From positions 2,544,054-2,608,053 of the forward strand of contig CAJINV010000005.1 of the NCBI GenBank assembly GCA_905178155.1: 64,000 nt of DNA. Direction: 5' to 3'. Positions 1 to 64,000 of this stretch are shown piece by piece. Source of the stretch: Amoebophrya sp. A120. Taxonomy: Eukaryota > Protista > Dinoflagellata. Below the pieces are notes generated by a model, which worked only from the letters and a program-made list of their open reading frames with translations, had not been told where the DNA came from and ran no database searches. The position numbers and the translations under genes were made by a program. Numbering within the stretch: position 1 is the first letter of the stretch; each line of letters opens with the position of its first letter.

Positions 1-62
1 GGCTTGCTGATGCCGACCAAATTATCTGCCGTTCTTCACAGCAGAAAAGAAAACATATCATC

Positions 63-1378
63 ATGGCGAACACGACGGGTCTGAGCGTTGTACCTGAAAC
101 GTACTTTCCAAGGAAGAGGCGAAGAAGGAGGAAGGCAGGGGCTCCAGGTGCTGGCGTCCTCTCCGTTACAACACTGCTTGCATCAGGTGCTCTCAACACT
201 AGTTGCGGATCAAGCTCCATGATGAAACAAGCGCATCCTCCTGCAGGGGCGGCCGCGATTTATTTGATGCAGCTTGTTTTCTCACCTCGCTTGCTGTTCG
301 CGCTTTTATTTTCAAGCTGCGGCTTGTTCAACGTTCTCGGCACGGGTGCGTTGTTTGTGAAAAAAAGGACGAACGCGTGGTCTTCTACTTCTGGTGCCGC
401 TGACAACTACACGAAGACCCGTCGTGCTGGTGCAACAGCCCTCGTGGACCACGACAAGAGTGGCCACAAAGTGGCTGCAACTTCGACTGCATTGGGCAGG
501 AGTCGCAAGATGCAGAACAAGTCTCAGGACGACAAGAAGCCCTGCGTGTGTGTGAACGAAGGTGACGACAAGTTTACCCAGGCTGCGGGTGACGCTCCGG
601 GGCAGTATTGGCTGAACGCAACTGGGATCCAGGACACTGCTTACGGAAAGGAATACGAGTATAATTATGTGTTTTTGATTTGTTGACATGAAAAATGTGC
701 TGGTGCTGGGATGATTTTTTGAGACCACGCTACAAGAATTTGCCAGAGCGTACAATTTGTTTCAAATTTAATTCATCATTCCTACGGTGGCAGGTGAAGA
801 AAAATCATCTTCTTTCTTCAATGAAAACAGAGGCACCTTCGGCGGCAAAGGCGATTACGGCGAGTACTGTTTTGCGTGGGAGGATGAGGTGGTCGGCGGG
901 AAGGCCGGTACCAACCAGGACTGCCGGGGCACGGACGACGACCGGCCAAGCTGGTGTGTGGAGAAGTGGTGCTACGTGAAGGAAGCAGATTCTCCCTTCC
1001 CCTCATTTGTCATGCAAAATGCCTAATTTACGCCTCGGCTCTTGGCACTGTTTGCATGACAAGTTCTGGCGCGACCCCAAATAGCACTACACTCCTGTTC
1101 AAATTTGTCATGCGAAATCTGCATTCTTGCTGACGCTTGTATTGCTTTTCATGCAATAGTACAAGTGAGGGGGAGGGGGAGTTGTGCACTTTCATAGTTG
1201 CTACGTGAAGGAAGCAGATTCCACCACCGCAGCGATTGACGCGACGGAGGCGCCGGACTGCGCGAATTTGGACGACGTCGTGAAGGCGACGTATGGTGCC
1301 AACCCGTCCATGGACCTCTACTACTCCTTCAAGTACTGCACGACAACCACGACCACTACCACGATCGAGGCTGGGTAG
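63..1378 (+). CDS. Cys/Trp-rich kringle-like secreted protein, paralogue 1 (3 exons)
   Basis: Exons 63(or ~220)-658, 831-~992, ~1222-1378; GT-AG intron 659-830 plus one introner. Spliced: CVCVNEG...YWLN...YGKEYEGTFGGKGDYGEYCFAWEDE...PSWCVEKWCYVK...CAN...LYYSFKYC-TTTTTTTT. Start codon uncertain. Confidence 0.8.
973..1196. mobile_element. Introner family E (TATGAAAGTGCACAACTCCCC), left end overwritten
   Basis: Right TIR GGGGGAGTTGTGCACTTTCATA; DR GGTGC/GTTGC. Confidence 0.75.
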
Positions 1379-2108
1379 GGAGCAGTGCACGCGAAAGAGG
1401 AACACGGTGGTGGAGATGCTGGTGGCACGTAAGTCGTTTGTTGTACTTAATGCAGGAGGGTGAGGAACACGGGGGCAGGAGCAGATGTGCTGATGATATG
1501 TAGGATAGTACCGCAACTTTCGGGCGGTTTAGCTACTTATTTTATGGTTTTTTGTGATTATTGGCGGGGCCTCCGCTTGAGAGCAGACTTTGTCTTTGCT
1601 TTCTGAAGATCCCCAATAGAGCAAGATCCAAATCAATGTATGATATCAATGCACTCCCATTGCTGGATTTAAATTTTATATGTCACGGTTTCCAAGAATA
1701 GCACCGCCTTTCAATAGCTGGACGCGAAAATAAGCCTAGAAGAAATGGGGACCTTGCACATACTCGGCAAAGAAAGGGAACACGAAGTAGGCTGTCAGGC
1801 GAGGGTGACGAGAGTGGAGTAGAACGAGCTTTTTTTACAGAAGCAAGAAAAATTATTAAAGCTGCCTTCCGCTACTTCCCTGGTAGCGACCTGTAGTTGA
1901 AGCTGCGTCGTCAGACCTCTTCGAAAAGCGAGAGGGGCACTGAGGTGCAATGTTTTGGATATGCGAGTGATGAAGAGCTTGAACTACTTTTAGCCCCGGC
2001 TTCATCGTCCTATAAACACTACAATCGTCGACGAACTAGAACTACAACGAAGAAACGTTTTGCGCACCATTGTGCTGCTGTAGCACAACTCCGTTGGGCG
2101 GAGCGGGA

Positions 2109-4281
2109 ATGGTGGAGCGTAGCTGCAGGGGCACTTGGGCAAGAAGGGCGGTTCTTGCCGCAGGTGGTCCCTCGGGTGCAGCGCAGGTACTATGATTCAC
2201 CACTTTTAGACCTGACAGACTGATAGCTTTTACGAGGACAAAGTGCCAGTTCATCTTTTCTGCTGACGAACATATCTTGTTTCATTTGCATGTTGTGGTC
2301 ACTTTAACAATCTTTTGAATTGCTTGCAGCGATTTATTTTTCTTAGTTTTTGTATATCGTTTTGATTTTGTTGAGCTCCTACTCGCAGATACTCAAACGC
2401 ATCTCCTTAAATGTAATCTTAAAGTCCGTCGTCGCTCTGAACCTGAAGCACAAAGACAAACTGGACCTCCAAGATGACGTCGTGGCAAAGAAATCCAGTA
2501 AAGATAAAGCCGCCTTAATGTCGACTGCTGGCTCCAGCGGGGAAGATGTTGAGACAGAGACCTCCAAGATGACATCTTCTTCCTCTACTTCTTTGAAGTC
2601 TACAAAATCCACCAGGAAGAAAAGAACAAAAACAGCAGGCGACGGCGATGACGACGAGGAGGACGACGATGCTGCGGAGGCAGCAGACGCAGACGCGGAG
2701 GAGACCACTGAAGGAGAAGATAACGAGGACCACGCTGCGTCGGACGAGGACGTCGAGGCGGAAGAATGCGTGTGCGTGAACGAGGGCACCGTGCTGATGA
2801 ACGAGCCCGATAAGTTTACCGCACCAAAACCGGACGCGGAAGGCCAGGCCTGGCTCAACAACACAACGGGCTATCCTGAGGAAAAACTACGTCTCCAACT
2901 TGGCGGCCTTGCTACACAAATTTGAATCAACACACTTTAGCTAGTGTTTGCTCGCATGTTGACAAGTTTATTCGTGTCCCTGTAGGCTAGTTCTGTTTGA
3001 GGTAGTCCTTGCGCAGACGCATCACAAATCGAGTACATGATCCTGGTGCCAGCGTCATAAATTTCCAAATAGCTGCATATTGGCAAATTATGGAGGACCT
3101 GATTGAGCTGCGCGTGAGAAAGACAAACATTTTGGACCGCGTGCTACTTTGCATGACAAGGAGGTCTTCCGGGCAGCTGGGGACGTTTTTACAAATGATA
3201 CGGACGAGAGCGCACCGTCTGCGTATGTGGATACACCGTACGGGCAAAACTACACAAAAGTGTACGGCTAACCAAGAAAAAAATCGTGTTTGCTGCAGCT
3301 GCTACCATACAGGACAGTCGTGACGCCTGCCATTTTAAGTAGATACCACCGATAGCATCTTTTACTTTTTGTTTTAGGGTTTTCATTGAGCCTGGCTATT
3401 GGCATTGCAGCTATAAATCTTCCATGACAAGTTTTCATCCCTGTCCTCCAAGCCAATTTTGTCAAGGTCATACCATGTCAGTATCTTGACTCTTTCAACG
3501 AAGAAAGTATACACTAACACACCTTTTTTTCTTGTACAACGACGGGCCGGTCGACTACGGAGAATACTGCCGAGCCTGGGAAGACGAGTGCACCGGTGGG
3601 AAGGCGGGGTTGAGTACCTCCTGCAAAGTCACCAACGCGGACACAGAGTGCCCAAGCGGGACAAGCTACGACGAGGACAAAGACGACAAACCAGACTGGT
3701 GTGCCGCCAAATGGTGCTACGTGAAGACAAAGTCGGCAAAGAACGGAGAGATCGCTAGCTACACGAAGTTACCTAATAGCAAGTTGGATTGATCTCGGTG
3801 TGAAAGTGAAAAGAACTTGTCGTGGTGCTGCATTGCGAAGAAAACGAGCATTGGACAGCATTTTACCAACAACAAGTGTGCGATCCAGGAGGTATGATCA
3901 CAAGTTTCATTTGGGACCACGCGTTCATCTCCACCTGTGCAGCGCGCTACATGGTTGCACGACTACATGGTTGCACGACAAACAAGGAAAGTGCGCGTCT
4001 TGTGAGTCATGTTGGTATTCTACTTGCACAGGTTCTACTTCATCTGCAGGTCTAGAAGATAAACCCTGTGCATGCGCGTTTCTCTTTTCCAGACCCAGAT
4101 CGATGTTTCCATTTGGTAAAGACTCGCCGGACACCACGAGAACGGACCGAAGTGCAGCAACATCGACGACGTGGCGCGATCCTCCTACGGAAACCTCAAC
4201 GTGTGGTACAGCTACAACTACTGCGCAACGACCGCAACCAAGACGAACACAGTTGTCACCGTCCTGGACAAGAGCAAGTAA
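2109..4281 (+). CDS. Cys/Trp-rich secreted protein, paralogue 2, acidic linker
   Basis: Putative ATG 2109, GT-AG intron 2187-2424, three introners. Motifs ECVCVNEG, QAWLN, DYGEYCRAWEDEC, PDWCAAKWCYV, CSNI, VWYSYNYC; TAA 4279-4281. Confidence 0.75.
2872..3200. mobile_element. Introner family A (TATCCTGAGTAAAAACGTCCCC)
   Basis: DR CGGGC/CGGAC; frame restored. Confidence 0.8.
3269..3538. mobile_element. Introner, degenerate TIR
   Basis: DR ACGGC/ACGAC; restores YGGPVDYGEYC. Confidence 0.7.
3760..4117. mobile_element. Old introner (family B right end), AG acceptor at 4120-4121
   Basis: TTCCAGACCCAGA near the right end; frame restored. Confidence 0.55.
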
Positions 4282-5403
4282 AATCTTGGAGACCTTCGAC
4301 GCCGTCGCAAGAAAGGGCCTGCACTTCTACCACGAGGAGCCAGCAATTGCATTTCTGGGGGTGGAGTGCAAAGCAGACCGGACGGTGTTCGACGTTCCGC
4401 GGCACACGGAGGCGGAACTGGTCGTGCAAGCAGGAGGACTAAAACGAGTCATATAAAAATCAATTTTGTGGTGGTAAAGTTGTATATAATACCAAAGAAA
4501 AACCTGATCCTGAACGTGACGAAAATAGTAGCTCTTTGAGGTTGTATCCTATGGAAAAGTAAGCTGGTATCTTGTGGGAATGTTGGTATAAGTACCGTGT
4601 AAGATTGATGTCGGCAGATAACAAACTTTTACTTTAGTGGAAGTAAAAGTTTTTTCTTTTTACGTCTTTCCTTTGCCTTTGCCAAGCAGGGGCATGCAAA
4701 CTACTTGCGAAAGAACGCTTCACAGCTTTTTTATGGTCTTCACAGACGGGTGAAAAAACGAAAGACAAAGATCGCGGTTTTTCTTCCTAGAGAATAAAGC
4801 CTCAAACTCAAACTGGTGCAGATGATCGACGTTGATGGAAATATGGGATTAAGTAAGGATTTTTGATTGCTTTAGACAGTTTATGATATATTACAACTAC
4901 AAATCGAACAAGACTAAAGTGAAAGTAAGGGACGACTGGTCCTTGCGGGCCAGTACTTATCGGTGACCCTGTTCTGCTACAATGATAACACCATTCTGAA
5001 TTGTAATTGTTGACGGGGGATAGGGGTATAATTTTGATTTCTTCGCGGGCGAAGCAGGGGCATGCCATGGGCATGGCAACAGGCAGAGAATCGGAGTGAA
5101 AGTGCGAAGAGTCGGAGTGGGGGGCGACTGTGCGTACTTCTGTGCTGCTGACCGGCGGCGCGGAGGACGCAGCGCAATTGAAGGAAACAAAAATTTGAGA
5201 GCACAAAAAAGGACCATATACGAAAGTTTCTACTATGCGCTTATTACAAGTTCCAGACCCAATCTTTCTACGCATGTCTTCGCTTTCGGTAGATGTAGAG
5301 CGAGCAGTAGCAAGGGAAAAATAGGACGAGCCCAGAACTTGAAGTCGGCGAAGAACTGAAAGAATACCACTTTTTAAGTAGACCCACCGCCTGCTGCAAC
5401 GTC

Positions 5404-8400
5404 ATGATGTCGTCGACGACAGGAGGAGCAAAAAATCCAAACTTCCTGCGGACGACCGGCGCCAGCAGCCTTCGCCGCGCACCGGTTCCGCCCTCGAGCA
5501 CCAGCCGGGGGCTGGTACTTGTAAATGCGTACTTCTACATGTGGCGCTGTACTAGTACCACGCACGGCATGCACATCAAAGTGGACGACCACGACGCAGA
5601 CGCAGATATCTCCGCGAAGGTAGTTGCGCAACACCAACTAGTACCCGCGTCAGCATCTACTAGTAGCGCAACTTCATCAACGTCAAAAATAATCCACGAC
5701 ACGAAGCTGCTGCAGCAGACGCCGGAGGAGTGCATGTGCGTGAATTCGGGCCTGAATGCGGACCGTGTGAGTGACAGGTTCACCCCGGCACCCGAGGGGA
5801 TGCCGAACTATCCTGAGTAAAAACGTCCCCACACCAGAGTTGTCATGCAGATTTGCAATGACAGGAACAGAACATTTGTAATGCGCATCGCCAGGAGAGG
5901 CATTTTTAGTAGTGTTTTGGAATTTGTAATGCTGTAAACAGGATGAGCAAATGGATTTCTGACGCAGCTGGCCTTGCGAACCTGCGCTACACTACGGACT
6001 GCAACTTGTGATGCGTGACCCCCAAAAGTTCTAGGTTTGTGTTGCAAAATCCCCATCTTGACTCTGGTGTGGGGATGTTTTTACTCAGAATACGAACCAA
6101 ACGTGGTTCAGCACCACGGCTGACGCGAGTGGCAAGTATCCGGACTCGCCCTATATCAAATGCAAAAATGTCTGGGTCTGGAAGATTTCCAGGTTTGTCA
6201 TGCATATTTCGCATGAGCTATGATGCCTGTAATGCATGACCTAGCATGACAGATTTTTTGCGGGTATCTTGATGCCTATCCCGCATGACAAATGCCCTCT
6301 CCGCGGAGCAAAAACTGGACGCCTCTTGCTGCTCATGCAATACAGATATTTTTAGATTTCAAAAATAGCATCACAAGTTGCATTCTTCCAGACCCAGACA
6401 TTTTTGCAATCCATACCCTACGGCCAAGTATGATGTGAGAAAAATGTGTTACAGGCACACATTGGCTGGACCTTTACTTCATCAGCACAAACATTCTCTG
6501 CATGGCAGAGAAGTACTATAGATACTTGTAATGCAGCGATTCTTACAGATTGATCACAAGGAATTTTTATTGAGCATATTGTATGAAATTATATCTACAA
6601 CTAGGCTCGGGCTCCTGAGAGTATCCGGCATGACAGAACTTGTCTGTCTTGCTTGGCCTGCGTCGTAACACTCTTTTCTTCGCATAGGAAGTGTACACTG
6701 ACCAGTACGGGGGGCCCGCGGACTATCAAACAAAAGAAGTTCGTCACGCTTACTCATGCGCATTTGTTGGAACTCTCCGTCATGCGCAAGAACAATGCGT
6801 CAACGCAGTCAGACTCCATGGGCGATTTCATCCCTTGTGTTTGCGAAATAAGTTGTACAAGGAAAATAATTTCCTGTGAAGATGCCAGAAAAATCTCTGA
6901 TGCAAATAGACCTGCAAGTTCCTGTGATGAACCGTTTTTTCTCTCTTCCATACGGACTATGGGGAGTACTGTCGCGCGTGGGAAGACGAGTGCGCCTCGA
7001 TTGGGGGCAAGGCTGGCGAGTATGAAAGCCTCAGAATGGAAATCCTCAAAGTGGAAATAAGTAATTTGTGATGCATGAAATGCAAGGCAAAAAAGCCTGT
7101 ATTGCAGAGGACACAATTGAGGCCGACTATTGCCCTGCTAGGGGTGAAGAATTGGGCTGCTGATTAGCACGACAGGATGGCACCCCTTTGCCTAACTAGC
7201 ATGACAGGCACGTTTTGAGTGCCCAGGAAATTTGTCATGCGCCGACTACAATTGGCACTTTGACTGGAGTCGTTTTTTTGCATTACAAATTATTTCCAGT
7301 TTGAGGATTTCCAACCTGAGGCTTTCATAGCGAGACTTCCACGTGTGCAATCAGGGAGGAGGATTGCGGGACTGCTCTGGATACGAGGCCGGTTACCTGT
7401 ATGGAAGCGTCAGGTTTGAAATCGTCAGAGTTGAAATAATTTGCAATGCATAAGATGCAGGACCCGAGGCACGTGTGTTGCAGAGCAGGCAAGTGAGGCC
7501 GATTGTGAGCCTGTTTGGGGTTACAGCTCGAGCTGCTAAAGTAGCATGATGCAATCGCTCTTTTTTGCCTAAACAGCATGACAAACTGGATTTGGGGACC
7601 AGCGAAATTTGTCTTGCGCCACTTGAAAACTGGGTTCCAACTGGCATCCATTTTATGCATGACAAATTATTTCAACTTTGTCGATTTCAACTCTGACACA
7701 TCCATAACCTGCTCGAAGACCTGGTGCTACATCCGGACAAGCAGCGCGGTGAACGGCAACATCGCGAAAACGGACGCCATATGCATTCGCAAAAGTACTA
7801 TCGCACTCGTAATAAAAATCGCAGTCATGCAGGAGCATGACAAATCCAAGCTGTAACCTGAACTAGCATGACAAATTGAGTTTGTGTTCTTGCGAAAATT
7901 TGTAATGTGCTTCACATACTAGTGCAATACCAATACAACTTTTGCAATGCATACGACAATTTCCCGCCAGTGTGCTCCAACATCCCGGCGGCAAACCTGA
8001 CCGTCCAGAGCCGCGACAGCGTGCACCTGTTACGAATTGCAAAAGTATCGCACTAGTATAGCTTGCAATACCAATTGGCTCAGCATCACAAATTGAATTT
8101 GTAGTGCGGGTTTGCCATAGCACCTAGATTTGTAATGCATGGCCGCAATTAATAGTACTACTACTAGTACGATGCTTTTGCACAGGATGCCTGTGGTGGT
8201 CTTACGATTTCTGCACCACTACTACCACGACGACCACTTCTATGAAAGTGCACAACTCCCCGTCCCCCTCATTTGTCATGCCCAATATTGCTTACCAAGT
8301 CTAACACTCTGTGCCCCTTTGGAATGTTAGCATGACAGATTCTGGCAGGCCAAACACCACTACAATTCTGTGAAAATTTGTCATGCAAGAAAAGCTACAC

Positions 8401-9522
8401 TCTTGGTGCATGCCCTTCTTTTCTGTTCATGCAATACAAATGAGCGAGAGGGGGAGTACTAGTTGTGCACTGTTATAACTTCCACGTTGGCGGTTGAAAC
8501 TGTTTCCCCCAGCACCACCACCACCCCTGCGCCGGAGACGACACCTATCCTGAGCAAAAACGTCCCCACACCGTAGCCAAGATGGGGAAGCCGCTAGACA
8601 AATCAACAAGCCAATGATAAATTTGCCTTCGTAGTGTATTAATCCTGTTTAGCTACTTCAGCAGCGTCACAGATCTGGACTATCGTGCTGGGTGGAGCAT
8701 AACAAATACCGAAACACGACTAGAGCGTGTTGCACTCTCATGGGGCTTCGCATGAAAAGCATTTTTAGCATGCAGATTTGTACGTACAACTATGGAGAAG
8801 TGGGGACGTTTTCACAAAGGATAAGACCGAGTCCGGAGGAACTCGCCAAACTTCAAGCCGAGCTGCAGGCGGCCAGTATATGCATTGCAATATGTTTGGG
8901 TCTGAAAGAGTTTCGACTTCCATGCTAAGAGTCTGGTGCATACAAAAATCTGTCTTGCATGATATTACCATAAGCTGCACTCTTTTAATAAACCAACATG
9001 AGATGAGGGAGTTTCTCATGCAGGAGAGGCATGGCATATTAGTCTATGCCATGCCTCTCCTGCATGAGAAATTTGTCGTGCTAGGTCCACCTGCATTCCG
9101 GACCTGCTCATGGGGAATGGAAATTTTGCATGACAAGTTTGTATTCCACCTGCAGACCCAGACCTATTTGCATTTCATACGGTATGGGTGGCGACAGTAC
9201 CGCGAACGACACGAATACTACGGAGGAGCTCCTTCTAGCGTTACGGGGTGGAACAGGAAGATCCGCCGGCGATCACTCGGGGAGCACAACCACAACCACC
9301 GGTGGGAGCGGGGCGTCAACATCCACTGCTAGCACCGGCGGCGGCCACACCACTGACACTGAGGACGCTGCTGGCAAAAGTAGCGGTGCGCTTCTGCTGC
9401 AACAAACCAGGAGCGTGGAGGACGACGTCTCTGGTGGTGTTCACGATTCGTCTTCGAGCGGCGGGGGCTCCGACCACTTTGGCGGCGGCCAAGACCTCGC
9501 TGGTGGCTCCGGCTACTACTAG
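5404..9522 (+). CDS. Cys/Trp-rich secreted protein, paralogue 3, with 11 introners
   Basis: Removing 11 TA...TA elements plus one direct repeat each gives one continuous frame: ECMCVN...NQTWF...YGQVYTDQYGGPADYGEYCRAWEDEC...CSKTWCYIR...CSNI...LWWSYDFC-T-rich, then a G/S/T-rich tail to TAG 9522. Confidence 0.85.
5809..6092. mobile_element. Introner family A
   Basis: ~32-bp near-perfect TIR; DR CGAAC/CGAAC. Confidence 0.92.
6154..6415. mobile_element. Introner family B (TATCAAATGCAAAAATGTCTGGGTCTGGAA)
   Basis: DR CCCTA/CCCTA. Confidence 0.92.
6429..6686. mobile_element. Introner family I (TAT..GAGAAAAA.GTGTTAC)
   Basis: TIR like 29788-30007; DR CCAAG/GGAAG. Confidence 0.7.
6724..6952. mobile_element. 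Introner
   Basis: DR CGGAC/CGGAC; restores ADYGEYC. Confidence 0.85.
7021..7329. mobile_element. Introner family C (TATGAAAGCCTCAG..TGGAAATCCTCAAA)
   Basis: ~40-bp TIR; DR GCGAG/GCGAG. Confidence 0.92.
7400..7706. mobile_element. Introner family C2
   Basis: DR ACCTG/ACCTG. Confidence 0.9.
7780..7953. mobile_element. Introner family D (TATGCATTGCAAAAGTATCG)
   Basis: DR CGCCA/CGACA. Confidence 0.85.
8031..8189. mobile_element. Introner family D
   Basis: DR CCTGT/CCTGT. Confidence 0.85.
8241..8477. mobile_element. Introner family E
   Basis: DR ACTTC/ACTTC. Confidence 0.88.
8546..8823. mobile_element. Introner family A
   Basis: DR ACACC/AGACC. Confidence 0.85.
8879..9179. mobile_element. 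Introner family B
   Basis: DR CAGTA/CGGTA. Confidence 0.85.
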
Positions 9523-12244
9523 TTTTCGGGAATAAAAACGGATGGTGCCCTCGTCCAACTCCTGCCTGCTCGGGGCACCAGACGTCGAAAAACGTTCTCC
9601 TGAGTAGAAGGAGACGAAGAAATACGATAGAAAGCGACGTCGACGACAAACTTACGGCAGGACGAAATTGCTATCTTCGCGTATCAGTTCCAAAACAACT
9701 CGAAGTCGGCACGACTAGCAACAACACGACATGATCACGCCGGATGAAGTTCCTCGGCGGAGGATCATGGGCAAGGAGATTGTAGCCACACGAAGTGAAA
9801 CACTGGTAAACGAGGAGGACCCGCGTCCGGGCTCGGATGAAGATTGGCCGCGATAATTTCTTTCTGCCGGAGAGCAGCAAGGCAACACAGGAGGTGGTGG
9901 GCAGCACAGCCACAGATTTTGGTGAATATTAATGCTAGCAGTCTTGAAGAACTAATCTCGCACGGAGGTGGCCGGTAGGGGCGCAAGAATCTAAAGCAAA
10001 CCAAATATGACGAAACTTCTTCTACTGACCTCGTGCCGCCAGCCGCAATCGCAGTCGACGCCGAACACGAAGTGAAAGAGTTTTTCAACAGCATCTTCCC
10101 GAACACGAAGTGAAAGAGTCGTTCGGCGTTCGTGCCTTTCACGCTCACCGAGGAGTTCGTCCCCGGGCCAAGGTCGAGTAAGAAGAAGGACCGCGTTTTA
10201 AATAATACTGGCCTTCTTGCGGGAACGGAATTCGAATCTTTAGTGGGCGACGAAGATAAAAAGTACAACTACAACACCACCCGCTCCTACGTAGTGCGGG
10301 AAGGGGCACGAGCAGGATAAGAACAGTCCTGCAACCCAACCGGCGCGGGAAGAAGAGTCCTGGTGGGGAGCAAAGCCAAACGCGGAAGATGATCAGTTGT
10401 GTCGCATCAAGGACTCTACTTACGGCGGGGACGAGGACAACGGCACATGTTGCGGAAGGAAAATTTCGTCCATAAAGTGCTACCAATACCTGCTTCTTAC
10501 TGTATCTTTATGATGTAGATGAAGGTGTAGAAGGAAACGAAGTGCTCATGTAATATCTTCTCTACTTCAGTGAATATCAATATTCATCGAGACCACAGAT
10601 AAACTACGGCGTTTTTTTTTACGAGGATCATCTGAGGAACGATGAATCTCGACATTGTCTCAAATTCGTGCAGCAGCTCCGTGGCTTCCTTTGCCAAGCA
10701 AGATGACGCGAAGAAGCAGGAAGTAGTACCAGTCTCGTCGGTGGAAGTCATGGGCAGAGACGATTTAAAAAAAGTAGAAAATTCAAGTAGAGAATCGGGC
10801 TTCCGTAGCGGTTCGTGCGTTGAGGTGGCAATCAGGATAAGACTGCGGAATACATAAGAAGTTTTAGAAACTTCAAAAAAGCTAATTTGTTTGCCCAAGG
10901 TAAAGAATCAAAATCATTTGAAACAAAAAGAACGCTACTTAGTCGTAGGTTTCAGTCTCACGACACGAGAATAGAGCCCCTTCCCTGGGCTGCTTTCTTT
11001 GGACAGACTCACTGGCAGAGATAATGAGTACCACAGATTTTAATCCTGATGTTCTGTAGTTTTGACAACATACACGCCAACAAGTTGAGAGAAAAGCTGC
11101 TTGGTGTTTCAGAAATTGAATGTCGTTATGGTTAACGTTCAAATTCTTAGGCAGGTCTGTTTTCCCCCTTTTTTTTTTTCTTTTTTCTAGTCTGCGGAAC
11201 AGTAAAACGAAGTGCGTATCCTAGCTGCACTGGCAGCCGACCTTACGCGCACCATCAGAAGTGCGGAACTGGCCGGCCTTTGTGGTGTCTCACCATCAGA
11301 AGTGCGAACTACGGGGGCCGGGGCGTACAGCCTAAAGTTCTAAAAGTTCTAAAGTCCCATCGCGCGATAGATAGATAGATAACGCATAACGCATCAAAGT
11401 TGACCCCACAACTTTTTTTCTTAGGAATAATCATCGCGCACGAGTATGTATTCATTGAGGAGTGGAGAAGTGACAGGACACAAGCACGTGGACTTGGCAG
11501 GGATTACAACTGTGGGACAGCCAGCCACCAGGAGGATGAACAAGGAGAGGTGAGTGTATATGTGTAAATGCCTGGTGCATGTCTGATATATGCTCTGGTA
11601 TAGGAATGCTAGTTTCAGTTTGCAACGCTTTTGCGCTACGTTTGCTTTTCCACGTTGGTCCTGGGGTGCAGATGAGCGAGCGAACGAAGTTAGAATACGT
11701 GCAATATGTTCAATACATGCGTTTTTCCTCCGAAAGTAAAAGCGAGAGCCCCCCTTATAATTAGGTGTTTCCGTGTTGCGCTACACGATCAATGATTTTT
11801 TTAGGTGGCTGATTCTGATATTGTATAGGCAATTTGGCGCGTCGTTTTGTATTTCCCATTGGTGCGGTACGAAGATGAAGTGTGCTAGTAGTGTGCTACA
11901 CCGATTTAAAATTGTCGCTTTCATCTTCTGTGATTTTGCTCTTGCGCAGAAGCGTTGTGTCAACGCGACTTCAGCCGATGGCTCTAGAGAACTATCGACG
12001 ATTGGCAAGTATGTTGCGCACTCACTTTGTTGCGTCCTTCTTCCAGAAGTGGTCATGACCATCATTGTGAAAAAATCCAAAGGTCCTTCCTCATTCACAG
12101 ATGAAGAGGGAAAGAAGAATTTAAATTATTGAAAAAATTCAATTTTAACAGAAAATAGCCGTAGGGTTTGAGATATCTTCGAGAGAAAATAACGCTTCAT
12201 TTGTTGCGTGTGTTTTTCGCACCGCGGTGCAGAAACGGAGGAAA

Positions 12245-15200
12245 ATGAAGGTTGCTCCCTCGGGGCTCGCCCTGGCCCTCGCCATTTGTGGCGGCAAGGT
12301 ATAGAGTGTTTTTCTTTTTCATTTTGTATATCTCAGCCTATGTGCGCTGTTTTTTGAACGCAACGGTAACATTTTGACCGATAGACGATAGTAAATTCAA
12401 TAATAATAAAATCAGCACATCATGCAGACCGCGTTGGGGCTAAACATCCAGAAGGTGGTATCGAGAGAAAACCAGTGCTGGTTAGTTCCTAGTGTAGATT
12501 GTCACGACAACATTTAAATGTTGCATTTTGAGTTCTAATGGAAGGACGGGCAGAAGGTGTTGGCAGTAAGCCAACTGCCAAAGCAGATGATTGGCCCATC
12601 TCCAAAGTCGGGAATTGCAATTTTTCGCGGCAGCTTCGCTCATTGTTTTAGACACAGTATAAGTGAGTGAATTCTGGACTTGATACAGACAAGTACAAGT
12701 GAGCGAACAAGTTACACTTACAAGGATATTAAGGAAAGTAGCTCGCTCGTTTTTCTCTCGCATAAGCGTACGACAAGGCGAAGCGCACCCGCAAGACTAC
12801 GACAACAACAGCTGATATCCAGAAAAAAACACCCACCCCCATCCATTTTCACACTTTTTCAACGCATGAAAAACGGGAAAAAGGAAAAAAGAGAAAAAAA
12901 GCCAAAGCGATTTTGAGGATGATGTTTTTGCACCCGACAGCATGCTAAATATCGGATTGACCCGTCCGCTCATTTTCTATTTAGAAATTGCGTGGATGGG
13001 TCGTGCCGATATTTATCCTACCGTCGGGTGAAAAAACATCATCCATCCCAAACAGGCACAATCTCGAAAACGAATTTTTTTTGTTCGAACACGAAATCAA
13101 AAAAGTTTTCGCTCCGGTAACTGTGCCGAACAGCAACAGTTTTCCAATCCTGAACTTGTATTTTCGAATCCAACCGGAAGGAAAGAAGCCCCAAAATCTC
13201 CTCTGAGCCCGTTGCTTTCGTCCCATGTGGCGACGCGTTGGCATGGTGGTGTGGCCGCTGCAAAATGGCCAATAGCCCTCCGAGCACTGAAGAGGACTTT
13301 CGCAGGAATCTGCGACTCATCGCCCGCTGCGATTGCCTCTGATGGACCTCCGGAGTGCGTATCTCTGACATCACTTGAGCGACGTACGTACTGACATGAT
13401 TAAGATCGAAATCGATCACTGACGGACCTAAATTTTTTGAAAGTAAACTGCTTTAGTAAGCGTGATTCTGGAAGCGAGTCTGAGGAATTCGATCGCCTGA
13501 GGGCGGGGAAGTTCTCGCTCTGCCAGTCTCGGACACTTGCTATTTGTAGAGCCTCATTCAGAACATTCGCAATTCGCAGGCGCGCGTCTCTACCCCTCAG
13601 TGTGCTACACTCGAAATTGGAACAAGGCCTAAACCTCACGCACGCCCCCCCAGTGCAGGATAGATGATAGTGGTGATTCTGTTTTTCAGAGAATGGCGAA
13701 AATGGATGGGAATGGGTGTTTTTTCCTGGATAACTGCAACCGGGTCACAGACCCCGCCGAAGCTGGAGGACAAAGTTGAAGCTAACGCTGCGGCTGACGC
13801 AATTTTGTCTGCTGCCATTACCAATAACGACAGCAATGAGATAACGGCAGATGTCGTGAAAGCCGCACTGACAGACAACGTCGTCATGACCTTCGAAGAG
13901 GGCGAAGTCACCCAAGAAATGGCCACTGCGATCGAGAGCGATCTCATGACTGAGGCGACAACATCGTTTGCAGACTCCACCAAGGACGATGCCGGAAAGA
14001 AAGCCGCGGCGGCCGACAAAATCGTGGAACTTCTGAAAGCCAAGATAACTGCAGCCGGGTCTTCTACTACCACCTTGCCAACGCTGGCCGACCAAGCTGC
14101 CTCAGCGGCTACCCCGATTGCTGCTAGTACCGCCCTGGATGCCGATGTCCCAGCAAAACTGACAGAGTTCCTCGTCGATGTTGGTGAGCTCCAGGAGGGC
14201 ACAGTCACCCAAGCAATGGTCAATGACGTCGCGGCAGATGTCCAAACTGCGGCGCAGGCCGCTATTGACGACACCAGCACGGACGCTGCCGCAGATGCAG
14301 TCACGGTGAAAGACAAGATCGTCGAACTTGTGCAACCCAAGTTGGATTCTTCAGGTACTTTTGTTCTGGTTGCAGTTAGCACTTCTTAAATTTTGTTTCG
14401 AGTGTAATCGTAAAGTAAGTTGAGTATGCCTCTCTCTCTCTCTCTCTCCCTCTGCAGAAACAACCAACAACAACAACAACAGCAACAACAACGACAACAG
14501 CTGCAGCAACAACTGCAGCAACTGAGTGTATCTTTTGTAAAAGCATGTCCACCCCGACCCCAGACTTGTGGTGGAATTATGTAATCCTCAAACGAAGCAA
14601 ATGCTTCTCATGCGCAGCTCCATGTGAAGCGTTTTCTATTGCAATTTGCGAGCTGGTCGTGCTAGAATCCCGATGAATTATAAATCATATAAATGCGGTA
14701 ACAAAGTCCAGAATTTGTGATGCAGCTCGGCTGCGAAGAGAGTTGGATTACACGACGACTGATGTAGCCACACAGTCCAATCTGTTTCTGCGAGCTCAAA
14801 CTTGTTGGCTTGTGCAATAAAATCTTGTTCCTTTCTGTGTGGTCGTGGGGACGTTTTTCCGGAGGATAAAGTGCGTGTGCGTGAACCAGGCGGATGGTGA
14901 TGCGTACTCGATGGGAACCAATCAGATGTGGTTGAATGGTACTACCGAGTATGCGTTACAAAAATATCGTATTAGTATGAATCGCGTTACAAACATAACA
15001 AAGAAATGGAACTCGTAGTGCCAAATTACTCAAGAAATCCCATGCTCGTCTGGTATTTAAATTCAAGACCTAAACCTCATGCACGCTGCCCCCCCCCCCC
15101 CCCCAGTGCAGAATTGATGATGATGATGATGAATTAATCCAAGTGCGATACTTTTGCAATTCCATACCGCGGTCGACACGCCCTATGGCACGGACTACGC

Positions 15201-18200
15201 CAAGCCAACCAGTGAGACGAATGGCCTCGGGGTATGCATTGTAAGCATGTCCGAGTCTGGAAGAAGGCTTGTCATGGATGTCGTGCATGATTCGAGACTG
15301 TCTGATGCTTGTGGACGAAGAGATCCCCTTGCCTGTCATGCAAAATTGCAACCTGCCATACGGAATAAGTACGTGCCACATCATAGCCGACCAACGCCAA
15401 AGAAACGTTTGCCATCATTGGCATTCACTTTTGGCATAGCTACACCTCCTTAGACCCAAACATGTTTGCAGTTGAGACGGGGGGCCGCCGAACTACGGGG
15501 AGTACTGCGCAGCATGGGAGGACGAGTGCATGAACATTACCGGGCAGACCACGACGGGCAAGACGGGCAAGGCCGGGTCTTCGTACGGATGCCTCCCGGG
15601 CGAGCCACCTGCAGGGGGCGCATCCAAAGGAAAAGTTCCCTCTTCCCGTATCAAAGGGAAGCTTCTACTGCTGGATTTTCATACACAGGCCAGATTTGTC
15701 TTGCTGGAGATGACTCACTGGAGGCCCGTAGCGAGCCTGAGTACTAGAGAGGCTTTGGCATAGGCACTTAGCATGAAAAACGTTCCCGCTGTAGGGCCAG
15801 CAGCATCGGAAACCACGTGCATAATCCGGCGAAGCCCGTGGAGTTTCCTTCAAGAAGACGCAAATGCGCGGAGATGTACCTCACCAATATGGGGAGAGGG
15901 AATTTTTCCTCGCGATAGAGCGTGAAGGATGTGGACTACGCAGCGTCAGGGAACGTGAGTCGTACCATGTGCCCCGCTGCTCCACCGTCTCTCACGGGTG
16001 GTCTACCCGCGAGAAAAAAACTAGCACTATAGTGCCACATTTGTTGCACATGGTAGATAAAATTCAAATTATACATACTGGGTGGTCGTTCTGCTTCTGC
16101 CTTGCATAGCCTAATTATCAGCTCCACGCACACGAGGCATTTTTTGCACGCCCCCCCAGTCTCGTTTGATGATGATCACCAAGACCATGGTGCCGTGCTG
16201 GATTTTTTCTTTGTGACATGACACGAACGCTGTTGACCCCGCCAAACGGACTCCCAGCTGGTGCTACGCGCGGTGGTGCTACATCAAGTACTAAGCGGAT
16301 TTCCACATAAATGGATTGTGTGCGCCAGTTTAGTAAACTTCTTGCTCACCACGATCCTTTCTGTTTCCGGCACCTCCCAAAAAAACGCACCTATAAGCAG
16401 GATTGATGAGGTTCTTGCATCATTGGAAAAAAACTCAATCACAGTTCTTCTACTTCTACTTTCCCAACAAAATATTTCGCAGGGAAGTTGGAGCGAATGA
16501 CGGCGACATCGCGAAGCCCATCCCCACGGATGGCTCAGTATGCCGTGCAACAGTATCTTCGCGCTCTTTCTACTTGTTTTGTTGTATCTTCGAAAGACAC
16601 TATCTGTATCCAGGACAGCACAGCACGAGTAGAAAAGAAACGGATATCAATGCAATCGGACGAGAGCGACGAGTAGAAGTACTGTTGCGAGGCATAACCG
16701 CCCGTGACCCCGCCGAGCTGCACCAACTTGGACATAAACACGGACGTATCGACTGCAACGATGTCTGGATCTGGATGATTTAGCGGGAAGTTTGTCACGC
16801 CAGTCTGGCATCATGCCTCTGAGCGAAGCTTCTCGTGCGGAATAAGCAATACAATCACAGAGCCACGAGAAAAGCTGTCATGCTTGGGGTTGTAATAAAA
16901 CACTGCGCTTTATTGTTGTTCACTGATGGGGAAGGGGACGTGCACCACAACTTTCCAAACCCAGACATATTTGCAATGCATAGGACGACGGCTGGGGCAA
17001 CAAGCAGATGATCGAGTCCGGTTACGGCAACTTGAAAATGTGGTATAGACTTTGGTTTCCTGTTGTGTATAAAAGATTCCGAAGCAAAGACGTACACGTA
17101 CATCTACATGCACAACCCGCAATGCCCATGTTCAAGTTGAACGTGCTGAAAATCGTTCAATAGTTCGGGGCAGTTTTTGATTGTGGGGTTACCCCGGGCG
17201 TGTTGCGGTTGTTTCTTTGCTCCGAAAATGAGATCGCATATGGCCGGGTGTTTTTTCGCTGCATGATAGGCATGGGTGTGTCCTACCCCCGTGGTGTTAT
17301 GGATGTCTGTGTCTTTCGCGAGGATATGTTCCTCGTGTTTTTCGGATATTTGTATACGCTTTCGGTCCGAAGAGCATGATGGTTGAAAAATGTCAGCCAT
17401 CACGTTGTTCGGGATCGATGAGGAGCGTGTGAGGGTGACGTGGTTTCGGAACTCGGAAGAAGACCATCAAGATGTCGTCTAAGCCGGCACTTTGATGGTC
17501 CTGTCCGGACTTCTAATCACCTTCTAATTCTGCCGTCGAAATCCAATAGGAGCAAAATCCAAATGGATTTTGCACTACAAGGAAACTGGAAGCTCCCCAG
17601 ACATGTTCCGGGGAGCCGAATTGCCTCCGGATCTCGAAGAGAATGCGGGGAAAATTAAAAAGAAAAGATAGAAGTCAAATTCGACGGGATTTCAGAAGAC
17701 ATATTACGTACTACAAGCAACTTTAGGAGGAAAATTAAAAGGAAAATTAGAAGACATTCTAGAAGGCTAAATTATAAACATTTTGAAAAGGGGAAACTAG
17801 AAGGGGGTTTGAGAAGAAGAAACTAGAAGGGATTTTCAGACGGGCAAAATAGGAGTGGTGGTCCGGGGCACTATGGGAGGCCTTCGCCGTGTTTCCGCAT
17901 GTCTTGGTAGCGGCGGTGGCGAGGACAAATTTCGCTGATAGGGTGTTGTTTATTTTTGGGTCTTTGGGCAACTAGGGGTAGGGTGGGGAAGATTCGATTC
18001 CAAACATTGGAAGGTTTTTAGTTCGGCTTTGCCCGTCACTCGGGTGCTTTCTTTTCTGTTTGGGCGGGGCCTATCTTGTGTTCACCTTTGGGTAACCTAC
18101 TTTGCTGGGTCACTTTCTCCGGAATCGGGACCAGGGAAACACAAAAAACGAAACACCGGGAAAATTGACGAGCTTTTAGAAGTCAAGGCGGGGCGGGTGT

Positions 18201-18639
18201 TTCCCGGGTGGCAGCGTGCTGAAAAGCGTTCAAAAGAGGATAGAACGTAGCGCGACCAAAGCACGCGGATGTGGTGCGACAGACAGAGGAGTTACACTAA
18301 CACCTCTCACAGTCAGAAGTGGAGAACGCCAAGGTTGAAAAATCCGCTATGAAAATTTTTTGCACGTGGTTTCAAGAGAGAAGAGTAGCACATTGCTCTC
18401 TGAATGCTGCGTAGTTCTGCTCGTCATTCACCGAAAAGCTGCGCCTACCTTGTTCGGCGATGTGTGTCTTTTCGTCTTCATTTTCTTCCATTGACTCAGC
18501 GTTTAGAGACAGGGTTCTTGTAGCAAAACTCCTACTGACTATTCCTGTAATTTAAATCAGGTATTCGTACGCATTGTGCGACGCGCCGACCACAACTACC
18601 ACGCCCGCACCGGAAACGCCCGCACCGGCGCCGTACTAG
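12245..18639 (+). CDS. Cys/Trp-rich secreted protein, paralogue 4, with an acidic Ala/Asp/Thr-rich domain
   Basis: Signal-like MKVAPSGLALALAICGG; GT-AG introns (12299-12427, ~14375-14457, 16288-16482, 17043-18560) plus 9 introners. Motifs ECVCVN, NYGEYCAAWEDEC, PSWCYARWCYI, CTN, MWYSYALC; TAG 18637-18639. Confidence 0.75.
12459..12764. mobile_element. Old introner
   Basis: TIR TATCGAGAGAAAAC / GTTTTTCTCTCGCATA; DR decayed; frame restored. Confidence 0.6.
12816..13732. mobile_element. Enlarged introner (917 bp) with nested inserts
   Basis: ~35-bp TIR TATCCAGAAAAAAACACCCA..CCATCCATTTTC; DR GCTGA/ACTGC. Confidence 0.8.
12917..13044. repeat. ~128-bp imperfect foldback inside an introner
   Basis: GGATGATGTTTTTGCACCCGAC..TAAATATCGG..GACCCGTCC versus GGATGGGTC..CCGATATTTA..GTCGGGTGAAAAAACATCATCC. 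Confidence 0.7.
14529..14868. mobile_element. Introner family A
   Basis: DR GAGTG/AAGTG; restores ECVCVN. Confidence 0.82.
14950..15166. mobile_element. Introner family D with nested (GAT)n-tailed insert
   Basis: DR CCGAG/CCGCG. Confidence 0.8.
15233..15477. mobile_element. Introner family B
   Basis: DR CGGGG/CGGGG. Confidence 0.85.
15621..15917. mobile_element. Introner family F (..CCCTCCCCATATC)
   Basis: DR GGGCG/GAGCG. Confidence 0.75.
16004..16218. mobile_element. Old introner
   Basis: Partial TIR; DR decayed; frame restored. Confidence 0.55.
16539..16696. mobile_element. Introner
   Basis: TIR TATGCCGTGCAACAGTA / TACTGTTGCGAGGCATA; DR lost but removal of element + 5 nt keeps the frame. 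Confidence 0.7.
16747..16982. mobile_element. Introner family B
   Basis: DR GGACG/GGACG. Confidence 0.88.
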
Positions 18640-18705
18640 GAGACCACAACGACGACGACGGTGGCCGCGGAGACCACGACTTCTACGTAAGCAGGCACAA
18701 TGATG

Positions 18706-18980
18706 TATTCTAAGTAAAAACGCCACCGCGATCCCTTGTGATGATGCAATTTTGTGTGATCAACAGGAATAGTAGCACTCCGTTTTCCTCTGCAAAGCTT
18801 TCCTTTTCCTCAGAATGGTAACCACACGGCTCCGTGAACGTGAGGCGGGTGCCCTGCTTGCCAACCTGCGCTGCGCTACAGCCAGAAGCTTGTCATGTGC
18901 GATTCCCAAAAATTCTGTGCTTGTTTTGCAAAATCGTTTCACACTTGACTCGGGAGACGGGGACGTTTTTACAGAGGACA
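18706..18980. mobile_element. Family A element just downstream of paralogue 4 (putative 3' UTR)
   Basis: TATTCTAAGTAAAAACG ... GGGGACGTTTTTACAGAGGACA; no clear DR. Confidence 0.55.
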
Positions 18981-20695
18981 GTGCCGGACACTTGCGATGT
19001 TTGAAAGAATCAATTGCCAAATTGAAAAATGGCAAATTTCTGCTTTTCTGGGGAAATAAAAGAAATTGGTCTTTGCCAAGCAAAAGTTCCATCCTTCTTT
19101 GATTGTACATGAATTGTGATGATGTCATAGTGAGCGCAAAGGCGTATGCAAGATGCGCTGGTTTGATGAGTTTCACTACTTCAGATGAATATCAGATGAA
19201 TCTTAATAACACGATAAGAAATAATATTATATAGTATCAAAGTCGTATCCTAATCCTTCCGTTACATGACAAAAGATAGATTACTATTGATAGAGAAATT
19301 ATGAGTATCGAAAGCAGGTTGTTGTACACGAAACAAATTGAATTTGAAACCGGAATTCCCGAGGAATTCATATTATCTTCATGGTTGTGGCCGAATTGGT
19401 CAGCGCAGATAGAAATCGGCAGTCAGAGAAAGGACAAACCCGCAGGAATCTTGTTCTGTTGTAGTTGCGATTGGAAGGGCAAACCAAAAGGAAACTTGTT
19501 CCGTTGCAGTTTCGGTTGGAAAAGGGCGGTCGTCTCTGTTGTAGTTCGGTCTTGTCGTATCGGTCCTTCCATGTGATTGATTTGAAATCGAAATTGAAGT
19601 TTCCTGTGTAAAAATCTGAAATGTAAGTGTCCCTACTTCCTTGATTGCGAATTCTGTCTTGTAAGTGTCTCGCCACAAAGACAAAACGGTTCGGCACAAA
19701 AGAAGCGTGTCGTGTCACGTCATGACACGGATCATTATACACAGCGAAACTTTTGTGCAAAAAAACCGTCATCAAACAGGAAGAGTTCGGTCTGTCGTGT
19801 TGTCGTCGTGATGGGTTTGCCATCACGAAGCCCCGCTCTGCTTTCATTGAGCAGTTGAGATTGAAGCCCATGAGCTGGCAGCCATATTACTGCGCTGCTT
19901 CACAATATTCTAGCTCCGCGTCGGTCCGTAGTCCACATTCGTTTTATTTTATCCCCAGCACAACCTTCGGTTGAGATTTATATATGCGGATTTTAATTTT
20001 TGTGTTGTTCGTGTCCTCGTTCGTACTCGTAGAGGACCAAAGCCGTCGCGTGTCATGATAGAGCGATCTTAATCTGCACTGTAAGTAATTCGTACCAAAG
20101 ACCAGAGCATACTTATTGTCGTGCGATATCAAAGGTTAAGGTGTGCTTTGTTGAAAATGACCGAGATTACGAAGCCGCAATAAGGGATATGAATCTGAAG
20201 GCGGTAATGTCCCCTCACTTGCCTGCAATCGTGCACGCGCGGCGCCTAGAGAGCGGCACCGGACTTAATGACGCAGTATGTGGTGATAATGTTTGTTCGC
20301 CAAATCTGATTTCGGAAAACCGTGCAGCTACCAGAAGTCTAGTCCAGGCGACCAACAGATAGATTCACAAGACGAGTGTACTTAGTGGAACTGTCGTGAG
20401 ACTGCGATTCATGAGGGACACCTTTGACAAAGTGTACATGTGCGGGGGGCTGCAAAGAATATCACATGTAAATTACAATGCTACTTCCGGCTCCTGGCGT
20501 TGCATTTGAGATTGAAAAAAGCCAAGCTAATTACTGTCACGCCGTTGTGCGAGATGCAAGTAAGCGTAGAATCGGTGTTGAATCCGTCGCGACAACATGC
20601 GCCATAATCCTCTTCGAGCGGTGAGTGGCGAAAATCATCCTTAGTTGCAAATGAGAACTGCCGCACGAGGAACTCGTCGATGCGGTACAGTTTCA

Positions 20696-23551
20696 ATGCG
20701 GATCGCAGCCCTGGTCCTCGCGCTGGGAAAGACTGCAACCGCCGTAGGGCTACGGAAAATCCAGAACTTGGCGTCACGCCAAGCCAAGAATGATTTTGTT
20801 CACCGATCCGCCTCCGCGCTCGGGCAGGAACAAGCCGCAGAGGCGTGTATGTGTGTCAACGAGGGGTCCACAAAATTCACGGCGCCGATGGCTGACGGCA
20901 TGAACCAGGCCTGGTGGAATCCCGTCCGCGTAAACGACACCTACCAGGACACACCGTATGGACTGAACTTATGACACTCTCAAGTGTTACTTTCCCAGCT
21001 GTTACATGATTTGCCATGCAGAATGAGCATCAACGTCCACACGGTGAAGAGTTGCAAGCTCCGGCCTTTCCGTGTTGCCATTCTTGCGTCGCAAATTCAT
21101 GTAACGGCCGAGAGTGTAGCGATTGAGAATTCATAGCAGTACACGACCAAATATGGCGGTGTTGCGGATTACGGCGAATACTGCTATGGGTGGGAGTATG
21201 GAGGTGGCAGGATCGAAATCGACAAAATCGCAAAAAAATTCGATGCATATTAAAACAGATACCAGTTGGAGCCTCAGTTTCGGTTTCCAAGTGGCGCATG
21301 ACAAATTAAGTATTGGAGCACGAAGATCCAGCCTGTCACGCTGTTGGGGCAAAGAAGACTGCTTCTGTCGTTCTACTTTGGCAGCACATCGCCTGCCCCT
21401 AAACAGGCTTGCAACAATCGGCCTCATTTGCATGCTCCCCACCACAGGCCTTGCGTGCCCTACATTTTATGCATTACAAATTTTTCGACTTTGTCGATTT
21501 CGGCCTTGGCACTCCCATAGGGAGGACGAGTGCGACAGTGGGATCGCTGGACGGCGACCCAACTGCACGATCACATCCTATCGGACTGGCAAACGTTACA
21601 CTCCCAACTGTTACGCGATTTGTCATGCAGAATGAGCGTTTGCATCCACATGCACATGGTGAAGCCACTGCGCAGGAGGCGTGACAAATTTTGGAATGGG
21701 ATTCATCGAATTACAATTAGTAATGCATATGCAAGAGTTGCAGTAGGTTCCGGTCTTTCTCTTTCCCTTTTGCCATTCAAGTAGGCGATGTGGTACTAGT
21801 AAACGACGATAAGCGATGTGCGACGCTGCAGTGATAAAACTTCGAGATGCCGCTTGAAACGAACCGGAACCCAAACCCCTCCGCACGTGCCCCCCTAGTG
21901 CAGGATAAATGATGGCGATCATGATTCTTGCACGAAGAGGGGCGGCCCTTCTGGTTGTGTTTGTGGTCTCGGTCGGTTTAGCATCACAAATTCAAGTAAC
22001 AGTAGTTGGGCATGTAACATGTGAGAACTCCATACATTCCCGACCATGCAGTGTCCGGGGGTACGCATTGCAAATAGGACGTATGCAATACAAATTTCCC
22101 GTACATGTACAAGATGCATCACAGATTTCACCAATTGCAATTTCTTTGGAGTCTACTAACACCTGTCATGCTAAACCGGGATCGCAGCGGCCCAGGTTAG
22201 CGCGGTTTTGTCATACAGAGACCGCATTTGTAAGTGTGCGGGAAATTTCCAGTGGATAGGTCGTCTGGGTCCGAAACCACGAGAGCCGAACTTGTGATGC
22301 TCTCTGACCGTCAATCGAGCAAAAATCTGTCTTGTGTGAGTAGTACGTTTTTTTGATGCCACATGGACATTTTCACAGTTTTCCGTGCGTGATGCAGGCA
22401 TCTGGAGGCCTTCAGAAATAATTCTGCGATGCTAGTATGCTACTTGTGTCTTATTTCTGGGTCTCCTAGGGGAGGCAAAAACTACTGCACGGCATCAAAA
22501 ACTACAGCACGTTTCTCCAGACCCAGACAGAGACTTGCAGTTGATAGGAAGGAGGTGGGGGCAACGACATCCCAGGCGCGGTGCCGCCCGTGGACCCGAC
22601 CTGCCACATGAAGTGGTGCTACATCAAGATGGCGACACAAGGCAACGGCGACATCGCGAAAGCTGACGCGACTGCCGCACCGGTGTGCACCAACATTTTG
22701 GCGACAGTATCCTGTGCAATAGCTGTATCGAAGAACTCTTGGCGATTGCATTGATTTACGAGTTTGCTGAGCATGATGCTGACGAAGGAAGTAGCCCCTT
22801 CTGATGTGGAGGTTTATTGCGAGAAAAAATTGTCAACTTTTAGAAGTACATAATTGCAATTACTACGAGTACGGTGCTTTTGCAACACATAGACAGAGCT
22901 GAAGCCAGATACGGTCGGTGACAAGACCGTCTGGTATTCCTACTCCTACTGTTATACATTGCAAATGTGCAGCCTGGGTCTGGATTTGTGATGCAAGGTT
23001 TGAAGGACAAGGACATGGACAATAAGTTGTAGTGCATGGTGGAAGTAGGTAGGAGTGAGCAGCTTCATTTTTTGTCGTCCTGGCAGAGAGTTAGTGATTG
23101 TGTTTGTCATGCTGACGAGCACGATTGAACCCGCAAGATGCCAAGGAACACTTGGCAGGATGTTATGCCATACAAGGAAATCCTCTGGTATGCGTACTTA
23201 TGCAAGGACCAGCACGACAAATTATTGTTTGCATCTTCCCGATGAACGACCCAGACATCTTTTCCATTGATAACTGCACCACGACCACAACCACAACTAC
23301 CGTCACAACTACCACGACCATCGGCGCGCCTGTATGGATGAAAAAAGCACCAACACAACAATCACATTTTTGCGAGTTTTGGATCGGAAATCTGGCTGAT
23401 ACAACGACAAATTGCATTCTTGTTTTGCAGAACCATACAGGGAAACCACGTATGAAATTGACTGGGACGATACATTTTTATGCATGACACGGAAATTGCG
23501 CAAGGGTGACGGCGATGGTGTTTTTCTCTTGGACACCCTTCGGATCGATAA
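20696..23551 (+). CDS. Cys/Trp-rich secreted protein, paralogue 5
   Basis: Signal-like MRIAALVLALGKTATAVG; 7 introners (one with a nested copy). ACMCVNEG, NQAWWN, DYGEYCYGWEDEC, TCHMKWCYIK, CTNI, VWYSYSYC-T-rich; TAA 23549-23551. Confidence 0.85.
20970..21135. mobile_element. Introner family G
   Basis: DR GAACT/GCAGT. Confidence 0.78.
21197..21519. mobile_element. Introner family C2
   Basis: DR GGGAG/GGGAG; restores WEDEC. Confidence 0.9.
21579..22034. mobile_element. Introner family G with nested insert
   Basis: DR CATCC/CATTC. Confidence 0.8.
22062..22546. mobile_element. Introner family B hosting a nested family H element
   Basis: DR GGGGG/GGAAG; frame restored. Confidence 0.78.
22082..22258. 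mobile_element. Nested introner family H (TATGCAATACAAATTTCCCGTACA)
   Basis: DR GGACG/GGTCG; reverse complement of 61343-61493. Confidence 0.85.
22708..22891. mobile_element. Introner family D
   Basis: DR GACAG/GACAG. Confidence 0.85.
22953..23272. mobile_element. Introner family B
   Basis: DR ACTGT/ACTGC. Confidence 0.85.
23333..23535. mobile_element. Introner
   Basis: DR GCCTG/CCCTT; partial TIR. Confidence 0.6.
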
Positions 23552-25033
23552 CGTCTTTGAGCGATGATCTGGAATGTGCCTTGCAAAAATATTGTGCTAG
23601 TAGTAGTTTTTCCAAGAAGCAGGACAAATCAATGAAATTTGGATTGCCGAGTGACATTTATTGGGTAGAAGCAGAAAACCAGAAGATGTATTGTCATGCA
23701 CAAATGCAACTCAGTACGTGCGCGATACTTTTGCACAGGATACGGGATTTGCAGTTGCGACATATGTAGATGCAAAAGGAACTGAAGTAGCATTCGTACT
23801 ACGAGGAGAAGCAGGAGAATATTCATCGTCCAGATCGTCGTGTAACTGAAGATGATTGCATAGCCAGCATTTGATATACAAAGCGACCGAGCGTTGACTT
23901 CTAGCGCCAGTGCCAAGCACAACATGTGATAGAAGTGGACAAGAAGAGTCAGAAATTGACTTTGCAGGCACCCCACCTGATCATGTTAATGTTTGTATAA
24001 TGAAAGAACCAGCTGGTGCTTGCACAAGTGCACAAGCAGGAAACAAGATGAGAGTAAATAAGGGAATAAACAAGCAACAAGCGTGAGAAGGAAAACTACC
24101 ATGTTCACTACCGCTGCACAAAATAATCTTGAACTTGTTTTCCTTGTGCTCGTTTATATGTAGGTGTAGCAGCCACAGCAGTTTTCGCTTCATTGAGGCA
24201 CGAATTCTTGTGCGACGGAATCTAACTATGTCGCCACGGTCAAAAATTGTCTCTGTGGAAATGAGAATCGGCTCCAGTTTATTGCTGCATTCAAATTATA
24301 TATATTCCTAGTTGCCGCTTGGAGTCCAATAAGTAAAAACTCTGCACGTTGTAATGCCAAGGTGAATTCGAAAAAAAAAAAAATGTCTGCTACTTGTAAT
24401 TGTGCACGCGTTCTTTTTCCGCTACTTGTAGTAAGATTTGTACCTGGATGGCCATTGATTGTAGTGGGCCGCTACCTGTAATAATTGTATTAACCTTCGC
24501 GGGAAGTAGAGAGGAAGCGATGCCAATGCACCGCGTAGAAGTTAGTAGGAGAGCGTGTTAAATGTGATTCCTTGCGAGCACTTCTTGCACTATACGGCTA
24601 GAAGCTTGATGTAAAAATCGAGATGAGCAAAGTAGAGAACTTTTCTATCACAGAACACGAATAGCAATCCAACAGAAATACTTTTTGTTTTTGAGCATCC
24701 ATTGTCCTCTAGAGCCAGGTAATTCCTTTCGAAGAACATAAAGCCTTAGCCACTGCAAGGAAGTCAAGTGGAAGAAAATAAAGGCGCGACGAACTACTCA
24801 AAGAAATGCAGCGAGTAAAAACTACTTGCCTCGTACTGCTGGCCGCAGAGACCGTACCCACTGCTGCAAATGCGTCAGGGTCTGAAAAAAACGCTGGTTG
24901 GTGTGTGTGGTCATGCATGAAGCATAAATATTTTTACGTTTATGAGAAGAGTTGAAAGCATGATCCATTGGTTTAATATCATTCGCTTCTATACAACATA
25001 GCAAAAAGTAGATGATCGGGGGTCGTACTTAAG

Positions 25034-25669
25034 TGGTAATCATCCCTAATATCCCAGAATTAGGATCAGTTGCAGACCTTGAAGATATTGGCAATGCATA
25101 TCCCGGCCTATGAAAGCCTCAGGTTGGAAATCCTCAAAGTGGAAATAATTTGCAATGCAAAAAAACGACTCCAGTTGAAGTGCCATTTGTAGTCGGCGCA
25201 TGACAAATTTCCCGGGCACTCAAAACGTGTCTGTCATGCTACTTAGACAAAGGGGTGTCCTTCTGTCGTGCTAATCAGCAGCCCAATTCTTCACCCCTAG
25301 CAGGACAATAGTCGGCCTCCATTGTGTCCTATGCAATACAGTGTTTTTTGCCTGGCATTTCATGCATCACAAATTATTTCCACGTTGAGGATTTCCATTC
25401 TGAGGCTTTCATACGGCCTCGGCGTCAACATCAGGAACGACGACCATCTATCCTGTGCAAAAGTATCGTATTCGTACAAATGCAGGTCTGGCATTACAAA
25501 TCATTTTCTTAAAGGCAAATCCGCATTACAAATGTTATTTCTCATGCTGAGAAAATTTGTAATGCATTTATACGAATACGATACTTTTGCAGTTCATACC
25601 ATCAGAAGCTGGATGCGTCTCTATGGCGAGGAAAAAATCATATCTTCTCTCGTGCTCGTCCCTTCTACA
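25034..25669 (+). CDS. Internal exons of a hypothetical protein
   Basis: Removing introners 25109-25413 and 25449-25598 opens a + frame: VIIPNIPELGSVADLEDIGNAYPGLGVNIRNDDHQKLDASLWRGKNHIFSRARPFY. Gene ends not resolved. Confidence 0.45.
25109..25413. mobile_element. Introner family C (opposite orientation to 7021 and 46126)
   Basis: DR CGGCC/CGGCC. Confidence 0.92.
25449..25598. mobile_element. Introner family D
   Basis: DR CCATC/CCATC. Confidence 0.88.
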
Positions 25670-26095
25670 GTACTAAAACTCGCAAGAAATTATACATCTG
25701 TAGTGATGGTGATGCCTCATTTATTGTGTACTACTTACATGGACTTTTTGTCCTTATCTATTGCAGACAGGGGAAACCGAAACGGAAGACATGTGAACAT
25801 TCTTCTACTTCTGCCGGTCTTACAGGCGTTTTTTGCTTCGGCCACGGCGCCAGAGATCATGTTGCCTGCCGTGGTTTATTGCTAATCGGATGTTGGGTCA
25901 TACTCAAACAGTGCAATAATTCTACATGTATGCCTCAAAGAGGAAGCGCAGCAACAACAAGCGTTTACACTTTACTGCAATTTATTTCAAACAGCACAGC
26001 TAAATTCTTGGTGTGTACACAAATGCAGAATAATGAGAAGTAGAATGTGAAGGGGGACGAGGATTTTTCATTTTGATATATACACACGTTTTTAG

Positions 26096-29000
26096 CCGGG
26101 TCTACCACCGCGCCAACGCTGGCCGATCAGGCTCTTCTGGCGGCTAATGCAATTATGGACCCTGCCAATGACGACGACGACAAGAAGAAGGGGGCTGTGC
26201 AAGGTGCACTGACAACAAACATCGTCATGGAACTCGCAGAGGGCACAGTTGACCAAGCCATGGCCGATGCTGTCCAGGCGGATGTCGAGGCTGCGGCGAT
26301 CGAGGCTAACGCGAATGCCGCTTCGGTCGCCGCGAAGATCGTGGACGTTGTGCAAGCCAAGTTGACAGCAGGTACTTTTGTTCTGGCTGCAGGTAGCACT
26401 TCAACTTCTAAAATTTGGTTTCGAATGTACTCACCAGAAGGGAATTATAGCAGATACTTCGCGAATTTAAGCAGATCCAAAAGTTGCCGCTTTTTATCAT
26501 TTTGGCAAGCATTGTGAGGACGAAGGTCAAGCCTTGATCGTCAAGGTAGCAGGTCCAGGTGGCACTCCCCATGACGTCCTGGCTGCATGCTGGAGAAGCT
26601 TACCGCTGAATCCGCTTGCGCGAGGGTTACGCACTCGCTTGGGCCGATAGGGATATTAGAGAGGGCGACTGAGAAGGGCGGTCGGCCCCTCCAGCCAACA
26701 AAATTCGGCATTGCTGCCCCAGTTGCCCTCTGACCTGCTTCTAGTATTTTTGTTGGAGCAGGCGCATTCTTTAGCCTCACCATGATGGTGCTCCATCTTG
26801 ATTTTTGCGCTATGCAGCCTCACCTCGTGTGCCTGCGTTGCCTTGCCCCTGTTTTACGATGTGGCGTCGCGTTTTCAGTCTTTACGGCACATTCGTAGAG
26901 GCACACGCGGCCGCTCGGAAGCAAAGCAGCCCGCCGCGACGTTTTTACTCGCGCGCGCCAAAGGTTTCGGCGCAGGGGTGTTGCGCGTTTCATAGGGCGG
27001 CCGGGAATAAAAAAAAACAGCTGGTGCTGGCGGCCGCGGCGCGGAGCCACTGCACGAGACGCGGCGCTACTTCGCGAAAGCATTAAAAGCGAACAAATGT
27101 TCCGCGCGCAGGTCGCCGAAACAATTCGCAAAGCCAATAAGTTAGGCCCTCCGTGTGGAGGGTTGAGTGAAGCTGTCGTGTTTCGTTCGGCAGGAAAGCT
27201 CGGCTTCTTCTTGCGTCGCTAGCGGCACACAAAGAAACCGGCCCCTCCGCCCGGAGGGGGCGGTTTCTTTAGGACCCGGAAGTTCCGAAAGTGCCAACTT
27301 TCGTTGTTTTCTGGGTAAAAGGTAGCGGTCCGGCTATCAAACAAACCGCCCCCTCCGCGCGGAGGGGTCTGTTTCTTTCTGGGCCGCCAGCGGCGGACGA
27401 AGAAACCGAAAATAAGAAATCGACCCCTCCGCGCGGAGGGGTCGATTTCTTATTTTCGGAACGGCGCGCGCAGCGCGCCGAAGAATTTTTTTTTGTTGCG
27501 TCCAGCACTGGCCTCGGAAGCAAGTCGTGGGCCACGCCTCCGCGCGGAGGCGAGGATTTCTTGTTTTCCCAGTGTGGAGCAAGAGCAACGACAACGACGA
27601 GCCATTCCTGAGGAGGTGGGCGCCACGGTTGTCTGGTTCCTTCCTTATGCGGCATAGCGCGCGCGCACTGGCGCCGTGGGGCTGCGCTCCTTAAGGCGCA
27701 TGTAGCGTGGTGCGTGCGTTGTTACGGGCCTTTTGTCCGAGGGTAGCACCTGTCGCGCAGGCGCCGCTGCATGGGATTCCGCTCCGGAGCTCGGTGGCGA
27801 CTCGCGAGAGACGAAGGGCATGAGCATGCATGGGACACCGGCGCCACGACAAAGCCAACCAACGGGCTGTATCTTTGTTTGGGGCGCGCCACGTTTCGCC
27901 CAACCTTTTTTCGCTGTGTTGTTTCTGGAAAATCAAAACTCATGGTCATGCGGCAACTTTTTGCCTCTGGCGGTGTAGGGTTCGACCTTCGTTGGATGGA
28001 GTTAACTCTGCAGCAGTGGCGCCCGGTTTTCTTACAAGCTGCCGGCCGCCTTGTGCGATGGATCGGCGACGCATTCTCCCCTGCCCTCGCCAAGGCAGCC
28101 GCAGCTTCTCTGGCGCCGGGCAATCTGCTTAAATTATTGAAGTATCTGCTTCTACTACCTGATACACAGTAATCGTAAAAGTAAGTTGAGTCTGCCAACA
28201 TCGTGGTGAAATGTTTATTCATATTGATGATTGTTCTTGTGGTAAGTTGATGGCCCAAAATAAAATAAAGAAAGCTCAGCGACAAATCCGCAAGGATGAG
28301 CAAACAAAGGGCTTAAAGGGTTAAGGGAAGGGTTTAGGGACAAGGCAACTGGGCGATGCAACTGGCTGTAGCTTCGTGTTTTCCAGTGTTTCCCGGTGGC
28401 GTTTGCGTGCCATCGCTCAAGCCTCGGCTACGGCGGTGTTGACAGGAAGGGAGAGCAGAGGAGGCTCTCTTAGGACCTGCCAGCTTTGAGGAATCTGTTG
28501 CTTGGACACGAGGATGGGCAAGCAGAGGCGGCTTGTTTTGGACCTCGTGGCTGCGCGGAGGCTCTTGGTAGGACTAGCACGGAAGAGGAGGTAGTGCAAG
28601 TCCCGCCTCCTGAAGCCAAGGATTAAGGGCGCCGCAGTGCAATTTTTCCGAGGCAACTCCCCAGTCTTGGCTGTTCGACATCAAAGCGGGCGTTTTTTTA
28701 GTCAAGTTCTGGTGGCAAATTGTTGAAACACAGCTTGCCAGCCACTTACTCTCAGAAACTTCTCAACGAGCACGTACAACAGTCACTCGCTCGCCTAAAG
28801 AAGCGAGCATGAGCAACCAACTGATATTCAACACCCACGCCAGCATCCACACCGGCCACTGCAGAGCTGTGCATATCAACTGTAAAAATGTCTGGGTCTG
28901 GAAGAATGCAAGTTTGTCATGCTTGTCTGGCATGATTCGAGACTCTGTGTTGCATAGGCACGAAAAAGCACTCGCGCCTGTCATGCAAAAACGCAGTTTG

Positions 29001-31133
29001 CCATGCGGAATACGTTAGACATGGCAGCCAGAGAATTTGTCATGCATAGCTGCGTACTGCAGTGCGTCTATCATTCATTTTTAGCATTACAAGTTTCCAG
29101 ACCCAGACACTTTTGCATTTGATAGCGCACCTGCGTGAACGAAGGCGACGTGGACAAGTACACTGCGCCAGCGTCTTATGAAAGTGCACAAGTCCCCCTC
29201 CCGCTACCCCTCATAATTTGTGATGCAACATACCGAATCCACCACTTGTGCTGAAGCAGTGTTTGCATGACAAATTTCGGAACCTGAAACAGTACTAGAG
29301 TCCGTGAGTAGATTTGTCATGCAGAAGGCCGCCCATTGCTGCCGTTGCTTGTGTAGTTCCCGTTCATGCATTACAAATGGGGGGGAGGGGGAGTTGTGCA
29401 TTACCATACGCCTGACGCCGCAAACCAGGCCTGGCTGAATACCATATCAACTGCAAAGGTGTCTGGGTCTGGAAGAGTCCAAGGTTTGTCATGCACTGGT
29501 AGCATGACTCCAACTCCAAGTCCAAAGTCTGTCAACATGCACATTTAGTTAATACCCAAAAGCCCCATTTTTCTGTCATGCAGAAACGCGTTTTGTCATG
29601 CTGTGCTGCAAGATGAAATTGCAAATGAGGCGTCCTCATGCTCATGATTGTCCTACCCGCATGACAAGTTTCCAGACCTCCCAGGCATTTTTGCAATGGA
29701 TATACCACACTGCAGGACGATGGTTCCTACCAAGATACCACCTACGGGGAAAAGTACGTGGATCAGTACAGTGGGTACGCCGACTACTATCGTGAGAAAA
29801 AAGTGTTACAGTTACACACAACTCTGACGCAAGACAAGCAAGACGGACAACCTCTGTCATGCAGAAAATGCTTGCCAATGCCAGCGTCGTTTCATTCGTG
29901 TTTAGTTCATCCCTTATGGTCTACTGCGCATTATATATTAGAGCGACTTTGTGATGCTGAAACGCCAATAAATGTGTAACTGTATATAACACTTTTTTCC
30001 TGTGATAAGTACGGCGAATACTGCCTCGGGTGGGAAGACGAGTGCGATTCCGGCGTGGCGGGTGATAACACCCAGTGCACCATCACGGACAAATCGACCC
30101 AGTGCAATGTCGCGGAGGCGTCCTTAACGACAAACACCGCCACGGTCACGGTGCCCGCTATACATTGCAAATGTGTCTGCGTCCGGGTCTGGAACAAGAT
30201 TCTTAGACCTGTCATGTACGTGTTGTATGAGCAATGATGTCTGGTGGTGTGATGCATGCCGTAGTAGCGACGGCACAGATTTATTCCTGAGGGCTTCTCG
30301 ATGCCTATCTTTCCGCGTGACAAATCTTCTCGTCGCTCCACGTAGCAAAAACTACATTTATTCCCTTTGTTGCTCATGCGACACAGATCGTTTATTTGGA
30401 ATCCAAATGCAGCATCACACGTTGCAATTGCATTCTTCCAGACCACCCAGAAATATTTGCATTTGATACCTGCGTGGTGCGCGCAGAAGTGGTGCTACGT
30501 GCGAACGGCCAGCGCACCGAATGGCGCCATCGCCAAAAAAGACGCCATATGCATAATGCAAAAGTGATCGTACTTACTCGTAAAGAGCATTGCAAATACA
30601 AATTTCGTTTCCAGAAGTAGGAACAAAAACGCGAATTTGTATGCAATGCTGATTGAATAAACCAAATAAGCGTCCAGATAAGTAATTTGATGTCATGCAT
30701 AGCGGCAATTACGTTTACGACAACGATGAGTGCGATACTTTTGCAACCCATATGCGAGTGCGCCGCCGGCCTGTTCCAACATCGCAGACATGACCATCTC
30801 GCGGTACGGAAACTTTAACATTTGGTACTCCTTATCCCAGCGAGAAATGCAGACAGGCCATGTTTGTAATGCGAAACTGAATATGCTTAATAACGAACAA
30901 CGAAGCACCAGTCTGCGTTCTTGCGTATGTATCCCAAGCACCACGACGCTTTGGGCTCGCACGTGACAGATTTTTCTCTTACATTATTTTTGCGACGTGT
31001 TGACAAATAATTACGTGGCACTTGCCTGTCTTTATTTTCTGTCGGATACTCCTATGCTTACTGCGCTGCGCCAGTCACTACTACTACTTCTACTACTACG
31101 GCCACGGACGCGGCCACGGAGGCGCCGAAGTAG
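26096..31133 (+). CDS. Cys/Trp-rich secreted protein, paralogue 6 (5' part unresolved, possibly disrupted)
   Basis: Acidic exon 26096-~26391 is homologous to 14053-14374. A large intron with insertions follows, then ~28826-31133 with 7 introners: ELCTCVNEG, NQAWLN, DYGEYCLGWEDEC, PAWCAQKWCYV, CSNI, IWYSYAYC-T-rich; TAG 31131-31133. Confidence 0.7.
26430..28169. mobile_element. 1.74-kb non-autonomous TIR element inserted at TA, with internal palindromes
   Basis: Subterminal inverted repeats 26449-26476 and 28123-28150 (AGCAGATACTTC-nnn-AATTTAAGCAGAT); TA on both sides; empty site in the paralogous intron at 14405-14406. Confidence 0.75.
27406..27459. repeat. Perfect 54-bp palindrome
   Basis: CCGAAAATAAGAAATCGACCCCTCCGC|GCGGAGGGGTCGATTTCTTATTTTCGG. 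Confidence 0.95.
28874..29124. mobile_element. Introner family B
   Basis: DR GTGCA/GCGCA. Confidence 0.88.
29177..29408. mobile_element. Introner family E
   Basis: DR CGTCT/CGCCT. Confidence 0.85.
29445..29702. mobile_element. Introner family B
   Basis: DR TACCA/TACCA. Confidence 0.9.
29788..30007. mobile_element. Introner family I
   Basis: DR ACTAC/AGTAC; restores ADYGEYC. Confidence 0.85.
30159..30468. mobile_element. Introner family B
   Basis: DR CCCGC/CCTGC. Confidence 0.85.
30548..30752. mobile_element. Introner family D
   Basis: DR CGCCA/TGCGA. Confidence 0.8.
30833..31048. mobile_element. Introner
   Basis: DR CTCCT/CTCCT; restores WYSYAYC. Confidence 0.85.
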
Positions 31134-31447
31134 CTGGCAGTGATGACAGATGAAGGTTGTGATGGTGTTATTTGAAAGAATAGCAACCTGAACCAGAAGT
31201 GGAGCCAGTACAAGACTGACCACGACGAAGTATGTACAAAAATGTTTTAGTATGAGAAGTATATCAAGTAGTTGCAACAAGTAAGTCGATTCTTGGGGCT
31301 GTTCGGGGACCACGGGGCAACAAATAGATACAATACATAGTGACGAGAAGAAGTAGAAAAAGTAAAAGTCGAGTCGATTCTTCGAAGTTCCACCGTTCGA
31401 AGAGATGAAACATCAGCGGAAAAGAAGTATGAAGGTGAATTACAACT

Positions 31448-31768
31448 TATCAAAGTAAAAAAAGCCCCCACCCCATATCAAAACGAAACTTCTGATGCAG
31501 GATTTGCGTACAGAAATCAGATTTTTCTTGCAGTAGAGGACTCCAGGCCCATATCATGCCAATGCAGAGAGGTTTTGGCCTAGGCACTTAGCATGGGGAA
31601 CGCCTATGCTGTAGGACCAACGGCATTACAAAGCGGCTGCATAATGGGGCGGAGTCCATGCCGTTGCTTTCTTGCAAGACAGACGCGATTTGTGGTCACA
31701 AATCAGCATCGCAAATTGTCTGAGACGTTCCATTTCGATATGGGGAGGGGGTATTTTTCCTTACGACA
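31448..31768. mobile_element. Introner family F (host gene unresolved)
   Basis: DR CAACT/CAACT; body similar to 15621-15917. Confidence 0.8.
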
Positions 31769-33512
31769 CAACTCGTCGTCTCCGCCCTCTGCTCTTGCAA
31801 AGGAGCTGCACCCGGACCCAGGGGGGCACTCGACTTTGCATTTCTTTTTGGCGCCGCTTGCCTCACAAGTTACGGGGGCCAAACCGCACTACTGTCCGGC
31901 CGTGGTTCTGTCATGCGGATGCTGTCGTGCGCTCTGTCGAAGTACTATGTCATGCGGAACTGCAAGCCAGATAATTTCTGCCATCTCTTCTGTAGTTGCT
32001 GGGGCAGATGCAGATCATGGGGAGGGCGACGATACGTGCACGCCCATACGAGGAAACGCCCCCTATTTGAGATGGGAACAGCACGTGGTAGATGAAACGG
32101 TATCCGGAAGCAAACTAAAACACTTTTCAATCTTTACACACAGCCTTTTTACTCCTGTGAAATACAATGACAAGTAGACTGAAGATCAAGATTTCGATTT
32201 ATGCTTGCTTTTGTGGAGTTTTTTGAACAGCTGGATACAGTGGACGGAAGAGACGACCTGACCGATAATTTTTGAGATAAATAATGAAGTTACAACTGGT
32301 TGTAGAAATGAAAAAAAAATTGGGTGTGTAATATTACCAAGTTTCGAAAATAATTAATCACGATGGAAACAGATGAAAGAAATCGGCGCTGCCTTGCCAA
32401 GCAAGACGCATAGAGCAACACGTAATTTAGAAGGAGAAAGATCGTCCTCTTCAAGAAGGCGATTTCATTTGAAGACAGACGCGAAGATGTCGATCTGAAC
32501 TGCTCCTATGCGTTTTTTCATGAATGAATCCTGTACATATGACGTTTTCTACGAACGATGAATACTATCAAGTGGTGGAAGACGATCTACTCCTGCTCGG
32601 GCCACTTGTTCATTACGTCGGGAAGTGAGAACGGCTCATCCGAAGCCGGACGACTTGCGGGTGCGGCGGGAACAAATATAGTACAAAAGTCATCCTTTGG
32701 TGGTCCTCCTGAGGTACTTTGTTTGTGGCTTTAATAACACACGAACTCGTGCAGAAGGTAGAGGTACAGTCTCTGATTTCCTCACTGTCGTGTCTCGATC
32801 TTCATGTAGTCGTGCACGAATAGATTGACTACGAGAATGAAATATTACGCAAGTAAGTCATTAAAAAATGGATTTTCATCGGAGATTGAAATTATTGTGT
32901 GAGTTTGACACAGGAGTGCAAGTGGGAGAGATGCAGGCGACCTGCAGAGAAATTCATGTTCAACGCTGGGAGGAGTCGGAAAAGGAAAAAGATGATCATG
33001 GCTGGCGGTTGTAGATGTGATTCCATTTCGAAATCGAATTCCATTTCCAGCCGTGAAAAAGGAAAAGAACAAAATAAACATGGTGTGTCTGTCTCTCCTC
33101 GCGCCGATAATTACATGCAAGGGCAAAACCTAGAGGGACCCGGCAAGAATGCCCCGCCCCGCCTAGGCACCGGAAAGAACCAACGAAGACCTGGGCCGCG
33201 GCGTCCTACTCTAGCAAGCGGCTGACCGCCAGTGCCGCTTGCAAAATATTAAAGCGGCGGGTTCGCGCTCGCCCTTGCCGGATGGATGTAGAAGTGGAGA
33301 AGGCCGCCTGCGAACAAAAGCAGAAGAGCTAATGGCGCTTCATTGAAGACAGATCTTGTGGCGCCCTCTCAAGGACATCGTCAATCGACGAGGACGAGTT
33401 CTTGCGACGCCACTACTACTTGTGAGAACGAAGTGTAGTTGTTTTTAAAAACCATATCTACAATCTTCGACAGCGAAGAGCCTGTGCCTGGCGGATCCGG
33501 AACGAAACATCA

Positions 33513-35276
33513 ATGTTTTCGCGGCGGCCTCATGAAGAAGGACGTGCAACCTCTGCTTTTTTCCTGGCCGCTGTCATTGTTGTCACGGCTGCTGGGGCAT
33601 TGCCGGGCGCGGATGCGCTGAACATTCGGAAGACCAACATGAATTCTGCTGGTGTAGTCCCGGCCGAATATGCAAGTGGGAGTGCAAATCCAAATAGCAC
33701 TTTGGCGGGGAGTTGTACGTTAAGATTTTTGCAGGATTATTTGTCATGCTGGGCTCCTTAACGGAAGTAGAAAAATTTCGGTTCTTCATGATGCCCGTTG
33801 CTAGTAGTCCTCTCTGGGACTTCCATCTTCCATCTTTGGCTTCTATGTTCCGGGGCCACGGACTACAACTATGTATCCTTTACAATATCACATGAGCTGC
33901 AAAGAATTTTTACCACTTTCCTGACGCAGGCAGGTTTGGCTTTGCCAAGTTTGCATTTGATGACTTCGAACATGAAGTTGAGGACAAAGAGCCCAAGCTC
34001 CTTTCCCGGTCGAAAAAAGAGAAGAGCACGAAGGCAGGATCAACATCCAAGGCGAAGGACGAACCCCTAATAGTGAACGGAGAAATTTCAGAGCCGGTCG
34101 CGGAAGTCTGCGCGTGTGTGAACGAGGGCGTCGACAAGTTCAGTGCGCCGGGACACGTTATGAAAATGCAAGTATCGATGACAGGGGTCGGTGATGTGAT
34201 CATTTAACTTGCAAAAATTTATCCTCTATAGTTTTTTAGAGGCGTGTGCGTGTCGATGTCCATGTCGAATATGCACGGACACGCACGCGACCCTCGGTCG
34301 TCTAAAACAAGCACAACTTGCTACGCTAGATATGAAAATTTTTGTTTTTGTTCGAAAGGTGGTAGTCTTGCTTTTTCTTAGGAAAAAATACAACTAGTAC
34401 TTCTACATTTTTAATAGCATCATTTGTTAGCACATCCAAGCCAGCAGATCGAGTATCTGTCGCTCCTCGGGGGCTTCTTGCTTCATGTTTACAGAAGATT
34501 TTTGCAGCAGCTTCTTGCGAACCGCGTATCAACATCAATTACAGCATTGCACTCGTGAAGATGTTCGCGTTCCAGACCACCTGTGGCCATCATTATACTT
34601 GCAAAAATGCATACACAACGCGCTGAATCAAGCCTGGCTGAACGAGACCGCGGATGTAAACGGGACGTTCGATGACACCCAATACGGCAAGAAATACTTT
34701 GGTACGTACGGGGGTTTGCCCAACTACGGAGAATACTGCCTAGAATGGGACAGTGAATGTCCAGGAAAAGACGGCAGAACCGGGGACAAAACGGAGTGCG
34801 CGGTGACGGCTGCGACCGCCGCCACCGAGTGTGCGGCGGACACCTCCACCCTACCCGCCAATTGCCTCCGCATGTGGTGCTTCATCCGGACGCACACGGC
34901 CCTGAACGGATTCATCGCCCGCGATGCGGGTAGCGAAGCCCCACAGTGCACGAACGTGGACGACTATCGAAGGAATAAAAAATAACACCATCACAAAAAT
35001 CTTTACACTTTTGCACCAGAAGTTCGTTTCGCATGGCAATTTTTTCTTGTATTGCAATAACAAAGTGAATACTTGACAGAGATGCGCTGATATTTGCGCA
35101 TGACAAAACTTGCAAAAATGTGCAAACGTGATTCTGATTGCGATGGTGTTTTTTCCTTGAATAACGACGTCGCGAAGATCACCGAGAACGGTAAGGACCT
35201 GTACTACTCGTACAATCTTTGCTACGCAACCACCACAACCACCACCCCAGATCCCTTCGGGTTCTTCCTCCTCTAG
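33513..35276 (+). CDS. Cys/Trp-rich secreted protein, paralogue 7
   Basis: Hydrophobic N-terminus (AFFLAAVIVVTAAGAL); 3 introners. VCACVNEG, NQAWLN, NYGEYCLEWDSEC, PANCLRMWCFI, CTNV, LYYSYNLC-TTTTT. Confidence 0.85.
33669..33965. mobile_element. Old introner
   Basis: DR CCGAA/TCGAA; frame restored. Confidence 0.55.
34159..34613. mobile_element. Introner
   Basis: Short TIR TATG..TGCAAGTAT / ATACTTGCA..CATA; DR CACGT/CACAA. Confidence 0.75.
34965..35163. mobile_element. Introner
   Basis: DR ACGAC/ACGAC. Confidence 0.85.
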
Positions 35277-36140
35277 CCACTTCGGCTTCATCATCGGCAG
35301 TTGGCTGTCGTGACGCGGCTCCAACCTTTCATTCATGATGAAGTAAGAGCAGGACGTCGAGTGCTGAGATTGTAAATAAACAGTGCTGCAGGTCCAGCTT
35401 CTAAGTACCTGAATAATAGAAGTACCTTACCTCGTAAAATAAATTTTATTTGAGGACGATTTGCTAAGTGTTACGTATACGTTGGAAGAGTTTCATCTTT
35501 TTCAGATGAGAGAGAAGTAGAAGGAAACAGCACTTATTTCCTTGCCAAGCAAGTAGACCCCGACTAGGCTGTAATGCAGGAGTAGAAGCCGTTTCCGTTA
35601 CCGTTTTTCGTGCATCCTATCAAGCATCAAAATGTAGTTTCAACAAACTCTCAGTTGTTGTCACATGTGAAAAGATGAAATGAACAACAAGAGTCTTCGA
35701 CCAAACGTAATGCTAGCTCATGGTGTGGACGTGGACCACGTTTGTGTCTCTCTTCTAAGCAGCCGTTGGACAAGTGGAAGAGCGTGGGCGGCGGCCGTAG
35801 ACGACTGAAGAAGGTCCACCATGACTTTCGAGTATACAACAATACGCGGTCGTCGGCCCCGTGGGCCTGGTGCAGCGGCCGCGTCTACTTGAGTTCCTGC
35901 AGGTCATTCTTGCTAGTACCGAGTCTGGTGCTGGCGGAGCACCGGTCCGTCGTGTATGTAACCAAAAAGGTAGCGTCTTCGTCTTCGTCTTCGTCAATGT
36001 AGGACATCACCAGCAGTAGATCTACTAATTCACTCAGCGCCAGCAGGTGCAGGGGGTCGGTTCTGTTTCTGTCTTCGATTTCGTGAGGGACAATAAGACT
36101 GGGACTGTTCTTCGGTGAATTCTGAAATATCTTCTATATC

Positions 36141-37607
36141 ATGGACCTCTCCCGCATTCGTGTTATCAGCTTGGACGTGACAGGCACCCTGCTCCGTCAC
36201 CGCCACCCGATTTTCGAAACCTACGCGCGGGCCCTCGCCTGGGCGAAGTTTCCGAGGCTGGCAACCCCTGAGGAATTGCGACCGGCGTTCAAAAAGGCCT
36301 ACAAGAAGACCTGTCTGGACCTTCCGTGCTTCGGCCACGCTGCTGCCTTGAGTTCCCGCGAGTGGTGGCGGAGATGCGTGGAAACCTGCCTCGCAGAGGT
36401 GGGAATGCGAAAAAATATCGACTATACGGTATCCTGTTGAAAAACGTTACCGCCCCAGAGTTCTTGTCATGCAGATTTGCGATTACCCCAAAAATGCGTG
36501 CATTTGCATTCCCAGTCGTGTTTTGGCATTTGTGATGCTGCAAACACGATGGACAGATGGATTGTAATGCGGTTGCCCTTGCTAACATGCACTACTCTAC
36601 GGAGAAGTGCAACTTGTCATGTGTGCTGGCTCCCAAAGCCAAAACTTTTGGATTTGTGTTGCTAAGTTCTCAACTTGACCAGGGGCTGCTGGGGACGTTT
36701 TTGCACATGATACACGGACGCCGAGTTCAACCGTTTCTTCCGCCGCGTGTACCAGCACTACGGCTCTGCGGACGGGTACGCGCACATGTCTGACGCCGTG
36801 CCGTTTCTAAAATGGGCTGCTGGGTGTGCGAGGGCAACATCAAAATTATCAAAGCGGCAAGATGAGCATGAGCAAGGGCCTGTACTAAACAGAAGTACAA
36901 CCAGGTCCTCCTCGTCTCCGGCGACGCAACTGCCGCACCAAGAAAGAGCCTACTACAAAAACCCGGCGTTCCTTCTCGGTGTGACAACGAATACACCAAA
37001 ACGGACGATGGAGAGCGTGCTGCCCGTCATGGGGTTGCACGAGTTTTTCCACTTTTTCGTCTGCAGCCAGGACGTCGGCGCGGAAAAGCCGGACTGCGGG
37101 ATTTACGAGGAAGCCGAGAACCAGATGAAGTTCTGGCTGGGACGAACCGTGAAACCAGAGGAAATATTGCACATCGGGAACAACGTCATTCCGGATTTTC
37201 TCGCGCCGGCCTTGAACCATCAGTGGAAAGCGCTGTATTTAGATCGTAGCGGGGATGCAAATGTGACGGTGTGCCAGGATTGGCTGGAATTCGAGAAGAA
37301 AGAAAACAGAAGAAACAAAGACTCGACATCTTCGCTTGGTGGAGGTGGTGCCGGAGTGAGAAGCGATGCACGCAGTTGCAGTGTGGATCAGCATGAGATT
37401 GAAAAACTGCTACCAGCGTGCACGGTAAAAAGCTTTGAGGAGGTGAAAGACCGACTTCTGCTGGTGGCCCAGCCAGAACTACTAGAAGGGGAAGTAGGAA
37501 ACGAAAAGAGTGGTCGCGCATTTTTTACGTCTGGTTTCCAACGTGATTTCATCATGGTGCGTTTGCTGCGGAAAAAAAAAGTGATGTATGCTGTTCTTGC
37601 CTGTTAG
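36141..37607 (+). CDS. HAD-superfamily hydrolase (HDHD3/REG-2-like)
   Basis: Motif I ISLDVTGTL, GVTTN, GAEKPD, ILHIGN; one introner (36430-36712) whose removal joins DYT-DAEFNRFFRRVYQHYG. Start and end approximate. Confidence 0.8.
36430..36712. mobile_element. Introner family A
   Basis: DR TACGG/CACGG. Confidence 0.85.
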
Positions 37608-38760
37608 AAAGTCAAAAGTACGCATCATACAACCCGACACGATGACTCGAAATTCCAGAGGGGTTTATTGCGCTAAAAAGGTTGCTAGTGCTACCCCGTC
37701 GTCGTCGTCGTCCTTGAGAGCAGAAAAAGATCATGACTCGTTGTGTGGTAAGAAACGCAAACGCTCGAAAATCATCACTACTAGCTCGACGTTAATAGTT
37801 TTCCTCGGGTTCTTCAATCGCCTACCATCAAAGTGAGGATTTTTTCGCCTAAAATGGAAAAAACAAATTAACGCGCGAGAATGAGAAACGCAAGTACTTA
37901 CTAAAAAACTAGACAAAGGGAAAGGACCACGTTCTAGAAAAACACGGTTGTTTGCACAAACAATTACGAGCGAGTCACTTACACAGAAGAGGAGGAGCCA
38001 CGACGTTCACGTTAGCAATAGGAATAGCACGACATCAAACCACCTATGACGATCCTCCCCTCGCCGGCACAGCACACGACCCAGCAAACAAGCCCCGGGC
38101 TGCTCAACCACAGCGGCGCACATAATCCTGCCGCTTACACACAGTTCGATGTGAAGACGCAGAAGCTCACGCCGGGCGGGATGTATGTGCTGACCCCGTA
38201 CGGACAGGGGGTTTTGGAATCTTGGAGTGGTGTGATGGTCACCGTGCGGCTAGCTTGTGGAGCGAGAATGAGCATTCAACGTAAGTTATTTGTTCTGTAT
38301 ACTGACGACCTCTTGTGTTCATGCAAACGATGAACAGGCAGATGCAGAATGAAGGTTAGGATTTTCTTATGCTTGATAACAGAACACCCGGAGTACGACT
38401 AGTAGAGCTAGTGACTGCTGCTCTTCTTCTTTGAAAATGAATTTCCAAAACACAATGCTCTCAGGTTCAAAAGTGCAATTTCACACCCAGCACGACCTCA
38501 ACTCCGGTGCGAATCAGCAGCTTCTGTCAAGTGCGCGAGCAGATCAGCGTCGATCTGATATGGACGTCGATATGACAAGCGAGCCGCGGAACACGTGCAA
38601 GCGCAGCATCTACGAGTGCAGTGAAACGGACAATTTTTCGGACGATCTTCTGCTCCAACCGCGGGGAACGAAACGGAGAATGTGAAAGGTTTCATCACCT
38701 GTGCAGGTTTCATCACCGTGCAGATTTCATCACCTGTTGCTGTACTTGCTAGAACGCAAA

Positions 38761-39500
38761 ATGCAGGGGGGCGGTCCAGTCGTGCTCGACGTCCCGAACC
38801 AGATCTGCAAGGCAGATGTTGGAACTGCAGGCGAAAATACAATGAAAATATTAACATCACAAAGGGAGCTTGAGGTTGATGCTGCGGCAGTCCTCGTCAA
38901 CACAATCAGAGAGCAAATGAATATGAGCGGGCTTTTCAATATGACCAGTTTACGAGTTTTTTGCCACGACAGCGAGTGTCTCGCAGGAGTGGACCTTGGT
39001 GGAACGTTTTTGCTTATACTAGTAAGTAAGTTGTTGGGCCAATAAATAACTCACCGCTAGTACAACAACACCAAGGTAGACCGAGCAACCGACTACACCG
39101 AGATCGACCCGATGAAATAGAATCAAGAATAGAGCTACTGTCTGTGTACATTGAATTTGAAGTAGTTGCTTTTACCGAGCAGGTTGATGTCGTTGACAAG
39201 TAGTACTTGTTAAGGATAAGGAGGAGGCCCGGTAAAATTTATAGCTACGATTAATTATTTAAATCACTCGAACTCTGGGAACAACCTTTGATGAACTGTT
39301 TACCCTTTCGAAGAAGATTGGCGAGATAGTGGAAGCGCCCTTCGAAGAAACTTTTCATCTTCATACAAATTTTGCCGAAGCTATGCATTACGACGAGCCA
39401 GACGCACCATTTGTAATTGGTGCCGCTGCACCACGCGCGGTCGGGATTTGTGACCCCAGGCTTGATACAGTTGACGTCAACGCTCATTGTTACAGGACAG
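38761..39500 (+). CDS. Possible small hypothetical protein (2+ exons)
   Basis: Protein-like ORF segments 38761-~39021 (ending at GTAAGT) and 39329-~39500; family not recognised. Confidence 0.25.
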
Positions 39501-40159
39501 CATCGCTTCCGGCACAGAGCAGATCAATGTCAATACGTCGGGGAAATAGTACTCACTGCAGCAAGGCAAGCCAAAGATTGTGATCATCATCGAGCGGGTG
39601 CTGCTCTTCAACGCTCTGTTGCGCCGTTTATTGCGTTTCGGAAGTGGTGTACTAGCAGGGAGTTAGACGAGTCAGTTGCATATGCATCGATATTGAACCT
39701 GATCGAAGCATCATCTGGTGGTTGTCGTCTTTTTTCAGTGTGTCTTTTTTTCCGCAGGAGGGGCGGGCGAGTATTGCACAAAGTTGTCGTGAGCACAAGG
39801 TCATCAGGCTAAGTCTCTGCTATGATGTAGTTGAAGTTGTATTTTTCTCTTTTACGTAGGTAATCAAATCACTTCCGTTTTCACTTGTTTCTGTTTGCTC
39901 TTCCTGCATTGTGAAAACTTTCAACGATGGGTCGTCGATTTTCCTTGACGAGAATGTGAAACTGAAGAAGAAGAGGAGCTCCACAATCGACAGTCGAACG
40001 TGGAGCAGAGCTCTTTCTGACGTCAAACCGCCATTCTACTGCCAAAGACCAATAAAAAGCTCTACCTCCATGTCCATTCTACGTGCCAGTATCGTGTGGC
40101 ATCTTGTTTGCCGAATAAAACGGGGGCCGCGCTCTCGGTAAAATGGGATCGTTTCGCAG

Positions 40160-43100
40160 ATGGAACAACAACAGGGGATGGAGGACCCACCACGGAATTC
40201 GAATTCTGCAGGAGCTCCACCCACTTCGCAAATGAGTATGGTTTCTTCAATTTCGGCCGGAGTAGTGCACCCTGCAGATGCAGCTGTGCCCTGCCCGTCG
40301 TCTACGTCCGCTGGGCCGTCACAGCCAGTGCTAGTACCGCAGGCCAGATTGCCACTGTCCCAGCGCGAAGTACAAACTACAGTATGGAGTGGGAAATGCG
40401 ACAGCTACCCTAGTTGTACTTGTCACCCCGCAGAGTACAACGGCGCGTGCGCTGCGTGCGGTGTGCAGATTCAGCCTGGTCAGTGCATTTTCAAGACAAC
40501 CGGCTGGCGGCATCGGGTATGCCCCCACCAGCATGGCCAGGGGATGCCCGCAATCCGGCGGGACTTCATTCCTTTAGCTGTGGCGGCGAGCTGCGGGCCG
40601 CTTGCCATTGAGTTCGCGCAAGCAGTGGCAGAGGAAGGCGAAGCGCAGCAAGCAGGATCCGGGCGGACAGCTTTCCCCGTGGCGCAAGACGAGGAGGGAG
40701 GTGCTAACGCCCAGCGACGCCCCCAAACGATGCCGAGCCCGACGCCGAGCAGCTGGATAGGCGGACTGCACAGGAGTCCGCCGCCGGTGAAGAACCCTGC
40801 CCGCATGGCGTCAGACCCAGTCTCCACGGCGCACGTTTCGGCGCCCGTTGTGCCGCCAGATGCAAGTCTAGCACAAAGCCCTCCTCAGAAGCTGGCGTCG
40901 CAAATGAGCCACTTCTCCTCCGTCAGCGACAATCACAATTGCAGTCAGGCTCAACTACAAGGCAGCCAAAGCAGTTCCGCCTATCGACCGACACAAAAAG
41001 ACAAGCCTGAGAACGCACGACCGCGCAGTCGCAGTCCACGCCGGGAGCAGCAGGGTGGAAAGCAAAAGCAAAACAGGGGAGCTAAGCGGGGCCCAGACCC
41101 GACGCCTGAGCAGCGAGATTTTATGGATTTCGACGCAGGCGGACAATCGCTGATACTACGAGGAAACGCACGCGCGGGGGCGGGAAAAACGACGATGTGC
41201 GCGCTGATTTGCGATCGGCTAAAGGAGTTTTTCGAAGCGAGGGGACAGCCTCTAAAGATACTCTACCTTGTCTTCGGGAAAGCGAATTGCGAGGACGCAA
41301 AGCAGAGCCTGAAGTTCGACGCCGCGGTGGTCGATATCGCGACGACGCATGCTTTTGCGAAGGCCAGGGTGTTTCCGCAGGGAAAGCCGATCCAGTCCTG
41401 GGACGCAGCCGATGTGGCCCGGAAGCTAAATCTTGAGGCCAAACTCTACAGCGAGCTGAAAATGGTTCGCGACCGCCTGCTCGAGAAAATTAGAAGAAAC
41501 GCCATGTCCATGAGCGAGGACGGTGGCGGCGGTGGGGAAGATAAGATCACGGCGGAATCCATCGCGGGCGTGATGGAGCCCCGAAGGACTTTCCTGTTTG
41601 CAGTCAAGGCGGGCGCGCGAATGATCATACGCGCTGTCGAGAACTTCCAGTCCTCCAGAGACGCGGCCGTGCACGCTCGCCACGTCGCCTCCAAGGAATT
41701 TTTCAAGAAAAAGTGGGCAAAGGCGCTCGGTGAGCAATGGTGGGCGCAGTTCGCGAAGGAGTTGTGGGAGCGGGCATCCTCCTCAGTGGGCGACGTTGGT
41801 GTCACCCACGACTGCTACCTCAAGTGGTTCCAGATTTCGCAGACAAAAAGCCCGGCGCTAAGCAGGGCGGCCAACAGTCTTCAGCAGCAGGCGCAGCGTT
41901 GTCCGAGCCACCCAGAGCAGCGCCTGACGTTGCGCAGCGGACCAGGAGGGCACAGCTTCTATGGCTGCAGCAAGACGGACGACCGGGGGCATTTCGCCTG
42001 CAATTACAAAAAGCCAGCGGACGGGTACGACGTCATCATCATGGATGAGGGCCAGGATTGTATTCTGTGCAAAAACATCAAGTGAAGGCTTCACGCCACT
42101 CCAACTGCAATTGCGAGCGCTTGGCATGACACCTTTGTATACATTGACGTACCCAGCAAATGCAAATTGTAGAGCACGATCGACGCAAGAAGAGCATCAC
42201 CCTACGATCTGCTTGTGCAGCGACGCGAGCGGTGCTGCCGTGCCTTTCGCCGTTATGTACGCGTGAATGTTGTAGTCGGTGCTTCTAGTTCTACTGCACG
42301 ATGCCGATGTTTGCCTTGCATATGCTTGACGCCCTGTCAATTCGAGGCTTTCGTCCTGGCCGAGCCCCGCACCCTTCGGTATGTCGTCGGCGATGTGTAC
42401 CAACGAATTTTTGGATTCCGTGGCGCGAAAGATGACTTCGAGAAGTGCCCGAACGTTTTCCGCGATTTCGACCTGACTGCGTCATTTCGGTACGGGCGGA
42501 CCATTGCGGAGGCCGCGCAGCGCGTGCTCGGGACCTTGAGGAACTGTGGAACCGACGGGCAAACAAGAACCTTCCCGAGCTTAGTCGGCGCCGCGGCTGA
42601 AGACGGGTCGGAGCGGGTCGCCCCGGTGTCGGAGCTGGATTACCTGGAAACCAGGGAGCAGGTTGCGATACTCTGCAAGTCCAACAAGGGCATAGCGGAC
42701 GCGTTGCTGGCGGTGCTCAAAACTGCGAAGGCGCGCGGCCAGGAGATGCCCCGATGGAAGTATCTCGTCTCCGGGCCGAGCCTGAAGCCGGAGCGTTTTG
42801 CGAAATTGGTGGCGCTGTACAAGCAAGAACCCGGTGCGAAGGTCGAGTACGAGGGCGTGGTCTTCGAAGATTGGCAGGAGCTGTCTAGCGAGGTCGAGGA
42901 GAGCGGCAGTCCGGACTGGCTTACCCGCGTGGGGCTGGTTGAGGACAATGATGGCGATGTATTGGAGCTGTTCCAGGAGTTGGAAGCGGCGCATGTTGCT
43001 GCAAAAGATCAGACGGCAAATTGGAAAATTTGTCTTTCGACCGTGCACAAGGCCAAGGGCCTCGAATCTATGTTGGAACAAAAGTTTTGGGTCTTGCTTC

Positions 43101-44006
43101 AATGCCTGGTTGCGCTGTTTGAGATTGAGGCTATATACCAGTCTATAGAACAAAGAAGAAGAACAAGAAGCTCTGTGCATGGGCGTCGCCCGTTTCCAGT
43201 AATCGAGCCGTGTGTTGATCTCGTCCTGGAACACAACAAGATGACGCCGATATTAGTAGCCTGATAATTCATCACCATCGATTGATGCAAGTGCAATCCA
43301 AAACTTAGTGGCAATAACTGTTGAACATGCGGTAATCATAGGGAATGACTTCAAGACAATCAAGCTTCCGGAGTATGCGCGCTTGTTGTACATCGCGATT
43401 ACACGCGCGCGCCGGCGCTGCTACTTTTCGGAAAACCCGTGGAACCTGTTGGAAGGTCTGGGACAGAAGCCAGCATCTGGGACACCAGCCGCGGACGGCA
43501 CTTTTGACTCCACCCCTGCTGGAGATCATCGGGTCGAGCTGCCGCCGTCGCTCGAAATTTCGGAGCAGGAGTGGGCCGAGTACGAAAACACTTTCGACGC
43601 GTGGCAAAAGGAAACCGCGAGCAACGGGTATGTTTCTTCTCCCTGTCCCCTTCCACCGCAGCGGAAACACACGATAGAGAAGAGCGGGCAGGTGCGAAGC
43701 AATTATGAGTTCTTCTTTGTTTTCGACGAGAGGGAGATATCATGGGACGACCAGTTAGACCGTTTAGGGGAGCTGATCAAGCGGTATCACCCGGACAAGC
43801 TGTGCAGACTCATCGGAGTGACCTGCAGGAGCTTGCTCCTTACCAAGAACCAACCACCCGCCGGCAATAACCCCTTCGCGCAGCGAGTGACGCACGTGAT
43901 CACCGAAGAGACGATGAATAGGATAACCGAAGGCGCCGTGGCCAGTAGGAGGCAAATCAACGGGCTGCGGATGACCGATTCCAGAGGTGAGGAGGAGGAA
44001 GGCTGA
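40160..44006 (+). CDS. SF1A UvrD/FBH1-like DNA helicase with Zn-finger modules
   Basis: Q motif PTPEQ, Walker A ARAGAGKTT, YLVF, TTHAFA, motif II DEGQD, VGDVYQRIFGFRGA, LTASFRYG, STVHKAKGLE, LLYIAITRARR; two introners (42061-42322, 43069-43316). Confidence 0.88.
42061..42322. mobile_element. Old introner in helicase motif II
   Basis: TA ends; DR decayed; 4+1 join gives DEGQDLTPCQ. Confidence 0.7.
43069..43316. mobile_element. Old introner in helicase motif V
   Basis: Residual IR AAGTTTTGG/CCAAAACTT; 4+1 join gives KGLEFEH. Confidence 0.7.
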
Positions 44007-45107
44007 GTAGCGATGTTGCCCGATTCCAGCCAGTAGATTCTTCAGTCGGAAGATGCAGCAGCTCCAGTGTGGCCTGCTTCAGGAGCAGACTTCGGTCCGC
44101 GATCAGTGCCAGTGAATGATGATCATCCTTTTATTTCGTCCGCCTTTTGTTCCTCGCTGGTTGAGTCACCGCGTACTTCTGAATGTTGAATGATAATCGG
44201 TCAATTGTCAAACGATCAGGAGAAAAAGACGACAAGATTACGTGCCACTGGAGGACTGCTGTCGATTCCGACCGCTTTTGTCGCGGTGGAACACTAGTAG
44301 TTCTCGCTGGAGTATGGTGTGTATTCGAAATCAAATAAGTGTTTTGAAGGAGCTTTGTGTTCGCGCAGCAGGTATCAGTCTTTCCGTATCGGTGGGCAAG
44401 TTTTCTGTGGTATTTCGATATTTCTTGAACTATGCCTTCAGCACTAGGCCTTGTCGGAGGTGACATTTCTTTGACATCCACTACAGCTGGTACACCATCA
44501 TGGTCCGTCGCCGTCCTTTTCCCGAGTCCTCGGTTTCGGTCACATCGTACTCGCGTTTCGAAAAAAAAGTAAAAAAGTCTGCACGAGGACATACAGGCCT
44601 CTTGATCTCTGTCACACTACCCCCGAAACCCGTCCAAGTGAGTATATCCTTGACCACGGTATTTATTCCTACTGAGGTTCATCTCTACACGCACCTTCCC
44701 CTTGTGCAGGCTGGTCGTAGATTCTTTCGTGTTTGGTTTTTGTCAACTTCTACCACCCAGGTATACTGTTACGTAGAAATGTGAAAGCGGCCTTATATAT
44801 CATTTACGATTTGCATTTGGCTCTGCGGAACTTGTGTTTGATCGTTGAGCAGTCGCAGAAGTCGCCGTCGTGTCACTATCAGTCTGAAGCTGAACGCCAC
44901 ATTTTTAATCGTCTAGCTACATCTGTAATTTAACACACCACCTGTAGCTGCTCTCTGTGGAGACAGATAGCAGGTGTACGTCATATTCTGCTTTAATCGC
45001 ATTTCCGATTCAGTATATGCAATCAATATTCACAACATTGATGCTGACGCATCGTGTGGTTTTTAATCTTTACGAGTTCACGAACTGAAAGTCGGGGAAA
45101 AGGAAAG

Positions 45108-48100
45108 ATGGCTTCTGTAGCTGTCCAGCTGCACTTTCTGCTTGCGCTACTGGCTCTCTATCGCCTTGGTGCAGCAGCCACTACTAGTACCGCCACTCCC
45201 TGTACTCGACCTCTTGCCAATTCCGCAACCATTCCCGGGTTCTGCGCCCAGGTTTTCGCGGATAATCTGGACAAAGCCCGAGGTTTGTTCATCACGGAGA
45301 ACAACCACATTCTACTGATCGAACGCGGTATATGGGAGTGTCTGGATTGAAGTCGTCAAAGTTGAAATGATTTCTCATACATAAAATGCGACGCAGAAAG
45401 TGACTCCATTGCAGAGGCCGCACGGGAGACAGATTATAGCCCTGCTAAGGGTCAAAAGTTGGACTGCTGACTAGCATGACAGAAGGTAGCTCTTTTGCCC
45501 TAAACCGCAAGACAGACTCGCTTCCAGGACGGGGGAAATTTGTCATGCGCCGACTACAAACTGTAGGTCTAACACTAACTGGCATCGATTTTATGCATCG
45601 CAAATTATTTCAACTACTCTGGCGGTTTCGATCCTGACACTTCCATACGGCAACGGGAAGTCGCAGGTGACAGCCCTCTTCGACGACGACAACGATTTCA
45701 TTGCGGAAACCAGAGTCACCCTCGCGTCCACGACAGATCTCGGCGGCGCGACGGACCGAAACTACATGCTCCACCACGGGCTCGCCGTGAAAGACAATTA
45801 CCTGTACGCCTCTAGCTCCGCCTTCGTGTACCGGTGGCCCTATACCGACGGACAGCGGACGGAAATTCCGCCCTCCAGTCGGGAAATCGTCGTGAAAAAC
45901 ATCAACGCGGACGGGCAGGGCGGCGCGCCGTTGGGGCACTGGACCCGGACCCTGGTGTTTTCCGAGGATGGGTACTTGTACGTGTCCGTGGGGTCCAACG
46001 GGAACGTCGACGCCGATTCGTATCGCAGCAGAATCCGGAGGTTCCCCTCGAAGTTTGACGCGAATGGAAACGCAGTACCTCTTGTCCCTGGAACATCGAA
46101 GCCGATGGACGCACTCCCCGCTGGCTATGAAAGCCACAGAAAAATGGAAATTCTTAAAGTGGAAATAATTTGTGATGCATGAAATGCGACACCAAGAAGA
46201 CTGTGCTGCAGAGAACGCAATGGAGGCCGACAATTGATGTGCTACGGGTTCACAATTGGACTGCTCATTAGCACGAGAGAAGGGCACCCCTTTGCCCTAA
46301 CTAGCATGACAGACACGCTTTGAGTGCCCGGTAAATTTGTCATGCGCCGACTAGAAACGGCGCTTCGACTGGAGTCGTTTTTTTGCATCGCAAATTATTT
46401 CCACTTGTTTGAGGATCTCCATTCTGAGGCTTTCATACTGGCGGGTGGGATTTCACCTCAGCGGAGGTTTTCGCAGACGGCCTGCGGAACGAGGTTGGGT
46501 TAACAGAATGAAAAATGCCCCCTCCCCATATCGAAAAGATAAGTTGTGATGCTGTTTTTTGACCACAAATCGACCTGCATTGCTAGAAGGCCAAGAGACG
46601 CAGCTGTTCCCTCGTTTGCAGGCAATTTGTCACGCTGTTTCCCGTGTCCAGTACCAGTTGGGTTGCTTCCTGTCATGCTGAAGACGCAAGGCTTTCCCGC
46701 GCCAGCTAGCACTACAATCCGCATCTCTTCCCTCTTAGCATGACAAAGCTGATCTGTGGCCACAAATCTGCATCACAGATTTCCGCTTTGATATGGGGAG
46801 GGGGGGCTTTTCTTCTTGATGCGGGTTGGCGTTCGACCAAGACGAAGTGCTGTATGGGGTGGAGAATATGCATTGCAAAAGTATCGTACTAGTAGTAATT
46901 CATTGCATTACAAATTTGCTTAGAGCATTACAAATGAAATTCGTAATGCTGTTTTATCTTAGACAGGAGATTTGTCATGCATAAAGAGCAATTACTAGGA
47001 GTACGATACTTTTGCAGAGCATAGAGAACTCCGCCGACCAATTGGTCCGGGCGGACCTCGGTGGGGACATCCACAATGAGAATCCTTACGCATTGCAAAA
47101 AAATCGTACTAGTAGAAATCGCATGACAAATTCCCTCAGCTTGAAAAATGGAATCTGTAATGCTGTTATAGCTTACGAAGTCGATTTGTCATGCATAAAA
47201 CCGGAATTAGTACGCGTGCGATTATACTTTTGCAATGCATAATCCGGGGGAGGAGTTGAACCGGTTCCCGGAAAAGGGCTCCGACCCGTCCGTCGACGGG
47301 AAAAATCGCCACTACGGCTATCCGTACTGCTTTACGGAGTACAAAATCCCCGCGGTCATGTCCCAGCCGGCCGGGACAACCAGAGGAAGGGTTTTCGCCT
47401 GGCCGTCGTTCATGCCGACTTATACGGATTCTTGGTGCAGGCAAAACACCGTGCCACCACACGTGGCGTTGCAAGCACACTCCGCGCCTCTGGGAGTGAC
47501 GTTTTTACGGAGGAAAGATCTGGATGCGAACATTGACAGCGTGCAGCAGCAGCAAGTGAATCCTCAAAATCCTCTTCCACCTCAGCAGAATTACGGCTTG
47601 CCGCTATCTGTTTTCGAGCACGACGCCTTTATCGCGTACCACGGGTCCTGGAACCGAGATGCGCCCACGGGGTACAAAGTGGTGTGGCAGAAATTCGACA
47701 AGACGACGAAGTTGCCGAAGAAGACCCACACGCTTTCCGTGAATTCGGCCGACGAGCCTGTGGATTTGCTGTGGCGCGACAATCCGGTTAGCAACGGCTG
47801 GAAGTGGCCGAACGGGTACCGACCTGTGGATGTGAAGTTTGACCGATTTGCGCGGCTCTTCGTGACTAGTGACGGGACGACGAATGTGAATGGGGGGAGC
47901 AATCTGGTCGTGTTACTGTATTATGGAAATGATACCACTACAATTGGAGCTACAATTTCTTCGAGTTCGGGTGTTGATGTTGCAGCTAGTAGTGTACAGA
48001 ATGATCCTGGCTCGTCGTCGTCGCCGCAGATAAGTAGTGCGCGGGGTGGTCTTCGTTCATCTCGTGCAGGGGATGGCTGGACCGTGGCCTGGTCTTCACA

Positions 48101-48206
48101 TCTGTTGGTCCTCATGTTGATGACGACCAACTACATGGCCTGTACCCTCCTTTTTCCAACTTCATTGAGTGGAAATGCTTGGGGCGATAGGGATAGAAGT
48201 CTCTGA
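45108..48206 (+). CDS. Secreted glucose/sorbosone dehydrogenase-family beta-propeller protein (PQQ-dependent type)
   Basis: Signal peptide; HWTRTL, LYVSVGSNGNVD, FADGLRNEVGLAFD, DIHNENPGEELN, YGYPYC, AHSAPLG, AYHGSWNR, RPVDVKFD, LFVTSD; hydrophobic C-terminus; 5 introners. Confidence 0.88.
45331..45647. mobile_element. Introner family C2
   Basis: DR CGGTA/CGGCA. Confidence 0.88.
46126..46437. mobile_element. Introner family C
   Basis: DR CTGGC/CTGGC. Confidence 0.92.
46501..46821. mobile_element. Introner family F
   Basis: DR TGGGT/CGGGT; restores NEVGLAFD. Confidence 0.85.
46867..47023. mobile_element. Introner family D
   Basis: DR GAGAA/GAGAA. Confidence 0.9.
47087..47241. mobile_element. 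Introner family D
   Basis: DR ATCCT/ATCCG; restores NENPGEELN. Confidence 0.9.
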
Positions 48207-49164
48207 ATGATCGACGCTGGTGCAAAACGCGCATACACTTTGACTTTTCGATGGAAGATGCAACGAATTCCAAATTATAAATCCTCGAGAGATCCGAAAA
48301 TCAAAATCTGCAAATGGCAGAGTGGGAATGCACAGGTCGTCGAAGCGGCACGATGATCTCGATCCTGAAGAAAGCCTTTTTTTCTCGGTCGACTAGCAAA
48401 TGGGTCAGTCTGAATAATTCGCCGTTCAGTGCATTCGCAGCGCTCCCGCTCGGTCACAGACGAGAAGTCGGCTTGATTCTGCGCAAAAGTTGCTGATTTG
48501 TCTTTCCGCGTGCGAGTGGTCGTGAAAATTAGATCATAGAATGATCGTACGACAACAAAAAATCGTTTTCTGATCCGCGTCCGCATGATCTTGGTCGCAC
48601 AGTAGAGATCGGTGACGTTTTCATGACCATGATCTATCGTGTGTTGAAATCTAAATGATGATGATCATTTATTGACGGATTTCCAGATTTCTTTGTTGGG
48701 ACTCATCTAGTCGTGCTGTTGAAGACAAAGCCAGGAGGTTGTATCAATTGTCGGCATATTCCTATGTATTATCTGATGAACATTTGATCGGTTCTCCTGT
48801 CGTGTAATCGAGATCGTTGTAGCACCCATCGGAAGTATACATAAACATAGGAGCAGAAAGTTCAAGTTGAGGCTGTAGAAGTAAAATTACTACAAGAAAT
48901 TTGTTTTATAGCAGAACAATGTCTACACGCATAGTAAGTTTCTTAGCTGAAGGCCGGTACGTGAAGATGAACATCTACTTGTTTTTTAGTTATTTCTAGA
49001 TTGGGTTCTTGAAGTTTGGTGTTCAATACAAGGGCCAGCACGTAGTATTAGTAAGTACTTACAGTTACAGCACAGCAAAGCAACATAGGAAATTTTCCGC
49101 AAAGTAAACGACTCGTATTGAGCACCTGAAGTACTAGTAGCACATCACATCGAGGAAACTCATC

Positions 49165-52100
49165 ATGTCGCTGTGCTCCCTTGCGTTCTTAGGTGTGCTC
49201 GTGTCGTCTTCGCGTGTACAAGCGGCGGCGTTGCACGATACAACTAGTAAGGTGGCGGCAGATCATGATCATCGTTGGACGGGTAGCGAAGATGGCCGCG
49301 CACAGCTCTTTGATCCCCGTACTTATCAGGAGCTTATCCTGAGTAAAAACGTACCCACACCAGAGTCAGGATGGGGATTTTGCAACACAAACCTAGGAGC
49401 TTTGTGAGTCACGCATGACAAGTTGCACACTGCAGTGTAGTGCAGGTTAGCAAGTGCAGCCGCATCACAGATTCATCTGCTCATCCTGTTCACAGCATCA
49501 CAAATTCCAAAACGCGATTGGAAATGGCTCTCATGGGGATGCGCATTACAAGTCTTCCTGTCTTTGCAAATCTGCATTACAACTCTGGCGTGGGTACGTT
49601 TTTACTCAGGATAGAGCTCCAGACATATTTTTCTGAGGACCAGGCACGCCAGATTCTTTATCAAATGCAAAAATGTTTGGGTCTGGAAGATTTTGAGATT
49701 TGTCATGCTTTTCTGACATGACTCAAGAATCTGTGATGCATGGGCGCGAAGCGGTCCGCTTTTCTGTCATGCAAACACGCAGTTTGCCATGCGGAACACG
49801 CAACACATAGGAGCCCAAAAAATTTGTCATGCTTGGCTCCGTATTGCAGTGGAACTCTCGTTCACTTTTAGCATCACAAGTTTCCAGACCCAGACATTTT
49901 TACATTTGATATTCTTGGTGGAGGGTTCAAACCTCATGACGATCCATCGGGTGGAGACGATGTTGGCGATCCGAGCCGGTGTTTTGCCCGCCCGGAGCAG
50001 CTTCTCATGGCAGCTACTGACGCGTGTCGGTACAAAGATTCAATATTTTTATTTTGCCATCTTCAACCATATTGATGCTTTCTCTTTCATTTCCGAGCTG
50101 CGCTCCTTCATGCGCCTTCTTTTCATGGTCTCCGTTCGTACATGCAGCACAGAAAATATATGTAAGTATGCTGTTTGTGTTTCACGACCTGTCTTTCAAA
50201 TTTCCGCATGGTATCTATGATCACAGGTTTGGCCAGCTGCGTACTTCTTCCGCCCGGAGAGCGGAAGGCCTGGACGACCCTCGCAAACTGCACTGCCTGC
50301 AAGCCTGGGCGGCCTGGAAAGCTCCGCAAATGGAGGGTCGCACAGCTTCAGATTCTTCTGCTTCAAGGGAACTGCAACAACGTCGACGCGGGCTGTTCGG
50401 TTCCTGCCCGTGCCGCAACTCCACGCGCCTGACCCCGGCCGAACAGCAAGCAGCTAGGAGAAAGAAACTCGACGCAGATCGCGCCGCTTTGTATGCGGAT
50501 TTCTTCGCCGCAGATATGTGGGGCGCTCTGCACACACCCTTCTTGCCCGGGTGCTATCCGAGAGCGGATTTTGCAACGCTGGATGCAGCTAAAGCTTCTG
50601 GAAATCTGAATTATTTCCCTTACGTTGAAGAAGGACGCAAATTGGTACACCCCGACGAAGTGAAGGCTCTGTTGGACGACAGCCACGAGCAGCAGGGCGG
50701 CGCCGGCTGCGATATGGGAACCACAACTGGCACTGAAAATCTAGAGGCATCAAGCGCCGCCAAGGTGGGCCACGCCTTGGCCACCTCGCACATCTCGCTC
50801 ATCCCAGACGCGGGCTACAACCTCGGAGTCGGGAAGGAGGACATCACAAAAGCTGTGGACAAGATTCTACCCGGCTCTGCGGGACGAGAGCGGGTCCTAC
50901 AACCGCAGGAAAAGCAGCAACCGAAAGGAGCAGATCCAGATTTGAAGAAAAAGCAGGAGAAAGAGCAGAAGGAGGAAAGGCGCAAATACGTGCGCACGTT
51001 CCTCGCTGAACCGCTGATGAAAGATTTTCTTCTCAACAGACAAGAGCTGTACCAATACCACGATGACGACGAAGAGACGGGAGAAGCAGCCGAACAAAGT
51101 GCGAAAAAGAAGGCGGAGCAAGGTCCCTACACGCTGCTCGACCTGGAGGAGTCCGAGCACGACCCGTTTGAATTTTTTCTCGTGCTGAATTACACGAGTA
51201 ACGCCTTTTTCCACACTGGTTTCCGCGTCGTGGTGTACGAGCGGCCTGATGGTGGCGCCGCCGCCGGTGGAATTGGCCCATCTGGGGCGGGTGGAGGAGG
51301 ACAAGCGGGACAGCCGCAGCGGCAGCCTCAAGAGGGGCTGCAAGCATCTATGAGCAGCAGACCTCAAGTAGAACATCAACATCATCCCTTCTATCTGGTG
51401 AACAATTATCCCTTTTGGGTGCGCGAAATGCTCTTCTGGGAAAACACGATGGCAAACGCGACTACACCGGCCACGGCAGGAGGAGGTACTGCTGCTCCAA
51501 AGGCGACGCCTCCCCCACCGCCCTCCAAGTCGGAACAGTTACAACAAAAATATTCGTGGGCCGCGCAACCATGTCTGTTGAGTAAGGAAGGCGTGGTGGA
51601 TAAAACGAATCCTCTTGCAAGAGAACTGTTCCCAGTCGTCCTGCAACACGGACAGGAAGTCGTGTGGGAAAAGACGTCAAACAAGCGAGACGCTGTCCCC
51701 GCCCCGGTCGGGTCCTCAGCTGCACAGGCGACGTTGCGCAAAGCGACCTTCTGGGGATTCCAGGACGATGTGACCTCAATCGCGCAGTGGCTGGGCCGCG
51801 GATTGTGTAGCTTCGATCTGTTCGTTTATGGTCGCACCAAGTCGGATATGCAAGACGAGAAGGACTGTCCGCGGCTGGTAGAGATGATGCAGAATGCGGA
51901 TGCAGTAGCGAACGGCGGGGCGGTTTCTGTTTCATCTGCTGCTCCGTCTGGAACAACTGCAGCAGCAGGAGGTGCTGCGCCCCGCGTTGGTGAAGCAGGT
52001 GGAACAGACCAAGCTGCGCAACCTGACGATGAAAGCAAAGCTGGACGTAAGGACCGAACGAAAAAATTGCTGCGTTGGTTTTTGGGTGGAAAAAATACAA

Positions 52101-55100
52101 CTCGGCGGGACCGACTGAGTTCCGACGCACTGAAAGCTGCGAAAAAGTTTTTGAAGCTGGATCGGGTCACGGAGGTTTTTTTGTTCTCGGGCTTTCCCAG
52201 CGCGCAAGCGAAGTATCTGAAAGCTGCGATGGAGGAATACAACAAGCGCAGCGCGCTCTTGGTACAGTCCTTCACGCGCTGGCGCGCGGACTTTTTGTCG
52301 TTGCAGGAAAGGATCAAGAAAGCACACGGACTCGTGCGCGAAACCGTGACGGAAGGCCTCGACTGGTTCATTGGGAGTAGGAAGAGCGACAAGGCCAGCA
52401 AAAAGGGAGCCGCGGTTGATGTTTCGCCGGGAGTTGTCGCGCCGTCCGGGGCGGCGTCTCCTGGTTTCGCTCCCTCTGGCACGGCGAGGCCTCCTGTTCA
52501 GGGTGGGATGTTGCCCCGAAGCGGTAGTACTGGTGGTAACGACGCAAGACGAGGACCCGATTTGGCCGGCGTTTCACCCGCTCCTTCGGGTGGAGGTACG
52601 ACAGATAATGACACCGACGAAGAGGAGCAGGAAGATCTTCATGCGCAGATATTCGATGGTGACATTCTTGCACACCAAATTCCGACCACGCGTGCTCTCA
52701 GCTTCCGTTTAGTCGGCCTCTTGCACCAGTTGCAATACTTCCGTGCGGTCTTGTATCTGATCCACATTCCCTCCTGGCACCGGGGGCTGCGCAAGTTGTC
52801 CGCTTTGCACGCGCGGGCGAGGCATTCGCGTGCGCACTTCTTACTGGGGCAGGAGGCGGAGATAGGCGGCAAGGTCGCGGAGCTGCGGGCGTCTGTGGAG
52901 CAGCTAATGGCACAGGAGAAAGAACAACGGAGACGGATGGGTGGACCACAGGCGGTGTTACCTGATGATGCAGCCCTTCGTAAACGCCTGGAGAAAATTC
53001 GTGATCAAGACGTGCAGCAGTGGGTCCAACAAGCGCGCGTGCGCGAGCTGCGCAGTGATATGGCGTTCTCAAACGTTACATTCTCAACTGTTACATGATT
53101 TGTCATGCAAAACTTCCATGAGCCACCAGACAATCAAGCCACCTCGCATGACAAATCCCCGAAGGGCTAAACAGCACCTAAATCTGTGCCGGATTTGTGA
53201 TGCGAGAGTTGCAAGCTTGCCTCTTTCACTGTTGCGGTTCTCGCATCACAAAGTCATGTAACAGTTCAGAATGTAACGTTTGAGAACGCCATAAGTGAGG
53301 GAACGGGGTTACACCTCGTTTTATTGTACCGCAGCGTGGTATATCAAATGTAAAAATGTCTGGGTCTGGAAGATTGCAACTTGTCATGCTGTTTTTGGAC
53401 TCTAAAAAAAATTGTATTGCATGACCAGCAAGAGGGGCATCATTTGTGCTGCACGGGCAGGGCATTTCTCATGCGGAAGGTGCATCAGGAAGCCTTCTAA
53501 AAGTCTGCGATGCTAAGTCATGCATTACAGGCATCATCGGCCATAAGAAATATGCATGACAAATCTTGCATTCTTCCAGACCCAGACATTTTTGCATTTG
53601 ATATGGTGCGACGAGGACGACCTGAGGTGGATCTGCCGCAGCTTCAAGGCAGGAAAGTTTTCCACTCTGACGTCCAGAGGAATCCGAGTGTAGAAGCTGA
53701 CGACACGACACAACAACAACAGCAGGTCGCCTCCCAGACTGGTGCGATTGCCCCCTTGCACCACATGGCTGGGTCTGGTGGCGCTTTCAGTACAGCAAAG
53801 TCCGAGGATGCGGAGGACGAAGCGTATCTGTCGTTCGCAAATATGCGGGAGTGGATCCAGGTTGTGGGTGCGGTCCAAGGGGGTCGTGGTGGTCAAGGAC
53901 ATCAAGCACGTCGCGAGGACCAAATGACAGTGGATGATCCACCTCCGATTGACACCGAAAAGTTGGAAACTGATTCGACACTGCAGAAATTTTGGGCGAA
54001 ATACCTCCAAAAACAACGACACGCCGAACAACAAGCAGGACAACGGCAAACGCAAAGTGATGCGACTTTGCTGCAGCAGCAGCTGTCGAAAGAGGAATTT
54101 TACACGCAGCACCGCGACATGCTGCAGCTGCGCGCAACGTTCTGGGTTGACCCGAACGCTGCAGGAGCCGCTGGGTACGACACCCCGCTGAGCTGCCTGC
54201 TGGTCGCTACCGGTTTCGTAGACAGAATTTCTGCAGCAGAAACCCGTCGACGGTCTTTGTATATTGCGGGCTCTCGTGGTCCACCTCCTCCAAAGCCGAG
54301 CCCCAAAGGCGACATTAAATTTCCCGCAGTCCGGCTTCGGGAGAATGTTGTGTTTGCGCAAGTACCGACCTACATGGTGTCGGCGAAGAATGCGACGGTG
54401 GGTTCTTGGGTGGAAACTGCACGGACCACTTCGAGGCCCGTAGATATGACACTGCCGCTGAAGTACAGTCTGTATTTGAAAATGATGCAACAAGCGGACA
54501 AGTCGATTTTTTCCGCGCTTCAAAACGAGCGGCTTACCGCGACCACGCATTCTAGTGAGTACTTCCTTATCAGTAGAGACGCATCGCACACCAGCATCGA
54601 AGCCATGCCCGACGGCCGTGCCTTTCTGCCGGAGGTGTCGCAATTGCTCTTCGACAGCCTAGGGGACAGCGAATCGGCGCTGCGGGCGGTTTTTAAGTGG
54701 GCGGTCCGACTCCTTCCCTCGGGCATTTCGCTTTTCGACGCCTCCGAAGTCGCGGTGAACGCCCCAGAAATCTACAAAAAAATGGACGAAATCCTGAACG
54801 AGCTGGCCGCACCGAGTGCAGTTGGTCGTTCTGGGCCAGGGGTTGAGGGGTTAGGATTTAGGGCCGAACAAGAGGACGGCGAGATGAACCCCGACGAGCT
54901 GCACCAGCTCCTCCGCGACGGTGCTGACGATCTCTCGTCCTTCGACCCCGAGCCTGACACCTTTGGCCTCCTCACAGCGGAGATACACCAAGTGTCCCTA
55001 AGCACGCTTCGCGATTACGCAATGAAAAAGCATCTTGCCAGCGCAGGAGGAGGTGTTACTGGTAGACCGAAGTCTACTCGTAGCGGCAGGGGTGCTGGAT

Positions 55101-58100
55101 CTTCACATGCACAGGATGCGAGGAGGAGCACGGCGCGCACTATATTCGAGGACGCTGACGTCCAGCAGACGTATGGTTTGCAGAATCCATTGCTCATTTC
55201 GCTCCCGGGATTCGAGGACCGGTTGGCGGAAATGACCCGGAAACTCGGCGCCACACAGTTGCTCGTCCGTCTCGCGCAGACGGTCGAAGCAAGAAACACT
55301 TTCGAGCGGGAGGCGCTGCTGCGGAAGAAGAAGGCCTTTCGCGAGTTGCCGCTGTTGAAATTGACGGGCGGTGAGAGAGATTTTTCCTTGCAAAGTTGTT
55401 CTCTTTCTAAAATGAAAACTACGGAAGAGCTTTCAACACACGCAGGCTCCCCCGCCGGCGTGAAGCAGGTTTTCTATTCGGAACGAGTACAGGGCGACTT
55501 TCGCTTTCCTGACCCGTTCTTCAGCCCGCAAAGGATGATGAACCTGACACCCAAAGTGTCTTCTACTTTTCCACAGCGCGTAGCTGACCTGTCGTCGCCC
55601 GCTGCTTATGCCACACAAACTACAACCGCGGGGAATTATATTAACTCGTCCACTTGGGACGTTCTGAGTCTTCCGCTGCGTCTTGCGAGGCTGCTGCTAT
55701 CTCAGAATGCGGTGGTGGAAGCGGGGGCAAATGGTTCAGAAGATGCAAAGCAACATCCAACAGCTGGCTTCACGGTGCTAGGCAGTGGCGACGTGGGGGT
55801 GGACGGAGTGTATGTGTATTCCGGACTGTGGACGAAGAAAACGGAGGCCCAAGAGCAGGGAGGTAGTGACTATTCTGACCTCTTCCGGCTTCTCGGCGAA
55901 ACTGAGATTTACGTTTGGGAACGTCGTCAGCAGAATGAGCGCGGACTGCAGATCATGAAAACGGGTTTGCACAGTAGCGGAAAAGCAGCAGATCACAAGG
56001 TTCCCACCTCCAGTCATGTTTTGCTGTATTTGCCCGCCACCCGCACCTGGTCTGTTGTTGAACTACTCGACGGACCGCTTCAGAGGAAGAGTCTCCGGCT
56101 GCCGAGGAGAAGCAGATCTCCGGCAAGCCGCGGACAACGAAGTAGAAGTCGTTCGCGGTCGGCTTCGGGTCGTGCACAGAGTGGAGGGAGCCGATCGAAG
56201 TCCCCGAAGCGGTCTCCTTTTCGCCGCAGAGGTGCAGAATCAGGCAAACGGGGAAGTAGTAGAAACCGATCTAATTCGGCGACGCCAGATGAAACTAGTC
56301 GCACGGAAAAGAAAAAGCAAACAAGCAGAAGTCGAAGTGGCAGGTCGAGGTCCGCATCGTTGCAGAGAAAGGCTAAATCAAGATCGCCGTCGAAAGCGCA
56401 GGAGGTGCCGCACCAGGGAAAAATTCCGCGCGACTTGAAGACCTCCAAATGGAGTCTGAGGTTCTCCTGCCCCTTAAGCAACATAAGTGCCAGCTCTTTC
56501 AATGCAGCAGAAGAACATCGACGTTCCCATTGGATGTACAGTGCGATGGTTGATGATGTTCCCTCACCCGAGTCGTGTTACTGGCTGCGTCGATCTTCGC
56601 ACGGCGAAATGACGGCTAAGGCTCCCAAGACGCTGCAAGGTACCTCCACAGCTTTCAGAGCCGCGGCTTCTGCCCACGACCCATTGGGCAATGGGCAGAC
56701 CAGCGTCGTGCCGGCTCTGCGGGTTACAGCCGTTGATACGAGCTTGGGAAAGGTCTTGAAGGGGTATATTTCGAATCAAATTCATAATTCCAACCACGAA
56801 GAAGCCCGGATTGACAGTCGCGTGGCGAAGCATCAAGTCCGCGACGACTTCGTTCGCTTTATCCTGCTCCCCGCTCTGTTCACCGAGCACCAGAAAGATG
56901 TAGATCTGCAGGTAGCAAGAGCGTTTGCGGCGTTGAAAGTTGGCCAAGATGATCGTCCTCTTGCGGACCAAGTCCTCACGCACGACGAGGGGAGCAAACT
57001 GGACAGGATCGAGCGCAAAATCGTGATCCTGCTCCGTTCCTGGCGCGCCGAGGTGCGTCGGCATTTGTCTGCACGGTGGAGAAAAGCGACTTCAGAAACG
57101 ATGCTGGGGTACCTCGCCGGTGTGCTTCGACATTTGAACGTCGGGACGACCAGCTCCAAAAGACGGGAAATTCAGAACAGTTTCTTCGCAGCTCTGGGGG
57201 CTGCAAACCTGCAGGAGGCGGCCATCGGCTTCCTGGAGTATCACGCAACCGATTTGAGGACGAAAAGCCGAAAGACAGAAGGTCGGGGCGATCTTCGTGA
57301 TCCCGCGGGGGCACCACGAAATAAAATCCTTGAGGAATTCGAGCCTGGAATGAAGAACGCGCGAGCGTACGCAAAAGCGCTTGCAGACCGTTTGAGTCCG
57401 CACGCGGGAATTTTTGGTGCGCATTTTGGCAGGCGACTGGTGGAAAGCGCGAACAACGTCGTCACCGAGGTTGTCAACCTCACAGTTCCACCTGCAACAC
57501 CAGCACTTGGCGACAGTACACCACCAGCAGCTTATTTTCCGGCCTCTCGACCAGCAGGAGCACCAGGACATCCTGATTCTGGAGACGAGAGCGATGATCT
57601 CATTGACTACAGCCAGGTCACGCGCACCTTCTTTTTTTTTCGTGGGGAAAAAAATTTCGAGCTCAACATCACGCTGGCACTGCAGCGCCCGAGCACTGGC
57701 TTGGAGTTCCTCCCTTTGGGCCTGGAAAAGGTCAGCAGTCTGGGGAAAGCGTTGGGCGACGGTGAGATTGAGCTGATACTGAGAAGTGAGGCGGCCGAAG
57801 CACGACCTGCTGAAGACGAAGACGAGGACGCAGATGGAGCGCTTTACTATGGTCGTGTTCCGAGCGGGGCCGGCATCTTTACCGGCGACGGCAGAGCAGC
57901 AGCTCCACCCCCCGGTCAAGCGGGCAAAGCAGAAAAAGCAGGAGAAGATCAGGATGCTTCTGTTGACCTCCCGCTGGCGCAGTTTATTCGGGACTTGTTG
58001 GCGGTGACGGGGGAAAAACAGGCGGCTTTTCGGGACCAGAAGAAACTGAATTTGTGCCCGGAAGCGGCGAAACTTGCCTTGCTCCGGGATGTGACCAAAG

Positions 58101-61100
58101 ACATTTTCGCGGACGACGGCGAAGCCCTATTTTTGAGCTACACGTCGCAGATCAACGAGGACCCCTTGCTCTCTTCTTGGTTGGTACAACCTAAGCCGCG
58201 CGTAGAATCACGCGCGCCGGAGTCTGACTGCAAACAGAATCTGAAAACGTTTCAAGAGCTGCTGAAGCAGAAAGTCAGTCGGTCCACTGCAACTTCTACT
58301 AGTGCTGGACCACGGGGCGCCGGAGGGCCACGACGAGCTTCACCTGCTACGCAGGCTTTGAAACCTCAGAAAGAAGCCACATCGGTGATCGTGGAAAAAA
58401 TGTCGGGGCTGTCGATCACGGAAGGCCAGGGCCGCGGCCGCGGCGACGGGTCCTTTTGCAGCAGTAGAAAGCCAGAAGTTTCTCTGTACTGTCAGCAGGT
58501 GCCGCACGTTATTTTTGAAGACGGAAGCGGCGTCACCAAGGCCGATTTCGACCCCTACACAATTCCGCTCAAGTCTTCTCTTTCCAGTGATGGTTTTGCG
58601 TTGGGTTGTTCCCAGAATCTGCAGTTCATCAGTGCTGGTGCACACCAAGTAGATGAACACCCAGGAGGTGGTCGTGGTGCCGCGTCGGGTCAACAGCAAC
58701 GAACACAAGTCCTTGAGGAGCACAAGTGGTACGAAATGCAGCTCCCGCGGATGATCGTTGATCAGGTCTCTGCTCGTCCCACCAGCGGTCGTGCCTTTTC
58801 AAGCGGCAGAGCTGCACCTGATCGTGTAGTTGCCGACGAAGTAGATACAACAACTTCTACAGCTGCGCTGTCGGCCTTTGTCGTCGGTCCGAAACTGCAG
58901 AAAATCGACGGCCGCACCTTACTCGACGCGACCCTTTCCGACACATTTGTCGCCGCCTTTCGCAAGGTGGAAGGGGTACCGAGTGGGTGGATACGGGAAC
59001 GGAGGAAAGAGTACGATCAGCGACGGGCTGCGTACAGCGACTGGATGCAGAAAAGCTTACCGGCGTACGTCGGTTCGGTGGAAAAAATGTTGACCGAGCG
59101 GGCGACAGTTCCGGGCTTTGAAAAGTTTTCGAAAGAAGTTGTAAACCCGGCAGAACAAGATCTAGATCAGCAAAGCGTCGATGTCGCCGCTGTTCCCCGC
59201 GGGGGCCCAGTGACGTTGAGATCATTTCAGGATCAGCAAGAACAATCGTCGATTCACTTACCGAGAATTTCGGAGCAACCGCCACAGGCTATTGGAAATG
59301 ATGAAGGGAGAGATGACGCGTGGGCACCAACGCGTCGCCAAGTTCTACCTGCGTACTATTTTGACGATGATCAATTTACGGCCTCAGAACAGCAGAAAAC
59401 TTCCTTAATCCTGCCCCACGGGCTCGATTCCTTCCAGAAAAAGCTGTTGATCGACCAGGCCAACAAGGTTGCCGACGCGGAGGGGACGCTTCTGGACCCA
59501 GCCGCTTTTCGGAAGAAGGAGGAGAGTGCTGATGCGTACCTGGAGCAGACCCTGGGCATCGCGGCGCACAGGGAGAAACAAGAACACGAAAGGACCGCGC
59601 GGACCCATGCGGTGTTGGAGTTTCTGGAGGGCTACGTTTTTGGCACGGCATTATACGACAACTGGATTGCGCTCGAGGCGTTTCAGTGCGGTATGGGAGT
59701 AAACCTCTTTGATCTGAACGACGTTGCAAGGAGAAGTACAACAACTGGGACGAGCGCAGAGCCATCTCGATCAAGATCTCGATCAAGATCAAGCGCAAGC
59801 CATCTTGGGCAAGATCAAGCTCTACTACGTGGAGAAGGACGTCCTCAGGACGAAGGTTCCTCTTACGGGCCCCCGCATCTCCTGTCTCCGCATGAAGTGA
59901 AGCAACTAATCGACTACAACACGTTGACGTTGACGTCAACATCTGAACCAGGACAGGATCACGAACGTTTTATTTCAAGCCCAGCTTCCTACCGCTTAAT
60001 CCCGCTGCCGGTGCTCGAGAAACTAGCAAAGAAGGGAAGCGCGCCGCACTGTCGGAAGTGGGCGCAGACCCAACTTGCAGACTGGCGGGTGAAACAGGAA
60101 TTGGGAAAATTTAAACAGCCGCCTGCTGAAGGAGTGCTTGGGGCTGCTGCTTTGCCAACAAATCAGTTGTACGCTGTATTAAAGTTGTCTTCAACAACAT
60201 CGAGTGCTGCAGACAGTAGTGGACTAACCGCTGGTGCCGTTGGACTTGGTCCTGCAATCAACAGCAGCAAACGCCTTCTGCAGAAACTGTTTGGTCACGC
60301 AGTTCTGCCACCGGCGGGCTATGCGAGGACGGCGAAGCACAACATCAAAAGTCCCACGAGCGATGGTCTACTTCCTCCGTCGGCTGGAGCGGGAGGGGGA
60401 CCATTGGGGCATGATGAACAAGCTGCAATACAAATGCCCGCGAAGCAGGTCGCACAAGACATACAGGCAGGTCGCACAAGGAGCAGGTCGGGAAGCAGGA
60501 GCAGGTCGGCAAGGAGCAGGTCGGCAAGTAGCAGGTCGGCACGGAGCAGTTCGGCAAGGAGCAGTTCGGCTTCGGCAAGAAGGAGCAGGTCTGCAATAGA
60601 AATGCAAGCGAAGCAGGTCGGCAAGGAGCAGGTCGCACAAGACACACAGGAGGCGTCGCTTGCGTCCTCGTCCTCTCGTCGGCTGCCAGATTTGATTCAA
60701 ACTTTTGTCTCGAAGCACCTCTTTGCCGTCACGTTCGGTGGTTCCTACTTGCAGGACACCGACGTCGTCCCGGTTGGGAGTACGGCAACGAGCGGCGCGC
60801 AAGGATGGTGGCGCGTGTTCGGCGCGAAAAGTGTCTTTCTGAGTGCGCGAAGGCTGGCGGGGCGGGGTGCAGCTACGAGTTGTAGAACAACGGCGACGAG
60901 AGGACCTAGAGGGCGTGCAGGTCCTGGTGTAGTTGCGCATCAATTCTACCAAGCTGCACCAGCCGAAGATGCTTTTGACGTCGATAGTGGTTTCTCATCC
61001 TCAGCCGCGTGTTCCGGCTCCGAATTTTCATCGTCACGGCCGCGGGGAGGTGTAGCAGCACTCAGTCGGAAATTATCCGGCGGCTTGTTGAGATCAGGCG

Positions 61101-64000
61101 GTCCTTCTTCATCCGCCGTCGAGGACGGCAGCTCCACCTGTGCGGAAAGTCGTGGAAGTTTATTTTCCGACGATGACCAAGTCGCAGCTGGATCTTCTTG
61201 TTCCCAAGACGACTATTTCCCCTTGCAAGAGATCGCTCGGGAGGAAGGGTCCGACATCGATGTGACGGTCTATGTGAACGACACGTCCAGGTTTGGTGGC
61301 GGCATGCAGCACATCACCCCCGTGGTGCACAGCCTGCTCACCTATCCACAGTAAATTTCCCGTACACGTACACCTGCGGTCTCTGCATGACAAAAATTGG
61401 CTTCCATCCTAGTCTAGCATGACAAGGTTTACGCTTTAAATTGGTAAAATTTGTGATGCATCTTGTACATGTACGGGAAATTTGTATTGCATATCACCCA
61501 ACGGGCGCAGTTCAACCGCGAACTTGCGGCAGAACAGCAAGATTCCATGGTGGTGGCGAACCCGGGAAAATTGGTGCTGCCCCACTCGCAGATCGAAAAC
61601 GTGATCATGAAGCCAAGTGCGTTTGTTGGACTTCGACACAGCCACTCTTCTAAAATTTCTGCCCGACTGGACATCAAATTGGCGCCCAAGCGACTGTGCG
61701 ACCTGATGCTGGACGTATTGGCATCAAACGCGAAAGGTAAGAGAGGAGTCTCCACTTCCGCGACCAGCACCGTAGAGGAAGCTAAAAAGGTCCAGAAACA
61801 GCACTTTCTCTCCCGGATGCAGTTTTGCAGTGAGCGCCTCTCCGGGGACGGCAAGCTAAAACGAATTTTGGACACTTTGGACCCACACGTCCGCGCTTTT
61901 GTCCGGGAAGCGAAGCGCTGGTTCCAGCAGCGGAAGCGGGAGATCGGGGGCTTCAAACAGCAGGGATTGAACGGGATCTCTATCACTCTGCTCGCGTTAT
62001 TTTTTCTCAAACACGGTTCGGGCTACCGCAGCGACCCGATCATGCGAAACGCGCTGCTGGCTCCCGGTAGCAAGATGAGAAAAGCGGCACACAAACTGCG
62101 GAAAGAGGCTGGAATCGACATGGCAAGCAGAGGACTTCATCTGCAAAGTGAACCACTGCCCGCCGCTCGCAATCCTGAACTTCTCGTAGAAGTGAGCCAG
62201 CAGCTGGCGGAAGACCGCGGCAGAGAGGAGAAATTTTTGCAGTCTCTGTTCGTCCTGCGCATGCTGGTTGATTTTCTCTCCTTTCTCGTGCGCATCTACG
62301 AGGTCGTTGGCATTATGTCTACGAACGACTCGAACAAGCACCTGCAAGGTACAACCGGAGTTGCAGCGGGCGCACGTGCAGCGGAGGCGGAGGTCGCGCA
62401 TATGGCTATAATCACTCAACTGCAGATTCGGTGTGAGGAAGTTCTTGCGGGTGTAGATAAAGATGCCAGTCCGGAAGACAAGCTCTGGGGCTTCGATTGC
62501 GTCAGCAACTACGACGAGGAGCTGTTTTCTTCCGCACTGGTGAGCAAAACCGGAGCTGCTCCTGGGACACCGCTACTCCACCAAACCAGAACGCCAGGAG
62601 CGCCGCACGAATCACGAATACTAGTACACGACTGCGAAAAAAAATCATCCCTTCCAACGCACGGCCCGCTGCCCGACAGCTTTACGGGAAAACTTCGGCC
62701 GCAGAGCCCACTGCTGTATCTCGCCAACCCCGGCGACACGTTGTCCGAGGCGTTCTCGCTCGTCGTGGGCAGTTTGGTGCGTGTGAAATCTTTTTCGAAA
62801 GAGGATTTGGAGAACAAAATCGTAGATCCAGCGGAACAGAACAAGGCAGCTACTGCGGAACAAGTGGAACCGCACCATGACCATGATGTTGACCACCGGA
62901 TTAAAGATTTGTTCAAAGCCTCTGTCGCTGGACGCGCGGTGAGTCTTCCGACCTACAGCACTGTGCAGGATGAGAAGGGTGCGACATTACCAGCTGGACC
63001 ACCACGAGGACCTCCAAAGGGCAGTGCTACTGAGGCGAAAGCTCTCTTACCGGAAGGCGCCGTCGGTGAAGTGATTCGTATCGAGCTGCAGCACGACACC
63101 TTGCGCGACTCCAAGGGCAAATCTCTGTTTTTGAAGGACCATCTCCCTGTGACGGATTTGGACGCTGTGCAGGCTGTGTATGTGCGATTCGCGCTTCCAA
63201 ACGACGACCACCAGGGCACGGCCCGCGTTGAGAATATTAAATCCGTAACGATCCGTCTTCACCCACATGAGCTGGTTTACCCCTTCTTGCACGGAAAAAA
63301 AACGGGCGTCTCGTTGGGCATGGCTCCCGCAGGACAAGCTTCGCCAAAAGTTGGAGTTGTAGAGGATGGCGACGATCTTTTTCCGCAAGAGGAGACTAGA
63401 AGTTTCGTCGGCGTGAAGGTTTCTCTCGTGAATCCCTTCAAAAAGCAGTGCGAAACATTCTACACCTGGTCCATTACCCCGCCGCACAAGCTGTTTCAGA
63501 ATTCCGTCGCGAATCTCCAGGGAAAGTTGGTCCGACTGGTGGGAAGGACCTTCCAGCCCGACGAGGCGCACCAGCAGTTCTATTTTCTGGACGAAAGCGA
63601 CATCGCCCGAGGTAGTACGATAATCTCATCGGAAGCAGAAGTACCGCAACAAAAATTATCGTCGCCGCCCGTTCTCGGCACGGTCCCAATCGACCAAGCT
63701 AGAAGGCAGACGCAGAAAAAGCGGCAGTTGAATGCGTTCTCCAACGCTGTCTCTGGTTTTTACGACGGTTTAGTACAGCGGGGGCCCACTTTACCGCAAT
63801 CGCAAGACCGCAATGCCGGCTTGCGCAGTTTCTTTCAGACCTCGCCAGAAGTGAGTCAGTCTACTCATTTTGAGGCGGCGGGAGCAGACACCTCCGCCGT
63901 TGCAGGCGCGAAGAAGGTGATGCGGGAAATCAAAAGATTGCGAGAGCGAGAAGTAGGTAGAGATGCAGCAACAACCAGTGGCTCGCATCAGCATAAGATA
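49165..64000 (+). CDS. Giant hypothetical protein (>4,400 aa, 3'-incomplete) with signal-like N-terminus and RS-rich tracts
   Basis: ORFs at 49165, 50024 and 53510 join in frame after removing 5 introners and GT-AG intron 50030-50226. The frame from 61499 has no listed stop and appears open to the window end. Confidence 0.75.
49335..49613. mobile_element. Introner family A (opposite orientation to 5809-6092)
   Basis: ~32-bp near-perfect TIR; DR GAGCT/GAGCT. Confidence 0.93.
49659..49911. mobile_element. Introner family B
   Basis: DR TTCTT/TTCTT. Confidence 0.92.
53059..53293. mobile_element. Introner family G (TATGGCGTTCTCAAACGTTACATTCT)
   Basis: ~40-bp near-perfect TIR; DR AGTGA/AGTGA. 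Confidence 0.93.
53342..53603. mobile_element. Introner family B
   Basis: DR TGGTA/TGGTG. Confidence 0.9.
60440..60650 (+). repeat. Coding minisatellite (~15-bp GCAGGTCGGCAAGGA units) encoding an RS-rich tract
   Basis: Tandem degenerate units flanked by duplicated AIQMPAKQVAQD / AIEMQAKQV...VAQD coding blocks. Confidence 0.75.
61343..61493. mobile_element. Introner family H
   Basis: DR TCACC/TCACC. Confidence 0.9.

Follow-up and report, generated by a model that had tools for sequence, protein, structure and literature searches.

Can an intron be removed from a transcript whichever way round it was inserted? The 64,000-nt stretch of the Amoebophrya sp. A120 genome analyzed here (below, the window) raises this question. 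An earlier note on its sequence proposed that the same introner families sit in both orientations inside + strand genes, and that their removal must rely on symmetric information, namely a TIR hairpin and inverted subterminal motifs. According to the text of PMC7789003, more than 60% of Amoebophrya introns are non-canonical, and how they are removed without a detected U1 is left open there.

We counted 57 introners in the 64-kb window, with a median element length of 258 nt. TAT stands at the left end of 47 of them. The IR begins with TAT, followed by 7 variable nt and an A-run (column counts, 49 elements), and a 5-nt direct repeat with 4 or 5 matches was found for 43/57. The copies that matter for orientation are the following.

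5809..6092, + strand: family A introner, reference orientation; TSD CGAAC; intron 5808-6096 by the -1/+4 rule described below
8546..8823, - strand: family A introner that shares its host gene with 5809 and faces the other way; about 60% interior identity, more diverged
49335..49613, - strand: family A introner, opposite orientation; TIR 20/20, TSD GAGCT
36430..36712, + strand: family A copy in a HAD-hydrolase gene, by sequence match and Pfam
7021..7329, + strand: family C introner; TSD GCGAG; removed by length match
7400..7706, + strand: family C introner, second subgroup; removed by length match
21197..21519, - strand: family C introner, opposite orientation; direct RNA joint 21191>21520; 71% to the reverse complement of 7400
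25109..25413, - strand: family C introner, opposite orientation; TSD CGGCC
45331..45647, + strand: family C introner; direct RNA joint 45329>45652, with 1-nt ambiguity
46126..46437, + strand: family C introner in a TrAA12-like gene; direct RNA joint 46120>46438
22082..22258, + strand: family E introner that lies within the left TIR of the outer introner 22062-22546
22062..22546, no strand assigned: outer family-B-like introner containing 22082-22258; database protein P0005 lacks the entire 490-nt intron
61343..61493, - strand: family E introner, opposite to 22082
6154..6415, + strand: family B1 introner, matching 53342-53603 in reverse complement at 82%
53342..53603, - strand: family B1 introner, opposite orientation, by sequence match and frame

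Pairwise alignment confirmed that all pairs named in the earlier note are reverse complements. In family A, 5809-6092 and 49335-49613 in reverse complement align over 285 nt at 84.2% identity (E 7e-85). In family C, 25109-25413 in reverse complement matches 7021-7329 at 92.6% (E 8e-129) and 46126-46437 at 85.3%; in family E, 22082-22261 matches the reverse complement of 61340-61493 at 73.3%. Interiors were scored with 25 nt of TIR trimmed off each end of the element. The scores in opposite/same orientation were 309/17 for 5809 and 49335, 426/46 for 7021 and 25109, 355/43 for 25109 and 46126, and 84/-12 for 22082 and 61343, with a shuffled null of -47 +/- 15 (maximum -17, n=87). Since the interiors score far above this null without their TIRs, the match within pairs is not caused by the TIRs. 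The orientation tally covers the copies other than 2872, 14529, 7780 and most members of families B and D, in which orientation is too weak.

Two of the host genes are the following.

5404..9519, + strand: host gene with 11 introners; spliced product of 421 aa, equal to database protein P0001
45108..48206, + strand: TrAA12-like host gene; 603 aa after removal of five introners, all with RNA joints

The hosts are read from the + strand by Pfam matches, by P0001 and by a stop-free frame. For the gene around 46126, two + exons gave TrAA12 matches, and HAD matches flank 36430; the host of 21197 is P0005, also on the + strand. A stop-free + frame of 4439 codons, which includes 61343, appears once 53059, 53342 and 61343 are taken out, and it drops to 1030 codons if 53342 is kept. 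The hosts of 49335 (start ATG at 49165) and 25109 are assigned to the + strand by frame modelling only, and a 3-nt micro-exon, 25105-25107, is predicted to precede 25109. The copy 22082-22258 does not lie in a coding frame, being nested in a larger introner. A protein search with the first exon at 49165 gave no match; the same holds for Pfam with three exons from the large 50-64 kb gene and for the Rfam search. Searching for paralogs with part of P0001 found P0001 alone, and 13 distant TrAA12-like loci came out of a metagenome scan.

Evidence on removal comes from the contigs of X3 and X4, which belong to X3-X6, all guessed to be RNA; the contigs are unstranded, and the library type is unrecorded. 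The comparison covers the window outside 22.4-44.9 kb, the interval with 25109 and 36430. RNA support was obtained for 27/57 elements. One assembled transcript loses family A copies of both orientations, 5809 and 8546. Taking out 11 elements, with 5 nt more for each, leaves 2753 and 2663 nt, exactly the lengths of X4 record 10 and X3 record 2; it is by this length match that 5809 is removed, and 8546 is absent from the spliced contigs. In family C direct joints exist both ways, for the minus copy 21197 and for the plus copies 45331 and 46126. Removal of both orientations from + strand transcripts is therefore supported, and an unspliced orientation, an outcome that would have overturned the earlier proposal, was not seen among the RNA-supported copies of families A and C. 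That such an orientation exists, that hosts lie on opposite strands or that elements are excised from DNA appears extremely unlikely to us. Two observations lean that way: 49335 and 61343 lie in a gene without RNA cover in X3/X4, and database model P0003 begins within 25109. X3/X4 have no gene cover at 49-62 kb (49335, 49659, 53059, 53342, 61343) and give no evidence either way there; because of this, splicing of 49335 is inferred from the frame only. Against such a reading stand the minus copies 8546 and 21197, missing from spliced contigs, the + strand hosts, and the genome-like run X1, with depth 0 at 5/5 splice joints and contigs that run on into the elements. The joint 45329>45652 likewise has no counterpart in X1. 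Summed contig depth in X1 is very high over young copies, which is not a copy number. The raw-read runs X9 and X10 have cover at element ends only.

The joints listed are 15 of 53 rows in one comparison (among them 11 at TIRs, 2 GT-AG and 1 cross-copy) and 15 of 93 rows in another (5 at TIRs and 10 cross-copy joints in X1). Each removal takes out the element plus 5 nt and restores the host sequence. At unambiguous joints the intron extends from 1 nt ahead of the left TIR to 4 nt past the right TIR (-1/+4), whatever the boundary bases. The following copies carry such joints.

18706..18980, + strand: family A copy, diverged, with no TSD match left (0/5); joint 18704>18985
3770..4118, no strand assigned: old introner; TSD 1/5; compensated TAC/GTA ends; joint 3768>4123
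16004..16218, no strand assigned: old introner; intron ends CT..AC
16539..16696, no strand assigned: old introner; intron ends GT..CG

Among the joints listed, offset 1 fits 16/16 TIR joints, and offsets 0, 2, 3 and 4 fit 11, 8, 8 and 7 of the 16. In a test free of boundary calls, the 3' overhang exceeds the 5' overhang by 3 nt in 4/4 unambiguous and 6/8 low-ambiguity joints. The four unambiguous joints have TSD matches of only 0-2 of 5 and keep the same register, so a cut defined by the TSD is rejected. These joints also bear on another reading, in which the mRNA retains the elements and reverse transcriptase skips hairpins that lie between direct repeats. Strong hairpins flanked by direct repeats are a known setting for such jumps. 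The elements, being strong hairpins with 5-nt direct repeats, provide it, and the contigs stem from libraries of unrecorded type. We nevertheless judge this reading very unlikely: the register is unchanged at four joints without any direct repeat, the 421-aa ORF is shortened by keeping any one element (11/11), and Pfam domains run on across the elements.

Ordinary GT-AG or GC-AG splicing, with sites taken from TIR and TSD in the manner of Aureococcus and Polarella introners, is hardly credible, being largely refuted by the joints. Flanks of the form G-TAT...AG are available in 8/57 elements, and the joint 3768>4123 sits where a protein-only reading also permits a GT/GC-AG cut; this joint itself, however, reads TT..GA. 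A GT-AG cut is possible at 0/15 joints checked, and GT together with AG occurs at the -1/+4 register in 0/57 elements. All five RNA-tested G-TAT...AG elements (6429, 7021, 16747, 18706, 21197) lose the element plus 5 nt, not plus 2, which rejects a GT-AG cut of the latter length. All 16 combinations of intron +1/-1 bases occur. A mirrored cut is excluded for the plus copy 18706 by RNA and for the minus copy 8546 by P0001, which, with the imperfect TSD of that copy, rules out offset 4; for the minus orientation the register is thus taken from one annotated protein, the minus RNA joints being all ambiguous. The register follows the direction of the transcript, not that of the element. A cut at fixed offsets regardless of GT-AG likely points to an unusual splicing rule.

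What, then, remains of symmetric information? An end-to-end hairpin is predicted in 51/57 elements (duplex z < -2), with 6/57 lacking a significant end duplex, and the terminal TAT:ATA triplets are predicted to be paired (P>0.5) in only 30/57. The hairpin and the removal of both orientations agree with the earlier argument, but its claim that removal must depend on symmetric information is not supported in that form; the cut itself is asymmetric, 1 nt on the 5' side and 4 nt on the 3' side. An exact subterminal motif is not required, since 8 of the 27 RNA-supported elements have none. As TIRs give identical ends either way, a directional machine faces no paradox. The ends decay unequally: changes at +2/+3/+4 number 1/1/8 of 57 and those at -7/-6/-5 number 1/6/3 of 57 (Fisher p=0.005, post hoc, 20 changes). 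Strand-biased mutation could cause this asymmetry. N-U-A-Y is kept at the 5' end, and GT-AG introns in the window begin with GTAY (4/4 examined). A is present at -7 in 56/57, without U2-type context: the bases ahead of it are unlike the U2 branch consensus, with T at -9 in 22/57.

The reading that we prefer, to which we give an even chance, is that these MITE-like introners are excised by a U1-less spliceosome with the end-to-end hairpin as a bridge and cuts at fixed offsets. In A120, section 10 of PMC7789003 reports U2, U4, U5 and U6 and no detected U1. The elements would insert by DDE-type DNA transposition, blind to orientation. With TIRs, either end can stand in for the other, so any insertion would give the pre-mRNA the 5' end N-U-A-Y, similar to this genome's GTAY donors except that +1 is free, and would also supply the A at -7 and, from -19 to -15, a U-rich tract. 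The paired arms may hold the ends together, replacing U1 and cross-intron bridging, and the TIR end, or perhaps a branch A at -7, would set the distance to the 3' cut. Symmetry would be a property of the element, and its reading would be directional. The lack of a +1/-1 base rule counts against a spliceosome; to our knowledge, known spliceosomes need +1/-1 pairing. More tentatively, and with some doubt, we suggest a distinct A120 splicing code, N-U-A-Y ... U-tract ... A-Y-R-N4 with free boundary bases, in which inverted ends replace U1 and AG, the branch A-7 sets the 3' cut, removal is scarless either way and nested copies leave inside-out.

The same -1/+4 register would also arise from a mechanism of the kind proposed for Euglena nonconventional introns: a separate, non-spliceosomal nuclease-ligase that reads the stem, with fixed spacers to its cuts. 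The absence of a boundary dinucleotide rule, the available GT-AG ignored in 5/5 and the end duplex in 51/57 all suit it, and the layout of paired triplets, whose spacer is short on the 5' side and longer on the 3' side, parallels the Euglena form N3CDG...CH'GN5-6|R in the text of PMC12501133. It explains less well why U+2 and A+3 are kept and +4 varies, as in the GTAY donors of the window, the lone +2 change yielding a GC start. Triplet changes are mostly uncompensated (one compensated case, TAC/GTA, among 15 changed elements), and a purine at the start of the next exon is not preferred (28/57), unlike in Euglena. We regard the nuclease-ligase as possible, if on balance improbable.

Removal of the element plus 5 nt restores the host sequence, so insertions into exons would be nearly harmless in either orientation, which explains how 57 copies can sit in 64 kb. 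A single register independent of orientation, boundary bases and TSD identity makes the removal question directly testable. It would also correct gene models such as P0003, which misses at least two introns of the introner kind.

Huff et al. are reported to have described introner-like elements of Aureococcus anophagefferens and Polarella glacialis in 2016. In these species introners are TIR + TSD DNA transposons that form introns in either orientation (10.1101/2020.10.14.339549), as families A and C do here. Orientation-independent introners were thus already known, and the occurrence of both orientations is by itself what TIR transposons would lead one to expect. Aureococcus and Polarella, however, take GT/GC/GA and AG from TIR or TSD, whereas boundaries in the window are arbitrary and such G(T/C/A)...AG sites are not used, an available GT-AG being ignored. 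The MITE-derived introns of Fritillaria borealis likewise have TIR and TSD and are handled by an altered spliceosome (PMC11282704, section 6); they keep preferred boundaries (AG-AC, AG-AT) and the window elements have none, with U2-type GT/GC-AG in 0/57 at the observed register. Nonconventional introns of euglenids, a lineage unrelated to Amoebophrya, are described in the texts of PMC12501133 and PMC11282704 as similarly MITE-like, with paired triplets at fixed spacers, slidable junctions and no GT-AG, coexisting with GT-AG introns. They leave the transcript as circles rather than lariats. Their code differs: it is CAG/CTG with spacers of 3 and 5-6, the intron being followed by a purine (N3-CDG ... 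CH'G-N5-6|R), against TAT/ATA with spacers of 1 and 4 and no purine bias in the window (N1-TAT ... ATA-N4).

The closest match is A120 itself. As described in the text of PMC7789003, its introners have an IR that starts with TAT, 7 nt and an A-run, 3-5 nt direct repeats, non-canonical boundaries and a predicted hairpin, with a mean NCI length of 240 nt; an A120 TIR family with Copia/Gypsy homology is mentioned in PMC12130899. The window elements are these published introners and not different in kind. Protein identity places them in the same organism: the spliced gene of the window encodes a product 100% identical to P0001, which its sources label Amoebophrya sp. A120. They have the same ends, repeats and predicted hairpin, form repeated families and are removed from RNA at non-canonical sites. 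Orientation within the host is not treated in the text and legends of PMC7789003, and we did not find the fixed register in print. Farhat et al. 2021 (PMC7789003) give splice positions as variable or unknown, with IRs 1-5 nt from the splice sites, whereas in the window one offset fits all TIR joints listed. The introners themselves were already known; what appears to be new is the fixed register of 1 nt + element + 4 nt.

The 57 elements of the window, delimited by TIR scans, RNA joints and database proteins, measure 150-485 nt (median 258) and occupy 14,878 of 64,000 bases. TAT stands at the left end in 47/57 and ATA at the right end in 47/57; the flanking 5-nt direct repeats (TSDs) are identical at 4 or 5 positions in 43/57. 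Exon 1 at 5401, used as a query, retrieved a single protein, P0001 (421 aa, 100% identity), whose sources name Amoebophrya sp. A120. In the available part of PMC7789003, introners of A120 have inverted repeats of TAT, 7 nt and an A-run, direct repeats of 3-5 nt and non-canonical boundaries, and U1 was not detected in A120. The elements of the window fit this definition. A 917-nt stretch at 12816-13732, with TAT...ATA terminal complementarity of 19/20, a 63-nt hairpin within (12917-13044) and no TSD, could be a longer related element.

According to the earlier note, one introner family occurs in both orientations inside + strand genes. Self-BLAST confirmed the pairs: 5809-6092 is the reverse complement of 49335-49613 (84.2% over 285 nt), as 7021-7329 is of 25109-25413 (92.6%), 25109 of 46126 (85.3%) and 22082 of 61343 (73.3%; elements are named by their starts). 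Without the TIRs, the interiors match in opposite orientation only (opposite/same scores 309/17, 426/46, 355/43 and 84/-12; shuffled null -47 +/- 15, n=87). Families A and C were also set in multiple alignments in a common orientation.

Orientation of family members (start coordinates; one orientation versus the other)
Family A: 5809, 18706, 36430 versus 8546, 49335; clear interior scores
Family C: 7021, 7400, 45331, 46126 versus 21197, 25109; clear interior scores
Family B1: 6154, 30159 versus 53342; clear interior scores
Family D: 8031, 46867, 47087 versus 25449; clear interior scores
Family E: 22082 versus 61343; clear interior scores
Family F: 15621, 31448 versus 46501; weaker interior scores

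The hosts indeed lie on the + strand: database proteins P0001, P0002, P0003, P0004, P0005 and P0007 all map to + exons, and Pfam TrAA12 and HAD matches run across elements. Removal of three elements gives a + frame of 4439 codons at 50021-64000, and keeping any one of them leaves 1025, 1030 or 3608 codons. The region 49165-64000 appears to be a very large + strand gene (~4500 aa or more), still open at the window end; a Pfam scan of three of its exons gave no match, and the contigs X3 and X4 show no cover there. A 15-nt coding tandem repeat lies at 60479-60638.

Positions 1-35300 hold at least seven paralogous genes in tandem, whose products are Cys-rich and apparently secreted, with motifs like CVCVNEG and DYGEYCxxWEDEC and Thr-rich tails; no function was found for these proteins. 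Introner positions differ among the array copies examined, and the array thus lends itself naturally to tests of intron gain. In the gene at 24806-31133, the P0003 model starts inside element 25109 and reads through into element 30833; with 24855, 25109 and 30833 removed, the product begins like a signal peptide and has the WYSY-C-Thr-rich end of its family. The gene would then consist at its start of a signal-peptide-like exon, introner 24855-25100, a 3-nt exon and introner 25109, in frame with P0003. Micro-exons between adjoining introners are 3 nt at 25105-25107 (predicted) and 8 nt at 6420-6427 (contig joint table and P0001). A family F element, 31448-31768, seemingly comes after the stop codon of the gene that ends near 31133 and may lie in a UTR or between genes; such copies outside coding sequence would be neutral controls. 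An 81-nt inverted repeat is found within a long intron (27200-27409).

X3 and X4 are unstranded contigs that we guess to be RNA. They are mRNA-like: two GT-AG introns are skipped, and 50-62 kb is without cover where the genome-like run X1 is flat at ~25. Subtracting 11 elements (+5 nt each) from 5297-10902 leaves 2753 nt, the exact length of X4 record 10, and from 5332-10847 leaves 2663 nt, the exact length of X3 record 2. The spliced 11-introner product is P0001, and keeping any single element truncates it. This transcript loses family A copies of both orientations (5809 and 8546), and X3/X4 contigs join directly across family C copies of both orientations (21191>21520 versus 45329>45652 and 46120>46438); in neither family is one orientation left unspliced. 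The depth of X1 is 0 at five splice joints, so DNA deletion does not account for them in that run. The observation holds, and splicing occurs in both orientations. Points on the other side are that elements 49335 and 61343 lie where X3/X4 show no RNA cover and that P0003 starts inside 25109. A joint at 11218-11354 in X3 and X4, with 135 nt skipped and 8 other letters between, may stem from another locus.

One point was corrected: 22082-22258 does not lie in a coding frame but is nested, 19 nt in, within the left TIR of the larger element 22062-22546. The predicted outer end duplex passes from -7.0 to -23.4 kcal/mol once 22082-22258 is removed, a recovery that suggests inside-out removal.

Introns that begin 1 nt ahead of the left TIR and run on for 4 nt past the right one (offset 1, the -1/+4 register) agree with 16/16 TIR joints among those listed (11 among 15 of 53 rows and 5 among 15 of 93); offsets 0, 2, 3, 4 and 5 fit 11, 8, 8, 7 and 6. 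Joints 3768, 16002, 16537 and 18704 are free of ambiguity, and their TSDs agree at just 0-2/5 positions, which means that the cut is not determined by the direct repeat. Because some element boundaries were taken from the joints themselves, we ran a boundary-free test, in which the best pairing diagonal is a 3-nt 3' excess in 4/4 unambiguous and 6/8 low-ambiguity joints (107 summed pairs, next best 63). Database proteins, which are annotations and not reads, permit offset 1 at each resolved TIR junction; at two further ones, 33669 and 34159, they fix it. GT-AG stands at this register in 0/57 elements, and all 16 combinations of +1/-1 bases are seen among the 57; the boundary bases are arbitrary. 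A GT-AG cut of element+2 was rejected: where G-TAT...AG is available with RNA (6429, 7021, 16747, 18706, 21197), element+5 is removed instead. The mirrored cut is ruled out by RNA for 18706, a plus copy relative to its family reference, and by P0001 only for the minus copy 8546, so that a single annotation carries part of the rule by which the register follows the transcript. The register very probably holds genome-wide for the TAT class.

Removal in both orientations had been ascribed to symmetric information. An end-to-end duplex is predicted in 51/57 elements (z < -2) and in 0/3 GT-AG controls (one with coordinates 1 nt off); terminal triplets are predicted paired in just 30/57. A need for the exact subterminal motif was rejected: an exact GCATNACA-type copy is missing from 8/27 RNA-supported elements. 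The motif and its reverse are enriched (108/116 matches inside elements, which cover 23% of the window) with mirrored placement, and may be transposase or host-factor sites. Changes at +2, +3 and +4 number 1, 1 and 8, and at -7, -6 and -5 number 1, 6 and 3, which is not mirror-symmetric (Fisher p=0.005, post hoc, 20 changes). The 5' end reads N-U-A-Y, GTAY likewise starts 4/4 GT-AG introns examined, and the sole +2 change gives GC. The A at -7, preceded by a U-rich tract, is kept in 56/57. The main rival explanation is excision by a Euglena-like non-spliceosomal nuclease-ligase; the +1/-1 bases that follow no rule and the lack of a U2 branch context speak for it, and we regard it as possible rather than probable. 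The explanation to which we give an even chance is that the TIR would supply identical ends in either orientation, the hairpin would bridge them, and a U1-less spliceosome would read them directionally and cut by distance.

Neither literature searches nor the text and supplement of PMC7789003 yielded any mention of how A120 introners are oriented or of a single cut register; figures 3, 4, S19 and S23 of that paper may hold one, as may papers behind subscription and supplements on bioRxiv. In the legends of PMC7789003, splice positions are variable or unknown, and the IRs lie 1-5 nt away from the splice sites. Neither the elements nor introners that work both ways are new; what is new, and testable, is the fixed register that disregards the boundary bases. 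As far as the accessible parts of these sources go, several Polarella classes create introns in either orientation, with G-start and AG sites, and the same is cited for Aureococcus (10.1101/2020.10.14.339549); PMC11282704 reviews such cases. The search of PMC9860276 admitted opposite-orientation pairs; PMC12130899 demanded similarity in the same orientation, and the A120 introners that it lists include a TIR family with Copia/Gypsy homology. Another Amoebophrya has mainly GT-AG introns and U1 (PMC12005148). The Euglena code was derived after slidable introns were discarded (PMC12501133, as available), and the logic here is the same.

Follow-up and report, generated by a model that had tools for sequence, protein, structure and literature searches.

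A single 4+1 splice register for introner introns in a 64-kb window of Amoebophrya sp. A120

The introns formed by TIR elements in the window, the whole 64,000-nucleotide stretch of DNA analyzed from the parasitic marine dinoflagellate Amoebophrya sp. A120, are excised in one fixed register. The upstream cut falls one base before the left terminal triplet and the downstream cut four bases after the right one. All 19 simple TIR joints listed fit N/TAY…ANR-NNNN/ (slashes mark the cuts), in agreement with an original prediction of a 4+1 register made from the sequence alone. The register is regarded as real in this window with a probability of about 0.97. A120 contains about 29,850 introners, making up 17% of the assembly, and the published text describing them left their borders and splicing mechanism open (PMC7789003). 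The elements themselves are known, and the fixed 4+1 code answers the point left open there. A single register turns the question of A120 borders and splicing into a testable code and allows re-annotation.

Introner elements and the three predicted sites

The TIR inserts in the window were identified as A120 introner elements with 5-bp target duplications, on the basis of their TAT inverted repeats, a later A-run and short direct repeats. The TAT-initiated TIR followed by an A-run is present in the window elements and degenerate at sites 2 and 3 (see below). The elements are removed from RNA and present in DNA. Scanning with a single TIR motif yielded 146 loci, and the 80 loci listed were all in one assembly. 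Both arms were found in 111 loci, and 104 ended in ATA. The 5-nt flanking repeat was perfect in 90 of the 111 related copies, with a mean identity of 0.91 compared to 0.24-0.32 at other lengths. Many of the window elements align with one another; the three named elements at sites 1-3 gave no match of at least 100 nt elsewhere in the window. An Rfam search of the 64-kb window gave no match. Related elements were observed in opposite orientations within + strand genes (21196 versus 7399; 25448 versus 8030). Splicing in both orientations is supported but partly model-based, as only 21196 has a joint of its own, 7399 and 8030 being placed by model and summed intron sizes and 25448 by model.

The original prediction was derived from conserved residues at three sites in two genes:

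33513..35276, + strand: host gene 1, encoding a Cys-rich protein of 266 aa, one of a family of tandem paralogues; contains site 1
34158..34617, + strand: site 1 intron, T/TAT…ATA-CACA; TIR element 34159-34613, flanks 34154-34158 and 34614-34618 (3/5 match)
40160..44006, + strand: host gene 2, encoding a superfamily-1 helicase, FBH1/UvrD-like; contains sites 2 and 3
42060..42326, + strand: site 2 intron, G/TAT…ATA-TGCT, in the FBH1/UvrD-like helicase gene; contig piece end 42058; model DEGQDLTPCQ
43068..43320, + strand: site 3 intron, C/TAT…ATA-ACTG; contig piece start 43321; KGLEF; flanks share 0/5

The deposited A120 proteins P0001 and P0003 were 100% identical to the exons beside sites 1 and 2, respectively. 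A Pfam search of P0001, the product of host gene 1, gave no match. Errors are present in the deposited gene models of this window.

The coordinates, flanks and translations of the three sites were reproduced as originally given, with left and right flanks of CACGT/CACAA at 34154/34614, GATTG/TGCTT at 42056/42323 and GAATC/ACTGT at 43064/43317. The assertion that residues pin the register at all three sites was found to be true of site 1 only, where the solution is unique; at site 3 the register is favoured and at site 2 it is not unique. With k as the number of bases retained from the left repeat copy, the 4+1 register corresponds to k=4. At site 1, D is obtained only from k=4, while k<=3 gives N and k>=5 gives V. 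D occupies this column in 7 of the 10 paralogues aligned (out of 17 other matches), and V or N in none of the 10. The deposited model P0001 reads PGH-D-ALNQAW, and the 1197 nt of contig up to the third junction equal a three-intron join. The site 1 cut rests on the deposited model, the paralogues and this contig span, its own joint not being among the joints listed. At site 3, the conserved motif KGLE-F is obtained from k=4, and k=3 yields KGLE-V instead. At site 2, DEGQD-L is obtained from k=2, 3 and 4 alike, so the residues exclude only k=5 and k<=1, and the L column is not conserved among solved relatives, being C in FBH1 and T in UvrD. Provided that the skipped segment equals the element plus 5 nt, the contig piece starting at 43321 allows k=4 only at site 3, and the piece ending at 42058 allows k=3 or 4 at site 2, with identical product. 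The flanks of sites 2 and 3 had been described as repeat copies; this resemblance is gone, with 1/5 and 0/5 bases matching. Two further sites with GGAAG repeats, at 6687 and 22547, had been flagged as equally compatible with a 5+0 register. That compatibility holds, but the sites have no bearing on the register, because k=4 and k=5 give the same mRNA.

Contig joints and the register

Joints were drawn from RNA-like contigs aligned over two 20-kb stretches. The runs used, X1-X4, come from a single sample and are RNA by guess, none being on record as such; contigs lose rare variants. The 23 joints listed (8 + 15) comprise 3 plain GT-AG joints, 1 composite joint and 19 joints across a TIR element. 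The chance of all 19 fitting a pre-named k is P=9.4e-7, with k uniform on 0-5. Among these 19, k>=5 is excluded by five joints and k<=3 by seven, and three have zero slide, so that no other cut is possible (16003-16222, 16538-16700 and 18705-18984). The introns that bear most on the register are listed here:

16003..16222, + strand: non-slidable intron C/TAC…ACA-TGAC; joint 16002>16223, zero slide, 4/4 runs
16538..16700, + strand: non-slidable intron G/TAT…ATA-ACCG; joint 16537>16701, zero slide, 4/4 runs
18705..18984, + strand: non-slidable intron G/TAT…ACA-GTGC; joint 18704>18985, zero slide, 3/4 runs
28873..31052, + strand: seven consecutive TIR introns, each excised as element+5; joints in X1 and X2, none in the DNA-like X5
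31427..32052, + strand: TIR intron whose 4+1 cuts give GT-AG ends as well (G/TAT…ATA-CGAG); contig joint
33668..33966, + strand: intron of the site 1 gene, A/TAT…ATG-ACTT, with decayed 3′ triplet; pieces end at 33667 (X1, X2), k=4 only
34964..35167, + strand: slidable intron with a perfect ACGAC repeat; contigs and deposited model
36429..36716, + strand: intron G/TAT…ATA-CACG, k=1-5 equivalent; adjacent pieces of X2 record 12

In one gene, eleven introns total 2853 nt, matching what the contigs require. When five deposited paralogue models were aligned exactly, with splicing, every TIR intron proved 4+1-compatible at the protein level. These models carry errors and weigh less as evidence for the register than the joints.

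One joint, 14354>14870 (GT..AA), was considered as a counter-example and rejected. It is composite, with 42 bases of low-complexity exon lying between, as seen from the record sizes 72=42+30 (X2) and 183=42+79+62 (X3) and from loose ends in X1. Seven of the 15 joint rows of the first stretch were dropped as X5-only joins between repeat copies. The raw-read run X8 gave matches on repeat fragments only.

Joints of this kind could also arise if reverse transcriptase jumped from one direct repeat to the other across a hairpin, or if the elements were excised at the DNA level. Repeat-flanked hairpins are a known setting for such jumps (PMC2923612), and the RNA nature of X1-X4 is only a guess. However, exact joints were found where the flanks share just 0-2 of 5 bases, the same contigs also join GT-AG introns, and the elements at sites 1-3, if unspliced, bring stops in all frames. 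Also against this reading is the DNA-like run X5, which is unspliced over 31688-45475 with 0 differences; for the eight TIR joints of the first stretch, none was found in X5 among its joints counted. We find artefacts of this type scarcely credible as the source of the joints.

Intron termini, hairpins and recognition of the cut sites

The anatomy of the introns was compiled from 46 cases, 19 of them placed by joint, 7 by the end of a piece or contig and 20 by model; the slidable or model-only introns among the 46 were placed with the motif itself. Intron 2 of P0010 (about 972-1200), which slides over a 25-nt duplication, was excluded. The +1 base and the acceptor dinucleotide had been predicted to be free, with +2T and +3A supplied by the TIR, and this was borne out. 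The +1 base was G in 17, C in 14, A in 8 and T in 7 of the 46 introns, with no significant preference for G (17/46, p=0.43), and 15 of the 16 possible acceptor dinucleotides were seen. T was found at +2 in 45/46 introns, A at +3 in 46/46, T at +4 in 41/46 and G at +5 in 20/46. The single +2C donor carries +1G, like a GC donor. On the 3′ side the triplet is nearly constant (-7A 45/46, -6T 42/46, -5A 44/46), and the last four bases are free. U2-type introns have GT or GC donors and AG acceptors; 29 of the 46 donors begin with AT, CT or TT, and AG was found in 2 of the 46 acceptors. No drift toward GT or AG ends was found, no +1/-1 pairing was evident in the introns, and the exon base following the intron was A in 5, C in 7, G in 7 and T in 6 cases (n=25).

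Direct support for splicing that does not read GT/AG was obtained from one intron:

3769..4122, + strand: intron T/TAC…GTA-AAGA; contig ends 3739-4152 and 4123

An in-frame GT-AG alternative, 3768-4121, lies one base upstream and gives the same protein. A GT-AG cut predicts contig ends at 3738-4151 and 4122, and a 4+1 cut predicts 3739-4152 and 4123. Ends at 3739-4152 were observed in 3/4 runs and the end at 4123 in 4/4, corresponding to the 4+1 cut. As a control, the same contig-end logic reproduced 3/3 known joints. A GT-AG pair one base away was ignored, as expected from the original prediction that these dinucleotides are not read. An invariant branch point at -7A was considered and is weakened by the -7G of this intron; the candidate branch bases are not invariant, with G once at -7 and twice at -5.

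U12 introns tolerate varied termini and have a donor consensus resembling RTATCCTT. Several donors in the window read NTATCC, TATCC being found at +2..+6 in 7/46 introns, which could point to processing by a minor (U12-like) spliceosome. Expanded U12 introns with inverted repeats are described for Physarum (PMC11282704). Against this, 39/46 introns are without TATCC, the +5 base is G in 20, and U11, U12, U4atac and U6atac are reported as absent in the published survey of A120 (PMC7789003). Splicing by a U12-like machinery is regarded as very unlikely.

The arms of the introns pair better than shuffles in 25/25 cases (z -1.8 to -10.6); in 3 canonical introns the arms were not paired beyond shuffles. 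Pairing of the arms alone does not show a role in splicing, because any TIR transposon has such arms. The triplets at +2..+4 and -7..-5 are complementary at 23, 22 and 24 of 25. The original prediction had the cut sites measured from the TIR stem and not read as GT/AG; in the strict form of this idea, a ruler would set both cuts from the stem base whatever the sequence. The constant offsets fit a ruler, and at least 10 end-to-end pairs are expected in 36/45 folded introns. Pairing also fits the 3769 intron, where +4C pairs with -7G as one compensated pair, and two A-to-G changes at -5 that retain a wobble pair. However, fewer than 10 pairs are expected in 9/45, and the terminal pairs are predicted to be open (probability <=0.1) in 5/6 introns uniquely fixed by RNA. 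The cut position is constant, with the outermost duplex pair ranging between +1 and +6. At site 1 the terminal triplet and the inner stem are out of step by 2 nt, and the cut keeps to the triplet. +3A is invariant and its partner at -6 has changed 4 times. Uncompensated changes at +3:-6 and +4:-7 were on the T side in 8/8 cases, the A being spared (p=0.008), in a test of 8 events only that motif-guided placement may bias; decay in the inner A and T tracts is similar (138 and 144 of 184). A strict ruler is considered unlikely. The stem-ruler proposal was right in that GT/AG is unread, but it probably overstates the case. Only the 3′ cut requires a distance rule, for which candidate reference points are the stem end, the triplet or a branch nucleotide.

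The explanation we favour, at slightly better than even odds, is reading of TAY by a relaxed U2 spliceosome, with the hairpin joining the ends and the 3′ cut placed by distance. The donor looks to be read as sequence, because all six plain canonical donors examined begin GTAY and share +2T and +3A with the TIR introns. The process would start with insertion of a TA/TA-ended DNA transposon, making a 5-bp target duplication. The ordinary U2 spliceosome of the cell, in a form now blind to the first base and to the final AG, would then read the donor as N-T-A-Y, corresponding to the +2..+4 letters of the GTAY donors of the genome. The hairpin would carry the 3′ arm to the active site, and the 3′ cut would come a fixed 4 nt after the A-N-R triplet at the end, with a branch nucleotide in this triplet as a possible starting point of the count. 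The 1+4 bases removed cancel the duplication, and the mRNA is therefore restored at any insertion site. As a fixed register leaves the gene exactly as it was and demands no proto-splice site, it likely explains the invasion by thousands of elements.

Support for a spliceosomal reading is found in the element at 31427..32052, which is GT-AG in the 4+1 register. Nearly all spliceosome proteins and U2, U4, U5 and U6 are reported for A120, and no minor spliceosome, in the published account (PMC7789003). According to Table S4 of the same source, every top donor is NT in A120 and TT in A25, where the repeats start with TTA; A25 would likewise have T at +2 and A at +3. The lack of any residual +1G or AG preference and of an invariant candidate branch base argues against a relaxed U2 spliceosome. 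If the process is spliceosomal, recognition of the terminal G and of AG can both be lost. In its widest form, which we hold with even confidence, Amoebophrya would possess a second splice code, N/TAY…ANR-N4/, served by a spliceosome without +1G and AG recognition and with the 3′ cut set by distance from the hairpin end. Any TA/TA transposon duplicating 5 bp would then form a seamless intron wherever it inserts and in either orientation, and most of the "variable" introns would be one class.

Comparison with known introners and hairpin introns

The elements in the window share with the A120 introners described by Farhat et al. 2021 (PMC7789003) the TAT inverted repeats, the A-run, the non-GT-AG ends and a length of about 240 nt. 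The direct repeats are given there as 3-5 nt, and as 5 bp in the legend of Fig. S19; in the window they are 5 bp. Where that account describes splice sites as variable relative to the hairpin or unknown, the window junctions have one register. We read this as a correction of the published description and not as non-membership among the A120 introners. The apparent variability of the borders would be explained by sliding, as 39/46 introns are slidable and an AG end can be reached by sliding in 12/46 (26%). This fraction resembles the 1014 of 3852 AG ends in the fam3 annotation (PMC12130899), which suggests that the earlier variability was largely an alignment effect. Gozashti et al. 2025 (PMC12130899, sd07) list A120 families as TIR DNA elements, with a 5-bp TSD and TA/TA termini for fam38. 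Offsets of 1 and 4 nt with a 5-bp TSD can be read from the sd07 rows for fam160 (splice 23/365, element 24-361) and fam56 (splice 52/201, element 53-197). These are 2 of the 41 A120 rows compared (of 58); the others scatter and are assigned different mechanisms in that table. A literature search, mainly outside subscription journals and theses, revealed no publication that gives a fixed register for A120.

The same architecture is seen in the nonconventional introns of Euglena (PMC12501133, PMC4770533), which also combine paired triplets, set at a fixed distance from the free ends, with a hairpin, direct repeats, slidable borders and a proposed MITE origin. In the Euglena code, N3-CDG…CH′G-N5-6, the triplets are CDG and CH′G with spacers of 3 and 5-6 nt; in the window they are TAY and ANR with spacers of 1 and 4 nt. 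The next exon base is a purine in Euglena, whereas the window introns follow no purine rule. The window offers a second, independent case of free-ended hairpin introns with fixed spacers. Non-spliceosomal factors have been proposed for the Euglena introns (PMC12501133), which counts against a spliceosomal reading here. The main rival to the relaxed U2 spliceosome is a dedicated machine, as proposed for the hairpin introns of Euglena and of diplonemids, that would bind the paired terminal triplets, cut 1 and 4 nt outside them and ligate the exons. Such a machine would fit the fixed spacers and slidable repeats, the pairing of the arms, the indifference to G and AG including the GT-AG passed over at 3769, and the U1 snRNA, which is given as not found in A120 in the published survey (PMC7789003). 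On the other hand, the Euglena motif is unrelated to canonical donors, while the window triplet sits just where the canonical donors have TAY and, by extension, would do so in A25 with its different repeat. Direct and inverted repeats are reported together in 15% of canonical A120 introns (PMC7789003), whereas such hybrids are described as rare in Euglena (PMC12501133). A dedicated machine is regarded as a serious possibility, though a doubtful one.

A relaxed U2 spliceosome has a parallel in Fritillaria borealis (PMC13326754; PMC11282704), whose introns are described as MITE-derived, with TIR and TSD, and mostly non-GT-AG. According to these reports, the U2 spliceosome of Fritillaria handles the non-canonical introns without a minor spliceosome, and U2AF is duplicated and the m6A of the snRNA altered. 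The preferred ends in Fritillaria are AG-AC and AG-AT, whereas the terminal dinucleotides in the window vary freely apart from +2T.

Nested and atypical introners

Two features of the window concern TIR introns (transposon-derived introners with TAT…ATA hairpin ends) in close combination:

22082-22258, complete TAT…ATA element that has a 5-nt repeat of its own, within another TIR intron (22061-22550)
6420-6427, micro-exon of 8 nt between two TIR introns

The nested element and its host are possibly a twin intron. For the micro-exon, five of its eight letters were present between the two sides of the joint, the place where a contig skips an element plus 5 nt, in all four runs of RNA-like contigs. 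In intron 968-1221 the left TIR arm appears to have been swapped for a copy, about 25 nt long, of the downstream exon start, and because of this seeming replacement the right end is matched by TA only. The intron would offer a natural test of the stem. The TAT…ATA pairs at 31476-31740 and 46529-46793 are related to each other and are flanked by CCCCA/TGGGG, which match as inverted and not as direct repeats. These pairs are probably the inner parts of longer TIRs.

Deposited gene models

12200-19400, deposited protein model P0019, in disagreement with the RNA contigs on exon/intron content

A low-complexity exon of 45 nt (14483-14527) was left out of P0019, and intron 16538-16700 was kept in it but is removed in the RNA contigs. 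The start codon of a further deposited model, P0005, falls within element 25109-25413, which is 93% identical to the element at 7021 and lies in the opposite orientation. P0003, the deposited FBH1/UvrD-like helicase, looks truncated, as the helicase reading frame extends some 470 codons further 5′ than the start given in the model (40160-41572). This extension contains GAGKTT, a Walker A-like motif.

Host genes

36141-37495, gene split by intron 36429-36716
1-35300, seven or more paralogous genes for a Cys-rich protein, in a tandem array

Judged by eye, the former looks like a putative HAD-family hydrolase gene. A Pfam search with P0001, the deposited 266-aa member of the array, gave no match. 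The paralogues are characterized by a YGEYC motif and Thr-rich tails, and each carries a separate set of introner insertions.
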